Part shown: positions 1 through 64,000 of the stretch, piece by piece
Position numbering within the stretch: position 1 is the stretch's first letter
Layout of the letters: each line of letters opens with the position of its first letter
Source of the DNA: Candidatus Eiseniibacteriota bacterium
GTDB taxonomy: Bacteria; Eisenbacteria; RBG-16-71-46
Length of the DNA: 64,000 bases
NCBI GenBank assembly: GCA_963717935.1
Contig: CAVQXP010000004.1
Location: 896,001-960,000 of the forward strand
Direction: 5' to 3'
Program-made: the position numbers and the translations under genes
The notes under the pieces: generated by a model
What the model was told of the DNA's origin: nothing
Databases searched by the model: none
What the model saw: the letters and a program-made list of their open reading frames with translations, nothing else

Positions 1-7
1 CTCGGCC

Positions 8-602
8 GTGAACCTCCCCACCGCCCTCACGCTGCTGCGCTTCTGCCTCGCCCCGGGCATCGCGCTGTTCCTCGCCGAGCACCACTACGCGCTGGCCCTG
101 GGCATCTACCTGGCCGCGGAGCTGTCCGACGTCGCCGACGGCTGGCTCGCGCGTCGCCTGAAGCAGATCACCCGCCTCGGCACGGTGCTCGATCCGCTCG
201 TGGACATCCTCTTCAACGTGGTGGTCTTCGGCGGGCTCTTCCTGGGCCGCGTCATCCCGACCTGGGTGCTGGGCGTGGCGCTGCTGCGCTACGCGGATCT
301 TCCTCTTCGGCGGAGCGTGCCTGTACCTGTTCGTGGGGCCGGTGACCATCCGGCCCACGCTGTTCGGGCGGCTGAGCGGCGTGGTGATGGTGGGGCTCAC
401 TGCCTTCCTGCTGCTGCTCCACGCGCTGCGCGCGCACTGGATGGACCGCCTCGCGCCGCTCACCACCCTCGCGCTCGGCGCGTTGCTGCTGGTGGCGGTG
501 GGACAGGTCGTGGCGCTCGGCTGGTACAACCTGCGGCTCCTGAAGGGCCAGGCCGAGGCCCAGGGCCGCGTGGTGGGCGACGTGCGCTGGGGCAAGCGTT
601 GA
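8..602 (+). CDS. CDP-alcohol phosphatidyltransferase (PgsA-like), frameshift near 295
   Basis: N-terminus NLPTALTLLR and motif SDVADGWLARR...ITRLGTVLDPLVD; hydrophobic C-half continues in ORF 333..602. Confidence 0.85.
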
Positions 603-1141
603 GCCAGGCCGTGCTCGAGGGTGACCTGGGCCGCTTCCAGCCGGCCGAGGTCGCCCAGCTCCTCCAGCTCGCGCAGGCCACCGGGCGGCTCGAGCTCTCG
701 CGGCCTGCCCTCGGCGTCCCGGGCGGACCCGGCTCAGGCCGTGGCGCGGAGACGGTGGACGTGTTCTTCGTCGAGGGCCGGCCGGTGTTCGCGCGCACCA
801 GCGGGCAGTCGGTGCGGACCGGCGAGATCCTCGTCCACCGCGGCCACGCCACGCACGAGGCGGTCATCGGCGCGCTCGAGGCACAGCGCCGCGGGGCCGG
901 GAAGCGCATCGGCGAGGTGCTGGCGGACCGCAGCGCGGTCGCGCCCGAGCAGGTGGTCGCAGGCGGTGCACGAGTGCGTGCGCCGCATCCTCTACGGCGA
1001 TGCTGCTCTGGCGTGAGGGGCGCTTCCGCTTCTTCGCCGGCGAGCATGCACAGGACGAACGACCTGCCGCTCGACCTCGACCTCGACCGGCTCATCCTCG
1101 AGGGCCTGCGGCTGGCCGACCAGGCGAGGGCGGGGCGGTAG
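599..1141 (+). CDS. DUF4388 (PATAN-like) domain protein, frameshifts near 960 and 1060
   Basis: TTG start overlapping upstream stop; LEGDLGRFQPAEVAQLLQLAQATGRL, RIGEVL, LLWREGRFRF, LILEGLRLADQ spread over three frames. Confidence 0.7.
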   Translation: MSQAVLEGDLGRFQPAEVAQLLQLAQATGRLELSRPALGVPGGPGSGRGAETVDVFFVEGRPVFARTSGQSVRTGEILVHRGHATHEAVIGALEAQRRGAGKRIGEVLADRSAVAPEQVVAGGARVRAPHPLRRCCSGVRGASASSPASMHRTNDLPLDLDLDRLILEGLRLADQARAGR

Positions 1142-1170
1142 CCCGGACGATCCATGGACCGCAGGACCGC

Positions 1171-3326
1171 GTGACCGGCCTTTCGCTGCACCTCGCCCCG
1201 AACGCGCCCTGGCTGCTGCTGGCCGTCGCTGAGCCTCGCCTTCGTGGCGCTCGGTGTCTGGGCCTATCGCATCGCGGTGCCACCGCTGCCGCGCCGGGCC
1301 CGCCGCCTGCTGCCCGCGCTGCGCGTCGCGGCGCTGCTGCTCCTCGCCTGGCTGCTCGGCCAGCCCGTGCTCGAGCGCGCGGCGGGGGGCCGGGCGCACG
1401 TGGTCGTGCTGCTCGACCGCTCGGCGAGCATGGACCTGCCGGTGGGGCCGGGTGGCGGCACGCGTGCCGCCGCTGCCGCGCGGACGGTGAGGACGCTCGA
1501 GCAGGCGTGGCGCGGGCGGGCGAACGTGACGGTCCTGTCCTTCGCGTCACGCCTCGAGTCGGATTCGGCGCGCACGGGCACGCCGGGCTCCGCGGGCGCG
1601 ACGGCCCTCGGGGACGCGCTCGCCGCGCTCGCCGCCGGGCCGGCTGGGCGGGACGCGGGCGCGGTCGTCGTCGTGAGCGACGGGGCGGTGAACGCGGGCG
1701 AGGACCCGGTGGCGGTCGCGAGCGCCCTCGGCCTTCCCGTGCACGCGGTGGTCGTGGGCCGCGCCGGCGTGCCCGACCGGGTCGTCACCGAGGTCGAGTC
1801 GCAGGACGTGGCGCGCGTGGGCCGGCCGACCGTGGTGCGTGCGCGGGTGACGAGCACGGAGGAGCGCGGCGCGCCCATGACGGTGCGCCTGCTCGAAGGC
1901 GGCAGCGAGCTGGCGCGCGCGACGGTGATCGCGCCGGGCGGCGGCGCCGAGGCCACGGCCGAGTTCCAGATCGTGCCCACGCGGCCCGGGCTCGCGGTCT
2001 GGACCGCGCGCGTGGATTCGCTGCCGGGCGATCTGACCCGCGCCAACGATGCCCGGCAAGTGGCGGTCGAAGTCTCACCCGGCCGGCTCGGCGTGCTGCT
2101 GGTGAGCGGCGGCCTCAACTGGGACCTCGCCTTCCTGCGCCGCGCCCTGCTCGGCGACTCGAGTCTGGCCGTGACCACCTTCGCCCGCGAGCGCGGTGGC
2201 TGGCGCGCCCTCGAGCCGCGCGCGGGCGCGGGAGGCGCGCCTTCCTCCGCCAGCCTGCGCGGGCAGGCGGTCGTGGTGCTCGACGCGGTCGCGCCCGCCG
2301 AGGTCGGTCCGGACTTCGACCGGGCGCTGGCCGCCTTCGTGCGCGCGGGCGGTGGGCTGCTGGTGCTCGGGGGCCCGCCTCCGGGTCTCTCGCGCTATCG
2401 TGCGGGCACACTCGGCGCCGAGCTGACGGTGACGCTCGATGGCACGCTCACCGCCCGCGGTGGCACGCCGCAGCCCACGCTCGAAGCGCGTGAGCTGCTG
2501 GACTGGGACCCCGACCCGGCACGGGGTGCGCGCGCATGGAGCGTGGTGGCGCCGTTGGCGGAACTGGCCCCCGTGCAGCCGGGCGCGGGCGACCGCGTCG
2601 CTGATCGGCTCGGCGGGCGGCGGGCCGCCGCTGCTGATCGGGCGTCACGTCGGACGGGGGCAGGCGCTGCTCGTGAACGGCACGGGCCTGTGGCGCTGGT
2701 CGCTCTCGGGCGTGGACGAACTCACCGCCGAGCGCGGCCGAGTGCTCTGGCGACGGCTGGTCCACTGGCTCGCCGAGCCCGCGCAGGCCGAGCCCCTGCG
2801 GGTGCGGCCCGAGCGCTGGCTCGCGGCGGGCGGGGAGCCCGTGCGGCTGTTCGCCACGCTGCAGGACTCCGCGTTCCGCCCGGTCGCGGGTGGCGAGGTG
2901 CAGGCCGAGGTGCAGGACGACGCCGGTCGGTCGCGCCCGGTGCGCTTCGAGACTCGCGCGCGCGGCTCGTACGAAGCCATGCTCGAGGACCTGCCACCGG
3001 GACGTTACAGGTTGAGCGCGCGCGCCGTGCGCGGCGGCCGCGAGCTGGGACGCGCCACCACCGAGTTCGCCGTGGACCGCTGGAGCCTCGAGCTGGCGCG
3101 CAGCCTCCCCGACAGCGCCGCGCTCGCCGCGGTCGCGCGGGCCACGGGCGGCCGCGTCACGGACGCCGCCCGGGTGGAGCGCTGGTCACGCACTCTCCCT
3201 ACGCGTGCGCTGGCCCGCGGCCGCGTCGAGTCGCACCGGCTCTGGGAATCCCCCTGGGTGTCCGCGCTGGTCGTCGGACTGCTGAGCGTCGAGTGGTTCT
3301 GGCGCCGGCGGCGAGGCCTGCCGTAG
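1171..3326 (+). CDS. Membrane-anchored vWA / glutamine-amidotransferase-like domain protein, frameshifts near 1230 and 2600
   Basis: N-terminal TM helices, VVLLDRSASM (MIDAS-like), VVVSDG, VRAGGGLLVLGG, LWRW, C-terminal LLSVEWFWRRRRGLP. Confidence 0.75.
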
Positions 3327-3397
3327 GGACCCTCCCGGTCCGCCCGGCACGCGCGTTGCGATAGCCACGCCGGGTCCCGCCCCCGCCAGGAGGGTCC

Positions 3398-5084
3398 ATG
3401 CTCCACGGGGGTCTGTCGTCCCTGGCCGTGGCGGTCGTGCTGGGCGCGAGTGATGCCGGGCCGGCCGTGCCGGCGACCGCCACCGCGGCCTGCGCGCCGG
3501 CGCAGCATCCGCTCATCGCCGAGCTGCTCTACGACGCCGCCGGCGACGACACGGGCTGGGAGTTCGTCGAGTTCTACAACCCGTTCGACCACGCTCTGCC
3601 GCTCGAGGGCGCGCGGCTCGAGGCGGGTGACGGCTCGGGCCCCGGCCGCTGGACGCTGCGCTGGACCGGCAACGCCGTGGACAGCGTCGCCGCCCGTGGT
3701 CGCTTCGTCGTGGGCGGAGCGAAGGTCCAGCCGGCGCCCCATGCGGTGGTGACCCTCGAGCTGCAGAACGGACCCGACGCGCTGCGCATTGGCGTGGCCG
3801 GACGGCGCGGTCGAGGTGGTGGGCTACGGCGCGCTCGAGTTCGCCGAGTACGCCTGCGGCGCGCCGGCGGCGGACGTCGCCCCGGGGCAGTCGCTCGCCC
3901 GCATCCCGGACGGCGCCGACCTGGGGAGCAACGCGGCCGACTTCCGCGCGGCCGCGCCCTCGCCGGGGCGCGCGAACCAGCCGCAGCGTGACCTGGCGGT
4001 GCCGGCCGGCTCGCTCGCGCTCACGCCCGGGCAACCGGACCCTGGCGCCGCGGCGCGGCTCGCGGGGTGGATCGAGAACCGCGGTGCCACGACCGTCGTG
4101 GCCGGAGAGGCGATGCTCGTCGCGACCGCGGTCTCGGCGGCGGGGAGCGTGCCGCTCTTCGCGCGCGCCGTCGGCACGGCGCTGGCGCCCGGCGACCCCG
4201 CCGCCTTCGACGAGTCCGTGTCGCTCGAGGCGGGCTCGTGGTGGCTGCGGGTCGCGGTCTCGCTGCCGCAGGACGAGGCGCCCGCGAACGATGCCGACTC
4301 CGTGCGGGTGCGCGCCGGCCCGGGCCCGCTCGAGCTGACCGAGATCCAGTTCCACCCCGCGGCGGGGGAGGGCGAGTGGGTCGAAGTGCGGAACCGCTCG
4401 GATGCGCCGCTCGACCTGGCCGCCTTCACGCTCTCGGACCGCGGCGCCACGCGGGGCACGCCCGCGGGCGGCTGGGGCGCGCTCGAGCCCGAGAGCCTCG
4501 CCGTGCTCGCGCAGGACCGCGCGGCCCTGGTGCGCGCCTTCCCCGGGCTGGACACGAACCGGGTGTGGCGCGCGGGCCCGTGGCCGACCCTCAACAACTC
4601 GGACGATTCGACGGGCGTGGCCGACGCCGTGGTCCTGCGCGAAGCGGACGGCACGCCCTGCCAGCGCGTGGCCTACTCGGCCGCCGGGATCCCCGCGGGC
4701 GTGCCGCTCGAGTGGCGCGACGGTGGCTGGTGGCCGGACTCCGATCCGGCGGGCACGCCGCTGCGTCCCCCTCGCTCCCGCTCGCCGCTCGCGCGCCGTT
4801 TCGAGTGCGCGCCGCGACGATTGCGCGAGGGCGGGGCGGCCACGCTGGCGTGGGACCTGCCCTGGTCGCGGGCGCACGTCTCGCTCGAGCTCTACGACCT
4901 CGCCGGGCGCCGCGTGGCGCGGCCGCTCGAGGAGTTCCTGGCCCCGGCCCGTGGGGAACGGGCGTGGTCGGTCGGCGCCACCGCTCCCGGGCTCTACGTG
5001 ACGCTGGCCCGGGCGCGGCCGGACGGGAGCGGGGACTGGATCGTCGAGCGCAGCGCGTTGCGCATCGGGGGGAGCGCGCGATGA
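3398..5084 (+). CDS. Secreted protein with two lamin-tail-like domains, a CARDB-like domain and a FlgD/CTD-like C-terminus, frameshift near 3790
   Basis: LIAELLYD..WEFVEFYNP and LTEIQFHP..EWVEVRN motifs; C-terminal LELYDLAGRRVA...APGLY. Confidence 0.7.
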
Positions 5085-5896
5085 GGGCGGCGCGGATCAT
5101 GCGGCTCGCCGCGCTCGCGCTCCTCGCGCTCGCGGGACCCGGGGCGCGCGCCGTCTCCCAGGACTTCACCTGCGCCGCGCTCCCGGGCCCTGCGACTTCG
5201 GCGGGCGCGTTCATCGAGAGCGGCCTGCCGCCGCTCTGCGCGGGGCCCGCGCTCGACGCGTCGTACACGCGCTGGTTCGGCCTGCCCGAACTCGAGACGC
5301 GCGCGACGGCGTGCGGAGCGGGCTGGCGGCTGGTGCGCGTGGCGGCGGGGTGCTCGCAGACGGGCGAGCCCGATCTCGGCTGGAGCGCCATCGGGTTCGC
5401 CTGCGGCGTGGCGCGCCCCGACGGCGGTGCGGGCCTGCGGGCGGTCGCGCGCCGGGACCGCGCGGTCGAGCCGGGCAGCGTCGCGGCCGCGCGGTCCGAG
5501 GCCCGCACGGGCGCCGAGGTGGGCTGGGGCGCATGGCTCCAGGCGGCGCGAGGGCTGAGGCTCTGGGCCGCGGTGCCGCAGTCGTGGAGCGACGGCGTGG
5601 CGCCGCCGCTCGACCGGCCGCTCGAGTGCGGCGGAGAGTTCGAACGCGACGGACTCACACTCTGGCTGACGCGCGCGGCGCCGTCCGGCGGCACGGAGGC
5701 CGACCATGGCGCGGGCGTGGCACTGCGCTCGGGATCGCTGGTCACCTGGGCGTCGGCACGCGACCGGCCGCTGCGGGGCGGTCTCGGGCTGGCGGCATCG
5801 GTGAGCCGGCTCTTCGTCGCGGCCGAGGTCGAGAGCCATCCCGAGCTGGGCGAGACGGTGCGGCTCTCGCTCGGGCTCGCCGGTGGGGCGCGGTGA
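5081..5896 (+). CDS. Secreted hypothetical protein, putative small outer-membrane beta-barrel (PorV/PorQ-like appearance)
   Basis: ATG overlaps previous stop; signal peptide; amphipathic strands ending HPELGETVRLSLGL. Confidence 0.5.
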   Translation: MRAARIMRLAALALLALAGPGARAVSQDFTCAALPGPATSAGAFIESGLPPLCAGPALDASYTRWFGLPELETRATACGAGWRLVRVAAGCSQTGEPDLGWSAIGFACGVARPDGGAGLRAVARRDRAVEPGSVAAARSEARTGAEVGWGAWLQAARGLRLWAAVPQSWSDGVAPPLDRPLECGGEFERDGLTLWLTRAAPSGGTEADHGAGVALRSGSLVTWASARDRPLRGGLGLAASVSRLFVAAEVESHPELGETVRLSLGLAGGAR

Positions 5897-7341
5897 CGGC
5901 CGCGGCGCCTTCCACCGCGCGGGCCGCGGTCCTCCGTGTCCCGCGTCGCGTCGCGCTCCTCGCCCGCGCGTTCGCGGCGGCGGTGTTCGCCGCGCTCTTC
6001 CTCACGGTCGCCGCCCCCGCGCAGCCGGCGCCGGACTCCATCGGGTACGCCGAGCCCCCGCCCGAGGAGCCCGAGGGCGCCGACTACGAGGTCGAGTCTG
6101 CCGACACGCTGGCCGAGGGCGCGATCGAGCTGGGCATGGGGGCTTCGGGCCGCGTGGGTGCCAGGCCGCGGCAGACGCGGCGTGTGCGCTTCAACGACCG
6201 CGCCCTGGGCGGCTCGGTGCGCGAGGGCGAAGGCGACCCGCTCGCGGGCGGCTCGATCGAAGCCGGCGCTCTGGCCGGACGCGTGGGCGTGGGCCGGCTC
6301 GCCGCGCGCTGGGGGCGTGGCCTGCTGCTGGGCGCGGCGGCGGAACCGTGGAACGCGGCCGCGGCCGATCGCGGCGCGGCCGCGCCCTTCCGTGGTCGCG
6401 CGGGGCGCGGCGCCTGGTACCGGCTGGGCGAGCGCGGGGCGCTCGAGGCCCTCTACGGGCGCTTCGCGAATCGTGACCTGGCGGGAGGCCGCGCGCGGGC
6501 CGGCCCGTTCGGTCTCGGCGCCCTCGCCGACCGCGCCGGCCACGCGCAGGCCAGCCTGAGCCTCTGCCGGGGCCGGGCCGAGCACGAGCTGGCGCTCGAC
6601 CGTGCCGGCCGCTGGCGCGTCGAGACGGCGCTCGAGCGGCGCGCGGGCCCGCTGGCATTGGCCGCCCGCGCGCGTGGCGGATCGGCGGGCCTGCGCTCGC
6701 TGGCGGAGCCGCTTCGGAGCGGTCCGGCGCGCACGCTCGCCATGGAGCTCCGGGACGACGCCCCCTGGGGCCACGTGCGCGCGCAGACCGCGCTCTGGCG
6801 TTTCGCCCCGGGCCGCGGTGGCGCGCGCGCGGCCCTTGAAGTGAGGCGGCGTCTCGATCGGCGGGGATCGCTGGCCGTGGGCTTCGAGGAGCGGCATGGC
6901 ACGCATCGCGAGAGCGGCCGCGTCCCGGGCTTCCGTCAGGGAGCCTGGGGCGAGTGGCGCGGCGAGGCGGCCGGACTGGCCCTCGCGCTCCGCCACGAGG
7001 TGCTGGGCGCGGAACGGCTCGGCCGCACCGCGGTCCGCGCGGTGACGGCCGCGCGACTCGAGCTCGACGGGCCGGCCGGGAGCGGACTGCGGATCACGCA
7101 CTGCGCCTATCGCGTGCGGTCCGGCGAGAGCCTCTACCTGATCGAGACCGCAAGCGACCGCGTCATCCTGCGGGCGGTCTCCGGCATGGGGCGGCGCACC
7201 CGCGTGGAGGTTCGCGCGCCGGGCGCCGGTGGCCACATCAACGCCGCGCTCGAGCTCCCGGGCGTGGCGGGCGCGCGGAGCAGCGAGGCGAACCGACCAC
7301 GCTGGACGCTGGACTGGACACGACGTGCGCGAAGCCGGTAG
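5893..7341 (+). CDS. Secreted hypothetical protein, putative outer-membrane beta-barrel
   Basis: GTG overlaps previous stop; signal-like N-terminus; alternating beta-strand pattern; WGRGLLLG motif. Confidence 0.5.
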   Translation: MTAAAPSTARAAVLRVPRRVALLARAFAAAVFAALFLTVAAPAQPAPDSIGYAEPPPEEPEGADYEVESADTLAEGAIELGMGASGRVGARPRQTRRVRFNDRALGGSVREGEGDPLAGGSIEAGALAGRVGVGRLAARWGRGLLLGAAAEPWNAAAADRGAAAPFRGRAGRGAWYRLGERGALEALYGRFANRDLAGGRARAGPFGLGALADRAGHAQASLSLCRGRAEHELALDRAGRWRVETALERRAGPLALAARARGGSAGLRSLAEPLRSGPARTLAMELRDDAPWGHVRAQTALWRFAPGRGGARAALEVRRRLDRRGSLAVGFEERHGTHRESGRVPGFRQGAWGEWRGEAAGLALALRHEVLGAERLGRTAVRAVTAARLELDGPAGSGLRITHCAYRVRSGESLYLIETASDRVILRAVSGMGRRTRVEVRAPGAGGHINAALELPGVAGARSSEANRPRWTLDWTRRARSR

Positions 7342-7543
7342 CGGGGGCGGTCCAGGAAGGGCAGCTCCGCGACCGGGATGAATCCAGACCAGGCTTTGAA
7401 GCCGGCCGCGGGCAGGAGCCGCCCGGGGCCTGGATCGGACTTCGAGGCGCCGGTCCGCGCCCGGGCGCGCTGCGTCCGTGGCACATGGCGTGCAACCCCG
7501 CCCTGGTCACGGCCCCCGCCACCCGCCCCTGCGGGACATCACC

Positions 7544-8182
7544 ATGCACCTGGCAGCCGCGTACCTCGCCCTCGTCCTCGCCTTCCTCCGTCCGCCGGCC
7601 GGGCCCGTGTCGGTCGCGCAGGTCGGCCCCGGCCTGCTGCTCAACGAGTTCCTCGCCGGACCGGCGCGCGACTGGGACGGCAGCGGCACCCTCTCGACCC
7701 GCGACGACGAATGGGTCGAGGTCTGCAACACGGGCCTCGCGGCGCTCGATCTCTCGCCCTTCCTCATCACCGACGGTGACCACCTGCCGCGCTACGCCTT
7801 CAGCGGCACGCTCGGGCCGGGCGAGCGGCGCCTGGTCTTCGGCAAGGAGTCCTACGACTGGGAGAAGGCCAACGGTTTCCCGGCCTACGGGCTCTCGCTC
7901 TCGAACACCGGTGACACCGTGATGCTCTGGCAGGTCGCGGGGGCCGAGACCGTGCTGGTGGACTCGTACACCTACCTGAGCCACGAGGCCGCGGCCGACC
8001 GCGCCGTGGCGCGCAAGCCGGACGGTGGAACCTGGATGCTCTTCGACGGGCTCAACCCCTATGTCGGCACCACGCCGCCGCTGGGCACGGGCTGCGCGCC
8101 CACGCCCGGACTGGCCAACGTCTGCGAGAACACGCCGGCGCAGGTCCCGACCTGGGGGAGGCTCAAGACCCTGTACCGGTGA
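7544..8182 (+). CDS. Secreted lamin-tail domain protein with C-terminal TWGRLKTLYR tail
   Basis: Signal peptide; LLLNEFLA...DEWVEVCN, LSNTGDTV motifs; ends CENTPAQVPTWGRLKTLYR. Confidence 0.75.
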   Translation: MHLAAAYLALVLAFLRPPAGPVSVAQVGPGLLLNEFLAGPARDWDGSGTLSTRDDEWVEVCNTGLAALDLSPFLITDGDHLPRYAFSGTLGPGERRLVFGKESYDWEKANGFPAYGLSLSNTGDTVMLWQVAGAETVLVDSYTYLSHEAAADRAVARKPDGGTWMLFDGLNPYVGTTPPLGTGCAPTPGLANVCENTPAQVPTWGRLKTLYR

Positions 8183-8395
8183 GACGGAGTGCCCCGCCCT
8201 CCTCGATTTCGCCGAGTCGTCCGCCTCCTCCGGCGCATCTGAAGCAGTCCCGGCGGGCCGCGTGCGCCAGCGCAGGAGACCCGCCGGGACTCTCTCGCGC
8301 CCTGCCCCGACCGCCCATTCGGCCTTGTCCGCGCCTGCGGGTCGAGGGCACACTGGTGCGGTGCCCGATTCACCTGGTTCCCGTGGAGGCGAACG

Positions 8396-9322
8396 CTGAA
8401 CCCCGACCCGGCTCAGGCCCGTGACCTGCTGGAGTCCCACCGCGCCGGCCGGCTGCTCTGGCCTGCGGGGCGCCTGCGCGAGAAGGCGCTCGAGATCCGC
8501 CGCGACCTCATCACCCTGCTCGTCCAGGCCCGGAGCGGGCACACCGGCGGGTCGCTCTCGGCCGCCGATTTCGGCACGGCCCTCTTCTTCCACGAGCTGA
8601 CCCTGGACCCGCGCGACCCGGCCTGGCCGGACCGCGACTTCTGGCACTTCTCGATCGGGCACGTGACCCCGCTGATCTACTCGCTCATGGCGGAGCGCGG
8701 CTATTTCCCGCTCGCGGACCTGATGCAGTTCCGCACCTTCGCCGGGCACCTGCAGGGCCACCCGTCGCGCCACGACACGATCGGCATCGAGGTCTCCTCG
8801 GGCTCGCTCGGCCAGGGGCTCTCGGTGTGCGCGGGCGTGGCGATGGCCGCGCGCATCGACCGGCACCCGCGGCGCGTCTACTGCGTCATGGGCGACGGCG
8901 AGCAGCAGGAGGGACAGGTCTGGGAGGCGGCGATGTTCGCGGGGCACCGCCGGCTCGACAACCTCTGCGCCGTCGTGGACTACAACCGCAAGCAGATCGA
9001 CGGCGACGTCGAGGACATCTGCGGGATCCTGCCGCTGGCCGACAAGTGGCGCGCCTTCCGCTGGAACGTGATCGAGGTGGAGGGGCACGATCTCGAACGG
9101 ATCCTCGGCGCCTTTGCCGCCGCGCGCACGTGCAGGGGCCAGCCCACCGTGATCCTCGCGCACACCGTGATGGGCAAGGGCGTGTCGTTCATGGAGGACG
9201 ATCACCGCTGGCACGGCAAGCCGCCCGGGCCCGCCGAGGGCGAGCAGGCGCTCGCGGAGCTGGGCAGCACGTTCGCCGAGTGGTCGGCGCGGCTGCTCGC
9301 GGGCCGGGGGGACGCACGATGA
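8396..9322 (+). CDS. Transketolase, N-terminal (TPP-binding) subunit; probable CTG start
   Basis: SGHTGGSLS upstream of the listed ORF and in frame; LQGHP, GSLGQGLS, GDGEQQEG..WEA; GGAGG 6 nt before in-frame CTG at 8396. Confidence 0.9.
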   Translation: MNPDPAQARDLLESHRAGRLLWPAGRLREKALEIRRDLITLLVQARSGHTGGSLSAADFGTALFFHELTLDPRDPAWPDRDFWHFSIGHVTPLIYSLMAERGYFPLADLMQFRTFAGHLQGHPSRHDTIGIEVSSGSLGQGLSVCAGVAMAARIDRHPRRVYCVMGDGEQQEGQVWEAAMFAGHRRLDNLCAVVDYNRKQIDGDVEDICGILPLADKWRAFRWNVIEVEGHDLERILGAFAAARTCRGQPTVILAHTVMGKGVSFMEDDHRWHGKPPGPAEGEQALAELGSTFAEWSARLLAGRGDAR

Positions 9323-10287
9323 CGGACATCACGCTGCCCGCGCAGGTCGAGAAGAGGAAGACCCGCGAGGGCTTCGGCCGCGCGCTGGTCGCGCTGGGGG
9401 AGCGGGACCCGCGCATCGTGGTGCTGGTGGGCGATCTCTCCGAGTCCACCATGGTGAGCTTTTTCGCCGAGCGCTTCCCCGAGCGCTTCATCCAGGTCGG
9501 GATCGCCGAGCAGAACATGACCGGCATCGCCGCCGGCCTGGCGGCCGCGGGCAAGGTCCCGTTCCTCGCCACCTACGGCGCCTTCGCCTCGTACCGCGCC
9601 GCGGACCAGCTGCGCGTGACGGTGGCGTACTCGGAGCTCAACGTGAAGATCGTCGGGGCGCATGGCGGCCTCTCGGTGGGCCTCGACGGCGCCACGCACC
9701 AGGCGCTCGAGGAGATCAGTATCATCCGCTCGATCCCCAACCTGACGCTGATCGTGCCGTGCGACTACTGGGAGGCGTACAAGGCCACCATCGCGGCCGC
9801 CGTGCACGCCGGCCCGGTCTACATCCGCCTCGGACGCGAGGACGTGCCGGTGGTGACCGCCGAGGACACGCCGTTCACGTTCGGCCAGGCGGAGGTCTTC
9901 GCCGCGGGCGGTGACCTCACCATCGTCGCCTGCGGTGTCATGGTCTACGAGGCGCTGCGCGCGCGCGAGGCCCTGCTCGAGCGCGGGATCGCCGCCCGGG
10001 TCGTGGACCTGCACACGCTCAAGCCGCTCGATGTCGCGCTGCTCGAGCGCTGCGCGCGGGAGACGGGGGCCATCGTCACGGCCGAGGAGCACCAGGTGAA
10101 CGGCGGCCTGGGCGGTGCCGTGGCCGAGGCCGTGGTCCGCACGCACCCGGTACCGATGGAGTTCGTGGCGGTGATGGACCGTTTCGGCCAGTCGGGCAGG
10201 CCCGACGAGCTGATGGAGGCCTTCGGGATCAAGTCGGCGGACATCGTCGCCGCGGCGGAGCGCGTGCTGGCCCGCAAGCGGGGCTGA
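9319..10287 (+). CDS. Transketolase, C-terminal subunit
   Basis: TREGFGRAL, GIAEQNM, DGATHQ, GPVYIRLGR, TAEEH motifs; ATGA overlap with the N-subunit. Confidence 0.92.
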   Translation: MTDITLPAQVEKRKTREGFGRALVALGERDPRIVVLVGDLSESTMVSFFAERFPERFIQVGIAEQNMTGIAAGLAAAGKVPFLATYGAFASYRAADQLRVTVAYSELNVKIVGAHGGLSVGLDGATHQALEEISIIRSIPNLTLIVPCDYWEAYKATIAAAVHAGPVYIRLGREDVPVVTAEDTPFTFGQAEVFAAGGDLTIVACGVMVYEALRAREALLERGIAARVVDLHTLKPLDVALLERCARETGAIVTAEEHQVNGGLGGAVAEAVVRTHPVPMEFVAVMDRFGQSGRPDELMEAFGIKSADIVAAAERVLARKRG

Positions 10288-10614
10288 GCCGGGCGAGGAG
10301 CGCCGCTGCCGCGCGTGGGGGGCGCGGGATCCCGGGTGTCTCCGCGGGTTCCCGCGCCTGCTCGATCCCCGGACCGTCACGGCGCCAACTCCAAACGGGA
10401 CAAGCTGTTCCGCGTGCAGCCCGATTCGGTGGCGCTCGCCCCCGGGCGGTGCTCCACGCGGGCAGGAGCACCGGGCCGCCTGGCGCCGACCGAATCCTGG
10501 TGACGCCCCTCCGCACCGGGCGCTACGATTCTCCCCGACAGACCAACGCCCTCCGTCCGGAGGCCGCCGCGACCAGGATGCGACGTCCGGAGGGGGCCAG
10601 CCTGGGAGGCCGCC

Positions 10615-12513
10615 ATGCGATCCGTTCCCCCGCCATCTTCCCCGTCCCTCCGTGCAGCGCTGATCCTCCTCGCCATGGTGAGCGTCGCCCTGCCCGCCCT
10701 CGGAGCGACGTGGACCGGGGGAGTCGACGTCCAGGTCAACCAGGATCCTCCCGTGCTCAATCAGAACGAGACGGCGCTGGCCCTCAACTGGAGTCTGCCG
10801 GGCAACCTGCTCATGGCCTACAACGACAACCCCTGGCCCGGCGGACCGGGGCTGGGCTACAGCTACAGCTTCGACAACGGGATGACCTGGACCGACGGGC
10901 ATCTCGCCCTTCCGCCCGGCATGGTCCAGTACCACGACCCGATGGCGGCCGCCGATCTCACGGGACGGTTCTACGCCGGTGGCTGCGCCAACGACAACGT
11001 CGTGAACGGCAACAGCGGCCTCTACGTCTACTCCTCGACGGACGGCGGGGCGACGTGGTCGGCGCCGGCCGTCGTGTCGTCCGACGGGCCCCAGCCGCTG
11101 CCCCAGCCCGCGACCCTCAACGACCGCGGGCACCTCGTGGTGGACACGCACGCCGCGAGCCCGTACGCGAATCACGTCCACCTGACCTGGATGAAGGACG
11201 TGGGCTCGACCGGTCCGTTCGGTGACACGTGGTTCAGCACCTCGCCTCCGGGCGGGACCTCGTTCAGCCCGCGGCTGCAGATCAGCGACCTCCCTTCCGG
11301 CACGTCGCGCAGCCACGCCCCCCACGTCGCGAGCGCCTCGGACGGGACCATCTACGTGGTGTGGGCCGACTACGACATCACGGTCTCCCAGAGCCCGGCC
11401 ACCTTCTGGCTCGACCGCTCCTACGACGGTGGCGCCAACTTCGGGCAGGACGTCCAGGTCCTCTCGGGGATCGCCACGGTGCCCCGGGTCTTCAGCTCCT
11501 TCCTCGGGCCCGACACGCAGGGGGACACGGCGCCCGTCATCGCCACGAATCCGCTCCAGCCGAACGAGGTCTACGTCGTCTACAACGCCGATCCGGATCC
11601 GGTGTTCACGGGTGACGAGGGCGACATCTTCTTCGTGAGGTCGCTGGACGGGGGGACCACCTGGAGCCTGCCCATCCCCGTCACCCAGCCCCCGTACAAC
11701 TCCGGCCCCCAGTACGCGCCCTGGATCGGCGTCAAGCCGAACGGCGTGATCGATGTCGCGTGGTACAGCGGCAATCTCGTCGATGGCCCCTATCCTCTCG
11801 ACTGGGGCGTGCTCATGAGCCAGAGCCGGGATGGCGGCACCACCTGGACCAGCCCCGCGCCGATCAGCGACGTGTGGACCCGCGCGCCGCGGAATCCCTT
11901 CGCCACCACCGGCTGGCTGGGCGAGTACCTCGCCCTGGTCGTGGACTCGACCTGGGCGTACGTCGGGTGGGCACAGGCGCGCGCCGATTCTCTCGGCGAC
12001 ATCTACTACGACCGTGTCAACAACATCGTGTTCGGGGACTGCGACGGGAACGGGATCCCCGACTACCAGGACCTCGCTGCCTGCGCGAGCGATCCGCGCT
12101 GCCTGGACTGCAACGGGAACCAGGTGCTGGACGGTTGTGACATCGACCCGGGCGATCCCGACGGCGACGGGTGCGTGAGCCTCGACGCCGACGGCGACCT
12201 GATCCCCGACGAATGCACCTCCTCGGGGGTCGGAGAGGGCGGCTCCGGGGGGATCGAGTTCCGCGCGCGGCCGAACCTTACGCGCGGTCCGGCGCGATTC
12301 CACTTCGGCACGGTGTTGCGGGCGGGCGGGACGGTGACGCTCTTCGATGCGACGGGTCGGATGGTGCGCGTCCTGGCCGTGGCGCCCGGGGCGGCGAGCG
12401 TCGCCTGGGACGGGACGAACGCAGGGGGCGAGATCGTCGCGGCGGGGACCTACTTCGCCAGGCTGGTCCACGAGGGCGGGAGCGCGAGGACGCGCCTCAT
12501 CGTGGCCCGCTGA
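10615..12513 (+). CDS. Secreted BNR/Asp-box (sialidase-like propeller) protein with Asp/Cys repeats and FlgD-Ig/CTD-like C-terminus
   Basis: Five S-x-D-[GN]-G-x-x-[WF] boxes; DCDGNGIPD, DCNGNQVLD, DADGDLIPDEC; tail TLFDATGRMVR...WDGTN...AAGTYFARL. Confidence 0.8.
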   Translation: MRSVPPPSSPSLRAALILLAMVSVALPALGATWTGGVDVQVNQDPPVLNQNETALALNWSLPGNLLMAYNDNPWPGGPGLGYSYSFDNGMTWTDGHLALPPGMVQYHDPMAAADLTGRFYAGGCANDNVVNGNSGLYVYSSTDGGATWSAPAVVSSDGPQPLPQPATLNDRGHLVVDTHAASPYANHVHLTWMKDVGSTGPFGDTWFSTSPPGGTSFSPRLQISDLPSGTSRSHAPHVASASDGTIYVVWADYDITVSQSPATFWLDRSYDGGANFGQDVQVLSGIATVPRVFSSFLGPDTQGDTAPVIATNPLQPNEVYVVYNADPDPVFTGDEGDIFFVRSLDGGTTWSLPIPVTQPPYNSGPQYAPWIGVKPNGVIDVAWYSGNLVDGPYPLDWGVLMSQSRDGGTTWTSPAPISDVWTRAPRNPFATTGWLGEYLALVVDSTWAYVGWAQARADSLGDIYYDRVNNIVFGDCDGNGIPDYQDLAACASDPRCLDCNGNQVLDGCDIDPGDPDGDGCVSLDADGDLIPDECTSSGVGEGGSGGIEFRARPNLTRGPARFHFGTVLRAGGTVTLFDATGRMVRVLAVAPGAASVAWDGTNAGGEIVAAGTYFARLVHEGGSARTRLIVAR

Positions 12514-12608
12514 GATGCGAGGGGGCCCGGGCGGAGTGGGCCGCCCGAAGACGGACGAAGCCGCCCCTCGCGGCCACCGGACGAGCGCCAACGCGGCCCC
12601 GGGCCGCG

Positions 12609-12638
12609 TTGACGCTCGGTGCCCCCGCGTCCTATAGT
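12609..12638 (+). promoter_or_regulatory. Sigma70-type promoter for the tRNA-Leu/smpB operon
   Basis: TTGACG-N18-TATAGT, 18 nt upstream of the tRNA. Confidence 0.7.
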
Positions 12639-12656
12639 GCGGCCCGCCGTTCACGT

Positions 12657-12743
12657 GCGGAAGTGGCGGAACTGGCAGACGCACTAGATTCAGGGTCTAG
12701 CGCCCGCAAGGGTGTGGGGGTTCAAATCCCCCCTTCCGCACCA
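12657..12743 (+). tRNA. tRNA-Leu(CAG)
   Basis: GCGGAAG/CTTCCGC acceptor stem, anticodon arm CTAGA-TTCAGGG-TCTAG, long variable arm, TTCAAAT, encoded CCA. Confidence 0.95.
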
Positions 12744-12837
12744 CGCTCCCATCCGTTGGATGGGCGCCTTCCCGCCATCCGGGCGAGTCAAGGCGGTCGT
12801 GCCCGTCCCACCGCCGGCCCCGCGGACGGTTCCTGCC

Positions 12838-13353
12838 ATGGCTCGTGAAGACTCCAGACCGACCTCCGAGCGGACCCGCGGGCCCTCGCCCGAGGATCGC
12901 CTCGTCGCCCAGAACCGCCGCGCCCACCACGACTACTTCATCCTCGAGACCTACGAAGCGGGCCTCGCACTGCGCGGCACCGAGGTGAAGAGCCTGCGCG
13001 CGGGCAAGGCCAGCCTGGCCGAAGCCTACGCCACGGTGGAGGGCAGCGAGGCCTGGGTGCTGCAGTTGCACATCCCGCCCTACGAGCAGGGCAACCGTGC
13101 GAACCCCGACCCGCTGCGCCGGCGCAAGCTCCTGCTGCACCGCGCCGAGATCGTGAAGCTCAAGGAGGCGGTGGCACGCAAGGGCCAGACGCTGGTGCCG
13201 CTCAAGCTCTACTTCGCTCGCGGCCACGCCAAGCTGCTGCTCGGCGTGGGCAAGGGCAAGAAGAACGTCGACAAGCGCCACGCGATCGCCGAGCGCGATG
13301 CGAAGCGCGAGATGGACCGCGCGCGGCGCGTTTCCCGGGAAGCGCGCGGGTGA
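12838..13353 (+). CDS. smpB: SsrA-binding protein
   Basis: NRRAHHDYFILETYEAGLALRGTEVKSLR, RKLLLH, GKGKK..DKR. Confidence 0.97.
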   Translation: MAREDSRPTSERTRGPSPEDRLVAQNRRAHHDYFILETYEAGLALRGTEVKSLRAGKASLAEAYATVEGSEAWVLQLHIPPYEQGNRANPDPLRRRKLLLHRAEIVKLKEAVARKGQTLVPLKLYFARGHAKLLLGVGKGKKNVDKRHAIAERDAKREMDRARRVSREARG

Positions 13354-14813
13354 GTCCGAGGCGCTGGATCGCGCGCGGGGCAGGCGTGGCGCTGCTCGCG
13401 CTGGCCGCGGGCTCCGGGTTCCGGGCGCCGTCTTCCGGCCTGGCCGCACCGGGGCCGCACCCGGCGTCCCCAATCGCGCTCCCGGCTACGCTCCCGGCCT
13501 TCGAGTCGGCGCCGGTGCTGCAGGTCGGGGGCGTGGCGTGCGTCGGGGCGAACGACCTCGCGCGGCTGCTCAAGGCGACCAAGTTCTGGCGTGCCGACGT
13601 GCGCAAGCTCGTGCTGCGCGCAGGCCCGCACCGGGTGACGCTCACGACGGACAACCCGTTCGCGGTCGTGGACGACCGCACCGTGTGGCTGCGCGCCCCG
13701 GTGGTCTCGCGGCGGGGCGAGTTGCAGGTGCCGGTCTCGCTGCTCGACTCGCTGCCCCGCGACAGCACGCTCGCGCGCCTGCTCTTCGAGCCGCGCCGTG
13801 GCGCCGTGGTCAGGGTGCCGCGCGGTGGCCTGGTGAGGAGCCCCGAGGTGACCGCCGACGACACGTTGACGCGCGTCGTCTTCCCGGTCGAGCGCGTGGC
13901 CGACGTCACCGTGGCGGGCCGGGCGCGCGGCCACTTCCGCGTGCGCCTTGCCGGGACGTTCGTGGGTGCGGCGCCCGAGTCGCTGCCACCCGCGAGCCTG
14001 GTGCGCGGGATCGCGCCGGTCGCGACGGCCAGGGGCAGCGTCTTCGAGCTGGAGGTGGCATCCGGCGCGGCGGGCTACCGGCTGGTGCGGGGCGGGGGCG
14101 CGGCGGACGCGGCGGCGGGGACGGTGGCGCTCGAATTCCCGCGCCTGTGGCGCGCGGGGCTCGAGGCGTTCGCGCTCGAGGCCCGGCCGTCGCGCGTGAG
14201 GGTGATCGTGCTCGACCCGGGCCACGGCGGGCCCGACGCGGGCGTGACCGCGGGGACCGACGTCGAGAAGGATCTCGCGCTCGCGCTCGCGCGGCTGGTG
14301 CGCACCGAACTCGGGCGCCGGCTCGGGGCCCAGGTCGTCCTGACGCGCGATGACGACCGCCCGCTCGCGCCGGAGCAGCGCGCCGAGATCGCGAACCGCG
14401 CGCGCGCCGACCTGGTGGTGTCGCTCCACTTCGACGCGGTGCCGGGCACGCAGCGCTCGGGCGCGACGGCCTGGTGCCCGCCCGCGAGGGTGGGAGCGCG
14501 TGAGGGCCCGCTCCTGCCGCGCGTGCCGCTCGTGCTGCTGCCGTGGCGCGAGGTCGCGCTCCGCCGGGCGGTGCTGAGCCGCGCGGCGGCCGAGGCGATC
14601 CTGGGCGCGTTGGACGCGTCCGGCGCGGGACCGGTACGGCTGCGCGAGCGGCTCATGGTCCCCCTGCTCGGCGTGGACGCGGCGGCCCTGATGCTCGATT
14701 GCGCGACGCTCGGCGCGATCCCCGACCGGATCCGCGTGGAGGACCCGCGCGGATTGCAGGAGCTGGCCGCCGCGATCGCCGAGGGCGTGGCGCGCTGGGC
14801 GAGAGGCGGATGA
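13350..14813 (+). CDS. N-acetylmuramoyl-L-alanine amidase family protein (Amidase_3)
   Basis: VIVLDPGHGG, EKDLAL, VLTR, RAEIAN, VSLH motifs; signal peptide. Confidence 0.85.
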   Translation: MSPRRWIARGAGVALLALAAGSGFRAPSSGLAAPGPHPASPIALPATLPAFESAPVLQVGGVACVGANDLARLLKATKFWRADVRKLVLRAGPHRVTLTTDNPFAVVDDRTVWLRAPVVSRRGELQVPVSLLDSLPRDSTLARLLFEPRRGAVVRVPRGGLVRSPEVTADDTLTRVVFPVERVADVTVAGRARGHFRVRLAGTFVGAAPESLPPASLVRGIAPVATARGSVFELEVASGAAGYRLVRGGGAADAAAGTVALEFPRLWRAGLEAFALEARPSRVRVIVLDPGHGGPDAGVTAGTDVEKDLALALARLVRTELGRRLGAQVVLTRDDDRPLAPEQRAEIANRARADLVVSLHFDAVPGTQRSGATAWCPPARVGAREGPLLPRVPLVLLPWREVALRRAVLSRAAAEAILGALDASGAGPVRLRERLMVPLLGVDAAALMLDCATLGAIPDRIRVEDPRGLQELAAAIAEGVARWARGG

Positions 14814-15403
14814 GGCGCGCACCCTCGAGCGAGCGTCCCGGGCGCCCGCGGCGCGGCGCGCGCGTGCTCGGGCTCGTCCTTGGCGGGCTCATTCTCGCTG
14901 TGCTAGCGTGGGCCGCGTGGCGCTGGAGCCTGCGCTCCGGCGAGGTGACGGTGGTGGATCCCGCGGCCGCGGACACCGCGGGCGCCGGCTTCCGGTCGGC
15001 GCGGCTCTGGTTCGTGGCGCGTACCGGTGACGCGCTGGTGAGCGAGCCGCGCGAGGTCATCGAGCAGACCGGCCTGCACGAGCGCGTGGCCGCGCTGCTG
15101 GACGAGCTCGTGCGCGGGCCGACGGGCGCGGGTCTGACGCTGCTGCCCGCGGGGACCTCGCTGCGGCATGTCTACCTGGACGACCGTGGGTTGCTCACGC
15201 TGGACCTGTCGGGCGCGTTCCGTTCCGGTTTCCGCGGCGGGGCGGGCGCCGAGGAGTTGGCGGTGGGCGCGTTGGTGCGCACGCTGGGCGACAACCTGCC
15301 CGAGGTGAGATGGGTGATGATCGTGTGCGAGGGCGCACCGCTCGCGAGCCTGGGCGGGCACCTGCCGCTCGACCGTCCGCTCGAGCTCGCGGACTGGCCA
15401 TGA
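14810..15403 (+). CDS. GerMN domain protein
   Basis: Single N-terminal TM helix; ELVRGP, LLPAGT, TLDLSG, LVRTL, SLGGH pattern. Confidence 0.75.
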   Translation: MRRAPSSERPGRPRRGARVLGLVLGGLILAVLAWAAWRWSLRSGEVTVVDPAAADTAGAGFRSARLWFVARTGDALVSEPREVIEQTGLHERVAALLDELVRGPTGAGLTLLPAGTSLRHVYLDDRGLLTLDLSGAFRSGFRGGAGAEELAVGALVRTLGDNLPEVRWVMIVCEGAPLASLGGHLPLDRPLELADWP

Positions 15404-15431
15404 GCGCTGGAACCGAACGGAGAGGAGCGGC

Positions 15432-16307
15432 GTGAGCGAGACCCGGGATCCACGGCCGATCGGCGTGTTCGACTCGGGCCTCGGCGGCCTGACCGCCGTG
15501 CGGGAGCTGTTCCGCGTGCTGCCCGGCGAGAGCGTGGTCTACTTCGGCGACACGGCCCGCGTGCCCTACGGCAGCAAGTCGCGCGAGACGGTGACGCGCT
15601 TCAGCCTCGAGATCGCGCGTTTCCTGATGCGCCAGGACATCAAGTGCCTGCTGGTGGCGTGCAACACCGCCTCGTCGTACGCGCTCGACACGCTCAAGCG
15701 CCAGTTCGAGATCCCCGTGGTGGGCGTGATCGACCCCGCCGCGGGCGTGGCGGTCACCGGTGGCGGCCGGGGCGTGCCCGTCGCCGGCGGTTCTCCGCCG
15801 CCGCGCATCGGCGTCATCGGCACGCAGGCCACGGTCGCCAGCGGCGCCTACGCCCGCGCCCTGGCGCAACTCGCCCCCGGCACCCACGTGGTCTCGCGGG
15901 CCTGCCCGCTGTTCGTGCCGCTCATCGAGGAAGGCTGGCTCAGCCACCCGGTCATGCGCAGCGTGGCCGAGGAGTACCTGGGCGAGCTGCGCGACGAGCG
16001 GCTCGATGGCCTGATCCTGGGCTGCACGCACTATCCGCTGATCGCGCCCCTGCTGCAGGACATCATCGGTCCGCAGGTGCGGCTCATCGACTCGGGCGCC
16101 GAGGCCGCGCTCGCCACGGCCGGCCTGCTGCGCCGGCGCGGCCTGCTCGCCGAAGCGGACCCCGCGCCGCAGCACCGTTTCTACCTGAGCGACGAGCGCC
16201 TCGACTTCGAACGCGTCGCCCGGGCCTTCCTGGGACGCGAGTTGCCGCCCACCGCGATCGTGGACCAGACCGACCTGCCGTGGTTCGAGCGCTCGATCCC
16301 GCGTTGA
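15432..16307 (+). CDS. murI: Glutamate racemase
   Basis: [33 protein letters not shown]. Confidence 0.97.
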
Positions 16308-16368
16308 ACCGCGGTGGGGCCCGTCCGGCCCGTGTCCGGCGGGTGCCCCCGCTCGAGAGGAGTCCTTC

Positions 16369-17142
16369 GTGACCGAAAGCCCCAGGCCCGCCGCCGCGGG
16401 CGCCACGCCCGTTCCGGTCCGTCCCGACGGCCGTGGGCCGCGGGTGATGCGCCCGCTCAAGATCGAGCGTGGCGCCCTGTCCGCCGCCGAGGGCTCGGCC
16501 CTGGTGACGATGGGGCGCACGCGCGTCCTGTGCAGCGCCACGGTCGAGGACCGCCTGCCCGGCTGGCTGCGCGGGAAGGGTGGCGGCTGGGTGACCGCCG
16601 AGTACGGCATGCTGCCGCGCGCGACCACCGACCGCACGCCGCGCACGGCGCAGGCCGGCGGCCGCACGCACGAGATCCAGCGCCTGATCGGGCGCTCGCT
16701 GCGCGCGGTCACCGACCTGAAGGCCTTCGGCGAGCGCACCATCATCCTCGACTGCGACGTGCTCGAAGCCGACGCCGGCACGCGCACCGCGGCGATCAAC
16801 GGCGCCTTCGTCGCCCTGCACGACGCGTTCCTGAAGCTCTCGAACGCGGGCCACCTGAAGCAGTCGCCGTTCAGGGACACGGTCTCGGCGATCTCGGTCG
16901 GCCTGGTCGCGGGCGTGCCCTGCCTCGACCTCTGCTACGCCGAGGACTCGAAGGCCGAGGTGGACATGAACGTGGTGATGACCGGCGCGGGCCGCTTCGT
17001 CGAGGTCCAGGGCACGGGAGAGAGCACCACCTTCGACGCGGCCGAGCTGCGCGCCCTGCTCTCGCTCGCGCGTCTCGGCATCCGCCGGGTCACCGCCTAC
17101 CAGCGCCGCCTGCTCGGCGACTCCGGACTGCTGCCGCGCTGA
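16369..17142 (+). CDS. rph: Ribonuclease PH
   Basis: [41 protein letters not shown]. Confidence 0.97.
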
Positions 17143-17190
17143 GCGGGCGCGCCGCGGGTGGGAGCGCCGTTCCACGCCCCGAGGGACCCC

Positions 17191-17823
17191 ATGGACTTCA
17201 TCCTCGCCACCTTCAACCGTGACAAGCAGCGGGAGCTCTCGGCGTTGCTGGGGTTGCCGGGGGTCGCGCTTCGCGCGCTCTGCGACGTGCCCGGCGCGGT
17301 CGCGCCCGAGGAGACCGGTGCCACCCTGCGCGAGAACGCGCTGTTGAAGGCGCGCGCGGCGCTCGCGCTCACGGGCAGGCCGGCGATCGCCGACGACACC
17401 GGGCTCGAGGTGGACGCGCTCGGCGGGCGGCCCGGCCTCCACGCCGCGCGCTACGCCGGGCCCGGGGCCACCTACGCCGGCAACCGCGCGAAGCTCCTGG
17501 CGGAGCTGGAAGGGGTCGAGCCCGCGCGGCGGGCGGCGCGCTTCCGCTGCGCCTGCGTCGCCTGCCTGCCGGACGGGCGCGAGCTGGTGGCCGAGGGCGT
17601 GCTCGAGGGCCGCATCACGCTGGCGCCGCGCGGCGCGAACGGCTTCGGCTACGACCCGGTGTTCGAGGTCTCGCAGCTCGGTCGCACCATGGCCGAGTTG
17701 TCCGACGACGAGAAGAACGCGCTCTCGCACCGCGCCCACGCCGTGCGCGCGCTGGCGGTGCAGCTCGCGCAGGCGGTGCCTGCCCTGCGCCCGGGCGGCG
17801 ACGCCGGAGAGGCGGGCCGATGA
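17191..17823 (+). CDS. rdgB: Non-canonical purine NTP pyrophosphatase (RdgB/HAM1)
   Basis: ATFNRDK, EETGATLRENALLKA, ADDTGLEVDAL, GFGYDPVF, SHR. Confidence 0.95.
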   Translation: MDFILATFNRDKQRELSALLGLPGVALRALCDVPGAVAPEETGATLRENALLKARAALALTGRPAIADDTGLEVDALGGRPGLHAARYAGPGATYAGNRAKLLAELEGVEPARRAARFRCACVACLPDGRELVAEGVLEGRITLAPRGANGFGYDPVFEVSQLGRTMAELSDDEKNALSHRAHAVRALAVQLAQAVPALRPGGDAGEAGR

Positions 17824-19880
17824 ACCGCGGCAGGGCGCGTCCGTCGCCGAAGGCGGCATCCGCGGGTCCCGCCCGGCCCGCGCGCGCGGCCGTCCCGGCC
17901 GCACCCCCGCTGCATCTCACTCATCCGGCCATGCTCTTCGCCGCGCTGGTGTGTGCCGCCATCGTGGTCCTGTCCGTCACGTACGACGTCTACGATCCGG
18001 ACCAGTGGCAGCACCTGACCGTGGGCCGCTTCATCTGGGAGCAGCATCGCTTCCCCACGGTCCAACTCTGGACCTGGCCCACCTACGGCACGAAGGAGGT
18101 GGACTACGCCTGGGGCTTCGAGGCGCTGGCCTGGCCGTTCTGGAAACTGGGTGGCGTATCCGGCCTGTATGTCTGGCGCTGGTTCACCACGCTGGCGGTC
18201 TTCGGCCTGGTCTGGGCTGCCGCGCGCCGCATGGGGGCGAAGGGGCTCGTGCCGCTCGTGGTGATCGCGCTGTGCGCGGTGATCTACCGCGGGCGCACCC
18301 AGGTGCGCCCCGAGACCCTGGCGGCGGTCCTGCTCGCGGCCGAGATCTGGCTGCTCGAGTGGCGCCGGCACGGCGGGCGCGTGAATCCCGCGTGGCTCGT
18401 GCTCATCGCCTGGGTCTGGGCCAACGCGCACATCTCCTACTACCTGTTCTTCGTGGTGCTCGGCATCCACGTGCTCGCCGCGCACCTGCCGCCGCGGCGG
18501 GCGGGGGCCCCGCCGGTGCGCGGGTTGTGGCTCACGGGGCTCGCCGCGGCGGCCATCTCCTTCGTCAATCCCTCGGGGTGGCGGACGCTCTGGCAGCCGT
18601 TCGAATTCTGGCTGGTGTGGCGGCACGAGCTCATCTACCAGGTCATCGGCGAGATGGGCCCGGTGCAGTGGTCGATCCACATGAGGGACGGCCTGCCGCT
18701 GGTCCTCGTCCTGTGGCCGGTCCTCGCGCTCCTGCGCCTGCGCCGCGGCGGCCTCGACCGGGTCGAAGTCATGATGTGCATCGTCTTCACGGCGATGCTC
18801 CTGGTGGGTCAGCGCTTCACCGGCGTCTACGCCCTCGTCGCCGCGGTCTACCTCGCGCGCGACCTCGACGAATGGATCCGCGGCGCGCGCGTGCCCGCGT
18901 GGGGGGCGCGCCCGTGGGCGCGCGGCGGTCTTGCGGCGGCGGCTTGCGCGCTCGTCAGCCTGCCGGCCCTCTCCGGGCCCGGGTACCCCCTCCGCCTCCA
19001 CCTGCCGGGGAAGCACGCTCCCATCGGCGCCAGCGACTTCATCCACCGCCACGACATCCACGGGCGTCTCTTCAACCAGTTCGGCTACGGCGGCTACCTG
19101 TGTTTCCGCTTCTGGCCGCGCCGCGACCAGCTCCCGTTCATGGGCATCCACCAGGAGGGGTCGAAGGAGCTGCGGCACCTCTACATGCTCGCCTCGTACC
19201 GGCAGGACGCCTGGCGGCTGCTCGAGGAGCACTTCCGCTTCGACTACATCGTGCTGATGCGCAAGCTCGCGCCCGACGACAGTCTCCTGGCGTTCGTGGG
19301 GCGCGATACGGCCTGGACGCGCGTCTTCGGCGATGACGGGGCCTGCGTCTTCGTGCGCCGCGATGGCCCGTACGCGCGTCTGGCCGCCGACTCGGGGTAC
19401 ACGGTGATCCCGACCGACCCGGCGCAGTTCCCCGCCTTCGGCCAGGCCACCACGGGCGACTCGCTCCTGCGGCGCCGGGCCGAGCGCGAGCTGTGGCGCG
19501 AGGTGGCTGGCTCGCCCCACCACGCCGAGGCGCTGGGGCTGCTCGCGAACATCGCCTTCACCGAGGGCCGCTGGGACGACGCGCGGCGCCAGCTCGAAGA
19601 GGCGCTCCGCATCGAGCCCCTGACCCTGTCCGCGCGGGAGAAGCTCGGCATCGTCGCCCTGCAGCAGGGCCACCCGCGCGAGGCGCTGCGCTGGTTCGAG
19701 CAGGAGCGGCGCGTTCTGGGCTACCGGGGCGTGATCGATCTGCGCCGCGGGCAGGTCGCACAGGCGCTGGGCGACCTGCGGCGGGCCCGCAGCCTGTACC
19801 GGCGGGAGGTCGAACGAGCCCCCGACAACCAGGAGGCCCGGGACTCGCTGGAGTCGGTGACGGCGAGACTCGGGAGGTAG
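17820..19880 (+). CDS. Polytopic membrane protein with C-terminal TPR repeats (GT-C-like)
   Basis: About ten TM helices, DPDQWQHL, RPE, WANAH, FVNP motifs; C-terminal helical TPR-like repeats. Confidence 0.65.
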   Translation: MNRGRARPSPKAASAGPARPARAAVPAAPPLHLTHPAMLFAALVCAAIVVLSVTYDVYDPDQWQHLTVGRFIWEQHRFPTVQLWTWPTYGTKEVDYAWGFEALAWPFWKLGGVSGLYVWRWFTTLAVFGLVWAAARRMGAKGLVPLVVIALCAVIYRGRTQVRPETLAAVLLAAEIWLLEWRRHGGRVNPAWLVLIAWVWANAHISYYLFFVVLGIHVLAAHLPPRRAGAPPVRGLWLTGLAAAAISFVNPSGWRTLWQPFEFWLVWRHELIYQVIGEMGPVQWSIHMRDGLPLVLVLWPVLALLRLRRGGLDRVEVMMCIVFTAMLLVGQRFTGVYALVAAVYLARDLDEWIRGARVPAWGARPWARGGLAAAACALVSLPALSGPGYPLRLHLPGKHAPIGASDFIHRHDIHGRLFNQFGYGGYLCFRFWPRRDQLPFMGIHQEGSKELRHLYMLASYRQDAWRLLEEHFRFDYIVLMRKLAPDDSLLAFVGRDTAWTRVFGDDGACVFVRRDGPYARLAADSGYTVIPTDPAQFPAFGQATTGDSLLRRRAERELWREVAGSPHHAEALGLLANIAFTEGRWDDARRQLEEALRIEPLTLSAREKLGIVALQQGHPREALRWFEQERRVLGYRGVIDLRRGQVAQALGDLRRARSLYRREVERAPDNQEARDSLESVTARLGR

Positions 19881-19957
19881 CGCGGTCTCCGGCCGGCAGG
19901 GGAGCGTGGTCGCCGTGCGCTTGAGTCCCGGCCGTGGCAGGTCGTAGGGTCCGGCTC

Positions 19958-21691
19958 ATGCGCCCCGCCCGCCGCAAGCCCTCCAAGGAGACGCGACTTC
20001 CCGGCCGGGCCCGCGGTCTCCGCCGGGAGCGCTGGTGGGTCGTCGCGCTCCTGGTGGTCCACGTGGCGCTCGCGGTCTGGGGCGTGCTGCGCAACTCGGT
20101 CACCTTCGACGAGAACTTCCACCTGCCCTCGGGCGTGATGATCGCCGCGCGCGGCGAGCTGCGCGTCTCGGCGGTCAATCCCCCGCTGGTGAAGGCGCTG
20201 TGCGGAGCCGCCGCACTCGCCGCAGGCGCGCGGCTGCCGGCCGACGAAGCGCTCCGCGATGGCGAGCAGGGTCTGGTGGGCGAGTCGTTCATGCGCGCGA
20301 ACGCCGACCGCTACCAGCGCGTGTTCGTGGCGGCGAGGCTGGTGATCGTGCTGCTCTCGGTGCTGCTGGGCCTGCTGGTGTGGCGGGTCGCGAGACGCCT
20401 TTACGGGCCGCGGGGCGGCGTGCTCGCGCTGGGCTTCTACGCCTTCATGCCCGAGGTCCTCGCGCATGCGGGCCTCGTCACCCTGGACCTCGCGACCGGG
20501 CTCTCGTGGCTGGCGAGCGTGTACGCCTTCTGGATGTTCGCGCGCTCGGGGCGCTGGGGCTGGTGGGGGATGGCGGTGGCTGCGGTCTCGTTCGCGTTCC
20601 TGGTGCGGTTCACGGCGCTGCTGCTCGGACCCGTGCTGCTCGCGATCGCGCTGCTCACGGTGGTGCGGCGCCAGGCGCGCCGGCCCGGCAGGCTGTGGGC
20701 CGGACTCGCTCTGCTCGTGCCGCTGGTGCTCGTGGTCCTCGGTGCCGGCTATCTCGGCCGGGTGTCGTTCGCGCCCATCGGGCACGCCGGATTCGAGTCG
20801 CACCGCCTCGAGTCGCTTTCGCGCGCAGCGCCCTGGCTGCGGCTGCCGCTTCCCGATACGTGGCTCGGAGGGCTGGACCGGCAGCTGGTGGAATCGCAGG
20901 CGGGTGTCACACCCGCGTACCTGCTCGGCCGCGTGATCCCGCGCGCCGTCTGGTACTACTTCCCGCTCGCCTTCCTCTTCAAGTGGCCGCTGGGATTCCT
21001 GGGAGCGCTGCTGGCGCGCACCCGGCTCGCCCTTGCACGCCGGCGCCGACGCGGCGACTTCCTCGCGGTGCCCGTCGCGGTACTCCTCGGGGTCGGGATG
21101 TTCGCGGGCAACCTCGACATCGGGATCCGCTACCTGTTCCCGCTCGTGCCGTTCCTGTGCGTGTGGCTCGGTGGCCTCGGCTCGGTGCGCCTGCTCGCGC
21201 ACCTGAAGGGGCGGGGCCGCCTCTGGCTGCGCGTGGGACTCGCGCTCGCCGTGCTGCAGGCGGTCGAGGCGGGACTCGCCGCGCCCTGGTACCTCTCGTT
21301 CTTCAACTGGCCCTCGGGCGGGCCTGGCGGCGGCTACCGGCTGGTCAACGACTCGAACGTGGACTGGGGGCAGGGATTGATCGCGCTGCGCGACGAGATG
21401 AGGCAGCGCGGCATCGGGCGCATCCACCTCGCCTACCACGGCACGGCCGACCCCGCCGTCTACGGGATCGACTACGTGCCCTACCTGGGTGGCACGCCGG
21501 GGAAGGAGAGCGACTGGGTCGCGGTGAGCAGCTACTACTTCGTGGGGCTCGGCCAGCGCATGATGACGCCGCGCGGCCGCACGCAGCCCCTGCGGATCGA
21601 CTTCCGCCCGCTCTGGGCCGTGCGACCCGTGGCGCGTCCCGCCGACTGCATCTACCTCTTCCCGCTGCGCAGGGCGAGGAGCGGGCGGTAG
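19958..21691 (+). CDS. Glycosyltransferase family 39 / ArnT-PMT-like membrane protein
   Basis: TFDENFH, NPPLVK, WYYFP, IGIRYLFP, DSNVDWGQ; many TM helices. Confidence 0.8.
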   Translation: MRPARRKPSKETRLPGRARGLRRERWWVVALLVVHVALAVWGVLRNSVTFDENFHLPSGVMIAARGELRVSAVNPPLVKALCGAAALAAGARLPADEALRDGEQGLVGESFMRANADRYQRVFVAARLVIVLLSVLLGLLVWRVARRLYGPRGGVLALGFYAFMPEVLAHAGLVTLDLATGLSWLASVYAFWMFARSGRWGWWGMAVAAVSFAFLVRFTALLLGPVLLAIALLTVVRRQARRPGRLWAGLALLVPLVLVVLGAGYLGRVSFAPIGHAGFESHRLESLSRAAPWLRLPLPDTWLGGLDRQLVESQAGVTPAYLLGRVIPRAVWYYFPLAFLFKWPLGFLGALLARTRLALARRRRRGDFLAVPVAVLLGVGMFAGNLDIGIRYLFPLVPFLCVWLGGLGSVRLLAHLKGRGRLWLRVGLALAVLQAVEAGLAAPWYLSFFNWPSGGPGGGYRLVNDSNVDWGQGLIALRDEMRQRGIGRIHLAYHGTADPAVYGIDYVPYLGGTPGKESDWVAVSSYYFVGLGQRMMTPRGRTQPLRIDFRPLWAVRPVARPADCIYLFPLRRARSGR

Positions 21692-21725
21692 TCCCGCGGG
21701 CGGTGGCGGGCAGCGCGCCGCCCGC

Positions 21726-22952
21726 TCAATGCAACTGGACCATCTGGAACCAGAGCGTCCCCCAGGCGTTGACGGCCACGCCGAGGGCCGTGAGGACCGC
21801 GGCCAGCCAGCCCGGGACGCGCCTCGCGGCGAGCGCGCACGCGGCGAGCGCGAGCGCGATCCAATCGAGCGCGAAGCGCTGCCCGAACTGCACCCAGCCG
21901 TCGTTGTAGTACAGCAGCGAGGGCAGCGCGATGAGCAGCGCGGTGCCGAGCATCACCCACTCGTGCGTCGTGACCCGCCGCGGCGCGAACAGGAGCAGCA
22001 GGAACGGCGTGGTGAGCAGCAGGCTCAGGCCGTGGCCGTCCGGCACCAGAGCGCCGTATTCGAGGCGCGGGAGGGCGAACAGCCAGCCGCCCAGGTTGTG
22101 CGGCAGGAAGTGCAGATTGAAGCGCCCGTAGCGTTCGATGAGGGCCTTGAACTCGTCGCCCATCAGGATGTAGTGGTAGCCGGCGTCGGTGAAGCTGCCG
22201 AAGCGCGCGAAGTTGTAGAGCCCGTGAAGCGCCACGGCGAGCACGACGGGCACGCCCAGTGCGAGCGCCGCGCGCCCCAGCCGCGCGCGCGGCGGCGGGT
22301 CCTCGCCCCCCCCGCGCCGCAGCAGGAGCCAGAGAGCGAGCGGCGCCGCCAGCGCCACGGTGGGGCGCGTGAGCACGGAGAGCCCCAGGGCCACGCCGCT
22401 CCACCACCCGCGTCCGCGCGCCGCCATCCACAGCGCCCAGCACTGCAGCGCGGTCGCGCTGATCTGCGCGTGCAACCAGACGTTCCCCATGGGCGCGCCG
22501 TAGTGCATGGCGGTGCCGAGGGCGAAGGTGAGCGTGGCCAGCGCGCGGCGGAAGCGGTCCGGCGGGTCGGGCAGCGCCGCGAGGAAGCGGTCGAAGGCGA
22601 AGATCGCGAAGAGCGCGGTGAGCACCAGGACCAGCACGTCCGGGGTCGCCGGCCCGAAGAAGGGCACGAGCGGCATCAACAGCAGGGCCGGGAGCGGGCC
22701 GAAGACGATGAAGGCCCTGCCGGCCACGATGGCCATGTCCCCGGCTTCGGCGGGATGGTGGAAGAGGTGGAGTTGGCCGTGCGCGAACGCGTCGGCCAGG
22801 TAGACGTAGTGGCTCCAGTGCGACGTGCGCCAGAGCGCGCCGCCGGTCTCGAACAGCCAGGCCGCGAGCGTGGCGCCGAGCAACAGCCAGATGAGCCGGT
22901 CGCCGCCCCCGGGCCGGGCCGCGGGTCTCGCGCCGTGCCGGCGTGCCGCCAT
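21726..22952 (-). CDS. Polytopic membrane protein, probable GT-C-fold glycosyltransferase
   Basis: YLADAFAHG, LTRP, YNFARFGS, GWVQFGQRFALD; many TM helices. Confidence 0.6.
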   Translation of the reverse strand: MAARRHGARPAARPGGGDRLIWLLLGATLAAWLFETGGALWRTSHWSHYVYLADAFAHGQLHLFHHPAEAGDMAIVAGRAFIVFGPLPALLLMPLVPFFGPATPDVLVLVLTALFAIFAFDRFLAALPDPPDRFRRALATLTFALGTAMHYGAPMGNVWLHAQISATALQCWALWMAARGRGWWSGVALGLSVLTRPTVALAAPLALWLLLRRGGGEDPPPRARLGRAALALGVPVVLAVALHGLYNFARFGSFTDAGYHYILMGDEFKALIERYGRFNLHFLPHNLGGWLFALPRLEYGALVPDGHGLSLLLTTPFLLLLFAPRRVTTHEWVMLGTALLIALPSLLYYNDGWVQFGQRFALDWIALALAACALAARRVPGWLAAVLTALGVAVNAWGTLWFQMVQLH

Positions 22953-22956
22953 CGCC

Positions 22957-24393
22957 CTAGGCCGTCCCCAGCCGGTGCACCCGCAGCGAGTTGGTCGTGC
23001 CGGCCACTCCCGGGGGCGTGCCCGCCACCATCACGACCAGGTCGCCGGGCTCGCCGCGGCCCAGCTCGAGCATGGCGTGCGTCACCTGGTGCACCATCTC
23101 GTCGGTGGTGCGCACGTCGGGCACCACGAAGGTCTCCACCCCCCAGACCACGGAGAGCTGACTGCGCACGGCGGGCTCGCTCGTGAAGGCGTAGAGCGGC
23201 ACGGGCTCGCGGTGCGAGGCGAGCAGGCACGCGGTCGAACCGGACCGCGTGAAGGCGACGAGCGCCTGGGCACCGAGGTCGCGCGCGGTCCGGGCCGCGG
23301 CGCACGCGATGGCCGCCTGCACCGAGGTCCGGTCCTTCAGCGGGGGCAGGGAACGGAGACTCTCGACCTCGGCCGCGAGGATGATCCGTCGCATCGTGGC
23401 CACGACCTCGACGGGGTAGCGCCCGATGGTGGTCTCGGCCGTGAGCAGGAGCGCATCGGCCCCGTCGAGCACGGCGTTGGCCACGTCCGAGACCTCGGCG
23501 CGCGTGGGCCGCGAATGGCACACCATCGAATCGAGCATCTGGGTCGCCACGATGACCGGCCGCGCGTGCTCGCGGGCCATCTGCACCGCGTGCTTCTGGA
23601 CCAGCGGCACGTCCTCGAGCGGCATCTCCACGCCCAGGTCGCCGCGCGCCACGAGCACGCCGTCGAAGGCCTTCACGATGGCCTCCATCTGGAGCACCGC
23701 CTCGGGCTTCTCGAGCTTGGCGAAGACCGGCACGCGCCGGCCCGCCGCGTCCATGACGCGGCGCACCTCGACGGCGGCGTCCGCGCTGCGCACGAACGAG
23801 AGCGCCACCATGTCCACGCCCAGCTCGAGCGCGAAGCGCAGGTCGTCGATGTCCTTGAGGGTCAGCGCGGGGGCGCTCACCTTCACGCCCGGCAGGTTGA
23901 TGCCCTTGTGGTCGGAGACCTCGCCGCCCTCGACGACGCGGCAGCTCACCCGCACGCCGTCGCTGGCGAGTGCCTCGAGCCGCACCAGGCCGTCGTTCAC
24001 CAGCAGCACGTCGCCCGGCCTGACGTCGCGCGCGAGGCCGTCGTAGGTGCTCGAGGCCTGGTGCGCGTCGCCCGGGACGGGCTCGGTGGTGATGACGAAC
24101 GAGGCCCCCGCCTCGAGCACCACCGGGCCGGCGGGGAAGACGCCCAGGCGGATCTTGGGCCCGGAGAGGTCGGCCATGATCCCGACCGCGCGCCCGGCCG
24201 CATCGCTGGCGGTGCGCACCCGCCCGTAGTGGGCGCGATGCTGGTCGTGGGTGCCGTGCGAGAAGTTGAGGCGGGCCGCGTCCATGCCCGCCGCCACCAG
24301 GGCGTGCACCGCCTCGAGCGTGTCCGTCGCGGGGCCCAGCGAGCAGATGATCTTGACCCGCGGCGTCACGCCCGCGGTCTGTGCGCTCGACAT
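22957..24393 (-). CDS. pyk: Pyruvate kinase
   Basis: KIICSLGPA, ARLNFSHG, DLSGPKIR, AKLE, VARGDLG, ATQMLDSM, PTRAEVSDVANA. Confidence 0.97.
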   Translation of the reverse strand: MSSAQTAGVTPRVKIICSLGPATDTLEAVHALVAAGMDAARLNFSHGTHDQHRAHYGRVRTASDAAGRAVGIMADLSGPKIRLGVFPAGPVVLEAGASFVITTEPVPGDAHQASSTYDGLARDVRPGDVLLVNDGLVRLEALASDGVRVSCRVVEGGEVSDHKGINLPGVKVSAPALTLKDIDDLRFALELGVDMVALSFVRSADAAVEVRRVMDAAGRRVPVFAKLEKPEAVLQMEAIVKAFDGVLVARGDLGVEMPLEDVPLVQKHAVQMAREHARPVIVATQMLDSMVCHSRPTRAEVSDVANAVLDGADALLLTAETTIGRYPVEVVATMRRIILAAEVESLRSLPPLKDRTSVQAAIACAAARTARDLGAQALVAFTRSGSTACLLASHREPVPLYAFTSEPAVRSQLSVVWGVETFVVPDVRTTDEMVHQVTHAMLELGRGEPGDLVVMVAGTPPGVAGTTNSLRVHRLGTA

Positions 24394-24420
24394 GCCGCTG
24401 GACCTCCGGCGCAAAGGAAT

Positions 24421-24450
24421 GACCGCGGCCACGGGGGGGTGGCCGCGGTC
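24421..24450 (-). terminator. Hairpin downstream of the tRNA cluster
   Basis: Perfect 12-bp inverted repeat GACCGCGGCCAC-N6-GTGGCCGCGGTC, followed by ATTCCTTT on the minus strand. Confidence 0.55.
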
Positions 24451-24457
24451 GAGAGAT

Positions 24458-24534
24458 TGGGGTGGATGATGGGGTTTGAACCCACGACCCCCTGAGCCAC
24501 AGTCAGGTGCTCTGCCAGCTGAGCTACACCCACC
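24458..24534 (-). tRNA. tRNA-His(GTG) with encoded G-1
   Basis: Reverse complement G-GTGGGTG...CCTGA-CTGTGGC-TCAGG...CATCCAC-C-CCA. Confidence 0.95.
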
Positions 24535-24570
24535 GCCATTCGAACTCGATGCATGAAGGGCGCGAAAGAC

Positions 24571-24647
24571 TGGCGCGCCTGGAGGGAATCGAACCCCCGA
24601 CCGACGGATTAGAAATCCGTTGCTCTATCCTTCTGAGCTACAGGCGC
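24571..24647 (-). tRNA. tRNA-Arg(TCT)
   Basis: Reverse complement GCGCCTG...ACGGA-TTTCTAA-TCCGT...CAGGCGC-G-CCA. Confidence 0.95.
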
Positions 24648-24750
24648 AGGACGATTCCATCCGGGCCCACGGCCTGGAATCCGGGACACGAATCCCCGAA
24701 CCCGCCCGGACGGGTGCCCCACCCGCCGGGCGCCCGCCCAGGCGGCAAGT

Positions 24751-24827
<77 letters not shown>

Positions 24828-24853
24828 GACTGCCCGCAGGCATTCGACTGCGG

Positions 24854-24882
24854 AGGATAAGGGCGGGCTCAGGGGGCGTCAA
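24854..24882 (-). promoter_or_regulatory. Sigma70-type promoter for tRNA Pro-Arg-His
   Basis: Minus strand TTGACG-N17-TATCCT. Confidence 0.65.
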
Positions 24883-25082
24883 ACGCGGGGTTGCCGCGGC
24901 TCCGTGCCCGTGCGGGGCCAGCCCCGCTGCGGGACGGTCGCGGCGGGCGAGGCTGCACGGCCCTGTGCCCCGGCCCTCGCGCGCGTTGCGCCCGCGCACC
25001 GCGGACCGTATGCTCCCGCGGACAGCGGATGGCCCCCGGCGACACGGACGGCCCCCGGCTGGCATTGAACGAGGGGGAGAGC

Positions 25083-25511
25083 ATGGGTGTGAACAAGGTG
25101 ATCCTGGTCGGGAACCTGGGGGCGAACCCCGAGATGCGATCCACCCAGGGTGGCCAGAAGGTCGCCAACCTGCGGCTCGCGACCACCGAGCGCTGGACCG
25201 ACAAGAACGGCCAGAAGCAGGAACAGACCGAGTGGCATCGGGTGGTGGTCTGGGGCAAGCAGGCCGAGTTCTGCGGCCAGTACCTCGTCAAGGGCCGGCA
25301 GATCTACGTCGAGGGCCGTATCCAGACCCGGCAATGGCAGGATCAGCAGGGGCAGAAGCGCTACAGCACCGAAGTCGTGGCGCAGGTCATCCAGCTGCTG
25401 GGCAATCGCCCGGACGGTGCTCCGCGCGAGGACCCGAGCGCGATGATGCCACCCGACGAGGCCGTGACGAACGGTTTCGGCGGCGGGCCGGACGACGACA
25501 TCCCGTTCTAG
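25083..25511 (+). CDS. ssb: Single-stranded DNA-binding protein
   Basis: [28 protein letters not shown]-terminal DDDIPF. Confidence 0.97.
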
Positions 25512-25870
25512 GGGGCGAACGGTCTCGACGGGGGCCGAGAAGCAGGAAGTGCAGGCCGGGGACCCGTGACCTCGTCAAAAAAGCGGGACCATACAACTGC
25601 CAATGAGCAGTTGGCTTTCGCTGCCTAGCTAAACACTAGCAGCGACGGCCGCCCGGACCCCGCCTGTGGGGGCTGGAGCGGGCGTCAGACAAACGCAGGC
25701 TGGTCCGAGGTCAGGCCCGAGGGCGGAGGACGAGATCAATAGAGGGCTGGCGTGCCGCTGATCCCGCCGGTCGGAGCGGGGGTACGCGAGATCCAATCGG
25801 CCGGACAAGCCTGTAGGACTTCCTGGGGACCGACTTTCGGACGCGGGTTCGATTCCCGCCGCCTCCACCA
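25511..25870 (+). ncRNA. ssrA: tmRNA; tag peptide (A)ANEQLAFAA at 25599..25628
   Basis: GGGGGCG 5' end with TCGAC motif; 3' end GGTTCGATTCCCGCCGCCTCCACCA; internal frame ending in AA-stop. Confidence 0.95.
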
Positions 25871-25873
25871 ACT

Positions 25874-25905
25874 CCCGGGCCGTTCCCGAAAGGGGCGGCC
25901 CCCGG
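25874..25905 (+). terminator. GC-rich hairpin after ssrA
   Basis: GGGCCGTTCCC-GAAA-GGGGCGGCCC stem-loop; no U tract. Confidence 0.45.
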
Positions 25906-25957
25906 CACACGATGACCGTCACCCGCCACCCACGCATCCAGTGGAACGTTTGACCAC

Positions 25958-28406
25958 ATGAGCCCATCTGGAAGACGCCCCCGAGCCGGGCGCTCCACGA
26001 AGAAGAAGCCGACGCGCTCTCCCTCGCGCCCGGCCGCGGCTGCACCCCCCAGGTCGGCAGCGCCGGCGCGGCCGAAGGCGCGCCCCGCCGCGGCCGGGCA
26101 GCGGCGGGACGAAGCGGGGCTGCGCGCGAGCGAGGAACGCTGCCGCGCGCTGGTCGAGCAGGCTGCGGACGGCATCGTCGTCGCCGACGGGGACTTCCGC
26201 ATCCTCGAGGTGAATCCGGCCTTCTGCACGATGATGGGCTATCCCCGCGACGCATTGCTGCAGGGCAGCGCGTGCGATTTCTTCGCGTCCGAGGATCTGG
26301 CCGCACGCCCGCTCACGATCGAACCCCTGATGGGGGGGGCGGCGTTGCTTACCTGCCGCCGGCTGCGCCGCAGGGACGGCACGATCTTCGTGGCGGAGTG
26401 CAGCTCGAAGCGCCTCGTGGATGGCCGCATCCTCGTGATCCTCCGCGACATCACCGAGCAGAAGCGCGCGGAGGAAGCGCTGCGCGAGAGCGAGGAGCGG
26501 TTCCGGCGCGTGTTCGAGTCGGAGATGATGGGCATGGTCTTCGGCCTGCGCGGGGGCCCGGTGGCGAAGGCCAACGACTACTTCCTGCGCCTCGTGGGCT
26601 ACACCCGTGACGACCTGCTCGCGGGCCGGTTGCGCTGGGACGCGATCGTGCCGCCCGAGTTCGCGCACCTCACCGAGGAGGCGGTGCGGCAGGCCCGTGT
26701 GGCCGGTACCAGCAAGCCCTTCGAGACCGAGTTCATCCGCAAGGACGGCACCCGCGTGCCGGCGCTGTGCGGCACCACGTTCATCGGATCCGCGCGTGGC
26801 CTCGGGGGCGGGTTCGTGCTGGACCTCACCGGGCTCCGACGCACCGAGCAGCGCCTGGCGGAGAGCGAGCGCTATCTCGAACGGGCCCAGGTGCTGGCGC
26901 ACGTCGGCACCTGGGACGCCGACCTCGCGACGATGACCGCCACCTTTTCGGACGAGATGCTGCGCATCTTCGGCAGGCCGCCTGGCGGTCCTGCCGTCAC
27001 CTATTCCGAGTTCATCGCAGCCATCCACCCGGACGATCGTCCGGCAGTGGAGCAGACCATCCGGCAAGCGATCACGCGGCCCGGCGAGCAGAAGTTCGAG
27101 CACCGCCTCGTGCGTCCGGACGGCACCGTGCGCATCGTGGAGGCCACCTCCGAGTCCGTATGGGACGCTTCGGGCCGGCCCGCGCGGATCATCGGCTCGG
27201 CCCAGGACATCACCGAGCGTCGCTTCCTCGAGCTGCAGTTGCGCGAGGCGCAGAAGCTCGAAGCCATCGGCCGGCTCGCAGGCGGCGTGGCGCACGACTT
27301 CAACAACCTGCTCACGGTCATCCTCGGCTTCACCGAGACCCTGCTGGAAGGTCTGCCCGCGGGGGACACGCGACGCGCGAGCGCCGAGCAGATCCGCGCG
27401 GCCGGGCGGCGCGCGGCCAGGCTCACCCAGCAACTGCTCGCCTTCGGCCGCCGGCAGGTGCTCCGGACGCAGGTGTTCGACCTGAACGTGGTGCTGGCGG
27501 AGATGCGGGACATCCTCGAGCGGCTCATCGGCGGGGAGATCGAGATCGTCATCTCGCCGGACGCCAGACCGTGCCTGGTCGAGGCGGACCGCGGGCAGCT
27601 CGAGCAGGTCATCCTGAACCTGGTGCTCAACGCGCGCGACGCGATGCCGGCCGGCGGGCGCCTCGGCATCGCGACGCGCAGGGTCGAGCCCTCCACCGGC
27701 GAGCAGCGCGCGTCCTGGCTGGAGCTCGCCGTGAGCGACACCGGCACGGGCATGAGCCCCGAGGTCCAGGCGCAGATCTTCGAGCCGTTCTTCACCACGA
27801 AGGAAGTGGGACAGGGGACCGGTCTCGGCCTCGCCACGGTCCACGGCATCGTGACCCAGACGGGCGGCCACATCGAGGTGAGCAGCGCCCTCGGGAAGGG
27901 CACGACCTTCCGCGTGTTCCTGCCCTGTACGGAGCAGGAGGCGGACCCGGTGGAGGCCGCGCCCGCGGAGTCCGGGTCGGACGGCGTGGAGACCGTGCTC
28001 CTGGTCGAGGACGAGAGCGCGGTGCGCGCGCTCATGGCCAGGGTGCTGCGCCGCCGGGGCTATCGCGTGATCGAAGTCGCCGATGGCGACGAGGCGATCG
28101 AGGCCTCGGACCGGCACTCCGGCGTGGTCCACCTGCTGGTCACGGATCTGGTCATGCCGGGGATGAATGGCCGGGAACTGGCGCGCTTCCTGGTGCACGT
28201 GCGCCCGGGTCTGCAGGGTGCTCTTCGTGTCGGGCTACAGCGACCAGAGGGTCGAGCCGCGGAAAGGCCGCGTGGGGAGGGAGGCCTTCCTGCAGAAGCC
28301 CTTCACCCCCGTCGTCCTCGCCGACGTGGTCCGGCAGCTCCTGGACGCCCCGGGTCCTGCCCCGGCTGCGGCCCCGACCCCGGCTCCGGGCCCCTCCGGG
28401 AGTTAG
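25958..28406 (+). CDS. Hybrid sensor histidine kinase/response regulator with three PAS domains, frameshift near 28215
   Basis: PAS/PAC repeats, AHDFNNLL H-box, NARDAM, FEPFFTTK..GTGLGL, receiver LLVED..TDLVMPGMNG; tail VLFVSGY..FLQKPF in ORF 28167..28406. Confidence 0.9.
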
Positions 28407-28548
28407 TCCCGCGGCCGCAGCCGCGCGCCGGAGCCCTCCTTGCGGCCCGTCCGGTCCCCGCGGGCCCCGGGAGACCCCTCCGGGCGATGGCGAGGCCCTC
28501 CGAATCCTCTTGCGGCGGACAGGTTCGGGCGCTTAGTCTCGCGCGCTT

Positions 28549-29251
28549 GTGGATCCTGACGAAGGCACCCTCCTGCAGCGTCTGGACGAGGTCCGCGGCC
28601 GCATCGCCGCGGCGGCGGGCCGTTCGGGGCGCCCCGCGGAGGGGGTGACGCTCGTCGGGGTCACCAAGACGGTGGCGGCGGAAGTGGTGCAGGCGGCGGT
28701 CGCCCTCGGCCTGGCCGACCTGGGTGAGAGCCGGGTGCAGGAGGCGCAGGCCAAGATCCAGACCGTGGGCCGGGACCGGGCGCGCTGGCACCTCATCGGC
28801 CACCTGCAACGCAACAAGGCCGGCCGGGCGGTGGAGTTGTTCGACCGCGTCCACGGCGTGGACGACGCGGAACTGGCCGGGGCGCTCTCCCGGCACGCCG
28901 TCTCGTCCGGGCGATCGCTCCCGGTGCTGGTGGAAGTGAACGTGAGTGGCGAGGCCACCAAGTTCGGCGTCGCCCCTGAAGGGCTCGAGCCCCTGCTCGA
29001 GCGCATCGCGGTCCTGCCGGGCCTGAGGCTCGATGGCCTCATGACCGTGGGGGCGCTGGTCGAGCGCGCGGAGGCTGCGCGCGCGGGCTTCGCGCGGTTG
29101 CGCGCGCTGCGCGACCGCGCGGAGCGGCAGCTCGGGCGGCGTGCTGCCCGAGCTCTCGATGGGCATGAGCGGCGATTTCGAGGTGGCGGTCGAGGAAGGC
29201 AGCACGATGGTGCGCGTGGGCTCGGCGATCTTCGGAGCGCGGTCCGCGTAG
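28549..29251 (+). CDS. yggS: PLP homeostasis protein YggS, frameshift near 29140
   Basis: [53 protein letters not shown] in the shifted frame. Confidence 0.92.
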
Positions 29252-29276
29252 CGACAGGTTCGGGGAGGCTCGCGGC

Positions 29277-29576
29277 ATGTTCGTGGTCGGCAATTTCCTG
29301 GGGGCGGTGGCGGGCTTGCTGGACGTCATCCTGCAGGCCCTGCTGATCGTGATCCTCGTCAACGCCGTGCTCTCGTGGGTGCGGCCGGACCCCTCGAACC
29401 CGATCGTGATGTTCCTGGACCGCGTCTCGGACTTCGTCTGCGCCCCGTTGCGCCGGCTGTTCCCGACGGTGTTCGGCGGCATCGACTTCGCGCCCTTCAT
29501 CGCCATGCTGGCGATCTACTTCATCCAGCAGTTCGTGGTCGGCTCGTTGCGCGGCGTGGCCATGCGGATGGGCTAG
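29277..29576 (+). CDS. yggT: YggT family membrane protein
   Basis: LSWVRPDPSNPIV..PLRRLFP..GIDFAP. Confidence 0.92.
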   Translation: MFVVGNFLGAVAGLLDVILQALLIVILVNAVLSWVRPDPSNPIVMFLDRVSDFVCAPLRRLFPTVFGGIDFAPFIAMLAIYFIQQFVVGSLRGVAMRMG

Positions 29577-29578
29577 GG

Positions 29579-29897
29579 ATGCCGGTCCGCCTGCAGGTGC
29601 GGGTGCACCCCGGCGCGCAGCGGCCAGGCCTCGTCGGACGGCTGGCGGACGGGTCGCTCAAGGTGGCGGTGGCCGAGGCCCCCGAGGGTGGCCGGGCGAA
29701 CCGGGCGGTGGAGGTGCGGTGGCCGGGGTGCTGTCGCTTCGGCGCGCACAGGTGAAGGTGGTGGGCGGCGCGGCCGCACGCCTGAAGCAGGTCGAGATCG
29801 AGGGCCTGGACGCGGCGGAGGTCGAGCGCCGGATCGTCGGGGCGCTCGCTGGAGCGCGGCGAAAGGCATGGCCGAGAGGCGCCACGATGGCAAGTGA
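29579..29897 (+). CDS. DUF167 (YggU) family protein, frameshifted
   Basis: VRVHPGA, LKVAVAEAPEGGRAN, then VVGGAAARLKQVEIEG in another frame; end position uncertain. Confidence 0.8.
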
Positions 29898-30727
29898 GTA
29901 CCTGAAGCGGATCGAAGAGGCGGCGGCGGCGGTGCGCGCGCGCACGCGCGTGCGGCCCGACGCGCGGGCGTGATCCTCGGCACCGGGCTGGGCGACTTCG
30001 CCGACGCGCTCGAGCTCGAGACGGTGGTGCCCTTCGCGGAGATCCCGCACTTCCCGGTCTCGACCGTGGAGAGCCACGCGGGCGAACTGCACCTGGGCCG
30101 GCTGGCGGGCCGCCCGGTGGCGGTGATGAAGGGGCGCGTCCACTACTACGAAGGCTACGCCATGCGCGAGGTCGCCTTCCCGGTGCGCGTGCTCCGGGCC
30201 CTCGGCTGCGGCACGCTCGTCGTCACGAACGCGGTGGGCGGGATGAACCCGGACATGCCGCCGGGGACCATCGTGGTCACGACCGACCACATCAACCTGA
30301 TGGGCGACAACCCGCTCGTCGGCCCCAACGACGACGAGCTGGGCCCGCGCTTCCCCGACATGAGCGAGCCCTACGCGCGCGCGCTGGTCGCGCTCGCGGA
30401 GCGCGTGGCGCTCGACCTCGGCGATCGCGCTGCAGCGTGGCGTGCTGGTCGCGGTGCCGGGCCCGAACCTGGAGACCGCGGCGGAGTACCGCTTCCTGCG
30501 CGCGGTCGGCGCCGACATCGTGGGCATGTCGCTGGTGCCCGAGAACCTCGCCGCCGTGCACGGCGGGCAGCGGGTGCTGGCGTCTCAACGTGGTGACCGA
30601 CGCCTGCCTGCCGGACGCCCTGATGCCTGCCAGCATCCCCGAGATCCTGGCGTGCGCGGGACGCGCGGCGCCCGCGCTCATCCGGCTGGTGACCGAGGTC
30701 ATCCGCCGTCTGGGCGACGAGCAGTGA
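29887..30727 (+). CDS. Purine-nucleoside phosphorylase (trimeric family), copy 1, about three frameshifts
   Basis: [51 protein letters not shown]. Confidence 0.9.
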
Positions 30728-30767
30728 GATCGAGCTCCCGTCCGATCAACGATACGGAGGTGTGACG

Positions 30768-31682
30768 ATGGCCAGTCAGCGCAAGTCCGCGAGCCCGACC
30801 CGAGCCGCGAAGACCGTGAAGCAGAAGACGGCGCGCCGCGGGAAGTCCGCGGCGAAAGCGCGGCCGCGGTCGGCTGGCGCGGCTGCGACCCGTCACGCCC
30901 GGCCCGCGAAGCCCACCCGGAGGACACCCGTGCCGAAGAAGAAGGCGGTGACCGTGAAGCAGAAGAAGAAGGCCGCCCCGGCGTCGAAGAAGGCCGCCCG
31001 GACGCCGAAGAAGGCCGCTCCCGTGGCGAAGAAGCGTGCCCCCGGTCGAAGAAGACCGCCGCCCGGGCCGCCGCGCCGGCGGTGAAGAAGACGGCGCCGC
31101 GCGCCGCCTGAAGGCGGTGCCGCGTCCACCCACGCCCGGCCCCACGGTGCGCCCGCTCGGCGTGCTGCCTCCGGAGGCGCGCGCGCGCAGCGCCGAGCGC
31201 CAGGCGCACGGTCGCCGCGGTCCTGCCGCGGCCGGCGGCCGCGCCCGGGGCGGCCGGCGAAGCCGGGACCGAAGGCCCCGGGCGCTGCAGCGCGTGACGG
31301 AGAAGGACCTCAAGGAGCTCGAGGCGATGCTGCTCGCGGAGCGGGTGCGCGCTGATGAAGGAGATGGGGCACCTGGAGAGCACGGTGCTCAAGGTGAACC
31401 CGCGCGAGAGCGCCGGCGACCTCTCCGGCTACTCGTTCCACATGGCGGACGCGGGCACGGATGCGTACGAGCGCGAGAAGGCGCTTCCAGTTCGCCTCGA
31501 CCGAGGGGCGGCTGCTGCTGGACCTCGACGAGGCGCTGCGCCGGCTCTACCGCGGCGAGTACGGCACCTGCGAGTCGTGCGGCAGCGCGATCGCGAAGGC
31601 GCGGCTCGAGGCGATGCCCACGGCGCGGCTGTGCCGTGACTGCAAGGAGAAGGAGGAGCGGGAGAACCGCCCGCAGCAGTGA
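30768..31682 (+). CDS. TraR/DksA C4 zinc-finger protein with Lys/Ala-rich histone-like N-terminus, frameshifted
   Basis: KKAA repeats; HMADAGTD; YGTCESCG..RLEAMPTARLCRDCK. Confidence 0.85.
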
Positions 31683-32287
31683 GACGCTCCCTGCCCCTGC
31701 TGGCGGCGCTGGCCGTCGTCGTCGTCGCGCTGGACCGGTGGACCAAGCACTGGGCCAGCACGACGCTGACCTTCGGCCAGCCGGTCCAGGTGGTGGGCGA
31801 TTACCTGCGCCTCACCTACACCCGCAACTCGGGCGTGGCATTCGGCATCGGACAGGGCACCGGCTTCCCGTACTACGTCTTCTCGCTGGTCGCCATCGTC
31901 GCGATCGTGTGGATGTTCCTGCGCGGCCGGGAGGGGCGCGATCCGGTGCGCCGGGTCGCGCTCGCGCTCATCCTGGGCGGCGCGGTCGGCAACCTCGTGG
32001 ACCGCGTGACGAGCGGCGAGGTGGTGGACTTCATCGAGGTGGGGATCCCGCAGTGGCACTGGCCGGTCTTCAACGTGGCGGACTCCGCGGTGACGGTGGG
32101 CGTGCTGCTCTTCGCGCTCGCCTGGACGCGGGGGCGCGAGCTGGCGGCTGCGCCGGACGCGGAGGGTGCGGGGGCCTCGGGTGCGGTGGGCGGCGATGAG
32201 CCGGCTCGACCTGAAGGTCCCGGGTTCGTGCGCCGGGGAGCGCCTGGATCGCTTCCTGGCGGCGGCGCAGAAGGACCTCTCCCGTAG
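31679..32287 (+). CDS. lspA: Lipoprotein signal peptidase II
   Basis: DRWTK, NSGVAFG, GGAVGNLVDR, VVDFI, WPVFNVADS. Confidence 0.95.
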   Translation: MRRSLPLLAALAVVVVALDRWTKHWASTTLTFGQPVQVVGDYLRLTYTRNSGVAFGIGQGTGFPYYVFSLVAIVAIVWMFLRGREGRDPVRRVALALILGGAVGNLVDRVTSGEVVDFIEVGIPQWHWPVFNVADSAVTVGVLLFALAWTRGRELAAAPDAEGAGASGAVGGDEPARPEGPGFVRRGAPGSLPGGGAEGPLP

Positions 32288-33180
32288 CCGCCTGCAGGCG
32301 CTGATCCGCGCGAGTCGCGTGATGGTCGAGGGCCGCGCGGCGCGCGCCTCGCAGCGTCTGCGCGCGGGCGAGCGCGTGCTCGTCGAGTTGCCGGAGCCGC
32401 GCCGGGTCGCGCTCCTGCCCGAGGCGATCTCGCTCGCCATCGTGCACGAGGACGAGCATCTGCTGGTCGTGGACAAGCCGGCGGGACTCGTCGTCCACCC
32501 CGGCGCCGGGGTGGCGAGCGGCACGCTGGTCCACGCCCTGCTCCACCACGCGCCCGCGATCGCCGACGTGGGCGGCGCGGGCCGTCCGGGCATCGTCCAC
32601 CGGCTCGACAAGCAGACCTCGGGACTGATGGTGGTGGCGAAGAGCGCCGCGGCCTACCGGGCCCTGGTCGAGATGCTGCGCGCGCACACCGTGCGGCGGC
32701 GCTACCTGGCGATCGTCTGGGGCGTGCCGCGCACGGCGACCGGCACGATCGAGGGCGCGATCGGCCGCGACCCGCGGCAGCGCAAGCGCATGGCCGTGGT
32801 CGCGCGCGGGGGCAAGCCGGCGCGCACGCGCTGGCGCGTGCGCGAGCGGCTGGCCGGGGCCGCGCTGCTCGAGGTCGCGCTCGACACCGGGCGCACCCAC
32901 CAGATCCGCGTGCATCTCGCGCACCGCGGCCACCCGGTGGCGGGCGACCCGCTCTACGGCGGTCGCGGGAAGGTCCAGTTGAGCGGAACCGCGGGGGAGC
33001 GTAGTCTCCGTTCCGCCGTGCTCGAAGCACTGCCGCGCCAGGCCCTCCACGCGACGGAACTCGAGTTCGCGCACCCCGTCACGGGAGAGCTCATGCGCTT
33101 CACATCGTCCCCGCCGGAAGACTTCGAACGCGCGTTGGAGACGCCTGCGCCCGTCCGCCGCGGCCCGGACGCACTGAGTC
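32196..33180 (+). CDS. RluA/RluD-family pseudouridine synthase
   Basis: S4-like N-terminus, VDKPAGLVVHP, HRLDKQTSG, TGRTHQIRVH, GDPLY, QALHA; end approximate because the frame runs into the next gene. Confidence 0.92.
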
Positions 33181-33185
33181 CCGAC

Positions 33186-33626
33186 ATGTCCGACGACACC
33201 CCCATCCCCGAAGTCGTCAGCCTGCGCATCCCGAGCCGGCTCGAACTGCTGAGTCTGCTCGATCGCGTGAGCACGCTGCTCTGCGAGCGCGCGGGTTTCG
33301 GCGAGGATGCCTGCACGCAGGTCACGCTGTCGGTGATCGAGGCGGGCACCAACGCCATCCAGCACGGCTCCGGGCGCGACCCCGCCAAGCCCGTGGACGT
33401 GGTCTTCTCCGTCCACCCCGACCGCATCGAGGTGAGCGTGCGCGACCAGGGCCCCGGCTTCGACCTCGACGAGGTGAGCGGCGACATCACCCAGCCGGAA
33501 CGCCTGCTCGACGCGCGCGGGCGGGGCATCTTCATCATGCGCGCCTGCATGGACTCGGTGGATTTCGCGTTCGACGGGTCCGGCACCACCTGCCGCCTCG
33601 TGAAGCGCCACCCCTCCGGGGGTTGA
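33186..33626 (+). CDS. RsbW-like anti-sigma factor / ATP-binding kinase (HATPase_c_2)
   Basis: EAGTNAIQHG, VRDQGPGFD, GRGIFIMRACMD. Confidence 0.85.
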   Translation: MSDDTPIPEVVSLRIPSRLELLSLLDRVSTLLCERAGFGEDACTQVTLSVIEAGTNAIQHGSGRDPAKPVDVVFSVHPDRIEVSVRDQGPGFDLDEVSGDITQPERLLDARGRGIFIMRACMDSVDFAFDGSGTTCRLVKRHPSGG

Positions 33627-33635
33627 CGCCGCACC

Positions 33636-34073
33636 ATGCGCGTGCTGGCGGTGGACTGGGGTGAGCGCCGGATCGGCCTCGCCGTGAGCGACCCGCAGGA
33701 GGTGATCGCCAGCGGACTGAAGACCCTGGTCGTGCGGAGCGCGGCCCACGGGGTGGAGGATGTGATCCGGGTCGCGCGCGAGGTCGAGGCCGAGCGCGTG
33801 GTGGTGGGGCTGCCGCTGCTCATGGACGGCAGGCGCGGGACGGCCGCCGAGGCGGCTCAGCGGTTCGCCGACCTGGTGCGCGAGCAGGGCGGGCTGCCGG
33901 TCGAGACCTACGACGAGCGCCTCACCTCGGCCCTCAGCGAGCGCCGGCTGCACGAGGCCGGCGTGCGCACCGGCCACGCCAAGGAGCGCGTGGACCAGGG
34001 CGCGGCGGTGGCGTTGCTGGAGTCGTACCTGATGCACCTGGGCGCACGGCGCGCGCGGGGGGAGGAGCCGTGA
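33636..34073 (+). CDS. yqgF: YqgF/RuvX pre-16S rRNA nuclease
   Basis: LAVDWGERRIGLAVSD, VVGLP, DERLTS, VDQGAA. Confidence 0.93.
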   Translation: MRVLAVDWGERRIGLAVSDPQEVIASGLKTLVVRSAAHGVEDVIRVAREVEAERVVVGLPLLMDGRRGTAAEAAQRFADLVREQGGLPVETYDERLTSALSERRLHEAGVRTGHAKERVDQGAAVALLESYLMHLGARRARGEEP

Positions 34074-35225
34074 ACGGCCGGGGGCGGTCCCGCCTGCCGC
34101 GCCCGCGGCCGCGGATCTTCCGGCCGCGGCGCTGGGCCCTGCTGCTGGTGCTGGCCGGAGCGCTGGCGGTGGCCGCCGACCTGTTCTTCCCGGCGGGCCT
34201 GTTCCCGCCGCCCGGACGCCGCGCCATCCTGGTCGAGCGCGGCCAGACGCTGGGCCAGGTCGCCGGGGAGCTCAAGCGCGTGGGGCTGCTGCGCGGCACG
34301 GCTCGGCTTCCAGGTGCTGGCGCGGTTCATGCGGCTCGATCGCCACATCCGGGCCGGGCAGTACGAGTTCGCGCTTGGCACATCGGTGCCCGGGCTGCTG
34401 CGCGCGCTGGCGTCGGGCATGAGCGCGCTGAACCTCCTGACCGTCCCCGAGGGCCTCACGCTGCTCGAGACCGGCGTGCTGCTCTCGCATCATCTGGGCG
34501 TGCCCATCGCGGTGTTCGATTCGCTGGGGCACGACCGCGCGTTCTGCGATTCGGCGGGGGTGAAGGCACCCTCGCTCGAAGGCTACCTGGGGCCCGACAC
34601 CTACTCGTTCCTGCCGGGCACGCCGCCCGAGGTGGCGCTGCGCGCCATGATCGCGCGGCAGAAGGAGGTGCTGCGCCGTGCCGCGGCCGGGCGCGACTCG
34701 CTGCCGCTCGGTCTGTCGCTCCAGCAACTGCTCATCCTCGCCTCGATCGTCGAATCCGAGGCGCAGCGGCCCGCCGAGCGCGCGCGCATCGCGCGTGTCT
34801 ACCTCAACCGGCTGGCCTGCGGCATGAGGCTGCAGGCCGACCCGACCGTGGCCTACGGCCTGGGCATGGGCCCGCGCTCGCGGCTGTTCCTCAAGTACCT
34901 GCGCAGCAACTCGCCCTACAACACTTACCTTTACGCGGGGCTGCCTCCCGGGCCCATCTGCAGTCCGGGCGCGGCGTCCATCGAGGCGGCGCTGAACCCC
35001 GTGCCGCCCGAGCCCTCGCTCTACTTCGTGGCGCGCGGGGACGGCAGCCACCTGTTCGCGCGCAGCTACGAGGAGCACCTCGGGAACATCCGCCGCGCCC
35101 GCTTCCTGCAGGCGAGCGCGGCCGCGACCGCCGAGTCGCTGCGCGCGCTGGACTCGCTGGAGGCGCAGCCGGCGGCGCCCGGCGGGAGCCCGGCCCGGCG
35201 CGAGCAGGGGGCCCGGCGCGAGTAA
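34070..35225 (+). CDS. mltG: Endolytic transglycosylase MltG, frameshift near 34305
   Basis: AGQY, TVPEG, LEGYLGPDTY, LASIVESE, LQADPTV, SPYNTY..GLPPGPI, LYFVA. Confidence 0.92.
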
Positions 35226-35417
35226 GGGGCCCGGCGTGGTCCCGCCCGGGCTGCATTTTGCACGGTGCGCCGTGGGAAACCGAGCCGTCCGCCCGCCCGA
35301 TGGGCGCCTGCCTGCCGGTCCCCGGGCGGTCCCCGGCCCCCCGGCCCGTTCAGACGGAGCCGGGGTCCGGGCTCCTCTCCTTAGCCGCCACGGGGACGTG
35401 TGCTAACGTCCCATCCC

Positions 35418-36305
35418 ATGGCGACTTCCCCTGTGATCCCGCCCGCCGGTCCCGCGCCGGTCCCGCCCGCCCGCCCGCTCGACGGTCTCTCCTGGTCCGA
35501 GCGGCTCGAGCGCCTGCGTGATCTGCTGCGCGGCCTCGGCAGCGTGGTCGTGGCCTATTCGGGCGGCGTGGACTCGAGCCTGCTGCTGCGCGTGGCGCAC
35601 GAGGCGCTCCCGGGGCGCGCGCTGGGCGTGATCGGGCGCTCCGACTCCTACGCGGCCCGCGAGCTGGAGCTGGCCCGCGCCCAGGCGGCCTCCTTCGGGG
35701 CGCGGCTCGAGGTGGTGACGACCGGCGAGCTGGCCGACCCGGTCTTCCGCTCGAATCCGGCCGAGCGCTGTTATCACTGCAAGAGCGAGCTTTATCGGCA
35801 ACTGGACGGGGTGGCGCGCCGAATGGGCGCGGTGGTCGTGGACGGCACCATCGCGGACGACCTGGCGGACTGGCGGCCGGGCCGGCGCGCGGCGCAGGAG
35901 CGCGGCGTGCGCTCGCCGCTCGCCGAGCTGGGCTTCGGCAAGGCCGACGTGCGCGCGGCGGCGGCCCACTACGGCCTGGCGAGCGCGGGCAAGCCGGCCT
36001 CGCCCTGCCTGGCTTCGCGGATCCCGTACGGGACCGAGATCACCCGGGAGAGCCTGGCCATGGTCGAGCAGGCGGAGGCGCTGCTGCGCTCGCTGGGCTT
36101 CGGCGAGCTGCGCGTGAGGCACCACGGCGACACGGCCCGCATCGAGGTGCCACTCACCGACCTGGCGCGTTTCGGCGAGCCGGGCGTGCGCGAGCGGGTG
36201 GTCGAGGGGCTCAAGGCGTTGGGGTATCGCTACATCGCGCTGGACCTCGAGGGCTTCCGCTCGGGCAGCCTGAACCAGGTCCTGGGGTCGGACGTCCCCG
36301 GCTGA
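35418..36305 (+). CDS. larE: LarE-like ATP-dependent sulfur transferase (PP-loop)
   Basis: AYSGGVDS, RCYHCK, DWRPG, PCLASRIPYG, RVRHHG, GFRSGSLN. Confidence 0.9.
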   Translation: MATSPVIPPAGPAPVPPARPLDGLSWSERLERLRDLLRGLGSVVVAYSGGVDSSLLLRVAHEALPGRALGVIGRSDSYAARELELARAQAASFGARLEVVTTGELADPVFRSNPAERCYHCKSELYRQLDGVARRMGAVVVDGTIADDLADWRPGRRAAQERGVRSPLAELGFGKADVRAAAAHYGLASAGKPASPCLASRIPYGTEITRESLAMVEQAEALLRSLGFGELRVRHHGDTARIEVPLTDLARFGEPGVRERVVEGLKALGYRYIALDLEGFRSGSLNQVLGSDVPG

Positions 36306-36572
36306 GGGCTCCCGGAGCGTGCCCCGGGAGCAGGGGCTCCCGGACCGTTTGCGTCCCCCGTCAAAAGGTTGAGAATATCCGGAACCGTCGCCCCCTGTGG
36401 CTGGGTACTACCCGATGCGCCCCACAGAGGCGGCGGCACGAAAATGCGGTCTTCGCTGGGACCGTCGGTGCCCTGGGCCTCCCTCTGGCCTTCAAACGCC
36501 GATGATCTCGGTCCGGCCGCCCGGTCCGAAGCGTCGGCATTCGTGTTTTCCGCCCGCAGGAGGAGGTAGGGG

Positions 36573-36818
36573 ATGAGCGCAGTGAAGCCAGGCCGCCAGA
36601 GAGCACAACGGCGGGCCCTGGAAGCCGATCTGGGGTTCAGCTGGGGGCTGGCGAACAGCGTCCTGCTGGCTCTGGGGGTGGGGGTTCTGGCCGTGGGTTA
36701 TGTGACCCTTTCACGGGGTTCCATCACCCTGGCCCCGGTCCTGCTGGTGCTGGGCTACTGCGTCCTCATCCCCGTATCCCTCCTGTTTCGTGGGCGAAAG
36801 GCAGGTTCGGGCGAATAG
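36573..36818 (+). CDS. Small two-TM membrane protein (DUF3098-like)
   Basis: Strong GGAGG SD; two hydrophobic helices with ITLAPVLLVLGY. Confidence 0.65.
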   Translation: MSAVKPGRQRAQRRALEADLGFSWGLANSVLLALGVGVLAVGYVTLSRGSITLAPVLLVLGYCVLIPVSLLFRGRKAGSGE

Positions 36819-36884
36819 CTCAGTTGGCAGAGCACTTGCCTTACAAGCAAGAGGTCACAGGTTCGAGCCCTGTTTCGCCCACCA
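36809..36884 (+). tRNA. tRNA-Val(TAC)
   Basis: GGGCGAA/TTCGCCC acceptor stem, CTTGC-CTTACAA-GCAAG, encoded CCA. Confidence 0.95.
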
Positions 36885-36995
36885 GTGGGGTGCTGAGGTC
36901 ACGGGAAGCACCGGCCGGGCTGGCCCCGAGGGGCCAGAAACCCCGGAGACGGCAGGAAAACCGCAGAGACCGGCAGTTCGAGGGCCAAAAGAGTC

Positions 36996-37025
36996 TTGAC
37001 AGTGCGATGGCAAGGCCGATAAACT
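36996..37025 (+). promoter_or_regulatory. Strong sigma70-type promoter for the surface-protein cluster
   Basis: TTGACA-N18-TAAACT. Confidence 0.7.
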
Positions 37026-37196
37026 TACCAGCGGCATCAAACGCCTTGCTAACGCGGCAGATAACATCGCCTGGAGACTCGAACTCGCACTCTCGATGAG
37101 TTCGAAAGGAGGTGGCATCAAGGTAGACCTGCTTGCTCGCAACTGAGCCTTGCTCGATCTCAGCAACAGGGTGACCCATCTACTGGAGGTGCAACA

Positions 37197-37859
37197 ATGA
37201 CTGGTGTTGTTCGCAAGGCCACCTTCCTTGCAGTACTTGGTCTCGCAGCGACGATGTCCGTCGCCATGGCCGGTGTCCCCTCTCCGGCCAACTGTACGCT
37301 TCCCACGTCCATCCAGATCGGCGGCTGCGACGCCCTCGACACGATCGATCCGACCATCTCCTTCAGCGTGACGATCCGCGACATCAGCAACTACCCCGTC
37401 GTCAATCAGCCGGTCGCGTGCCAGTTCAACAGCGACGTCAGGATCTACGACGGCGAGTTCGCCGGGTTCGTCTCCTGCCAGTGCGTCGAGGCCATCACGG
37501 ACATCAACGGCGTGGCGGTCTTCCACGTCGCGGGCGGCGGCAAGAACACGATCGGCGGGGCGGCCTACACGGGCGGCCTGGCGGCGACGTTCTATGGCTG
37601 GAACTGCGGCAACACGCTCGTCCTCGGCCAGGCCAACGTGAACGTGTACGACGAGAACGGTGGAGTCACCACCAAGGGCGTCGACATCACGGACCTGAGC
37701 GCCTGGAGCTCGGATTACAAGCTGCGCGCCACCCCGCCGGTCAAGTATCGCTCCGATTTCAACATGAGCGGTCTCGTGGACATCGTGGACCTGTCCTTCT
37801 GGGCCACGGTCTACAAGACTCAGTTGTCGAGGTACACCTGCGGCTCGCTCTGCCCGTAG
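37197..37859 (+). CDS. Secreted Cys-rich protein with Ig-like region and C-terminal dockerin-like duplicated motif
   Basis: Signal peptide; DENGG..VDITDLSAW and SDFNMSGLVDIVDLSFW repeats; GGAGG SD. Confidence 0.7.
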   Translation: MTGVVRKATFLAVLGLAATMSVAMAGVPSPANCTLPTSIQIGGCDALDTIDPTISFSVTIRDISNYPVVNQPVACQFNSDVRIYDGEFAGFVSCQCVEAITDINGVAVFHVAGGGKNTIGGAAYTGGLAATFYGWNCGNTLVLGQANVNVYDENGGVTTKGVDITDLSAWSSDYKLRATPPVKYRSDFNMSGLVDIVDLSFWATVYKTQLSRYTCGSLCP

Positions 37860-37984
37860 TCGTACACAGGCAGTACGTGCTCGCGGAAAGAAAGGCGGTG
37901 ATGCGCGAGAAGAGAGGTTCGGGTGCCTGACATCTCCAGCAAGTAGTTCGCCTGACCCCCCTACAGCGGTTTCGGAGGCTGCAA

Positions 37985-38713
37985 ATGAAGAAGACGCTTC
38001 TCTTTACGGGTCTGTTGCTGGCGCTGACGGTTTCGGTTGCGCTGGCCGGTGGCGTGAACCTCAACTGGGGCAATTACTGCTACACCGACATGCCCACGCC
38101 CACCACGTACTTCGCCTGCACCGTGAACACTTCCGTCGGCAATCGCGTCATGACCGTCTCCTGGATGCTCGACGAGCCGATGGCGGATCTGGTCGCGATG
38201 GAGTGGCTGATCGAGGGTCAGTCCGACGCTGACGTCCTCCCGGAATGGTGGCAGCTCGGTTCCGCCCTGACGGACTGCCGTTCGGGCAAGGCCACGTTCT
38301 TCTCGGACCGCACCCTGTGGGAAGGGTCCTGCCTGGATTGGTCCATGGGCGCGGCCTACAACGTGGGCGACTACACCTGGGACACGAACCGTGCCCACAT
38401 CGCCCTGGGTTACGCAGTCGCTGCTGATGGCCAGTACCTCGCGGTGCCGGGCCAGGAGTACTACGGCGGTGGCGTGAACATCCTCAACAGCAAGACGGTC
38501 GGTACGCCCAGCTGCGCGGGCTGCTCGATCGGCATGATCTTCGGGCTGCACACCCTCACGGCTGCCGGCCTTGACGGTCGCCGGGACGATTTCTTCGAGG
38601 CGCTTCCCGGTGGCAACCAGTGCCTGATCTGGAACAGCTCGGTTCAGGAGTGTCTGGAGCCGGTGCCCGCGCGCAACACGACGTGGGGCCAGGTCAAGAG
38701 CCTGTACCGGTAG
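37985..38713 (+). CDS. Secreted Cys-rich protein, TWG-tail family paralog A
   Basis: MKK signal peptide; ends CLEPVPARNTTWGQVKSLYR. Confidence 0.85.
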   Translation: MKKTLLFTGLLLALTVSVALAGGVNLNWGNYCYTDMPTPTTYFACTVNTSVGNRVMTVSWMLDEPMADLVAMEWLIEGQSDADVLPEWWQLGSALTDCRSGKATFFSDRTLWEGSCLDWSMGAAYNVGDYTWDTNRAHIALGYAVAADGQYLAVPGQEYYGGGVNILNSKTVGTPSCAGCSIGMIFGLHTLTAAGLDGRRDDFFEALPGGNQCLIWNSSVQECLEPVPARNTTWGQVKSLYR

Positions 38714-38734
38714 TTTCTGGAAGTCGTTGCCTCC

Positions 38735-38764
38735 ACGGGCGGTCGTCGCAAGACGACCGCCCGT
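38735..38764 (+). terminator. 3' hairpin of paralog A
   Basis: Perfect stem ACGGGCGGTCGTC-GCAA-GACGACCGCCCGT. Confidence 0.6.
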
Positions 38765-39263
38765 CGGCTTGGGCGGGCAACGGCTGTCCCCGGGGACGCG
38801 CCGGGCTGGCCGCCCCCGCGGTGCCCGCCGCACGGCGGCTGCCCGTCCTGCCGGGCGCCCCTCCCCGGTGCTCCGGTCCCGGGCGCATCCCCCGTCGCAC
38901 CCTCCGGCCTCGCGAGGCACCCGCCTGCGGACGCTGAATTCCTGCTGGACGGGGGGGGCGGCTGCCGCTAACCTGCCGGCGTGCAGGTCTCGGGCCCGGG
39001 CTTGGTCACCCGGCCGCGACGCGACGCCTGGATGCGTCTGCCGCGATGCTTCGTGCGGAGGCGTCCCGCCGGATCGCGCCTGCGTGAGGGTCCGAGGCGA
39101 GGACGATGACGTCGCCACCGGGAGCGGGGCGTCTCGGCCCGGTTCGCAAGAGCCCTCGAGGAAGCAAGGGAAGAAAGGCGGTGATGCAAGGGTCCAGAAG
39201 GAGCTGGTCGCTCACCATCGGTGGCGCGTAGTTTTCCGTCCACCCCCGACACGGAGGTTGTTG

Positions 39264-39989
39264 ATGAAGAAGATGATTCTCCTTACGAGCATGCTGCTGG
39301 CGCTGACGGTCTCGGCCGCGCTGGCGGGTGGCGTGAACCTCAACTGGGGCAATTACTGCTACACGGACGATCCCGTGGCCGCGACGGTCTTCGCCTGCGA
39401 CGTGAACACTTCCATCGGCAATCGCGTCATGACCGTCTCCTGGATGCTCGACGCTTCGATGGCGGACCTGGTCGCGATCGAGTGGCTGATCGAGGGCCAG
39501 TCCGACGCTGACGTCCTCCCGGAATGGTGGCAGCTCGGTGACGCCGTCACGGACTGCCGTTCGGGCAAGGCCACGTTCTTCTCGGACCGCACCCTGTACG
39601 AGGGGGCTTGCCTGGATTGGTCCATGGGCGCGGCCTACAACGTGGGCGACTACACCTGGGACACGAACAAGACCCACCTCGCCCTGGGTTACGCGGTCGC
39701 CGCCGATGGCCAGTACCTCGCGGTGCCGGGCCAGGAGTACTTCGGCGGTGGCGTGAACATCCTCAACAGCAAGACGGTCGGCACACCCAGCTGCGCGGGC
39801 TGCTCGATCGGCATGATCTTCGGGCTGCACACCCTCACGGTCGCCGCCCTTGACGGTCGCCGGGACGATTTCTTCGAGGCGCTTCCCGGTGGCAACCAGT
39901 GCCTGAGCTGGAACAATACGACCACGGATTGTTCCACTGTCCCGGTGCGCGGCACGACCTGGGGGCAGATCAAGAGCCTCTACCGGTAG
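39264..39989 (+). CDS. Secreted Cys-rich protein, TWG-tail family paralog B
   Basis: GGAGG SD, MKK signal peptide, near-duplicate of paralog A; ends CSTVPVRGTTWGQIKSLYR. Confidence 0.85.
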   Translation: MKKMILLTSMLLALTVSAALAGGVNLNWGNYCYTDDPVAATVFACDVNTSIGNRVMTVSWMLDASMADLVAIEWLIEGQSDADVLPEWWQLGDAVTDCRSGKATFFSDRTLYEGACLDWSMGAAYNVGDYTWDTNKTHLALGYAVAADGQYLAVPGQEYFGGGVNILNSKTVGTPSCAGCSIGMIFGLHTLTVAALDGRRDDFFEALPGGNQCLSWNNTTTDCSTVPVRGTTWGQIKSLYR

Positions 39990-40012
39990 TCCCGGCAGAC
40001 GGTCTGCAGATT

Positions 40013-40048
40013 CCCGCGGGCGGTCGTCCCAGGACGGCCGCCCGCGGG
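40013..40048 (+). terminator. 3' hairpin of paralog B
   Basis: CCCGCGGGCGGTCGTCC..GGACGGCCGCCCGCGGG, homologous to the hairpin at 38735. Confidence 0.55.
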
Positions 40049-40117
40049 CTTGGCGCCGCCGCGCTTCCGGGCCGCCGCCCTTCGCCACCGCGGTCTTCCC
40101 TGTGATAGCCTTGCATC

Positions 40118-40876
40118 ATGTCCGCACGCAGGCGGGTCTTCCTCATCGTGCTGGTCGTCTGTGGCTGCTCGTCCGCGGTTCCGGCGCGGGCGACGGAGGG
40201 CCTCTTCCTGACCTGGGTCGACTGCGCGCTGGCTCCCGGCTCGCCCCACGACCTCTCCTCGTCGTGCCTGAGCAACCTGGGTTCGCAGGATCTCTTCTGT
40301 GCCTTCCGGATGCCGTTTCCCACCGACAGCGTGCTCGGCGTAGAGATCGTGGTGGACGTGCAGCATGCGAACGCGACCCTGCCGGACTGGTGGAGGTTCG
40401 ACAACGTCGGGTGCCGCGCGGGGGAGCTGCGAGCGGGGACCGACTTTCCGGCGGCCTCGCCGTGCGTGGACTTCTTCCAGGACGAGGCGTTCAGCGACCT
40501 GCAGGGCTACTACCTCACCGAGCCGAACGGCGAATCCAACCAGGCCAGCATCCGCGTGGCCGCCTCGCTGCTGCCGAGCGCGGGCTACGTGCAACTCGAC
40601 TCGAGCAGCATGTACCTGGGGGTTCGCCTGAACATCTCCAACGCCCTTACCGTCGGCGTGACACCCTGCGGCGGCTGTCTCGACCCCGCCTGCCTCGTGC
40701 TCAACTCGGTCCTCGTGAGGCGGCAACCCGGGGCCGAGGGCGGCGACGTGTTCCTGAGCGTCCCGGGCCCGGATGACGCCAACTGGGCGACCTGGCAGGG
40801 TGGGATGGGCGCCAACTGCGCCGCCGTGCCGGTAAGGCCCGTGACCTGGGGCCGGCTGAAGGAGCTCTACCGATGA
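40118..40876 (+). CDS. Secreted Cys-rich protein, TWG-tail family paralog C (divergent)
   Basis: GLFLTWVDC, LPDWWRF, GCR, CGGC align with paralogs A/B; ends CAAVPVRPVTWGRLKELYR. Confidence 0.8.
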   Translation: MSARRRVFLIVLVVCGCSSAVPARATEGLFLTWVDCALAPGSPHDLSSSCLSNLGSQDLFCAFRMPFPTDSVLGVEIVVDVQHANATLPDWWRFDNVGCRAGELRAGTDFPAASPCVDFFQDEAFSDLQGYYLTEPNGESNQASIRVAASLLPSAGYVQLDSSSMYLGVRLNISNALTVGVTPCGGCLDPACLVLNSVLVRRQPGAEGGDVFLSVPGPDDANWATWQGGMGANCAAVPVRPVTWGRLKELYR

Positions 40877-41781
40877 TGCCTCTCCCGAGAAGCAGCCTGG
40901 CCGTGCTCGCGCTGGCCGGATGGTTCGTGCTGGGCCTGGCCGCTGGTCTCGCCCCCGCCGCGTCCGGGGTCGCGCCGGCGCAGGCGGCCCCGGGGTCCGC
41001 GGCCCCCCGCGTCGCGTCGCGCGATACCGGGCGGACGATGGCGTTCCCGGCCCACGGCAGCGCGGCGTTCGACAGCACGCTGGGAGATTCCTTCGCCGAG
41101 CCGCGCCTCTACATGGCGTGGAAGGCGCCCCACGGCATGCCCGGGGCGCGGACCAACCTGGACCTGGCCTGCGGTGATACGAGCAGGGTGGACACCCTCT
41201 ACCTCTCGTTCGAGACGGGCAGGGACCTGCCCGGGTTCTTTGGCGTGTCCGCCAGGCTCCGCTTCCACCCGGCCGAGGGCGACTCGCTCGGCGTCTTCTG
41301 GTCCTTCGGGAGCGACGGCGCGAACCCGGGGGCCCTGCAGATCCAGCTCGACCCCGACGGCACGTTCCCGTGTTCCCAGCCCTGGGTGCGACCCGGGGTC
41401 GGCATCCCCATGTTCGAGTTCCACCCCTGGGCAGCCCAGCTCGATTTCGTCTACGCGATGATCCGGGGGCAGGAGGCGCCGGTCTCGGGCCGCACGCGGT
41501 ATTGCTTCGCGCGCATCCTGCTCAAGCGAAACCGCTGCGCTCTGCCCGGTTCGCGCCAGCCCGTGTGCATCGAATGGGCGGAGGCCTTCTATTCGGGCGG
41601 GGGCCGCGACCTGCCGATCGAGCGCGGCCTGGCGCGCTACGTGACGGTGAACTCACCTGACGGGAGCGTGTGCGGGCCCTACCGCCGCTTCGCCAGGCCG
41701 GCCGCCTGGACCCCCGGCCGTCCGGGCCCGGGCGCGGCGGCTCCGGTCCGCGCGGCGCCGCCGGACACGACCCGGCGCTGA
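40873..41781 (+). CDS. Secreted hypothetical protein, probable distant member of the same family without the TWG tail
   Basis: ATGA overlap; signal peptide; RLYMAW..LAC..LYLSF, FWSF, PVCIEW echo the paralog core. Confidence 0.6.
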   Translation: MMPLPRSSLAVLALAGWFVLGLAAGLAPAASGVAPAQAAPGSAAPRVASRDTGRTMAFPAHGSAAFDSTLGDSFAEPRLYMAWKAPHGMPGARTNLDLACGDTSRVDTLYLSFETGRDLPGFFGVSARLRFHPAEGDSLGVFWSFGSDGANPGALQIQLDPDGTFPCSQPWVRPGVGIPMFEFHPWAAQLDFVYAMIRGQEAPVSGRTRYCFARILLKRNRCALPGSRQPVCIEWAEAFYSGGGRDLPIERGLARYVTVNSPDGSVCGPYRRFARPAAWTPGRPGPGAAAPVRAAPPDTTRR

Positions 41782-41817
41782 GCCGCGCTCGCGGCCGGGG
41801 GGAACCGGGACAGGCAG

Positions 41818-41851
41818 GACGGGGCGGCCTCCGCGAGGAAGCCGCCCCGTT
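41818..41851. terminator. Hairpin between convergent genes
   Basis: ACGGGGCGGCCTCC-GCGA-GGAAGCCGCCCCGT. Confidence 0.5.
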
Positions 41852-41878
41852 CCGTTCGTCTGCCGCCCGCGCGAACCG

Positions 41879-43725
41879 TCAGTCGTTCGTCGGATCGGTG
41901 AGCAGGATGCGCATGAGCAGCTCGGGGTGCAGCTCGATCCGGTGCCGGTTCCGGTGGCGGGCCAGGAACTGCTTGAGGGCCTGCTCGGCCTTGAGGTTCT
42001 GCACCGACTGGTCGACGTTGTCCTGGACCTCCTCGTAGCGCATCGGCCGGTTCGGCTCGTGAGCCAGCTTCTGCAGCACGAGATAACTCCCCTGCGGATC
42101 GGGCCCCATGACCTCGATGTTGCCGGGACGCATCTCCTCGAAGAGGATCTTGTAGTAGGACGCCGCGCGATCGTCCTCGCGCAGGGAGCGGACCGAGCCC
42201 GAGACGAACCCGGCCAGCGAGTCCGCCCTCAGGATGGAGGCCGCCGGCTCGCCGGCCTTGAGACGGGCCACGACGGAATCGGCGCCCGCCCGGGTTCCGC
42301 GCACCAGGGCCGCGAAATGCACCTTCTGCCACGAGGCGAACTCGTGCTGATGGTCCTGGAAATACTGACGCCGCTCCTCGGGCGTGACCCACAGCCGGGA
42401 CTCCACCGAGTCGGCGAACAGGTGCTCGACCCTGATCTGCTCCTCCCGCTTGGCGACCTGGGAGGTGACCAGCGGATCCTGATCCAGCCCGCGCTCCACG
42501 GCGAATTCGGCCATGAAGGGCTCGAAGACGAACAGGTCGAGCGTCGAGCGGAAGGTGCCGAACGTGCCGACCTTGTTCCGCTGCATCACCGGGATGGCGT
42601 TGTACGCCTCGAGGAAGTCGCCCAGCGCATAGCGGCCGCCGTCCTTCCAGCGGGCCAGCACCCGTGCCGTGTCGGCGGGCTGGAACTCGGGCAGCACGCC
42701 GCTCAGGTCGAGGTCCGGTCGCGAGGAGGTGCTCGGCTTCTGGCGCTCGGTGTCGGCGAACAGGCTCGAGGCCCAGGAGATGTTCGTGGTGTCGTAGGCC
42801 ATGCCGATGCGCCGGCGGATCTGGTCGCGCACCTGTTCGGTGCGCAGGGCGAGCTTCACCTGGCGGACTTCGAGCGCGAACCCCCGCGCGAGCACGTCGA
42901 AGACGGCCTGCGGCTCGACGCGCCGTTCCAGGACCTGCACGAACTGCCAGCCATCCGGGCTCGGGAAGACGCCGGAGAACTGGCCGTCGGCCAGATCGAA
43001 GATCTCCAGCGCGGGGATCGGGTCGAAGTACGTCCGCTCCAGCCAGCCGAGGTCGCCGTCGGGACCCTTGTCGCCGCGGCAGGTCGAGTAGCGTCTTCAC
43101 CGCCAGCGGCCAGCTCAGCCGCCCGGCCAGCACGTCGGCCCGCGCGCGTTCCACCGTGGCGGGGTCGTCCGTGATGATGTGCCGCACGCGCAGGCGCAGG
43201 CGCGCCTGGTCGTAGACGTGCCGGACCTCCTCCTCCGTGACCCGGGCGGAGTCCGACACGAGGCGCGCGAAGACGACGTTGGAGAGCATGCGCTGCCGTG
43301 TCTCCCGCAGCCTGACGCGATCCTCGAAGGTGAACGGCCGGTTCACCTCGCGGGCGAGCGTGGCGAGCACCTCCTTGTTGACCATGCTGTTCAGGAACTC
43401 GAAGCGCCCCGCGCTGTCGGTCCTGGGCCGGTCCAGCATGTACGACGCGTACCAGCGCTCGCGGAACTCGAGCGACCCGGAAGGCCCGGTCGTCGATGCG
43501 TCCGATGACGGTGCTGTCGGGCAGGAACTGGCCCGTGTCCGGGATGCCGTTGTAGTAGTGCAGCGGTTTCCCGTCCTTGCCGCGCGGGGCCGTCCGCGGG
43601 GTCGTGGACGTGGTGGGCTGGGAGGGCTCGACCTTCGGCCGCCAGGACTTGGGCGCGGGGGTCTGGGCCCACGTGACGGAGTACACCAGCAGCAGGCCGA
43701 GGCCGGCAAGCGAGCGGATTCTCAT
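41879..43725 (-). CDS. SurA/PrsA-like parvulin peptidyl-prolyl isomerase, frameshifts near 43475 and 43095
   Basis: Signal peptide MRIRSLAGLGLLL; FLNSMVNKEVL, LRVRHII, DGDLGWL, helical chaperone segments. Confidence 0.7.
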
Positions 43726-43814
43726 GCGGGTCTCCGGTTGGGTCGTCGGTCCGATTCGGACTGGGTCGGGGGAGTCGAAAGCAGGGACAAGTCTAGGGGG
43801 CGCTCCAACGACGG

Positions 43815-46800
43815 TCAACCGCGAGGACCGGGGCCGCGATCGTCCAGGCCGGCGCCTGACCGGCCCTTGACGTGCCGGCGGCCGCGCAGGCGGTGCTGGA
43901 ACGCGTCGAGGTAGGTGTAGATCACCGGCGTGATGTAGAGCGTGATCGATCTGCGAGAACGCCAGCCCGCCCACCACCGCCAGGCCCAGCGGGCGGCGCG
44001 ACTCCGCGCCGGCGCCGAAGCCGATGGCGATCGGCAGCGTGCCCATCAGCGCGGCGAAGGTGGTCATCATGATCGGGCGGAAGCGGACGCTGCACGCCTG
44101 CAAGATGGCCTCGCGCGCCGGCTTGCCCTCGTTGCGCTCGGCCTCGAGCGCGAAGTCGATCATCATGATGGCGTTCTTCTTCACCAGCCCGACGAGCATG
44201 ATGATGCCGACGTAGGCGTAGATCGTCAGCTCGGTGCGGAAGATCAGCAGCGTGAGCAGCGCGCCGAAGGCCGCGAACGGGAGCCCCGAGAGGATCGTGA
44301 GCGGGTGGATGAAGCTCTCGTAGAGGATGCCCAGCACCAGGTAGATGACCAGGATCGCGAGGACCAGCAGCGCCAGCAGGCCCTGCTGGCTCGCCTGGAA
44401 CACCTGCGCGGTGCCGAAGAAGCCGGTCGTGATGGTCGAGGGCAGCACCTCGCGCGCCGCCCGCTCCACCGCGGCGGTGCCGGTGCCGAGCGCGACGCCC
44501 GGCCGCAGGTTGAACGAGAGCGTCACCGCGGGGATCTGGCCCTGGTGGTTCACCGTGAGCGGGCCCACGCCGGGCGAGAGCTTCGCCACCGCGCCGAGCG
44601 GCACCTGCACGCCGCGCGCCGAGCGCACCGTGAGCAGGGCGAGCGCCGAGGCGTCGCGCTGGTACTGCGGCATCAGCTCCAGGATGACCCAGTACTGGTC
44701 GTTGGAGGTGAGGATGGTCGAGACCTGGCGCGAGCCGTAGGCGTTCAGCAGCGCCTCCTCGATCTGGTAGGCCGTCACACCCAGCGCCGCGGCCCGGTCG
44801 CGGTCGATCGCCACGCGCACCTGCGGGTTCCTGATCTGCAGGTCGCTGGTCACGTCCTGCAGTTCGGGCACGCTGGCCAGCCGGGCGAGCAGGTCCGTGG
44901 CGCCCGCGTAGAGCGCCTGGATGTCCGTGCTCTGCAGGGTGAACTGGTACTGGCTCTTCGAGACGCGTCCGCCGACGCTGATGACCGGCGGGTTGTTGAG
45001 GTAGGCGCGGATGCCGGGGATGCGCGACAGCTTCGGCTGCAGCTCGCGGATGACCTCGTCGGCCGAGAGCTTGCGCTGGGAGCGCGGCTTCAGGCGGAGG
45101 AACATGCGTCCCTGGTTCGAGGTGCCGCTGCCGCCGCCCGCCGAGGATATGAACTCCTCGACGTTCGGGTCCTGCGCGATGATCGCCGGCCACCGCCTGC
45201 TGGTGCCGCACCATGGATTCGAAGGAGGTGCCCTCGGCCGTCTCGGTCGTGCAGTTGATCATCCCGGTGTCCTCGCTCGGGATGAAGCCCTTGGGCACGA
45301 TCCGGAAGAGCACCACGGTGCCGAGCAGGATCGCCAGGGAGGCGATCATCGCCGCGCGGCGGTGGTCCATCACCCAGGCCAGCGTCCGCTCGTAGAGCCC
45401 GAGCGTGGCCAGGTAGCCGTTCTCGATCGCCGCGTAGGCGCGGCCGTGCCGCTGCGCGTGCTCGGGCTTGAGGAAGCGGCTGCAGAGCATGGGCGTGAGC
45501 GTGAGCGAGACGAAGCCCGAGACCAGGATGGCGACGCTGATGGTGACCGCGAACTCGTGGAACAGGCGCCCCAGGATGCCGCCCATCAGCAGCACCGGGA
45601 TGAACACCGCCACCAGCGACAGCGTCATCGAGAGGATGGTGAAGCCGATCTCGCGCGAGCCGTCGAGCGCCGCCTGCAGCGGGCGCTTCCCCATCTCCAT
45701 GTGGCGGTGGATGTTCTCGAGCATCACGATGGCGTCGTCCACCACGAAGCCCACCGAGAGCGTGAGCGCCATCAGCGAGAGGTTGTCGAGGCTGTAGCTC
45801 GAGCTGGTGCATCACCGCGAACGTGCCGACCACCGAGAGCGGCAGCGCCAGGCTCGGGATGATGGTGGCGGGCAGGTTCCGCAGGAACAGGAAGATGACC
45901 AGGACCACCAGCACCAGCGTGAGCAGCAGCGTGAACTGCACGTCCTTGACCGAGTTGCGGATGGACTGCGAGCGGTCGTAGAGGATGTGGGCCTCGACCG
46001 AGGCGGGCAGCTGCGCGCGGAGCCGCTCGATCTGGGCCCGCACGTCCTTCGCCACCTGCACCGTGTTCGTGCCGGGCTGGCGCTGGATCGCGAGCATGAC
46101 CGCGCGCTGGCCGCCGATCCAGGCCGCCTGGCGGTTGTTCTGCACGTCGTCGATCACGCGCCCGAGGTCGCGCAGGCGCACCGCCCGGCCGTTGCGCCAG
46201 GCCACGATCAGGTCGCCGAAGCCCCGCGCGTCCCGCAGCTCGCCGGAGGCCTGCACGGTGACGGTGCGGTTCGGTCCCCACAGGATGCCGGTCGGCAGGT
46301 TCACGTTGCCGGCCGAGATCACGCCGGGCAGGTCGTCGATGCCGATCCCGAGCGAGCGCAGCGCGTGCGGGTCGAGCTGCACGCGCACCGCGTACTTCTG
46401 GGAGCCGTAGACCTGCACCTGGGCCACGCCGCTCACCATCGAGAGCCGCTGGGCGAGGAAGCCCTCGGCGTACTCGTTCAGGCTCGACAGCGGCATGAGC
46501 TTCGAGGTCAGCGGCACGAAGAGGATCGGGGAGTTCGCCGGGTTCACCTTCTGGTAGGAGGGCGGGATGATGCCCGTCGGGAGCCGGCGCAGCACCTGGG
46601 CGATGGCCGCGTTCACGTCCTGCGCGGCGGCGTCGATGTCGCGGTCGAGCACGAACTGCAGCGTGATGCTGGTCGAGCCCTGGCCCGAGGAGGAGGTCAT
46701 CACCTCGACGCCGGGGATGGTCGAGAACTGCTTCTCGAGCGGGGTGGCGACGGCCGAGGCCATGGTCTCGGGCGAGGCGCCGGGCAGGCTCGCGTTCACC

Positions 46801-46937
46801 GAGATGATCGGGTAGTCCACGTTGGGGACGTCGCTCACCGGCAGCAGGGTGTAGCCGATCGCGCCGAAGAACAGGATGCCGATCATGACCAGCGTGGTCG
46901 CGACCGGCCGCTGGATGAAGAGCGCGGAGAAGTTCAC
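43815..46937 (-). CDS. RND efflux permease (MdtB/MdtC-like), frameshifts near 45800, 45190 and 43945
   Basis: FIQRPVATTL, PGASPETMAS, GFVVDDAIVMLENI, VKKNAIMMIDFA, RFRPIMMTT. Confidence 0.92.
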
Positions 46938-48061
46938 GGGCGGGATTCCTGCCCGGGCTTCCTCACCAGCACCTTCACGCCCGGCGCGAGCCGGAACTGC
47001 CCGTCGGTCACCACCGTCTCGCCGGGCTCGAGCCCGCTCGACACCACGGTGGTCACTTCGTCGGCGCGCTTCACCGTGACCGGCCGCGGCGAGGCGGTCG
47101 AGTCGGCGTTGAGCACGTAGACGTACGTGCCCTGCTGGCCGGTCGTGACGGCGGGGGTGGGCACGACGATGGCGCCGGGCTCGACCGCGAACACCAGCCG
47201 CACCTCGACGAACTCGCCAGGCCACAGCGCCCCGTCCCGGTTCGGCAGCTCGCCCTTGAGCAGCAGCGTGCCGCTGGCCGGGTCCACCGCGTTGTCCACG
47301 AACGCCAGCCGGCCCACGAGCTCGAGCGAGTCGCCGGGCGACTGGCGCACGTACACCTTCGGGGCGCTGGCGCGGTGGCGCTGCACCAGCGGGATCTGGT
47401 CCTGGGACACCGTGAAGCGCACGCGGATGGGCTGCACCTGGTTGATGGTCACGAGCGGCTCGCTGGTGGCGGACTTGACCAGGTCGCCGACGTGCACGTT
47501 GAGGCTGCCGGTGCGCCCGGAGATGGGCGCGCGGATGCCCGCGAACTCGAGGTCGAGCCTGGCCTTCGCGACCGTGCCCGAGTCGGTCCGCACCGCCGCC
47601 TGCAGGGCCTCGGCCGCGGCCGTCGCACGGTCGTGGTCCGCCGTGGAGATGAGCTGGTCGGCGAGCAGCCGGTCGGCGCGCTCGGCGTCGAGCCGCGCGC
47701 TGCGCCACTGCGCCAGGTCGCGGGCGAGCACGCCGCTCGCCTGCTCGAGCGCCGCGCGGAAGGGGCGCGGGTCCAGCTCGATCAGCGTCTGGCCCGCCCG
47801 GACCTCCTGTCCCTCGCGGAAGGCGATGCGGGTGACGACACCGCCGACCTGCGAGCCCACGTCCGCGGTCTCGACCGGCTCGACCGTGCCCGTGGTGACG
47901 ACCTGCACCGGCATGGCGCGCCGCTCGACGCGCGCGACCGTGACGGCGACGCGTGGCTGGCGCTGTGCCTGTCTCGCCCCGCAGCCCGGAAGGACGGCGA
48001 GCAGCAGACCCGCGACGCAGGTTGCGAGCAGTGCCCGTGCAGGACGATGGGTGGACGCCAT
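46934..48061 (-). CDS. RND efflux periplasmic adaptor (membrane fusion) lipoprotein
   Basis: Lipobox LPGC; FREGQEVRAGQ, IRAPISGRTG, VDNAVDPASGT, LWPGEFV. Confidence 0.92.
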   Translation of the reverse strand: MASTHRPARALLATCVAGLLLAVLPGCGARQAQRQPRVAVTVARVERRAMPVQVVTTGTVEPVETADVGSQVGGVVTRIAFREGQEVRAGQTLIELDPRPFRAALEQASGVLARDLAQWRSARLDAERADRLLADQLISTADHDRATAAAEALQAAVRTDSGTVAKARLDLEFAGIRAPISGRTGSLNVHVGDLVKSATSEPLVTINQVQPIRVRFTVSQDQIPLVQRHRASAPKVYVRQSPGDSLELVGRLAFVDNAVDPASGTLLLKGELPNRDGALWPGEFVEVRLVFAVEPGAIVVPTPAVTTGQQGTYVYVLNADSTASPRPVTVKRADEVTTVVSSGLEPGETVVTDGQFRLAPGVKVLVRKPGQESRP

Positions 48062-48186
48062 CCCGCGGGGGGATGGCGAAGGCCGGTCGAGCGCTTCGAA
48101 TCGCATGGGGTTCGGTCCCGGTCGTCCCGCGCGGCGCGCAGGCCCGTGGGTGGAGTGACGTGCGGCTGGGAACTTGGAATTCCGCG

Positions 48187-48192
48187 ATTATA
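48187..48192 (-). promoter_or_regulatory. Consensus -10 box upstream of the RND operon
   Basis: TATAAT on the minus strand in an otherwise GC-rich spacer; no clear -35. Confidence 0.45.
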
Positions 48193-48280
48193 CAACGAGC
48201 GCAGCGGGCACGGGCAGCCGCGGGGCCGGACACAGACAAGCGCCGGGGCGGACAAGACGGGCGCCGGGGCAGGCAAGCAA

Positions 48281-48459
48281 GCGGTGGGGCGTGGGGATGT
48301 TCGGAGGGCGAGCGTGTGGGTAATCAGCCGTCCTCCGAACATCCCCACGCCCCGCCGCCGCTCGATTCACTCTCGCACCCGCCGCCGTTCGAACCGAAGG
48401 ACGAGCGTGCGGACGATCAGCCCGTCCTCCGGACATCCCCACGCCCCGCCGCCGCTCGA
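48281..48459. repeat. Composite repeat: 30-bp inverted repeat plus 57-bp direct repeat
   Basis: Arms 48281-48310 and 48329-48358; 48309-48365 repeated imperfectly at 48402-48459. Confidence 0.8.
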
Positions 48460-48463
48460 CCTG

Positions 48464-49927
48464 TCAGGGTTTCGTCAGGGGCGCTCCCGCTGCCCGAAGC
48501 CCTTCCGGCGGGTCCTTCACCAGCGCCTCGAGCGCCGCCTCGTGGATGACCGTCGCTCCGCACGCCGCGCGTGCGCGATCGGCCAGCGCGCGCATCAGCC
48601 GCCCGCCCTCCTCGCCGTACCAGCGGTCCGCCACCAGGTCCCGGACCTCCGCGAACGATCGCCCGCGGCCCGGCAGCACCGTGATCACCCGCGCCACCGC
48701 CCAACCCTCCGCGACCTCGTCCGGTCCGAGCACCGCGCCGATGCCCGCGTGCAGGGCGCGCGCGAAGAGCGCGCTGTCCACCGCGGCGCTCACGTCGACC
48801 GTCCACTCCACCCCGGCACGCCGCGCACCCGCGGCCAGGTCCTCGGCCTCGGTCGCGCTCGCCAGGCGCAGCGCCATCGAGGCCGCCTCCCGGCGGCTCT
48901 GGAGCACCACGCGCACGAGACGCATGCGCGTCGGCAGCATCCAGTCCCGCTCGGTGTCGCGGTAGAAGCGCGACAGGGTGAGCGAGTCCTCGGCGATGCG
49001 CGCGTAGACCTCGCGCTCGACCAGGCACGAGACGTCGTTGAGCTCGCGCTGGTCCGCGAGCCGCTCCGCGAGGTCCGGCCGGCGCTCGAGGCCGCGCTCC
49101 CCGCCCTCACGGCGCAGGAGCCGCTCGAACAACCCGTTCATCACGAGTTCGCGCACCTCGGCCGCCGAGGTGACACGGGGACGGTAGATCGGGTTCAGCC
49201 GCCGCCACGAGGCGAGCAGGTCGCAGGCCCGGAAGTCGCCGGCGGACGAGCGCGCCACGACCCGGCCGGTGTCGGCGGGGTCCACCTCGGGGCTGGCGTC
49301 CAGCATGCGCAGCTGGGCGGAGAGAGAGGAGTCCGAGGTGGGGCGCTTGAGGGCGGCGAAGCCGAGCGCGAGCCGGGCCAGCAGCGAGTCGTCGTAGACC
49401 GGGCTGAGCCTCTCCATCGCCAGCTCCCGCGCCGCCAGGCCCAGCGCCGCGCGATCGAGCGAGTCACCCGCCGGTCCCAGAACGAGGCGCGTCGCGGTGA
49501 GAGCCGAGTCCAGCATGGCCTCGACCACGAGCCGGTCGCGCAGGGTCTCGAACGCCGCGCTGTCCCGGGCCGTCCACGTCCAGCGCTCGCGGGCAGCCAT
49601 CAGGCCCAGGGCCTCCCTGTCGAGCAGCAGATCGAGAAACCGCCGCGCCCCGGCCGGGGTAAGGGAATCAGGCCGTGCGGGCGGCGCGAGCCGGGACCAG
49701 GCGCGGGCGAAGCGCGCGCGGCCGATCTCGCGGCCGGGCTCGCCGGGCAGGCCGCTCCCGATGACCGCCAGGACACTGTCGGGGAGGCCGGCGGGCGCGC
49801 CGGACGAGACCGCCTCCGCGTGGGCGGCCGTCCGCACCGGGAGCGGCACGGCCGGCATCAGGAGGACCAGCCACAGGAGCGCCCGGAACGCGGGGAGGGA
49901 GGGACTCGGTCTTGCGGCGCGCGGCAT
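48464..49927 (-). CDS. Secreted SurA/parvulin-like foldase (degenerate)
   Basis: Signal peptide; FLDLLLDREAL, DTGRVVAR, RSFAEVRDLV resemble the 41879..43725 protein. Confidence 0.6.
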   Translation of the reverse strand: MPRAARPSPSLPAFRALLWLVLLMPAVPLPVRTAAHAEAVSSGAPAGLPDSVLAVIGSGLPGEPGREIGRARFARAWSRLAPPARPDSLTPAGARRFLDLLLDREALGLMAARERWTWTARDSAAFETLRDRLVVEAMLDSALTATRLVLGPAGDSLDRAALGLAARELAMERLSPVYDDSLLARLALGFAALKRPTSDSSLSAQLRMLDASPEVDPADTGRVVARSSAGDFRACDLLASWRRLNPIYRPRVTSAAEVRELVMNGLFERLLRREGGERGLERRPDLAERLADQRELNDVSCLVEREVYARIAEDSLTLSRFYRDTERDWMLPTRMRLVRVVLQSRREAASMALRLASATEAEDLAAGARRAGVEWTVDVSAAVDSALFARALHAGIGAVLGPDEVAEGWAVARVITVLPGRGRSFAEVRDLVADRWYGEEGGRLMRALADRARAACGATVIHEAALEALVKDPPEGLRAAGAPLTKP

Positions 49928-50047
49928 GGTGCCTCCTGGGACGGGTGTCGTCGGCGAGCCCGCAGTCTAGTCCGCACGCTCGTCGGGCCGCCACCCGGCG
50001 CGCGTCGGAACCCGTGTCCCGGGGTGCGGATCCTCACCTTCATCCGC

Positions 50048-50077
50048 TTGACCCTGTTCGAGAGGCATCCCTACACT
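50048..50077 (+). promoter_or_regulatory. Sigma70-type promoter directly before the C25 peptidase start
   Basis: TTGACC-N18-TACACT; ATG follows 9 nt later. Confidence 0.6.
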
Positions 50078-50086
50078 GCCCCCTTC

Positions 50087-53000
50087 ATGCGACCACTCCC
50101 GCTGCTCCTGAAGGCCGTCACGGCCTTCGCGCTGCTCCTCCTGCCGGGCGGAGCGGTGCGCGCCCAGTCCCTGCGCGTGGTCGCCGTCGACGAGCGCGGC
50201 GTCACCCTGCAGCTGAGCCTCCCCGGCTATCGGCTCTCGGCGCCGCTTGCCGACGGGCGCGTCGAGCTGAGCGTGCCCGGCTACGCCGTCACGAGCCTGC
50301 CGGGGCGGCCTCACCTGCCCTATGCGCAGACGCTGGTGGCGCTGCCGCCGGGCGCCGGGGCGCTGGCCCGGGTCGTGGACCTGGGCGAGGAGGAGGCGCG
50401 CGACAGCCTGCGGCTCGCGCTGGGCGCGAAGCCGGTGATGCGGGACGGGGCAGGGGGGTTCGGCCCGTCGCCCGGGCTCGAGCCGGTGCCGCCCATCCTC
50501 GATGGGCCGTGGCCCGCCTCGCCGGTCGAGCTGGGCGAGCCGGCCGTCGTGCGCCGCCAGCGCATGGTGGCCGTGCAGGTCCGGCCATTCCGCTACGACG
50601 AAGCCACCGGCCGGCTCTGGGTGCGCCGCTCGCTCACCGTGCGCGTGGACTTCACCGGGGTCGCGCCGGGTGCGGCCACGGGCGTGGCCGTGACCGACCG
50701 CCACTGGGAGCCCGTCTTCCGCAACGCGCTCGCCAACTACGAGCAGGGCCGCCGCTGGCGCGGGCCGCAGCGGGCCGCGGCCGGGCTCTTCGGGGACCGC
50801 GCGGCCCTGCCCGCGGCCGTGCGCGCCGTCGCCGGCTTCGATGAGAGCGAGCCCGAGGTGCGCATCAAGGTGGACTCGACCGGGGTCTATGCCTTCCCGT
50901 ACGCCGACCTCGTCGCACAGGGCTACCCCACCGCGGTGCCCGTGGGCGAGGTGAGCCTGCACCGGCACGAGTACGTGGGCCCGGCCGACCCGCCCTACGT
51001 GACGATCGAGCTGCCCGTCGAGGTGGACGACGCCAACGCCAACGGCGTCTTCGACTCGGGCGACGCCATCGTCGCCTTCGTCGCCAACTGGGTCGAGCGC
51101 TCGGGCGTGACCTCGGTGATGCAACGCGACTGGGGCGACGCCGAGGTGGTCTTCGCCACGCGGCTCGTGGGCGGCGCGGGCCTGCGTCTCCCCACGCGCG
51201 CCGGCTGGCGGGACGCCACGAGCCCCGCGCTGCCCGCCTCGTATCCGTGGACCCGGCGCTGGGAGCGCTCGTTCAGCTACTTCGCCTACCCCTCACCGAT
51301 CGACACGGCGACCGTGGACCGCTTCCTGTGGACGTCCTACTTCCTCTACTACAGCCGGCCTGACTCGTTCCGCTTCGAGACCAACGATCTCGATGCGACG
51401 CGCCCGGTCACGTTCCGCACGCGGCTGCTGGGCAAGGACAACAACGCGCACGTCCTGTTCGGGCAGATCCGGAACGGCCTGGGCCAGCTCAACATGGTGG
51501 TGGACTCGTTGCTGTGGTATGGCAAGGAGGCGCGGACGGTGAGCGTCACGCTTCCTCCTGGCGCGCTGACGGAAGGGGCGACGAACAGCCTCGCGCTCTG
51601 GGGCAAGGGCTCGACCCTGCCTCCCGACCCCGTGACCAACGCGCTGGTGGGCGTCGGGCTCGACTGGTTCGAGACCACCTGCTGGCGATCCTACCGCGCA
51701 CTCAATGGCTACCTCGCGGCCAACAGCGGTGACGCCGCGGGCCTCTACCAGGTGCACGCCACCGGCTTCGGCTCGCCGGCGATCCGCGTCTACGACGTGA
51801 CGGACATCGTGAGCCCGGTGCGGCTGGCGGTGGACGCGAGCCACATCGCCCCGGCCGGCAGCGAGTACACGCTCGACTTCCAGGACTCCACCGGCGCGAG
51901 CCCGCGCCGGTACGTCGTCTTCGACCGTCCGAAGCTGCTCCCCGCCGGGCGCTACACGCCGGTCACGCGGCGGCAGCTCACCGCGGCGACCGGAGAGCGC
52001 GACTACGTGGTCATCGTGCCCGAGGCCTGGACGACCGCGGTGGACCCGCTGGTCGCGCTGCGCCAGTCCCAGGGGCTCGGCACGGTCGTGGCCCCGCTCG
52101 AGTCGGTGAACGACGAGTTCAACGGCGGACGCAAGTCCCGCTGGGCCATCAAGCGCTTCCTGCGCTACGCCATGGAGAGCTGGAACGCGCGCTTCGTCGT
52201 GCTCGTGGGCGACGGCAGCACCGACGGGCGGAACCTGCTCGGCACCGCAGGCACCGATTGGGTGCCGGTCGCGCTCATCCCCGGACCGGTCTCCTCGGGC
52301 ACGTCCGGGCTCGAGATGATCCCGGCCGACCCCTGGTACGGCTGGTGCCTGGACGAGGACCCGGCCTGCCTGACCGCGGCCCTGATCGAGCCGGACCTCT
52401 ACGTGGGCCGTCTGCCCGTGAACTCGCTCCAGCAGGCGCGCGACGTGGTGGCGAAGCTGGTGGCCTACGCGGCCTTCGACCCCGACGAGACCTGGCGGCG
52501 CCGCATGGTGCTGCTCGCCGACGACTGCTACTCGGGCGTGAGCACCTTCGGCGGGGGCGGTGGCACCGGCTACTGCTACCGCAGTTACGAGATCGTCTTC
52601 CGCCTGCTCAACCAGGCGGTGTCGGCGGTGATCGCCGACTCGTCGGGGATGAGCCTGGCGCGGCCCGAACTGCTCGATCTGCGCTCGTACCTGACGGACC
52701 CCGCGCTCTACGTGGTCAATGGGCCCGGGGACACCTGCCGGGTGGGGACGGAGGTGGCCGAGGGCACCCTGCGCGCGGTCTTCAACCCGGTGCTCTTCCA
52801 GAAGCTCAACGAGGGCGCGCTCTGGTGGAACTACCAGGGCCATGCGAATCCCTACGTGCTCTCCCACGAGGTCTTCTATCGGAACCAGGGGTCGTTCCAG
52901 GACCGCGACAACTTCATGAACGACGGGAAGCTGTTCCTGTTCTCGGCCTTCTCCTGCCATGCGAATGCGTTCTCGGACGTGTCCGAGGGCAATCCCTCGC

Positions 53001-54310
53001 TCGGTCCCTCGCTGGGCGAGAACATGCTCACGTTGCCGTTGCGCGGAGCCATCGCCTCGTGGGCCTCGAGCGGCTTCGAGATCGTGCCCTCGAGCGGTTC
53101 CTACCACCTGAACGTCGAGTTCGCCCGCTCGCTCTTCAGCGATCCGCCGCACGACGACGAGCTGGGGCGCGGGCTCGCCGACCGCGGCGCGCGCGTGCCG
53201 CTGGGCGAGGTCATCGCGCTGACCATGCTCAACTACCTGCCCACGGTGCGGCAGTCGTCGTCCGAGCGCGGGGTCGGGCTCACCTACAACCTGCTCGGCG
53301 ATCCCGCGACCCGGTTGTGGGTGGGGCCCGCGCAGATCACGGTGACGGCGAACGGCCAGCCCGTGACGAGCGGCCAGCCGGTGCGGCTCGCGAGCGGCGG
53401 CGACACGCTGCGACTCGAGGCGGAGCTGGTATCCAACGTCGAGATCCGGTCCGTCGAGCTGCTGCAGTCGGGCCGCGACGGGACGATGGCGGTGCCGCCC
53501 GAGCTCTACCAGCTCACCCCGCCCTTCCCCGACACCACGGCGACGGGCCAGGGCGGGCGACGCTACCACCTCTCGTATGTCACGACGCTCGCCAGCAGCT
53601 CGCTGCGCTACACGCTGCGGATCACCGACCGCTACGGCGTGACCCAGTCGTTCGACGTCGTGTTCGAGTTCGAGACCGGGTTGTTCAGTGACGGCGTGCC
53701 CGTCCAGGAGGACGACCCGGTCGCCCCGGACGCCCCGCTCGCGTTGCTCGTGCTCTCGCCCGGGCAGCTCGATCCCGACAGCCTGAGCCTCTCGGTGGAC
53801 GACGCGCCGCAGCCCTTCACCTGGGAGTTCGCGCGCGGTGACACCACCGGCCGGCAGTACTGGCTGCGCTGGCTGCACGCGCCCTATGGCGAAGGCCGTC
53901 ACGCCGTGCTGCTCGAGGCTCCCGTGGACCAGCGCCTGGTCCACCACTTCCGGGTCGAGACCCGCTTCGCGTTGCGCGACGCGCTGGCCTTCCCGAACCC
54001 GTTCGACGACGAGCTGGGCACACGCTTCGTCTTCACCCTGACCGGGGAGACCCCGGCCGATCTGCTGGTGCGCGTGTACACGGTGAGCGGGCGGCGCGTG
54101 TACGAGACCCGGCTCGACGGTCTCTCGCCCGGCCATCACGAGATCCCCTGGGACGGTCTCGATGAGGAGGGACAGAAGCTTGCGAACGGCATCTACTTCT
54201 ACAAGCTGGTGGCCCACGGCTCCTCCGGCACCTCGGCGTACGATGGCCGCCTGGTCAAGCTCCGCCGGCCGCGACGCTCCACCGACCCGGCGAGCGGCAC
54301 GACCCCGTAG
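50087..54310 (+). CDS. C25-family cysteine peptidase (PorU/gingipain-like) with propeptide and FlgD/CTD-like C-terminus
   Basis: Signal peptide; PGRPHLP propeptide; VLVGDG, YVGRLPV, NYQGH (His), FSCH (Cys), YNLLGDP; tail AFPNPF..VYTVSGRRV..WDGLDEEGQKLANGIYFYKL. Confidence 0.88.
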   Translation: MRPLPLLLKAVTAFALLLLPGGAVRAQSLRVVAVDERGVTLQLSLPGYRLSAPLADGRVELSVPGYAVTSLPGRPHLPYAQTLVALPPGAGALARVVDLGEEEARDSLRLALGAKPVMRDGAGGFGPSPGLEPVPPILDGPWPASPVELGEPAVVRRQRMVAVQVRPFRYDEATGRLWVRRSLTVRVDFTGVAPGAATGVAVTDRHWEPVFRNALANYEQGRRWRGPQRAAAGLFGDRAALPAAVRAVAGFDESEPEVRIKVDSTGVYAFPYADLVAQGYPTAVPVGEVSLHRHEYVGPADPPYVTIELPVEVDDANANGVFDSGDAIVAFVANWVERSGVTSVMQRDWGDAEVVFATRLVGGAGLRLPTRAGWRDATSPALPASYPWTRRWERSFSYFAYPSPIDTATVDRFLWTSYFLYYSRPDSFRFETNDLDATRPVTFRTRLLGKDNNAHVLFGQIRNGLGQLNMVVDSLLWYGKEARTVSVTLPPGALTEGATNSLALWGKGSTLPPDPVTNALVGVGLDWFETTCWRSYRALNGYLAANSGDAAGLYQVHATGFGSPAIRVYDVTDIVSPVRLAVDASHIAPAGSEYTLDFQDSTGASPRRYVVFDRPKLLPAGRYTPVTRRQLTAATGERDYVVIVPEAWTTAVDPLVALRQSQGLGTVVAPLESVNDEFNGGRKSRWAIKRFLRYAMESWNARFVVLVGDGSTDGRNLLGTAGTDWVPVALIPGPVSSGTSGLEMIPADPWYGWCLDEDPACLTAALIEPDLYVGRLPVNSLQQARDVVAKLVAYAAFDPDETWRRRMVLLADDCYSGVSTFGGGGGTGYCYRSYEIVFRLLNQAVSAVIADSSGMSLARPELLDLRSYLTDPALYVVNGPGDTCRVGTEVAEGTLRAVFNPVLFQKLNEGALWWNYQGHANPYVLSHEVFYRNQGSFQDRDNFMNDGKLFLFSAFSCHANAFSDVSEGNPSLGPSLGENMLTLPLRGAIASWASSGFEIVPSSGSYHLNVEFARSLFSDPPHDDELGRGLADRGARVPLGEVIALTMLNYLPTVRQSSSERGVGLTYNLLGDPATRLWVGPAQITVTANGQPVTSGQPVRLASGGDTLRLEAELVSNVEIRSVELLQSGRDGTMAVPPELYQLTPPFPDTTATGQGGRRYHLSYVTTLASSSLRYTLRITDRYGVTQSFDVVFEFETGLFSDGVPVQEDDPVAPDAPLALLVLSPGQLDPDSLSLSVDDAPQPFTWEFARGDTTGRQYWLRWLHAPYGEGRHAVLLEAPVDQRLVHHFRVETRFALRDALAFPNPFDDELGTRFVFTLTGETPADLLVRVYTVSGRRVYETRLDGLSPGHHEIPWDGLDEEGQKLANGIYFYKLVAHGSSGTSAYDGRLVKLRRPRRSTDPASGTTP

Positions 54311-56303
54311 CGGCGTCTTCGCGCTCTTCGCGCTCGTCGCGCTGGCGGCGCCGCCGGGCGCCGGCGCCGCGTCGGGAAGGCCGGCCACGCCGCCGGCCGT
54401 GAGCGTGCCCGCGCGGGCCATCGCCTCCGCGTCCGCGGACACCCTGGCCGACGCGCGACTCACCCCGCTCCAGCGGATCGAGAAGGCCGAGGACCAGCGC
54501 ACGCTGGCCGGGGGCGCGCTGGCGCGCTACCTCGCGGACCCGGACGCCGCGCTGCGCCGCCGTGCCGCGCTCGCCGTGGGGCGCCTGCAGGACACGGCGG
54601 GCACCGCGCTCCTGCTGCCCCTGCTGCAGGACGCGGACGCCGAGGTCAGGCGCGAAGCCGTGTTCGCGCTGGGGCAGATCGGGCTCGCCCACCCCGCAGG
54701 CTCCGGCCGGCCCGCGTCCGCGCGGGCCGAGCTCGAGCGGCTGGCCGGCGACGACGACGCCGAGACCGCCGACCTCGCGCTCGAGGCGCTCGGCAAGCTG
54801 GGGGACCGGGCCGCGACCTCGCGCGTCGCGGCCTTCCTGCGCGAGGGCTCGTCGCCGCTCCTGCGCGGCAGTGCCGCGGTCGCCCTGTGGCGGCTGGCCG
54901 ACTCGACCGCGCTCGAGCCCCTGCTCCTCTGCCTCGACGACCCCGAGGCGGGCGTGCGCTGGCGCGCGCTCTACGCGCTCGAGAAGCTCGTGAGCCCGGA
55001 CCAGGTCGTGCTGCTGGCCGCGATGCACGTGGACGACGACGATGCGCTCGTGCGCGCCCAGGCGGTGCGCACGCTCGGCCGGCAGAAGTCGCCGCAGGGC
55101 ACGGCCTACGTGCTGCAGAAGCTCGACGACCCCGGGACGGGCGTGGTCGTGAACGCGATCCGCGCTCTCTCGCTCATCGCCGACACGACCTGCGGCGCCT
55201 GCCTGCCCGCCCTCACGCGTGCGCTCGACGCTGGGCACCCCTACGTGCGCGTGACCGCCGCCACGGCGCTGGCGGACCGCTTCGCGTGGGTCCCGGGCGA
55301 CTCCGCCGCGGGCCGGGCCGCGCTCGACTCGCTGGCCGCAGGCCTGGGCGATCCGGACGCGGCGACTCGCGGGGCCTGCGCCCGGGCGCTTCTCGCCCGC
55401 CGCGGCGAGGCCGCGCTGCCGATCGTCCAGGACGTCCTCGCCGACAGCTCGGTCTACGCCCGCGTGGCGGTTCTGCAGGCGCTGGCGCTGCTGCCCGCGG
55501 CGGCGGCGGCGCCTGCGCTGATGGCCCGCCTCGCGCCCGGCACGCCGGTGTTCGAACGCGCCACCGCGGCCGAGGCGCTGGCGACGCTCAAGGTGGTCGC
55601 CGCGGCGCCCGGCCTGCGGGCCGCGCTCGCCGACACCTCGCTGCTGGTCGTGGCCACGGCGGCCGGCGCGCTGGCCGAGCTGGGTGACTCGGCCGCCGTC
55701 CCCGGGCTCGTGCGCGCCTACGCCGCGCACGCGCTCGACGCCGAGGCGGACGCCCGCGCCGCGCTGCTCGACGCGCTGCGGTCACTGGCGGCCGGGGGCG
55801 CCGCCGACAGCCTCGAGCGCGCGCACCCGGCCGCCGTGGGGCGCGCCGTCTACGACTCGGCCTTCTTCGCGCCGCCGGCTGCGCGCGGGGCGGTGCTCCA
55901 CACCCCGAAGGGCGACATCGAGTGGGCCTTCTACGGCGCCGAGGCCCCGCAGACCGTGAAGAACTTCGTGCGGCTGGCCGAGCGCGGCTACTTCGATGGA
56001 CTCCACGTCCACCGCGTGGTGCCCAACTTCGTGGTCCAGGACGGCGACCCCACGGGCACCGGCTCCGGCGGCCCCGGCTGGACCCTCCGCTGCGAGTACA
56101 ACCGCCTGCGCTACGAGGCCGGCACGGTGGGCATGGCGCTCTCGGGCAAGGACACGGGCGGCAGCCAGTGGTTCATCACCCACGCGCCGCAGCCCCACCT
56201 GAACGGGCGCTACACCATCTTCGCGCGCGTCGTGCGCGGGCAGGACGTGGTGGAGCGCATCGTGCAGGGCGACCGCGTGTCGGGCGTGGAGATCCTGAGG
56301 TAG
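54243..56303 (+). CDS. HEAT-repeat protein with C-terminal cyclophilin-type PPIase
   Basis: Many D-x-x-VR-x-x-A-x-x-ALG repeats; APQTVKNF, HRVVPNFVVQDGDP, GGSQWFI, HLNGRYTIF; start uncertain. Confidence 0.88.
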   Translation: MAAWSSSAGRDAPPTRRAARPRSGVFALFALVALAAPPGAGAASGRPATPPAVSVPARAIASASADTLADARLTPLQRIEKAEDQRTLAGGALARYLADPDAALRRRAALAVGRLQDTAGTALLLPLLQDADAEVRREAVFALGQIGLAHPAGSGRPASARAELERLAGDDDAETADLALEALGKLGDRAATSRVAAFLREGSSPLLRGSAAVALWRLADSTALEPLLLCLDDPEAGVRWRALYALEKLVSPDQVVLLAAMHVDDDDALVRAQAVRTLGRQKSPQGTAYVLQKLDDPGTGVVVNAIRALSLIADTTCGACLPALTRALDAGHPYVRVTAATALADRFAWVPGDSAAGRAALDSLAAGLGDPDAATRGACARALLARRGEAALPIVQDVLADSSVYARVAVLQALALLPAAAAAPALMARLAPGTPVFERATAAEALATLKVVAAAPGLRAALADTSLLVVATAAGALAELGDSAAVPGLVRAYAAHALDAEADARAALLDALRSLAAGGAADSLERAHPAAVGRAVYDSAFFAPPAARGAVLHTPKGDIEWAFYGAEAPQTVKNFVRLAERGYFDGLHVHRVVPNFVVQDGDPTGTGSGGPGWTLRCEYNRLRYEAGTVGMALSGKDTGGSQWFITHAPQPHLNGRYTIFARVVRGQDVVERIVQGDRVSGVEILR

Positions 56304-56568
56304 GGCGCGGGTGTCCTCGGCCGGCCCCGGCCTGGCGCCGGGGCCGGCTCCCGGCCCGCCCGGCCCCGGCCCCCCCCAACCCCGGGCCGGCGCTGGCGTT
56401 GGCAGCCCGTCCCGGTCCGGGGCAGCCCCGGGCTCGTGGCAGGCGCCTTCTGACCGCCCCGCGGGCCATTTTCTTGCTGCGGAGGGCCGTTCCCGGGGGT
56501 ATAATCAGGACCGTGTTACTCCGCTTGGCGCCGTGACGACCGGGCGCAACCGGCAAGGAGTCTCTAAA

Positions 56569-57351
56569 CTGCTGCCTTCGAGCCTTATCCCGCTGGTCGT
56601 CCTGTTCCTCCTGACGTCCGCGCTGCCTGCCTTCTGTGAGGGCGTCACGGCTCCCGCCTCCGCGGTCTCCGCCGTGGAACCGGGCGCCCTGCTCACCCCC
56701 GACGACGGTGGTTCCGCCGCCACCGCGACCAACGTGGACGTTTCCGCCCTGGGGGGTGGCTGGACCTGGCGTGGATCCCAGGGGCTGCGCAATCCGGAGA
56801 CCCGGGGCCTGGCGCGTTTCACCCAGCGCCTGGGCGACGCGCGAGTCGTGGGCCAGGCCCTGCTGGCCGGTTACGTCACGGGGCGCATCACCGGGCTGCC
56901 CAACTTCTCGGCGGCCAGCGCCCGCGTCGCAGGTGCCACGTTCAGTGCGGTCGTGCTGTGCGAGGGGCTCAGACTTGCGGTGGGGCGTGCCCGGCCGGAC
57001 GTCGCACCCGGCGACCCCCACGAGTTCCGGCCTTTCGGCGGGCTCGACGCGCCGTTCCCCTCGGGGCAGACCACCGTCGCCTTCGCCGCGGCCGCGGCCA
57101 TCGACGAGGAGTCCCAGGCGCGCTGGGTATCGTGGGTCGTCTACCCGGTCGCGGCGGCCGTGGGCCTGGTGCAGGCGCACGAGGACGGCTCCGGGCTGGG
57201 CGACGCCGCCGCGGGCGCGGCCCTCGGGTTCTGGGCGGGCCGCAGGGTGGACCAGATCGAGCGCGGCCAGGTGCGGATCTTCGACCGCGCGCGCTTCCTG
57301 GTGCGCGGCTCGCCGCGCAACTTCCGGGTGGGATTCAAAGCACGCTTCTGA
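56569..57351 (+). CDS. PAP2-family phosphatase-like protein with degenerate active site
   Basis: RLAVGRARP, FPSGQ; signal-like N-terminus; start either GTG 56533 or CTG 56569 after AAGGAG; TATAAT at 56500. Confidence 0.7.
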   Translation: MLPSSLIPLVVLFLLTSALPAFCEGVTAPASAVSAVEPGALLTPDDGGSAATATNVDVSALGGGWTWRGSQGLRNPETRGLARFTQRLGDARVVGQALLAGYVTGRITGLPNFSAASARVAGATFSAVVLCEGLRLAVGRARPDVAPGDPHEFRPFGGLDAPFPSGQTTVAFAAAAAIDEESQARWVSWVVYPVAAAVGLVQAHEDGSGLGDAAAGAALGFWAGRRVDQIERGQVRIFDRARFLVRGSPRNFRVGFKARF

Positions 57352-57363
57352 GCTGGGGCTCAG

Positions 57364-57400
57364 AAGTGGCCGGTCGTCGCAATCGGACGGCCGGCCACTT
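57364..57400. terminator. Hairpin between convergent genes
   Basis: AAGTGGCCGGTCGTC-N7-GACGGCCGGCCACTT. Confidence 0.55.
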
Positions 57401-57436
57401 GTGCGCCAGGGGTTTGCCGGCGCCCGGCGGGCGGCG

Positions 57437-58315
57437 CTAGCGGTTCGCGGCCCCGTCCGCCGCCGGCGGGAAGGTCCCGGCGCTCAGGAACTCCTCGAGG
57501 ATGCGCCGCAGCGACCCGGCGACCCGGTCGGCCACCTCGGTCACCTCGTCGTGGGCCAGCGGGCCCGCCGAGAGCCCGGTCGCACGGTTGGTGATGCAGG
57601 AGATGCTCGCTGCCTCCGCACCCAGCTGCGCGGCCAGCATGACCTCGTGCACGGTGCTCATGCAGGCCACGTCCGCGCCCAGGTAGGAGGCCATGCGCAC
57701 CTCGGCGGCCGTCTCGTACGCAGGCCCGAGCCCGCCCATCAGCACGCCGCGGTGCAGGCAGACGCCCGCGCGCTGCGCGGCCGCGAGCAACGACTCGCGC
57801 AGGCGCGGGCTGTAGTAGCCGCCCACCGGCCGGCCGGCCCGGCGTGCCGCCAGCTCCTCGCGGGTGAAGAGCCCGCGCTTGCCGATCGAGTTGATGTGGT
57901 CCACCGCGAGCATCAGGTCCCCGGGCCGGTACTCGGGGTTCATCGCGCCCACGGCGTTCGTGAACAGCAACGTGCGGGCCCCCAGCGCATGCATCACGCG
58001 CACGGCGAAGGTGACGCGGTCGAGCGTGTAGCCCTCGTAGCGATGGCTGCGGCCCGAGAGCGCGGCGACGGGCACGCCCTGCCAGTGCCCGAGCGCCAGC
58101 CGCCCGGCGTGGCCGTGCACGGTCGAGCGCGGCCAGTGAGGCAGCTCGGTGGTGGGGAGGACGACCGCGTCGTCGAGCACGTCCACCACGCCCCCCAGGC
58201 CCGACCCGAGCGTGAGCCCCACGCGTGGCACGAGGTCGGTGCGCGCGCGGATGGCGTGCACGGCCTCCGCCACGCGGGCGTCGAGGTCGTGGGAGGGCAG
58301 CAGGGCATCGCTCAT
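57437..58315 (-). CDS. Purine-nucleoside phosphorylase (trimeric family), copy 2
   Basis: LGSGLG, STVHGHAG, GRSHRYEG, TNAVG, GPAYETAAE, MST, CITN. Confidence 0.92.
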   Translation of the reverse strand: MSDALLPSHDLDARVAEAVHAIRARTDLVPRVGLTLGSGLGGVVDVLDDAVVLPTTELPHWPRSTVHGHAGRLALGHWQGVPVAALSGRSHRYEGYTLDRVTFAVRVMHALGARTLLFTNAVGAMNPEYRPGDLMLAVDHINSIGKRGLFTREELAARRAGRPVGGYYSPRLRESLLAAAQRAGVCLHRGVLMGGLGPAYETAAEVRMASYLGADVACMSTVHEVMLAAQLGAEAASISCITNRATGLSAGPLAHDEVTEVADRVAGSLRRILEEFLSAGTFPPAADGAANR

Positions 58316-58382
58316 AGGCGGGGGATTATCCATGCGGGGGGCCTCCTCGGCAATCCGGGGGTGCGCCTCCGGGCTCGCCCGG

Positions 58383-59288
58383 CTACTGCTCCTCGGGGTC
58401 GTACGGCACGCCGACGGCGCGCGGGGCCACGGCGCGGCCGATGAAGCCCGCCAGCGCCAGCATCGTGACCAGGTAGGGCATCATCTGGAGCAGCTCGTTG
58501 GGGAAGCGCGAGCCCTGCAAGGTGATCTGCAGCGCCTCGGCGGCGCCGAACAGCAGGCATGCCGCGGCGGCGCCGAACGGGGACCACTTGCCCACGATCA
58601 TCGCGGCCAGCGCGATGTAGCCCCGCCCGCCCGTCATGCCGTCGGTGAACGAGTGCTGCTCGCTCGCCAGCCACGCCCCGGCGAGTCCTGCCAGAGCGCC
58701 CGAGACGAGCACGCCCGCCGTGCGGTAGGCGTTCACCGAGAGCCCCAGCGTGGCCGCCGCCTCGGGCCGCTCGCCGATGCTGCGCAGGCGGAGCCCGAAG
58801 ACGGAGCGGAAGAGCAGCCACTGTCCACCCAGCACCAGGGCCACCGTGACCAGCACCAGCGGCGTGGCGAGGACCTGGCCGATGCCCGGCACGTGCACGA
58901 GGCCGGCCAGGTCCCAGGCGGGCAGGCCCACCACGCGCGAGGAGTTCGACGAGGAGTGGAAGACCTGCGTGAGCACGAACTTGGTCAGCCCGGCGGCGAG
59001 CAGGTTGATCCCGAGGCCGCTCGTGATCTGGTCCGCGCGGGCCACCACCGTGACCAGTGCGTGCAGCGCCCCGGTCGCGACGCCGGCGGCGAGGGCCGCG
59101 GCCACGCCGGCCCAGGCGTTCCCCGTGAAGTGGGCCCCGAGCACGTAGGCCAGCGCCCCGTTCAGCATCATGCCCTCGAGCGCGATGTTGACGACGCCCC
59201 CCCGTTCGTTGATGGAGGCGCCCAGCGCGGCGAGCGTGTAGGGCACGCTGATGCGCAGCGTGGCGGCGAGGAAGAGGAGCAGGATCAC
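58383..59288 (-). CDS. Nucleoside/sugar ABC transporter permease (BPD_transp_2)
   Basis: ERGGVVNIALEGMML, DQITSG, GLRLRSIGERPEAA, GRGYIALAA, PYLVT. Confidence 0.92.
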   Translation of the reverse strand: MILLLFLAATLRISVPYTLAALGASINERGGVVNIALEGMMLNGALAYVLGAHFTGNAWAGVAAALAAGVATGALHALVTVVARADQITSGLGINLLAAGLTKFVLTQVFHSSSNSSRVVGLPAWDLAGLVHVPGIGQVLATPLVLVTVALVLGGQWLLFRSVFGLRLRSIGERPEAAATLGLSVNAYRTAGVLVSGALAGLAGAWLASEQHSFTDGMTGGRGYIALAAMIVGKWSPFGAAAACLLFGAAEALQITLQGSRFPNELLQMMPYLVTMLALAGFIGRAVAPRAVGVPYDPEEQ

Positions 59289-59354
59289 GCCGGCAGTCCA
59301 GCACGGCACGCAGGGGTGGTCAAGCGACAGGGCGGTGGGGCTGTGACCGGGCAC

Positions 59355-59510
59355 GACGGCCAAGCAGCGCGGCGGGGAGCCCGCAGCGAGGGTCCGGGCC
59401 CCGGCCGACGCAGGATGCGGCGGCCGGGGGATTGCCCGGGAGCGAGCACGGCCAGGATGGCCGCGCGCAGCGTCCTCGCGGAGGGCTCCCCGCCGCGCTG
59501 CTTGGCCGTC
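59355..59510. repeat. Long inverted-repeat element (MITE/REP-like)
   Basis: Perfect 28-bp arms 59355-59382 and 59483-59510. Confidence 0.75.
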
Positions 59511-59573
59511 CCCTCTTCGGGCTCCGGGCTTCCCGGCCGGTCGCTTGACCGCCGTGCCGCTCGGCCGTCGTGC

Positions 59574-60032
59574 TCAGCCGTTGGTCGCGAGCATCTCCTC
59601 GCTGATCAGCAGCGCCGCCTCGCGCACGGCGCACTCGACGGCGTAGGAGAGCCGCGTGCCGAGGCCGAAGTCCGCCCCCTCGATGCCGTAGATCACGAGT
59701 GAGGGTGGCAACTGACCCAGCGAGCGTGCCAGCTCGACCGCCTCGGCCAGGCCCAGGCCGTGCGTGGAGCCGCGGAACAGCTCGGCGGGCAGCGGCCCCC
59801 GCGCGGCGTCCAGCCGCTGCACCGTCCCGGCGGGCGCGCCCGAGGACATGGCGTCCACCACCAGGACCGCGGGCTCGCCCCGCCAGGCCTCGAGCAGCGC
59901 GGCAGCGCCCCCCGCGCACTCGACCATGCGGGCCCGCGGCCACAGCAGCGCCCGCACCAGCCGCGCGGCGCGCACGCCCGCGGCGTCGTCGCGCCGGCCC
60001 TCGTGGCCGACGCCGATCAGCAGCGGTGCGAT
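59574..60032 (-). CDS. Hydrogenase maturation protease
   Basis: IGVGHEGRRDDAAG, VVDAM, STHGLGL, GIEG; no canonical start near the upstream stop. Confidence 0.88.
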   Translation of the reverse strand: MAPLLIGVGHEGRRDDAAGVRAARLVRALLWPRARMVECAGGAAALLEAWRGEPAVLVVDAMSSGAPAGTVQRLDAARGPLPAELFRGSTHGLGLAEAVELARSLGQLPPSLVIYGIEGADFGLGTRLSYAVECAVREAALLISEEMLATNG

Positions 60033-60034
60033 CG

Positions 60035-61357
60035 CTAGCCTTCCACCCGGCGCAGCTTCAGAAAGTGGGTCGCGCACGAGATGCAGGGGTCGTAGTTGCG
60101 CACCGCCTGTTCGCACTGCCAGGTGAGCGTCGCATCATCCAGCTCGAGCCGGGGCTCGATGAAGTTCCAGAGATCCTCCTCGATGGACTTCTGGTTCTGC
60201 GAGGTCGGCGGGACGATCTTCGCGTCCGCGATGCTGCCGTCCGCCTCGATGCGGTAGCGGTGGAAGAGCAGCCCGCGCGGGGCCTCGGTCGCGGCCGCGC
60301 CCGTGCCGGCGCGCGGCTCGATCCGGACCGCCGGTGCGGCCGGTGGCTCGTAGGCGGCGACGATGCGCAGCGCCTCCTCCACCGCCCACAGGGTCTCGAC
60401 CGAGCGCACCAGGATGCTGTGGAACGGGTTGCGGCACACCGGGCCCAGGCCCGCATCGCGCGCGGCCTGCTGGGCCGCCGGCGTGAGGCGGTCGAAGTTG
60501 AGGCTGTAGCGGGCGAGCGGACCGACCAGGTAGGACTTCACCGCGCCGGGATCGCCCTCCACCGGCGCCCGCTTCGCGCCCTGCAGTGCGTTCGAGTGCC
60601 GGGCGTGCTGCTCGACGAAGTGCCGCTCGTACTCGGACGCCGGGATGTCGAGCCCCAGGCTCGAGACGATCTGGCCCTCGTTGAAGGGGTACTCGTGCGG
60701 GTGGCGCAGCGCCACGAATTCGTAGTCACGCTCGAAGTCGGGGAACTCGAAGCCCTTCACCCAGCCCAGCATGGCGAGTGCCTGCTCGCGGGCGCGCTCG
60801 AGCGGCTCGACCAGGGTGCGCAACTCGCGCCCGGAGGGCGCGCGGTAGAAGCCGCCCACGCGCACGTTGATGGGGTGGATCTCCCGCCCGCCCAGCAGCG
60901 TCACGACGGCGTTGCCGGTCTTCTTGAGCGCGAGCCCGTTCGTCACCTGCCCGGCGTGGTCCTTCGCCATGTGGATGGCGCTCTCGTAGCCCAGGAAGTC
61001 GGGGGCGTGGAGCATCACGACGTGCAGCGCGTGGCTCTCGATCCACTCGCCGCAGTAGAGCAGGCGCCGCAGTTCGCGCAGCGGGCCGTCCACGGTCACG
61101 CCGCAGGCGGCCTCCATCGCGTGGACAGAGCTCATCTGGTAGGCCACCGGGCAGATGCCGCAGATGCGGGCGGTGATGTCGGGCGCCTCGGTGAACTGGC
61201 GCCCGCGCAGGAACGCCTCGAACAGGCGCGGCGGCTCGAAGATGCGGAACTTCACGTCGGCCACCCGGCCATTGCGCACGCGCACCTCCAGCCCGCCCTC
61301 GCCCTCGACGCGGGCCAGCATCGCCACCTTGATGTTCCGGCTCTTGCGGTCACTCAT
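60035..61357 (-). CDS. Group 3b [NiFe]-hydrogenase large (alpha) subunit
   Basis: ARVEGEG, L1 [16 protein letters not shown]2 DPCISCATH plus short cleavable tail. Confidence 0.95.
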
Positions 61358-62153
61358 GGGATTCGCTCGCATCGTGCTCATGCAGTTCGCTCGCCTTGCG
61401 GAAGGCCTCGGCTCCGGAGGTGAAGGTGCGGAAGAGCCGCATCAGCTCCTCGTGGGAATAGCCGTGGCCCTGGAGCACCGCGCCCAGGGAGCCGGTGTTG
61501 GCGCTGCCGCGCAGGGGGCCGAAGCACCCGTAGCAGCCGCGCCCGTAGGACGGGCACAGGGCCCCGCAGCCGGTGCGCGTCACCGGACCGAGGCAGGCCT
61601 CGCCGCGGGCCACCGTCACGCACACCACGCCGCGCCGCTTGCAGTCCATGCAGACCGCGTGGCTGGGCAGGAACGGGCGTCGCCCGCCGAGGAACGCCAG
61701 CACCATCTCGAGCAGCTGGTGCTTGTTCACGGGGCAGCCCTGCAGCTCGTAGTCCACCTTGACGTGATGCGAGATGGGCGTGGAGGTCTTGAGCGTGTGG
61801 ATCCAGTCCGGCGTGGCGTAGACCAGGGGCACCCAGCCGCCGACCTCGGCGAAGTTGCGCAGCGCCTGGATGCCACCCGCGGTGGCGCAGGCGCCGATGC
61901 TGACGAGCACCTTCGAGACGCGGCGCACGGCGTGGATCCGCTCGGCGTCGTGCGGTGTGGTGATCGAGCCCTCGACCAGGGTGAGGTCGTAGGGGCCCTT
62001 CAGCACCGCCCGCGACGCCTCCGGGAAGTTGGCGATGTCCACGGCGCCGGCGACGGCGAGCAGTTCGTCCTCGCAGTCGAGGATGCTCAGCTGGCAACCG
62101 TCGCACGAGGCGAACTTGATGACCGCGAGGCGGGGCTTGCGCGAAGCGGCCAC
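61350..62153 (-). CDS. Group 3b hydrogenase small (delta) subunit
   Basis: [44 protein letters not shown]. Confidence 0.93.
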
Positions 62154-62154
62154 G

Positions 62155-63027
62155 TCACACCTCCCGGATGCCGAGCAGGGACGCCACCCGGTCGTAGCGG
62201 AACACCGGCCCGTCCTTGCAGATGAACAGCGGGCCGAACTGGCAGTGGCCGCAGAAGCCGACGCCGCACTTCATGTTCCGCTCCATCGAGACCCAGATGC
62301 TCTCGCCGTGCACGCCGTGCCGCTCGAGTTCGCGCTGGGTGAAGTGCATCATGATCTCGGGGCCGCAGACGAAGGCCACCGTGTTCGCCGGGTCGAACTG
62401 GGCCCGCGGGATGAGCGTGGGGACCACGCCCACGCGGCCGTGCCATTGGGATTCGGCGCGGTCCACGGTCACCTCGACGTTCACGTCGAAGCGGCCGCGC
62501 CAGGTCTCGATCTCCTTCGCGAACAGGATGTCCCGCGGGCTGCGGGCGCCGAACAGCAGGTTCACCCGGCCGAAGCGCTCGCGGTTCTCGAGCATGTGGC
62601 AGAGCGCCGGGCGCAGCGGCGCGAGGCCGATGCCGCCCGCCACGAGCAGCACGTCGCGGCCCTCGGCCAGGCGCGCGGGCCAGGGCCTGCCGAACGGACC
62701 GCGCAGCCCGAGCACGTCGCCGCGCCTGAGGCTCCGCAGGGTCTTCGTCACGCGGCCCGCCGCGCGGATGGTGTGCACGACCTTGTCCACCGCGCCCGCG
62801 CAGCCGCTCATCGAGATGGCCGCCTCGCCCACGCCCGGCGCGAAGAGCATGTTGAACTGCCCCGGCTCGAACGTGAACGGCGGGCCCGCCTCGACGGGGG
62901 CGAGCGTCATCGTGAAGGTGTCGTGGGTCTCGGGCTGGGTGCGGACGACGCGCCAGGGCGCCGGCCGCATCGGGTCCGCTCCCTTCACGACCCGGGCGGG
63001 GGTTGCGGCCGCGGCCGGCTCACTCAT
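62155..63027 (-). CDS. Group 3b hydrogenase gamma subunit (FAD/NAD(P)-binding, 2Fe-2S)
   Basis: [48 protein letters not shown]. Confidence 0.93.
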
Positions 63028-63493
63028 GTTCGCCCTGATGGTCGCCGTAGAGATCCAGCAGCTGGATGCTCATCGCGTCGAGGCGCCGCAGGATGACCTG
63101 CGAGAAGCGCCGCAGCAGCTCGAAGCCGAGCTCGGGGTCGCTCGCGAACTTGCCGCGCAGACACTTGCCGTCGAACATCAGCACGCGCGTCGAGGTGACC
63201 GCGTGGACGTCGAAGCGCAGCTGGTAGGGCGGCACGAGCCACGACCAGCCGACGACCTCGTCGTCCCCGAGCGTCTGGACGGTGAGCGGCCCGCGGCCGG
63301 GGGCGTGGATCTCCAGCGCGACGCGGCCCTGGCGGATGAGCCAGAACCGGTCGGCCGGCCCGCCGGAGCGGCCCATGAACTCACCGGCCTCGAAGCGCGC
63401 GTTCGCCGCGCAGCCGGTGATGAGCTGGATGTGCTCCGGCTTCAGCCCCTTGAAGAACGGAAGCCCCGACACGATGGGTTCAAGCGTTTCCAC
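63020..63493 (-). CDS. Stand-alone cyclic-nucleotide-binding domain protein
   Basis: [28 protein letters not shown]; no HTH. Confidence 0.85.
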
Positions 63494-64000
63494 GTGATCT
63501 CTCCTTCCCGCGCTCGTGCTGCCGCAGCGCGCCGGCCTCCTCCGTGATGTCGATTCCGGCCGGGCACCAGGTGATGCACCGGCCGCATCCGACGCAGCCC
63601 GACGAACCGAACTGCTCGTGCCAGGAGCCGAGCTTGTGGGTGAGCCACTGGCGGTAGCGAGAGCGGATGGACGACCGCACGTTCCCGCCGTGGATGTAGG
63701 TGAAGTCGACCGAGAAGCAGGAGTCCCAGCGGCGCACCCGGCGGCTCAGGCCCGCCGCGAGGTCCGTCGAGTCCTCGGTCGTGACGCAGAAGCAGGTGGG
63801 ACAGACCGAGGTGCAGTTGCCGCAGGCCAGGCAGCGCGCGGCGACCACGTCCCAATGCGGGTGCTCCTGGCTCTGCGCGAGCAGGGCGGGCAGCCCCTCG
63901 GTCTCGAGCGTGCGGCCCATCCCCGCGGTGGCGCGCGCCACCGCCGCCTCCACCGCGTCGGTCTCGGCCGCCGTGGTGGGGGTGGCGCGCAGCTCGGCGA
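63480..64000 (-). CDS. Group 3b hydrogenase beta subunit (4Fe-4S), 5' truncated by window edge
   Basis: [36 protein letters not shown]. Confidence 0.92.

Follow-up and report, generated by a model that had tools for sequence, protein, structure and literature searches.

A strictly C-terminal TWG tail on secreted proteins of Candidatus Eiseniibacteriota and its modelled docking in an NTF2-fold lipoprotein

Four tailed proteins in the window

Why do unrelated secreted proteins share one short C-terminal peptide, and what in the cell envelope might read it? The question is raised by a 64,000-nucleotide stretch of Candidatus Eiseniibacteriota DNA (the window), in which a sequence-only reading had noticed four signal-peptide proteins sharing a C-terminal TWG tail and had proposed a dedicated export, cleavage or attachment signal. 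The four proteins and their ends lie at the positions claimed, all on the plus strand, next to a tail-less relative:

7544..8182, plus strand: secreted lamin-tail-domain protein, 212 aa, TWG-tailed (PF00932, E 2.4e-7)
8132..8182, plus strand: TWG tail 1, final 16 codons and stop
37985..38713, plus strand: secreted Cys-rich protein of an unnamed family, 242 aa, TWG-tailed
38663..38713, plus strand: TWG tail 2
39264..39989, plus strand: recent paralogue of the 37985..38713 product, 85% identical, 241 aa, TWG-tailed
39939..39989, plus strand: TWG tail 3
40118..40876, plus strand: more divergent member of that family (23%), 252 aa, TWG-tailed
40826..40876, plus strand: TWG tail 4, the peptide used in the co-fold with NTF2 lipoprotein B
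40873..41781, plus strand: fourth member of the family, no TWG tail, Pro/Ala-rich end (matches the family profile over positions 23-225 of 238, E 1.2e-19)

The PF00932 match of the first product (31.5 bits) is slightly below the cut-off of 34.3, and a tailed lamin-tail protein (L062:9794-10351) is also retained in a genome that has hardly any other tails. This protein is unrelated to the other three, as had been stated; these three form one family at the identities listed above, which makes two families in the window instead of four. The family has no Pfam or credible NCBIfam match and no PDB sequence match, cohesin being a weak Atlas neighbour (0.84, 16% of members), and it is the largest tail-carrier group (48 of 131 bodies). 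Its fourth member lacks the tail, which shows that domain and tail can occur apart; a tail-less relative occupies the equivalent place in genome L001.

Position, spread and composition of the tail

The pattern [TS]WGxxKxx[YFW] has 14 matches in the genome (39,863 six-frame stop-to-stop ORFs, 5.49 million residues), and all 14 strict TWG matches begin exactly 10 residues ahead of the stop, a terminal placement far beyond chance. A profile built on these 14 tails recovered one further end at 24.9 bits, while the rest of the genome scored at most 9.5. Across the phylum, we counted about 4,190 copies in 190 of 201 genomes, compared to 2 in the control. Among the best 150 of 787 clusters, the tail lies no more than 12 residues from the protein end in 147. 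When no stop was required of the pattern, 108 of 121 metagenome matches were terminal. Matches lacking the usual stop still terminated within 23 residues in 31 of 32 cases, which indicates that extension is tolerated, as for a docking helix.

The bodies of 131 carriers sorted into 56 groups, and carrier families include lamin-tail, NHL propeller and beta-helix proteins. A crude signal-peptide test was passed by 13 of 15 tail proteins compared to 438 of 1,903 called genes, the tail set being tested more leniently (any start codon). The description of a portable, strictly C-terminal module thus holds: the tail is not internal, it sits on many unrelated secreted families, and it has no Pfam or NCBIfam entry. 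No report of the tail or of the operon described below was found in the openly accessible full-text literature searched. The tail proteins of the genome are small, about 170-310 aa compared to a median of 672 aa for 51 type IX cargos, a comparison to be read with the possible preference of the profile search for short proteins; some tail proteins of other genomes reach 400-690 aa by our own gene calls.

Eleven genomes of the phylum had no strict tail. Five of these were rechecked with a looser pattern: in two of them variants of the form TW[S/T] are numerous, and the three from g44 contain a small number (one or two) of true tails or candidate tails. No tail-free lineage is thereby established, and the contrast based on loss within the phylum was dropped. 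Genomes of family f7 carry 0-5 strict tails each.

The consensus is roughly [PAG]-[TVS]-[PAS]-[VTA]-[ER]-x-[TS]-[TS]-W-G-x-[LIV]-K-x-x-[YF]-R, with positions -8 to -4 preferring P/A-T/V-P/A/S-V/T-E. W, G and K are invariant in 150 of 150 tails and Y is found in 149, partly by construction of the search. As had been claimed, the tail contains no membrane helix and is not of the tripartite type, since 17-residue hydropathy over the final 35 residues peaked at 1.31 or less in 15 of 15 tails. It is also much shorter than a type IX C-terminal domain (CTD), the conserved portion spanning about 16 residues, and the CTD profile of the genome did not match the tail proteins. The proposed amphipathic helix fared less well: on a helical wheel W sits at 0, +3 at 300, +7 at 340 and +6 at 240 degrees, and the mean hydrophobic moment is just 0.49 compared to 0.40 in shuffles, so that amphipathicity is modest.

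Modelled docking of the tail in lipoprotein B

The candidate reader is encoded elsewhere in the genome:

G000:C4:1737382-1738128, minus strand: co-folded NTF2 lipoprotein B, outside the window, 800 kb away

B is predicted to adopt the cone-shaped alpha+beta NTF2 fold (Z 14.4, rmsd 1.9, 120 residues aligned to 3rob), and all 50 structural matches listed for it are NTF2-like. In the Atlas, a Krumholzibacteriota cluster lies near it (0.97). The AlphaFold2 model places B's own tail at pLDDT 87-93, past a linker near 50 and with a strand bridge, and this modelled tail superposes on C-terminal parts of solved NTF2 domains. We co-folded B(36-203), its own tail removed, with a 32-residue partner ending in TWG tail 4. 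The pair scored 0.85 and the best of three controls 0.02, using self-made alignments that lie outside the tool's calibration; the mark for a pass is reached by 116 of 157 solved pairs and by 2 of 215 mismatched pairs. Runs shared no fewer than 95% of their contacts, the pLDDT of the partner did not fall below 62, and the interface was formed by partner residues 17-32.

In the model, the Trp of the tail contacts V147, L149, I161, A165 and D197 of B, the Gly contacts F75 and F77, the Lys contacts E97 and I100, and the Tyr contacts I100-L104. Among 21 tail-less B proteins, E/D at 97, D/E at 197, L/I at 149 and V/L/I at 161 are kept in all 21 and F/Y at 75 in 20. Groove positions are more conserved than all others (2.36 versus 0.96, p 0.004); they do not, however, exceed other hydrophobic positions in conservation (2.13 versus 2.02, p 0.43). 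In the genome's own B, the resident tail occupies the groove and would have to be displaced by cargo. On these models, signal-peptide passage followed by insertion of the tail into the groove of B is probable. The sequence-only reading was right about a portable terminal module on secreted proteins; a role in export or cleavage is no more than possible, and the evidence, gathered with B as co-fold partner, favours a docking helix and an NTF2 lipoprotein over the C25 peptidase or PorV barrels.

The barrel-A-B operon

B belongs to an operon encoding a plug-less 28-strand barrel, an NTF2-fold lipoprotein A and B itself. The predicted structure of the barrel (pLDDT 87) has 28 strands and contains no plug, with helices at residues 43-104. 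The barrel was found in 179 of 201 genomes, 115 of the 121 good ones, mostly in single copy. The order barrel, A, B was seen in 19 of 19 loci chosen by the barrel alone (one cut by a contig end) and in 30 of 30 once loci chosen by NTF2 matches were added; in 15 of the 30 stretches examined, secD follows farther downstream in the same orientation. The barrel has no sequence match in Pfam, NCBIfam or PDB, and fold searches returned nothing clearly related beyond generic wide barrels; the top structural match was MtrB (Z 17.8, rmsd 10.2, 8% identity over 491 aligned residues; Foldseek TM 0.43). Like MtrB-MtrA (PDB 6r2q) and LptD-LptE, it is a very wide beta-barrel with lipoprotein partners encoded alongside. 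It differs from both in its 28 predicted strands, in partners that are NTF2-fold proteins rather than a cytochrome or LptE, and in an N-terminal region modelled as short helices: no MtrB-type multihaem cytochrome lies beside it, the NTF2 lipoproteins following in 30 of 30 loci and the alignments containing no CxxCH, and it matched neither LptD models nor the N-terminal beta-jellyroll.

In chaperone-usher and type V pili, donor-strand complementation lets a terminal segment of one protein complete the groove of another. The modelled tail would likewise fill a vacant groove as a terminal segment, but the donor is a helix, the acceptor an NTF2 domain and the donor folds are many and unrelated, and no polymer is implied. 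The placement of the tail in the groove of a lipid-anchored protein encoded beside a wide pore points to an undescribed sorting route, as far as the models go.

Two further analyses were dropped: a search for covariation in family A by mutual information (139 rows, 47 effective) yielded nothing but conservation artefacts, and a codon-bias proxy (6 reference genes) gave no indication of high expression.

Alternative explanations

Docking on B need not mean export. The tail might merely hold cargo at the outer membrane, on the periplasmic face or, if B is exposed, on the surface, the barrel serving lipoproteins or another substrate. All of the docking evidence (AlphaFold2, co-fold, groove conservation) fits such a tether equally well; the expansion of B paralogues outside the operon (1-7 per genome) and the persistence of the operon where tails are scarce, namely in family f7, also speak for it. 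Since tail and operon are both near-universal in the phylum and f7 keeps the operon, their co-occurrence cannot discriminate, and the operon's main job may be something other than tail cargo. Against a mere tether stand the strict gene order and a plug-less 28-strand pore that needs an occupant, and with dozens of cargo families in each genome, competition for the few anchors would be expected. In addition, the lamin-tail, NHL propeller and beta-helix families are typical of surface proteins. We consider the tether rather unlikely.

The genome also encodes a type IX system, and the tail could be a minimal signal for it, replacing the Ig-like C-terminal domain, with passage through SprA and a PorU cut at a PT/[small]V-like site, the NTF2 lipoproteins being an adaptor or more cargo. 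SprA (split over two frames), PorU above its cut-off, three barrels of the PorV/PorQ family and a PorZ-like protein (below cut-off) are all present; FlgD-type cargo occurs in 51 of 51 genomes, and tail genes often adjoin FlgD-type cargo genes. A PorP/SprF-type adaptor was present in just 1 of 5 genomes, and searches for GldN and GldM gave no match in 5 of 5, with the positive controls silent as well. The tail resembles the type A CTD (TIGR04183/PF18962; read by PorV/SprA, cut by PorU) in being a portable C-terminal signal on unrelated secreted carriers, in tolerating short extension, in coming after a flexible linker that contains a motif resembling [TS]-small-[VI], and in occurring in the same genomes. 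Positions -8 to -4 are similar to the PT/GI consensus given for Prevotella intermedia in PMC11969387, and a motif defined post hoc was found in 16 of 62 cargo linkers compared to 6.5 in shuffles. Against this, the -7 to -4 profile of the tail scored cargo linkers no higher than shuffles (3.12 versus 3.31), and Pro, absent from the tolerated residues named in that text, stands at the would-be +1 position in 43 of 108 tails. Known signals, as described in PMC11285876 and PMC11969387, require a PorV-binding beta-sheet. The type A CTD is a beta-sheet domain of 40-108 residues, whereas the tail is modelled as a helix of about 16 residues and forms neither an Ig-like sandwich nor a 3-strand sheet of at least 40 residues. 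Its modelled reader is an NTF2 lipoprotein rather than PorV, its carriers are small, and its cleavage is hypothetical. No tail precedes a type IX domain, either genome-wide or in the 32 extended matches, and the f7 genomes hold 43-87 type IX cargos but so few tails. We consider a minimal type IX signal unlikely.

The natural ligand of the groove might instead be the helix of A, in an A-B dimer, or the tethered helix of B, the cargo tail sharing its ancestry and being read by another protein. A and B are paralogous (99.4%) and always adjacent, and the equivalents of E97 and D197 are also kept in A (28 and 29 of 30). Close cousins of the true partner pass the co-fold as well, and the pass may therefore reflect kinship with the tethered TWG helix of A or B. 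In 24 of 30 A proteins, the C-terminal 28 residues include a [TS][WFYLIVM]G motif, compared to a background of 7%; exact [TS]WG is found in just 12 of 30, and comparison of A with the tail profile is weak (probability 14%, E 0.002). It is the cargo tail that retains exactly the modelled contact residues, more strictly than A's helix does. Moreover, canonical cargo-type tails have repeatedly become fused to B paralogues: operon B lacks a tail in 21 of 28 cases, extra B paralogues carry one in 13 of 18, and gain and loss require at least 6 changes on the tree. Among the 17 tail-like ends of the genome, the only lipoproteins are two NTF2 B proteins. We regard a groove reserved for A or B as quite unlikely.

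IPTL-CTERM signals carry a WG motif in their opening segment. Like the tripartite signals (PEP-CTERM PF07589, IPTL-CTERM PF18203, LPXTG, GlyGly-CTERM, MYXO-CTERM), the tail is short, extremely C-terminal and present in many copies on signal-peptide carriers, with a [VT]P start and a basic end; [VT]P-x(4)-[TS]WG is similar to the IPTL-CTERM start, an IPTL-CTERM cluster is a weak Atlas neighbour of the tail (0.78), and each of the 5 genomes checked has an exosortase. A truncated PEP-CTERM/IPTL-CTERM signal handled by the exosortase is nonetheless highly improbable, and exosortase was rejected as the tail reader, because the tail lacks both an Arg cluster and the membrane helix that 10.1101/2023.06.07.544157 gives as the defining feature of PEP-CTERM-type signals, the exosortase A-like gene sits in a polysaccharide locus and has its own canonical PEP-CTERM substrate (C4:585406), no orphan sortase was found, PF18203 did not match the tails (its best score in the genome, E 0.87, lies elsewhere), and PF07589, PF18203 and NCBIfam models had no match on the four full window proteins at E<=1.

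Proposed route and implications

In our preferred reading, lipoprotein B would recognise the tail as a docking helix and the barrel would serve as the export channel; for the whole route, which the models leave only slightly short of an even chance, the steps would be as follows. The signal peptide would take the cargo across the inner membrane, and the tail, as a donor helix, would enter the groove of B. B may act with its paralogue A and the barrel, as their shared operon suggests, A's built-in TWG-like segment possibly serving as latch or place-holder. The barrel could then convey small folded cargo to the cell surface alongside type IX, to which large cargo would be left; this is the weakest step. 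Finally, and speculatively, the residues ahead of the helix resemble a PorU site, and a C25 sortase may trim the cargo and attach it to the surface.

Put more broadly, and more tentatively still, the models raise the possibility of an undescribed secretion system of FCB-related uncultured phyla, in which a 28-strand barrel gated by two NTF2 lipoproteins would exchange A's TWG helix, as a latch, for the cargo's 10-residue helix and so export small folded proteins, tens of them in each genome, alongside type IX. The new element is the link between the tail and the barrel-lipoprotein operon. It would join an orphan signal, present on thousands of proteins, to an envelope machine that is likewise an orphan, is single-copy and occurs throughout the phylum. 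The resulting three-gene system has named contact residues and is testable, with no culturing, by means of a synthetic peptide and a domain of 19 kDa. If export is true, outer-membrane secretion would gain a route of a new kind whose signal ranks among the shortest known and which might serve as a surface-display tool, and a large unannotated share of the secreted proteome would be given a location.

A terminal peptide across the phylum

The TWG tail is a terminal, portable, phylum-wide peptide. Its strict pattern, [TS]WGxxKxx[YFW], occurred 14 times in the six frames of the host genome (3.0 Mb, 93% complete), in all 14 cases exactly 10 residues before the stop; one of these tails lies on a 3' piece, out of frame, of a lamin-tail gene. 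Looser searches of the same genome added one SFGG variant and two lipoproteins with tail-like ends. The four tail genes of the window lie, with their tails, where the sequence-only reading had placed them. Its description of the tail as a portable module stood: the tail occurs on many body families. The three adjacent tail genes of the window form one family, and the tail is separable from its domain, since a fourth member directly behind them carries none.

A DNA pattern of the tail with its stop was present in 190 of 201 phylum genomes (~4,190 matches versus 2 with a reversed control), with merely 0 to 5 tails per genome in one family, f7. The profile scan proposed in that reading, run with 32 positions built from 15 tails, returned 787 clusters at 50% identity and bore out a strictly C-terminal position: among the best 150 clusters, the motif lay at most 12 residues from the end in 147. 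A crude signal-peptide test was passed by 67 of 77 apparently complete carriers (lengths 152 to 381), and carrier bodies of at least 60 residues formed 56 similarity groups among 131 sequences (the best 150 clusters plus this genome's). Lamin-tail, NHL propeller, PPC, beta-helix, DUF7450 and DUF7451 domains were recognised, while the majority of carriers belong to no family. With no stop required, the pattern gave 121 distinct metagenome matches: 108 ended within 12 residues and 3 within 19, 7 were internal and 3 ran off the contig end. Among 32 matches read from 30 loci selected for absence of the usual stop, 31 still ended within 23 residues and the remaining one continued into the next gene.

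Neighbours of the tail genes

Gene directly upstream of the window's tail cluster
37197-37859, + strand, secreted 220-aa protein

This protein had no Pfam match and ends in two D-x-x-D-L-S repeats, dockerin-like in appearance; its counterpart in stretch L001 also precedes the tail cluster. The window's tail family gave a weak cohesin lead, and the two may form a cohesin-dockerin pair. At G000:C2:237930-247865 (stretch L002, same genome), a 170-aa tail protein resembling a lone cohesin lies among four genes for type IX cargo, of which three gave weak matches to cohesin domains. A tRNA-like sequence with a TAC anticodon was spotted by eye at about 36810-36885 (+), just upstream of the 37197-41781 cluster.

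A conserved barrel operon

Both lipoproteins that end in a TWG-like segment are members of an NTF2-fold family (Z 14.4 against 3rob).

Operon genes in the host genome, G000
C4:1737382-1738128, lipoprotein B, downstream of its paralogue A and the barrel gene
G000:C4:1738804-1740948, barrel gene, 714 aa

The barrel had no sequence match in Pfam, NCBIfam or PDB; its model has 28 strands and no plug (pLDDT 87), and MtrB is nearest, at fold level only. It is present in 179 of 201 phylum genomes, mostly in single copy, and in this family its residues 43-104 form an N-terminal series of short similar helices that is absent from most other families. Barrel, A and B constitute a conserved operon: in all 30 barrel loci (11 found via NTF2 matches, 19 via the barrel alone) the gene next to the barrel is A, and between one and four B genes come after it. 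Downstream, secD lies on the same strand in 15 of the 30 stretches retrieved (many just 5.5 kb long), but not in this genome.

A TWG-like segment is built into A and missing from most operon B. A ends in [TS][WFYLIVM]G, a few residues beyond the last strand, in 24 of 30 loci (background, 7%) and in exact [TS]WG in 12 of 30 (background, 23 of 2,150), TWGKLK and TWGNLK being examples. Among the 28 first B genes compared, a set that excludes one truncated locus and one with poor delimitation, 21 stop directly after the last strand and 7 bear a TWG-like helix, which sits on a long linker in 6 cases; extra B paralogues bear such a helix in 13 of 18 cases, often cargo-like. On a domain-only tree of 54 rows the tail label needs 8 changes, against 15.2 with shuffled labels, and branches with good support make at least 6 of the 8 unavoidable. 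In a further genome, a 438-codon frame at G036:C24:19662-20774 (-) (L041/L046) encodes two NTF2 B domains with a TWG helix after each, the first helix being internal.

Modelled binding of the tail to B

In the AlphaFold2 model of B, pLDDT drops to near 50 in the linker and returns to 87-93 in the tail, with a strand bridge. Several solved NTF2 chains superpose on this model as far as residues 241-248, which implies that B's tail lies on its own domain. Co-folding of B 36-203, its own tail removed, with the last 32 residues of 40118-40876 scored 0.85 (0.83, 0.89, 0.85), the best of three controls reaching 0.02. Among solved pairs 116 of 157 attain that mark and among mismatched pairs 2 of 215, figures that are approximate for the alignments used here; close cousins of a true partner pass too, and a resident helix exists in B's own family. 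The runs had at least 95% of their contacts in common, partner pLDDT was at least 62, and the interface involved only partner residues 17-32, the conserved tail. The modelled tail Trp contacts V147, L149, I161, A165 and D197, the Gly F75 and F77, the Lys E97 and I100, and the Tyr I100-L104. Tail-less B keeps an acid at 97 and 197 and an aliphatic residue at 149 and 161 in 21 of 21 cases; conservation is higher in the contact set than at other positions (p 0.004), though not higher than at other hydrophobic ones (p 0.43). A comparable solved complex is not known to us. In the model the cargo tail fills B's groove, and tail binding to B is probable. The main weak points of an export route through the barrel are that cargo is tied to it by gene order and size alone and that the operon is retained in lineages with few tails. 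That the tail acts only as a tether is unlikely.

Comparison with known sorting signals

The genome encodes SprA, PorU, three PorV/PorQ barrels and a PorZ-like protein, and 51 called genes (median, 672 aa) carry a type IX C-terminal domain. The tail is not such a domain. No protein of this genome carries both. The residues preceding the tail helix resemble the cleavage consensus PT/GI given for Prevotella intermedia (PMC11969387), and two tests for a linker common to tails and type IX cargo gave conflicting outcomes; a minimal type IX signal is distinctly unlikely.

C25 peptidases
50024-54310, + strand, in the window
G000:C4:1844709
G000:C4:1688337

Of the three, the PorV-adjacent copy alone reaches the PorU cut-off. 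The copy in the window, at 204 of 420 bits, carries ~25 additional residues beyond its FlgD domain. A search run with no positive control found neither GldN nor GldM in five phylum genomes including this one; outer-membrane type IX parts are present in the same five, and their type IX system may operate independently of the Bacteroidota motor. SprA at G000:C4:1330227-1333287 (L053) is split across two reading frames, and several other genes of the assembly, among them a lamin-tail gene (L005:6820-7706) and a TonB receptor (L052:5079-7870), are also frameshifted, probably through sequencing errors. L051:9811-16397 and L052:5079-13613 are two modules of a TonB-dependent receptor, a PorV/PorQ-family barrel and type IX-type cargo, and two more unnamed small barrel-like genes follow the PorU-PorV operon (L050:15363-17086).

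That the tail is akin to the A-B latch and has a different reader is quite improbable. A WG motif is part of IPTL-CTERM signals, and the genome's exosortase sits in a polysaccharide locus with its own PEP-CTERM substrate; an exosortase acting on the tail is hardly credible. Tripartite signals require a membrane segment (10.1101/2023.06.07.544157), whereas the tail, as the sequence-only reading had observed, has none; neither TWG nor Eisenbacteria appears in the available text of that paper.

A candidate export route

A full-text literature search, with subscription journals and supplements outside its scope, returned no account of tail or operon. The modelled insertion of the tail into B's groove bears a likeness to donor-strand pili. 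We tentatively propose, as a possible full route, that B would read the tail in the periplasm and that the barrel, with A and B as its gate, would pass small folded cargo outward, possibly to be trimmed subsequently by a C25 sortase.
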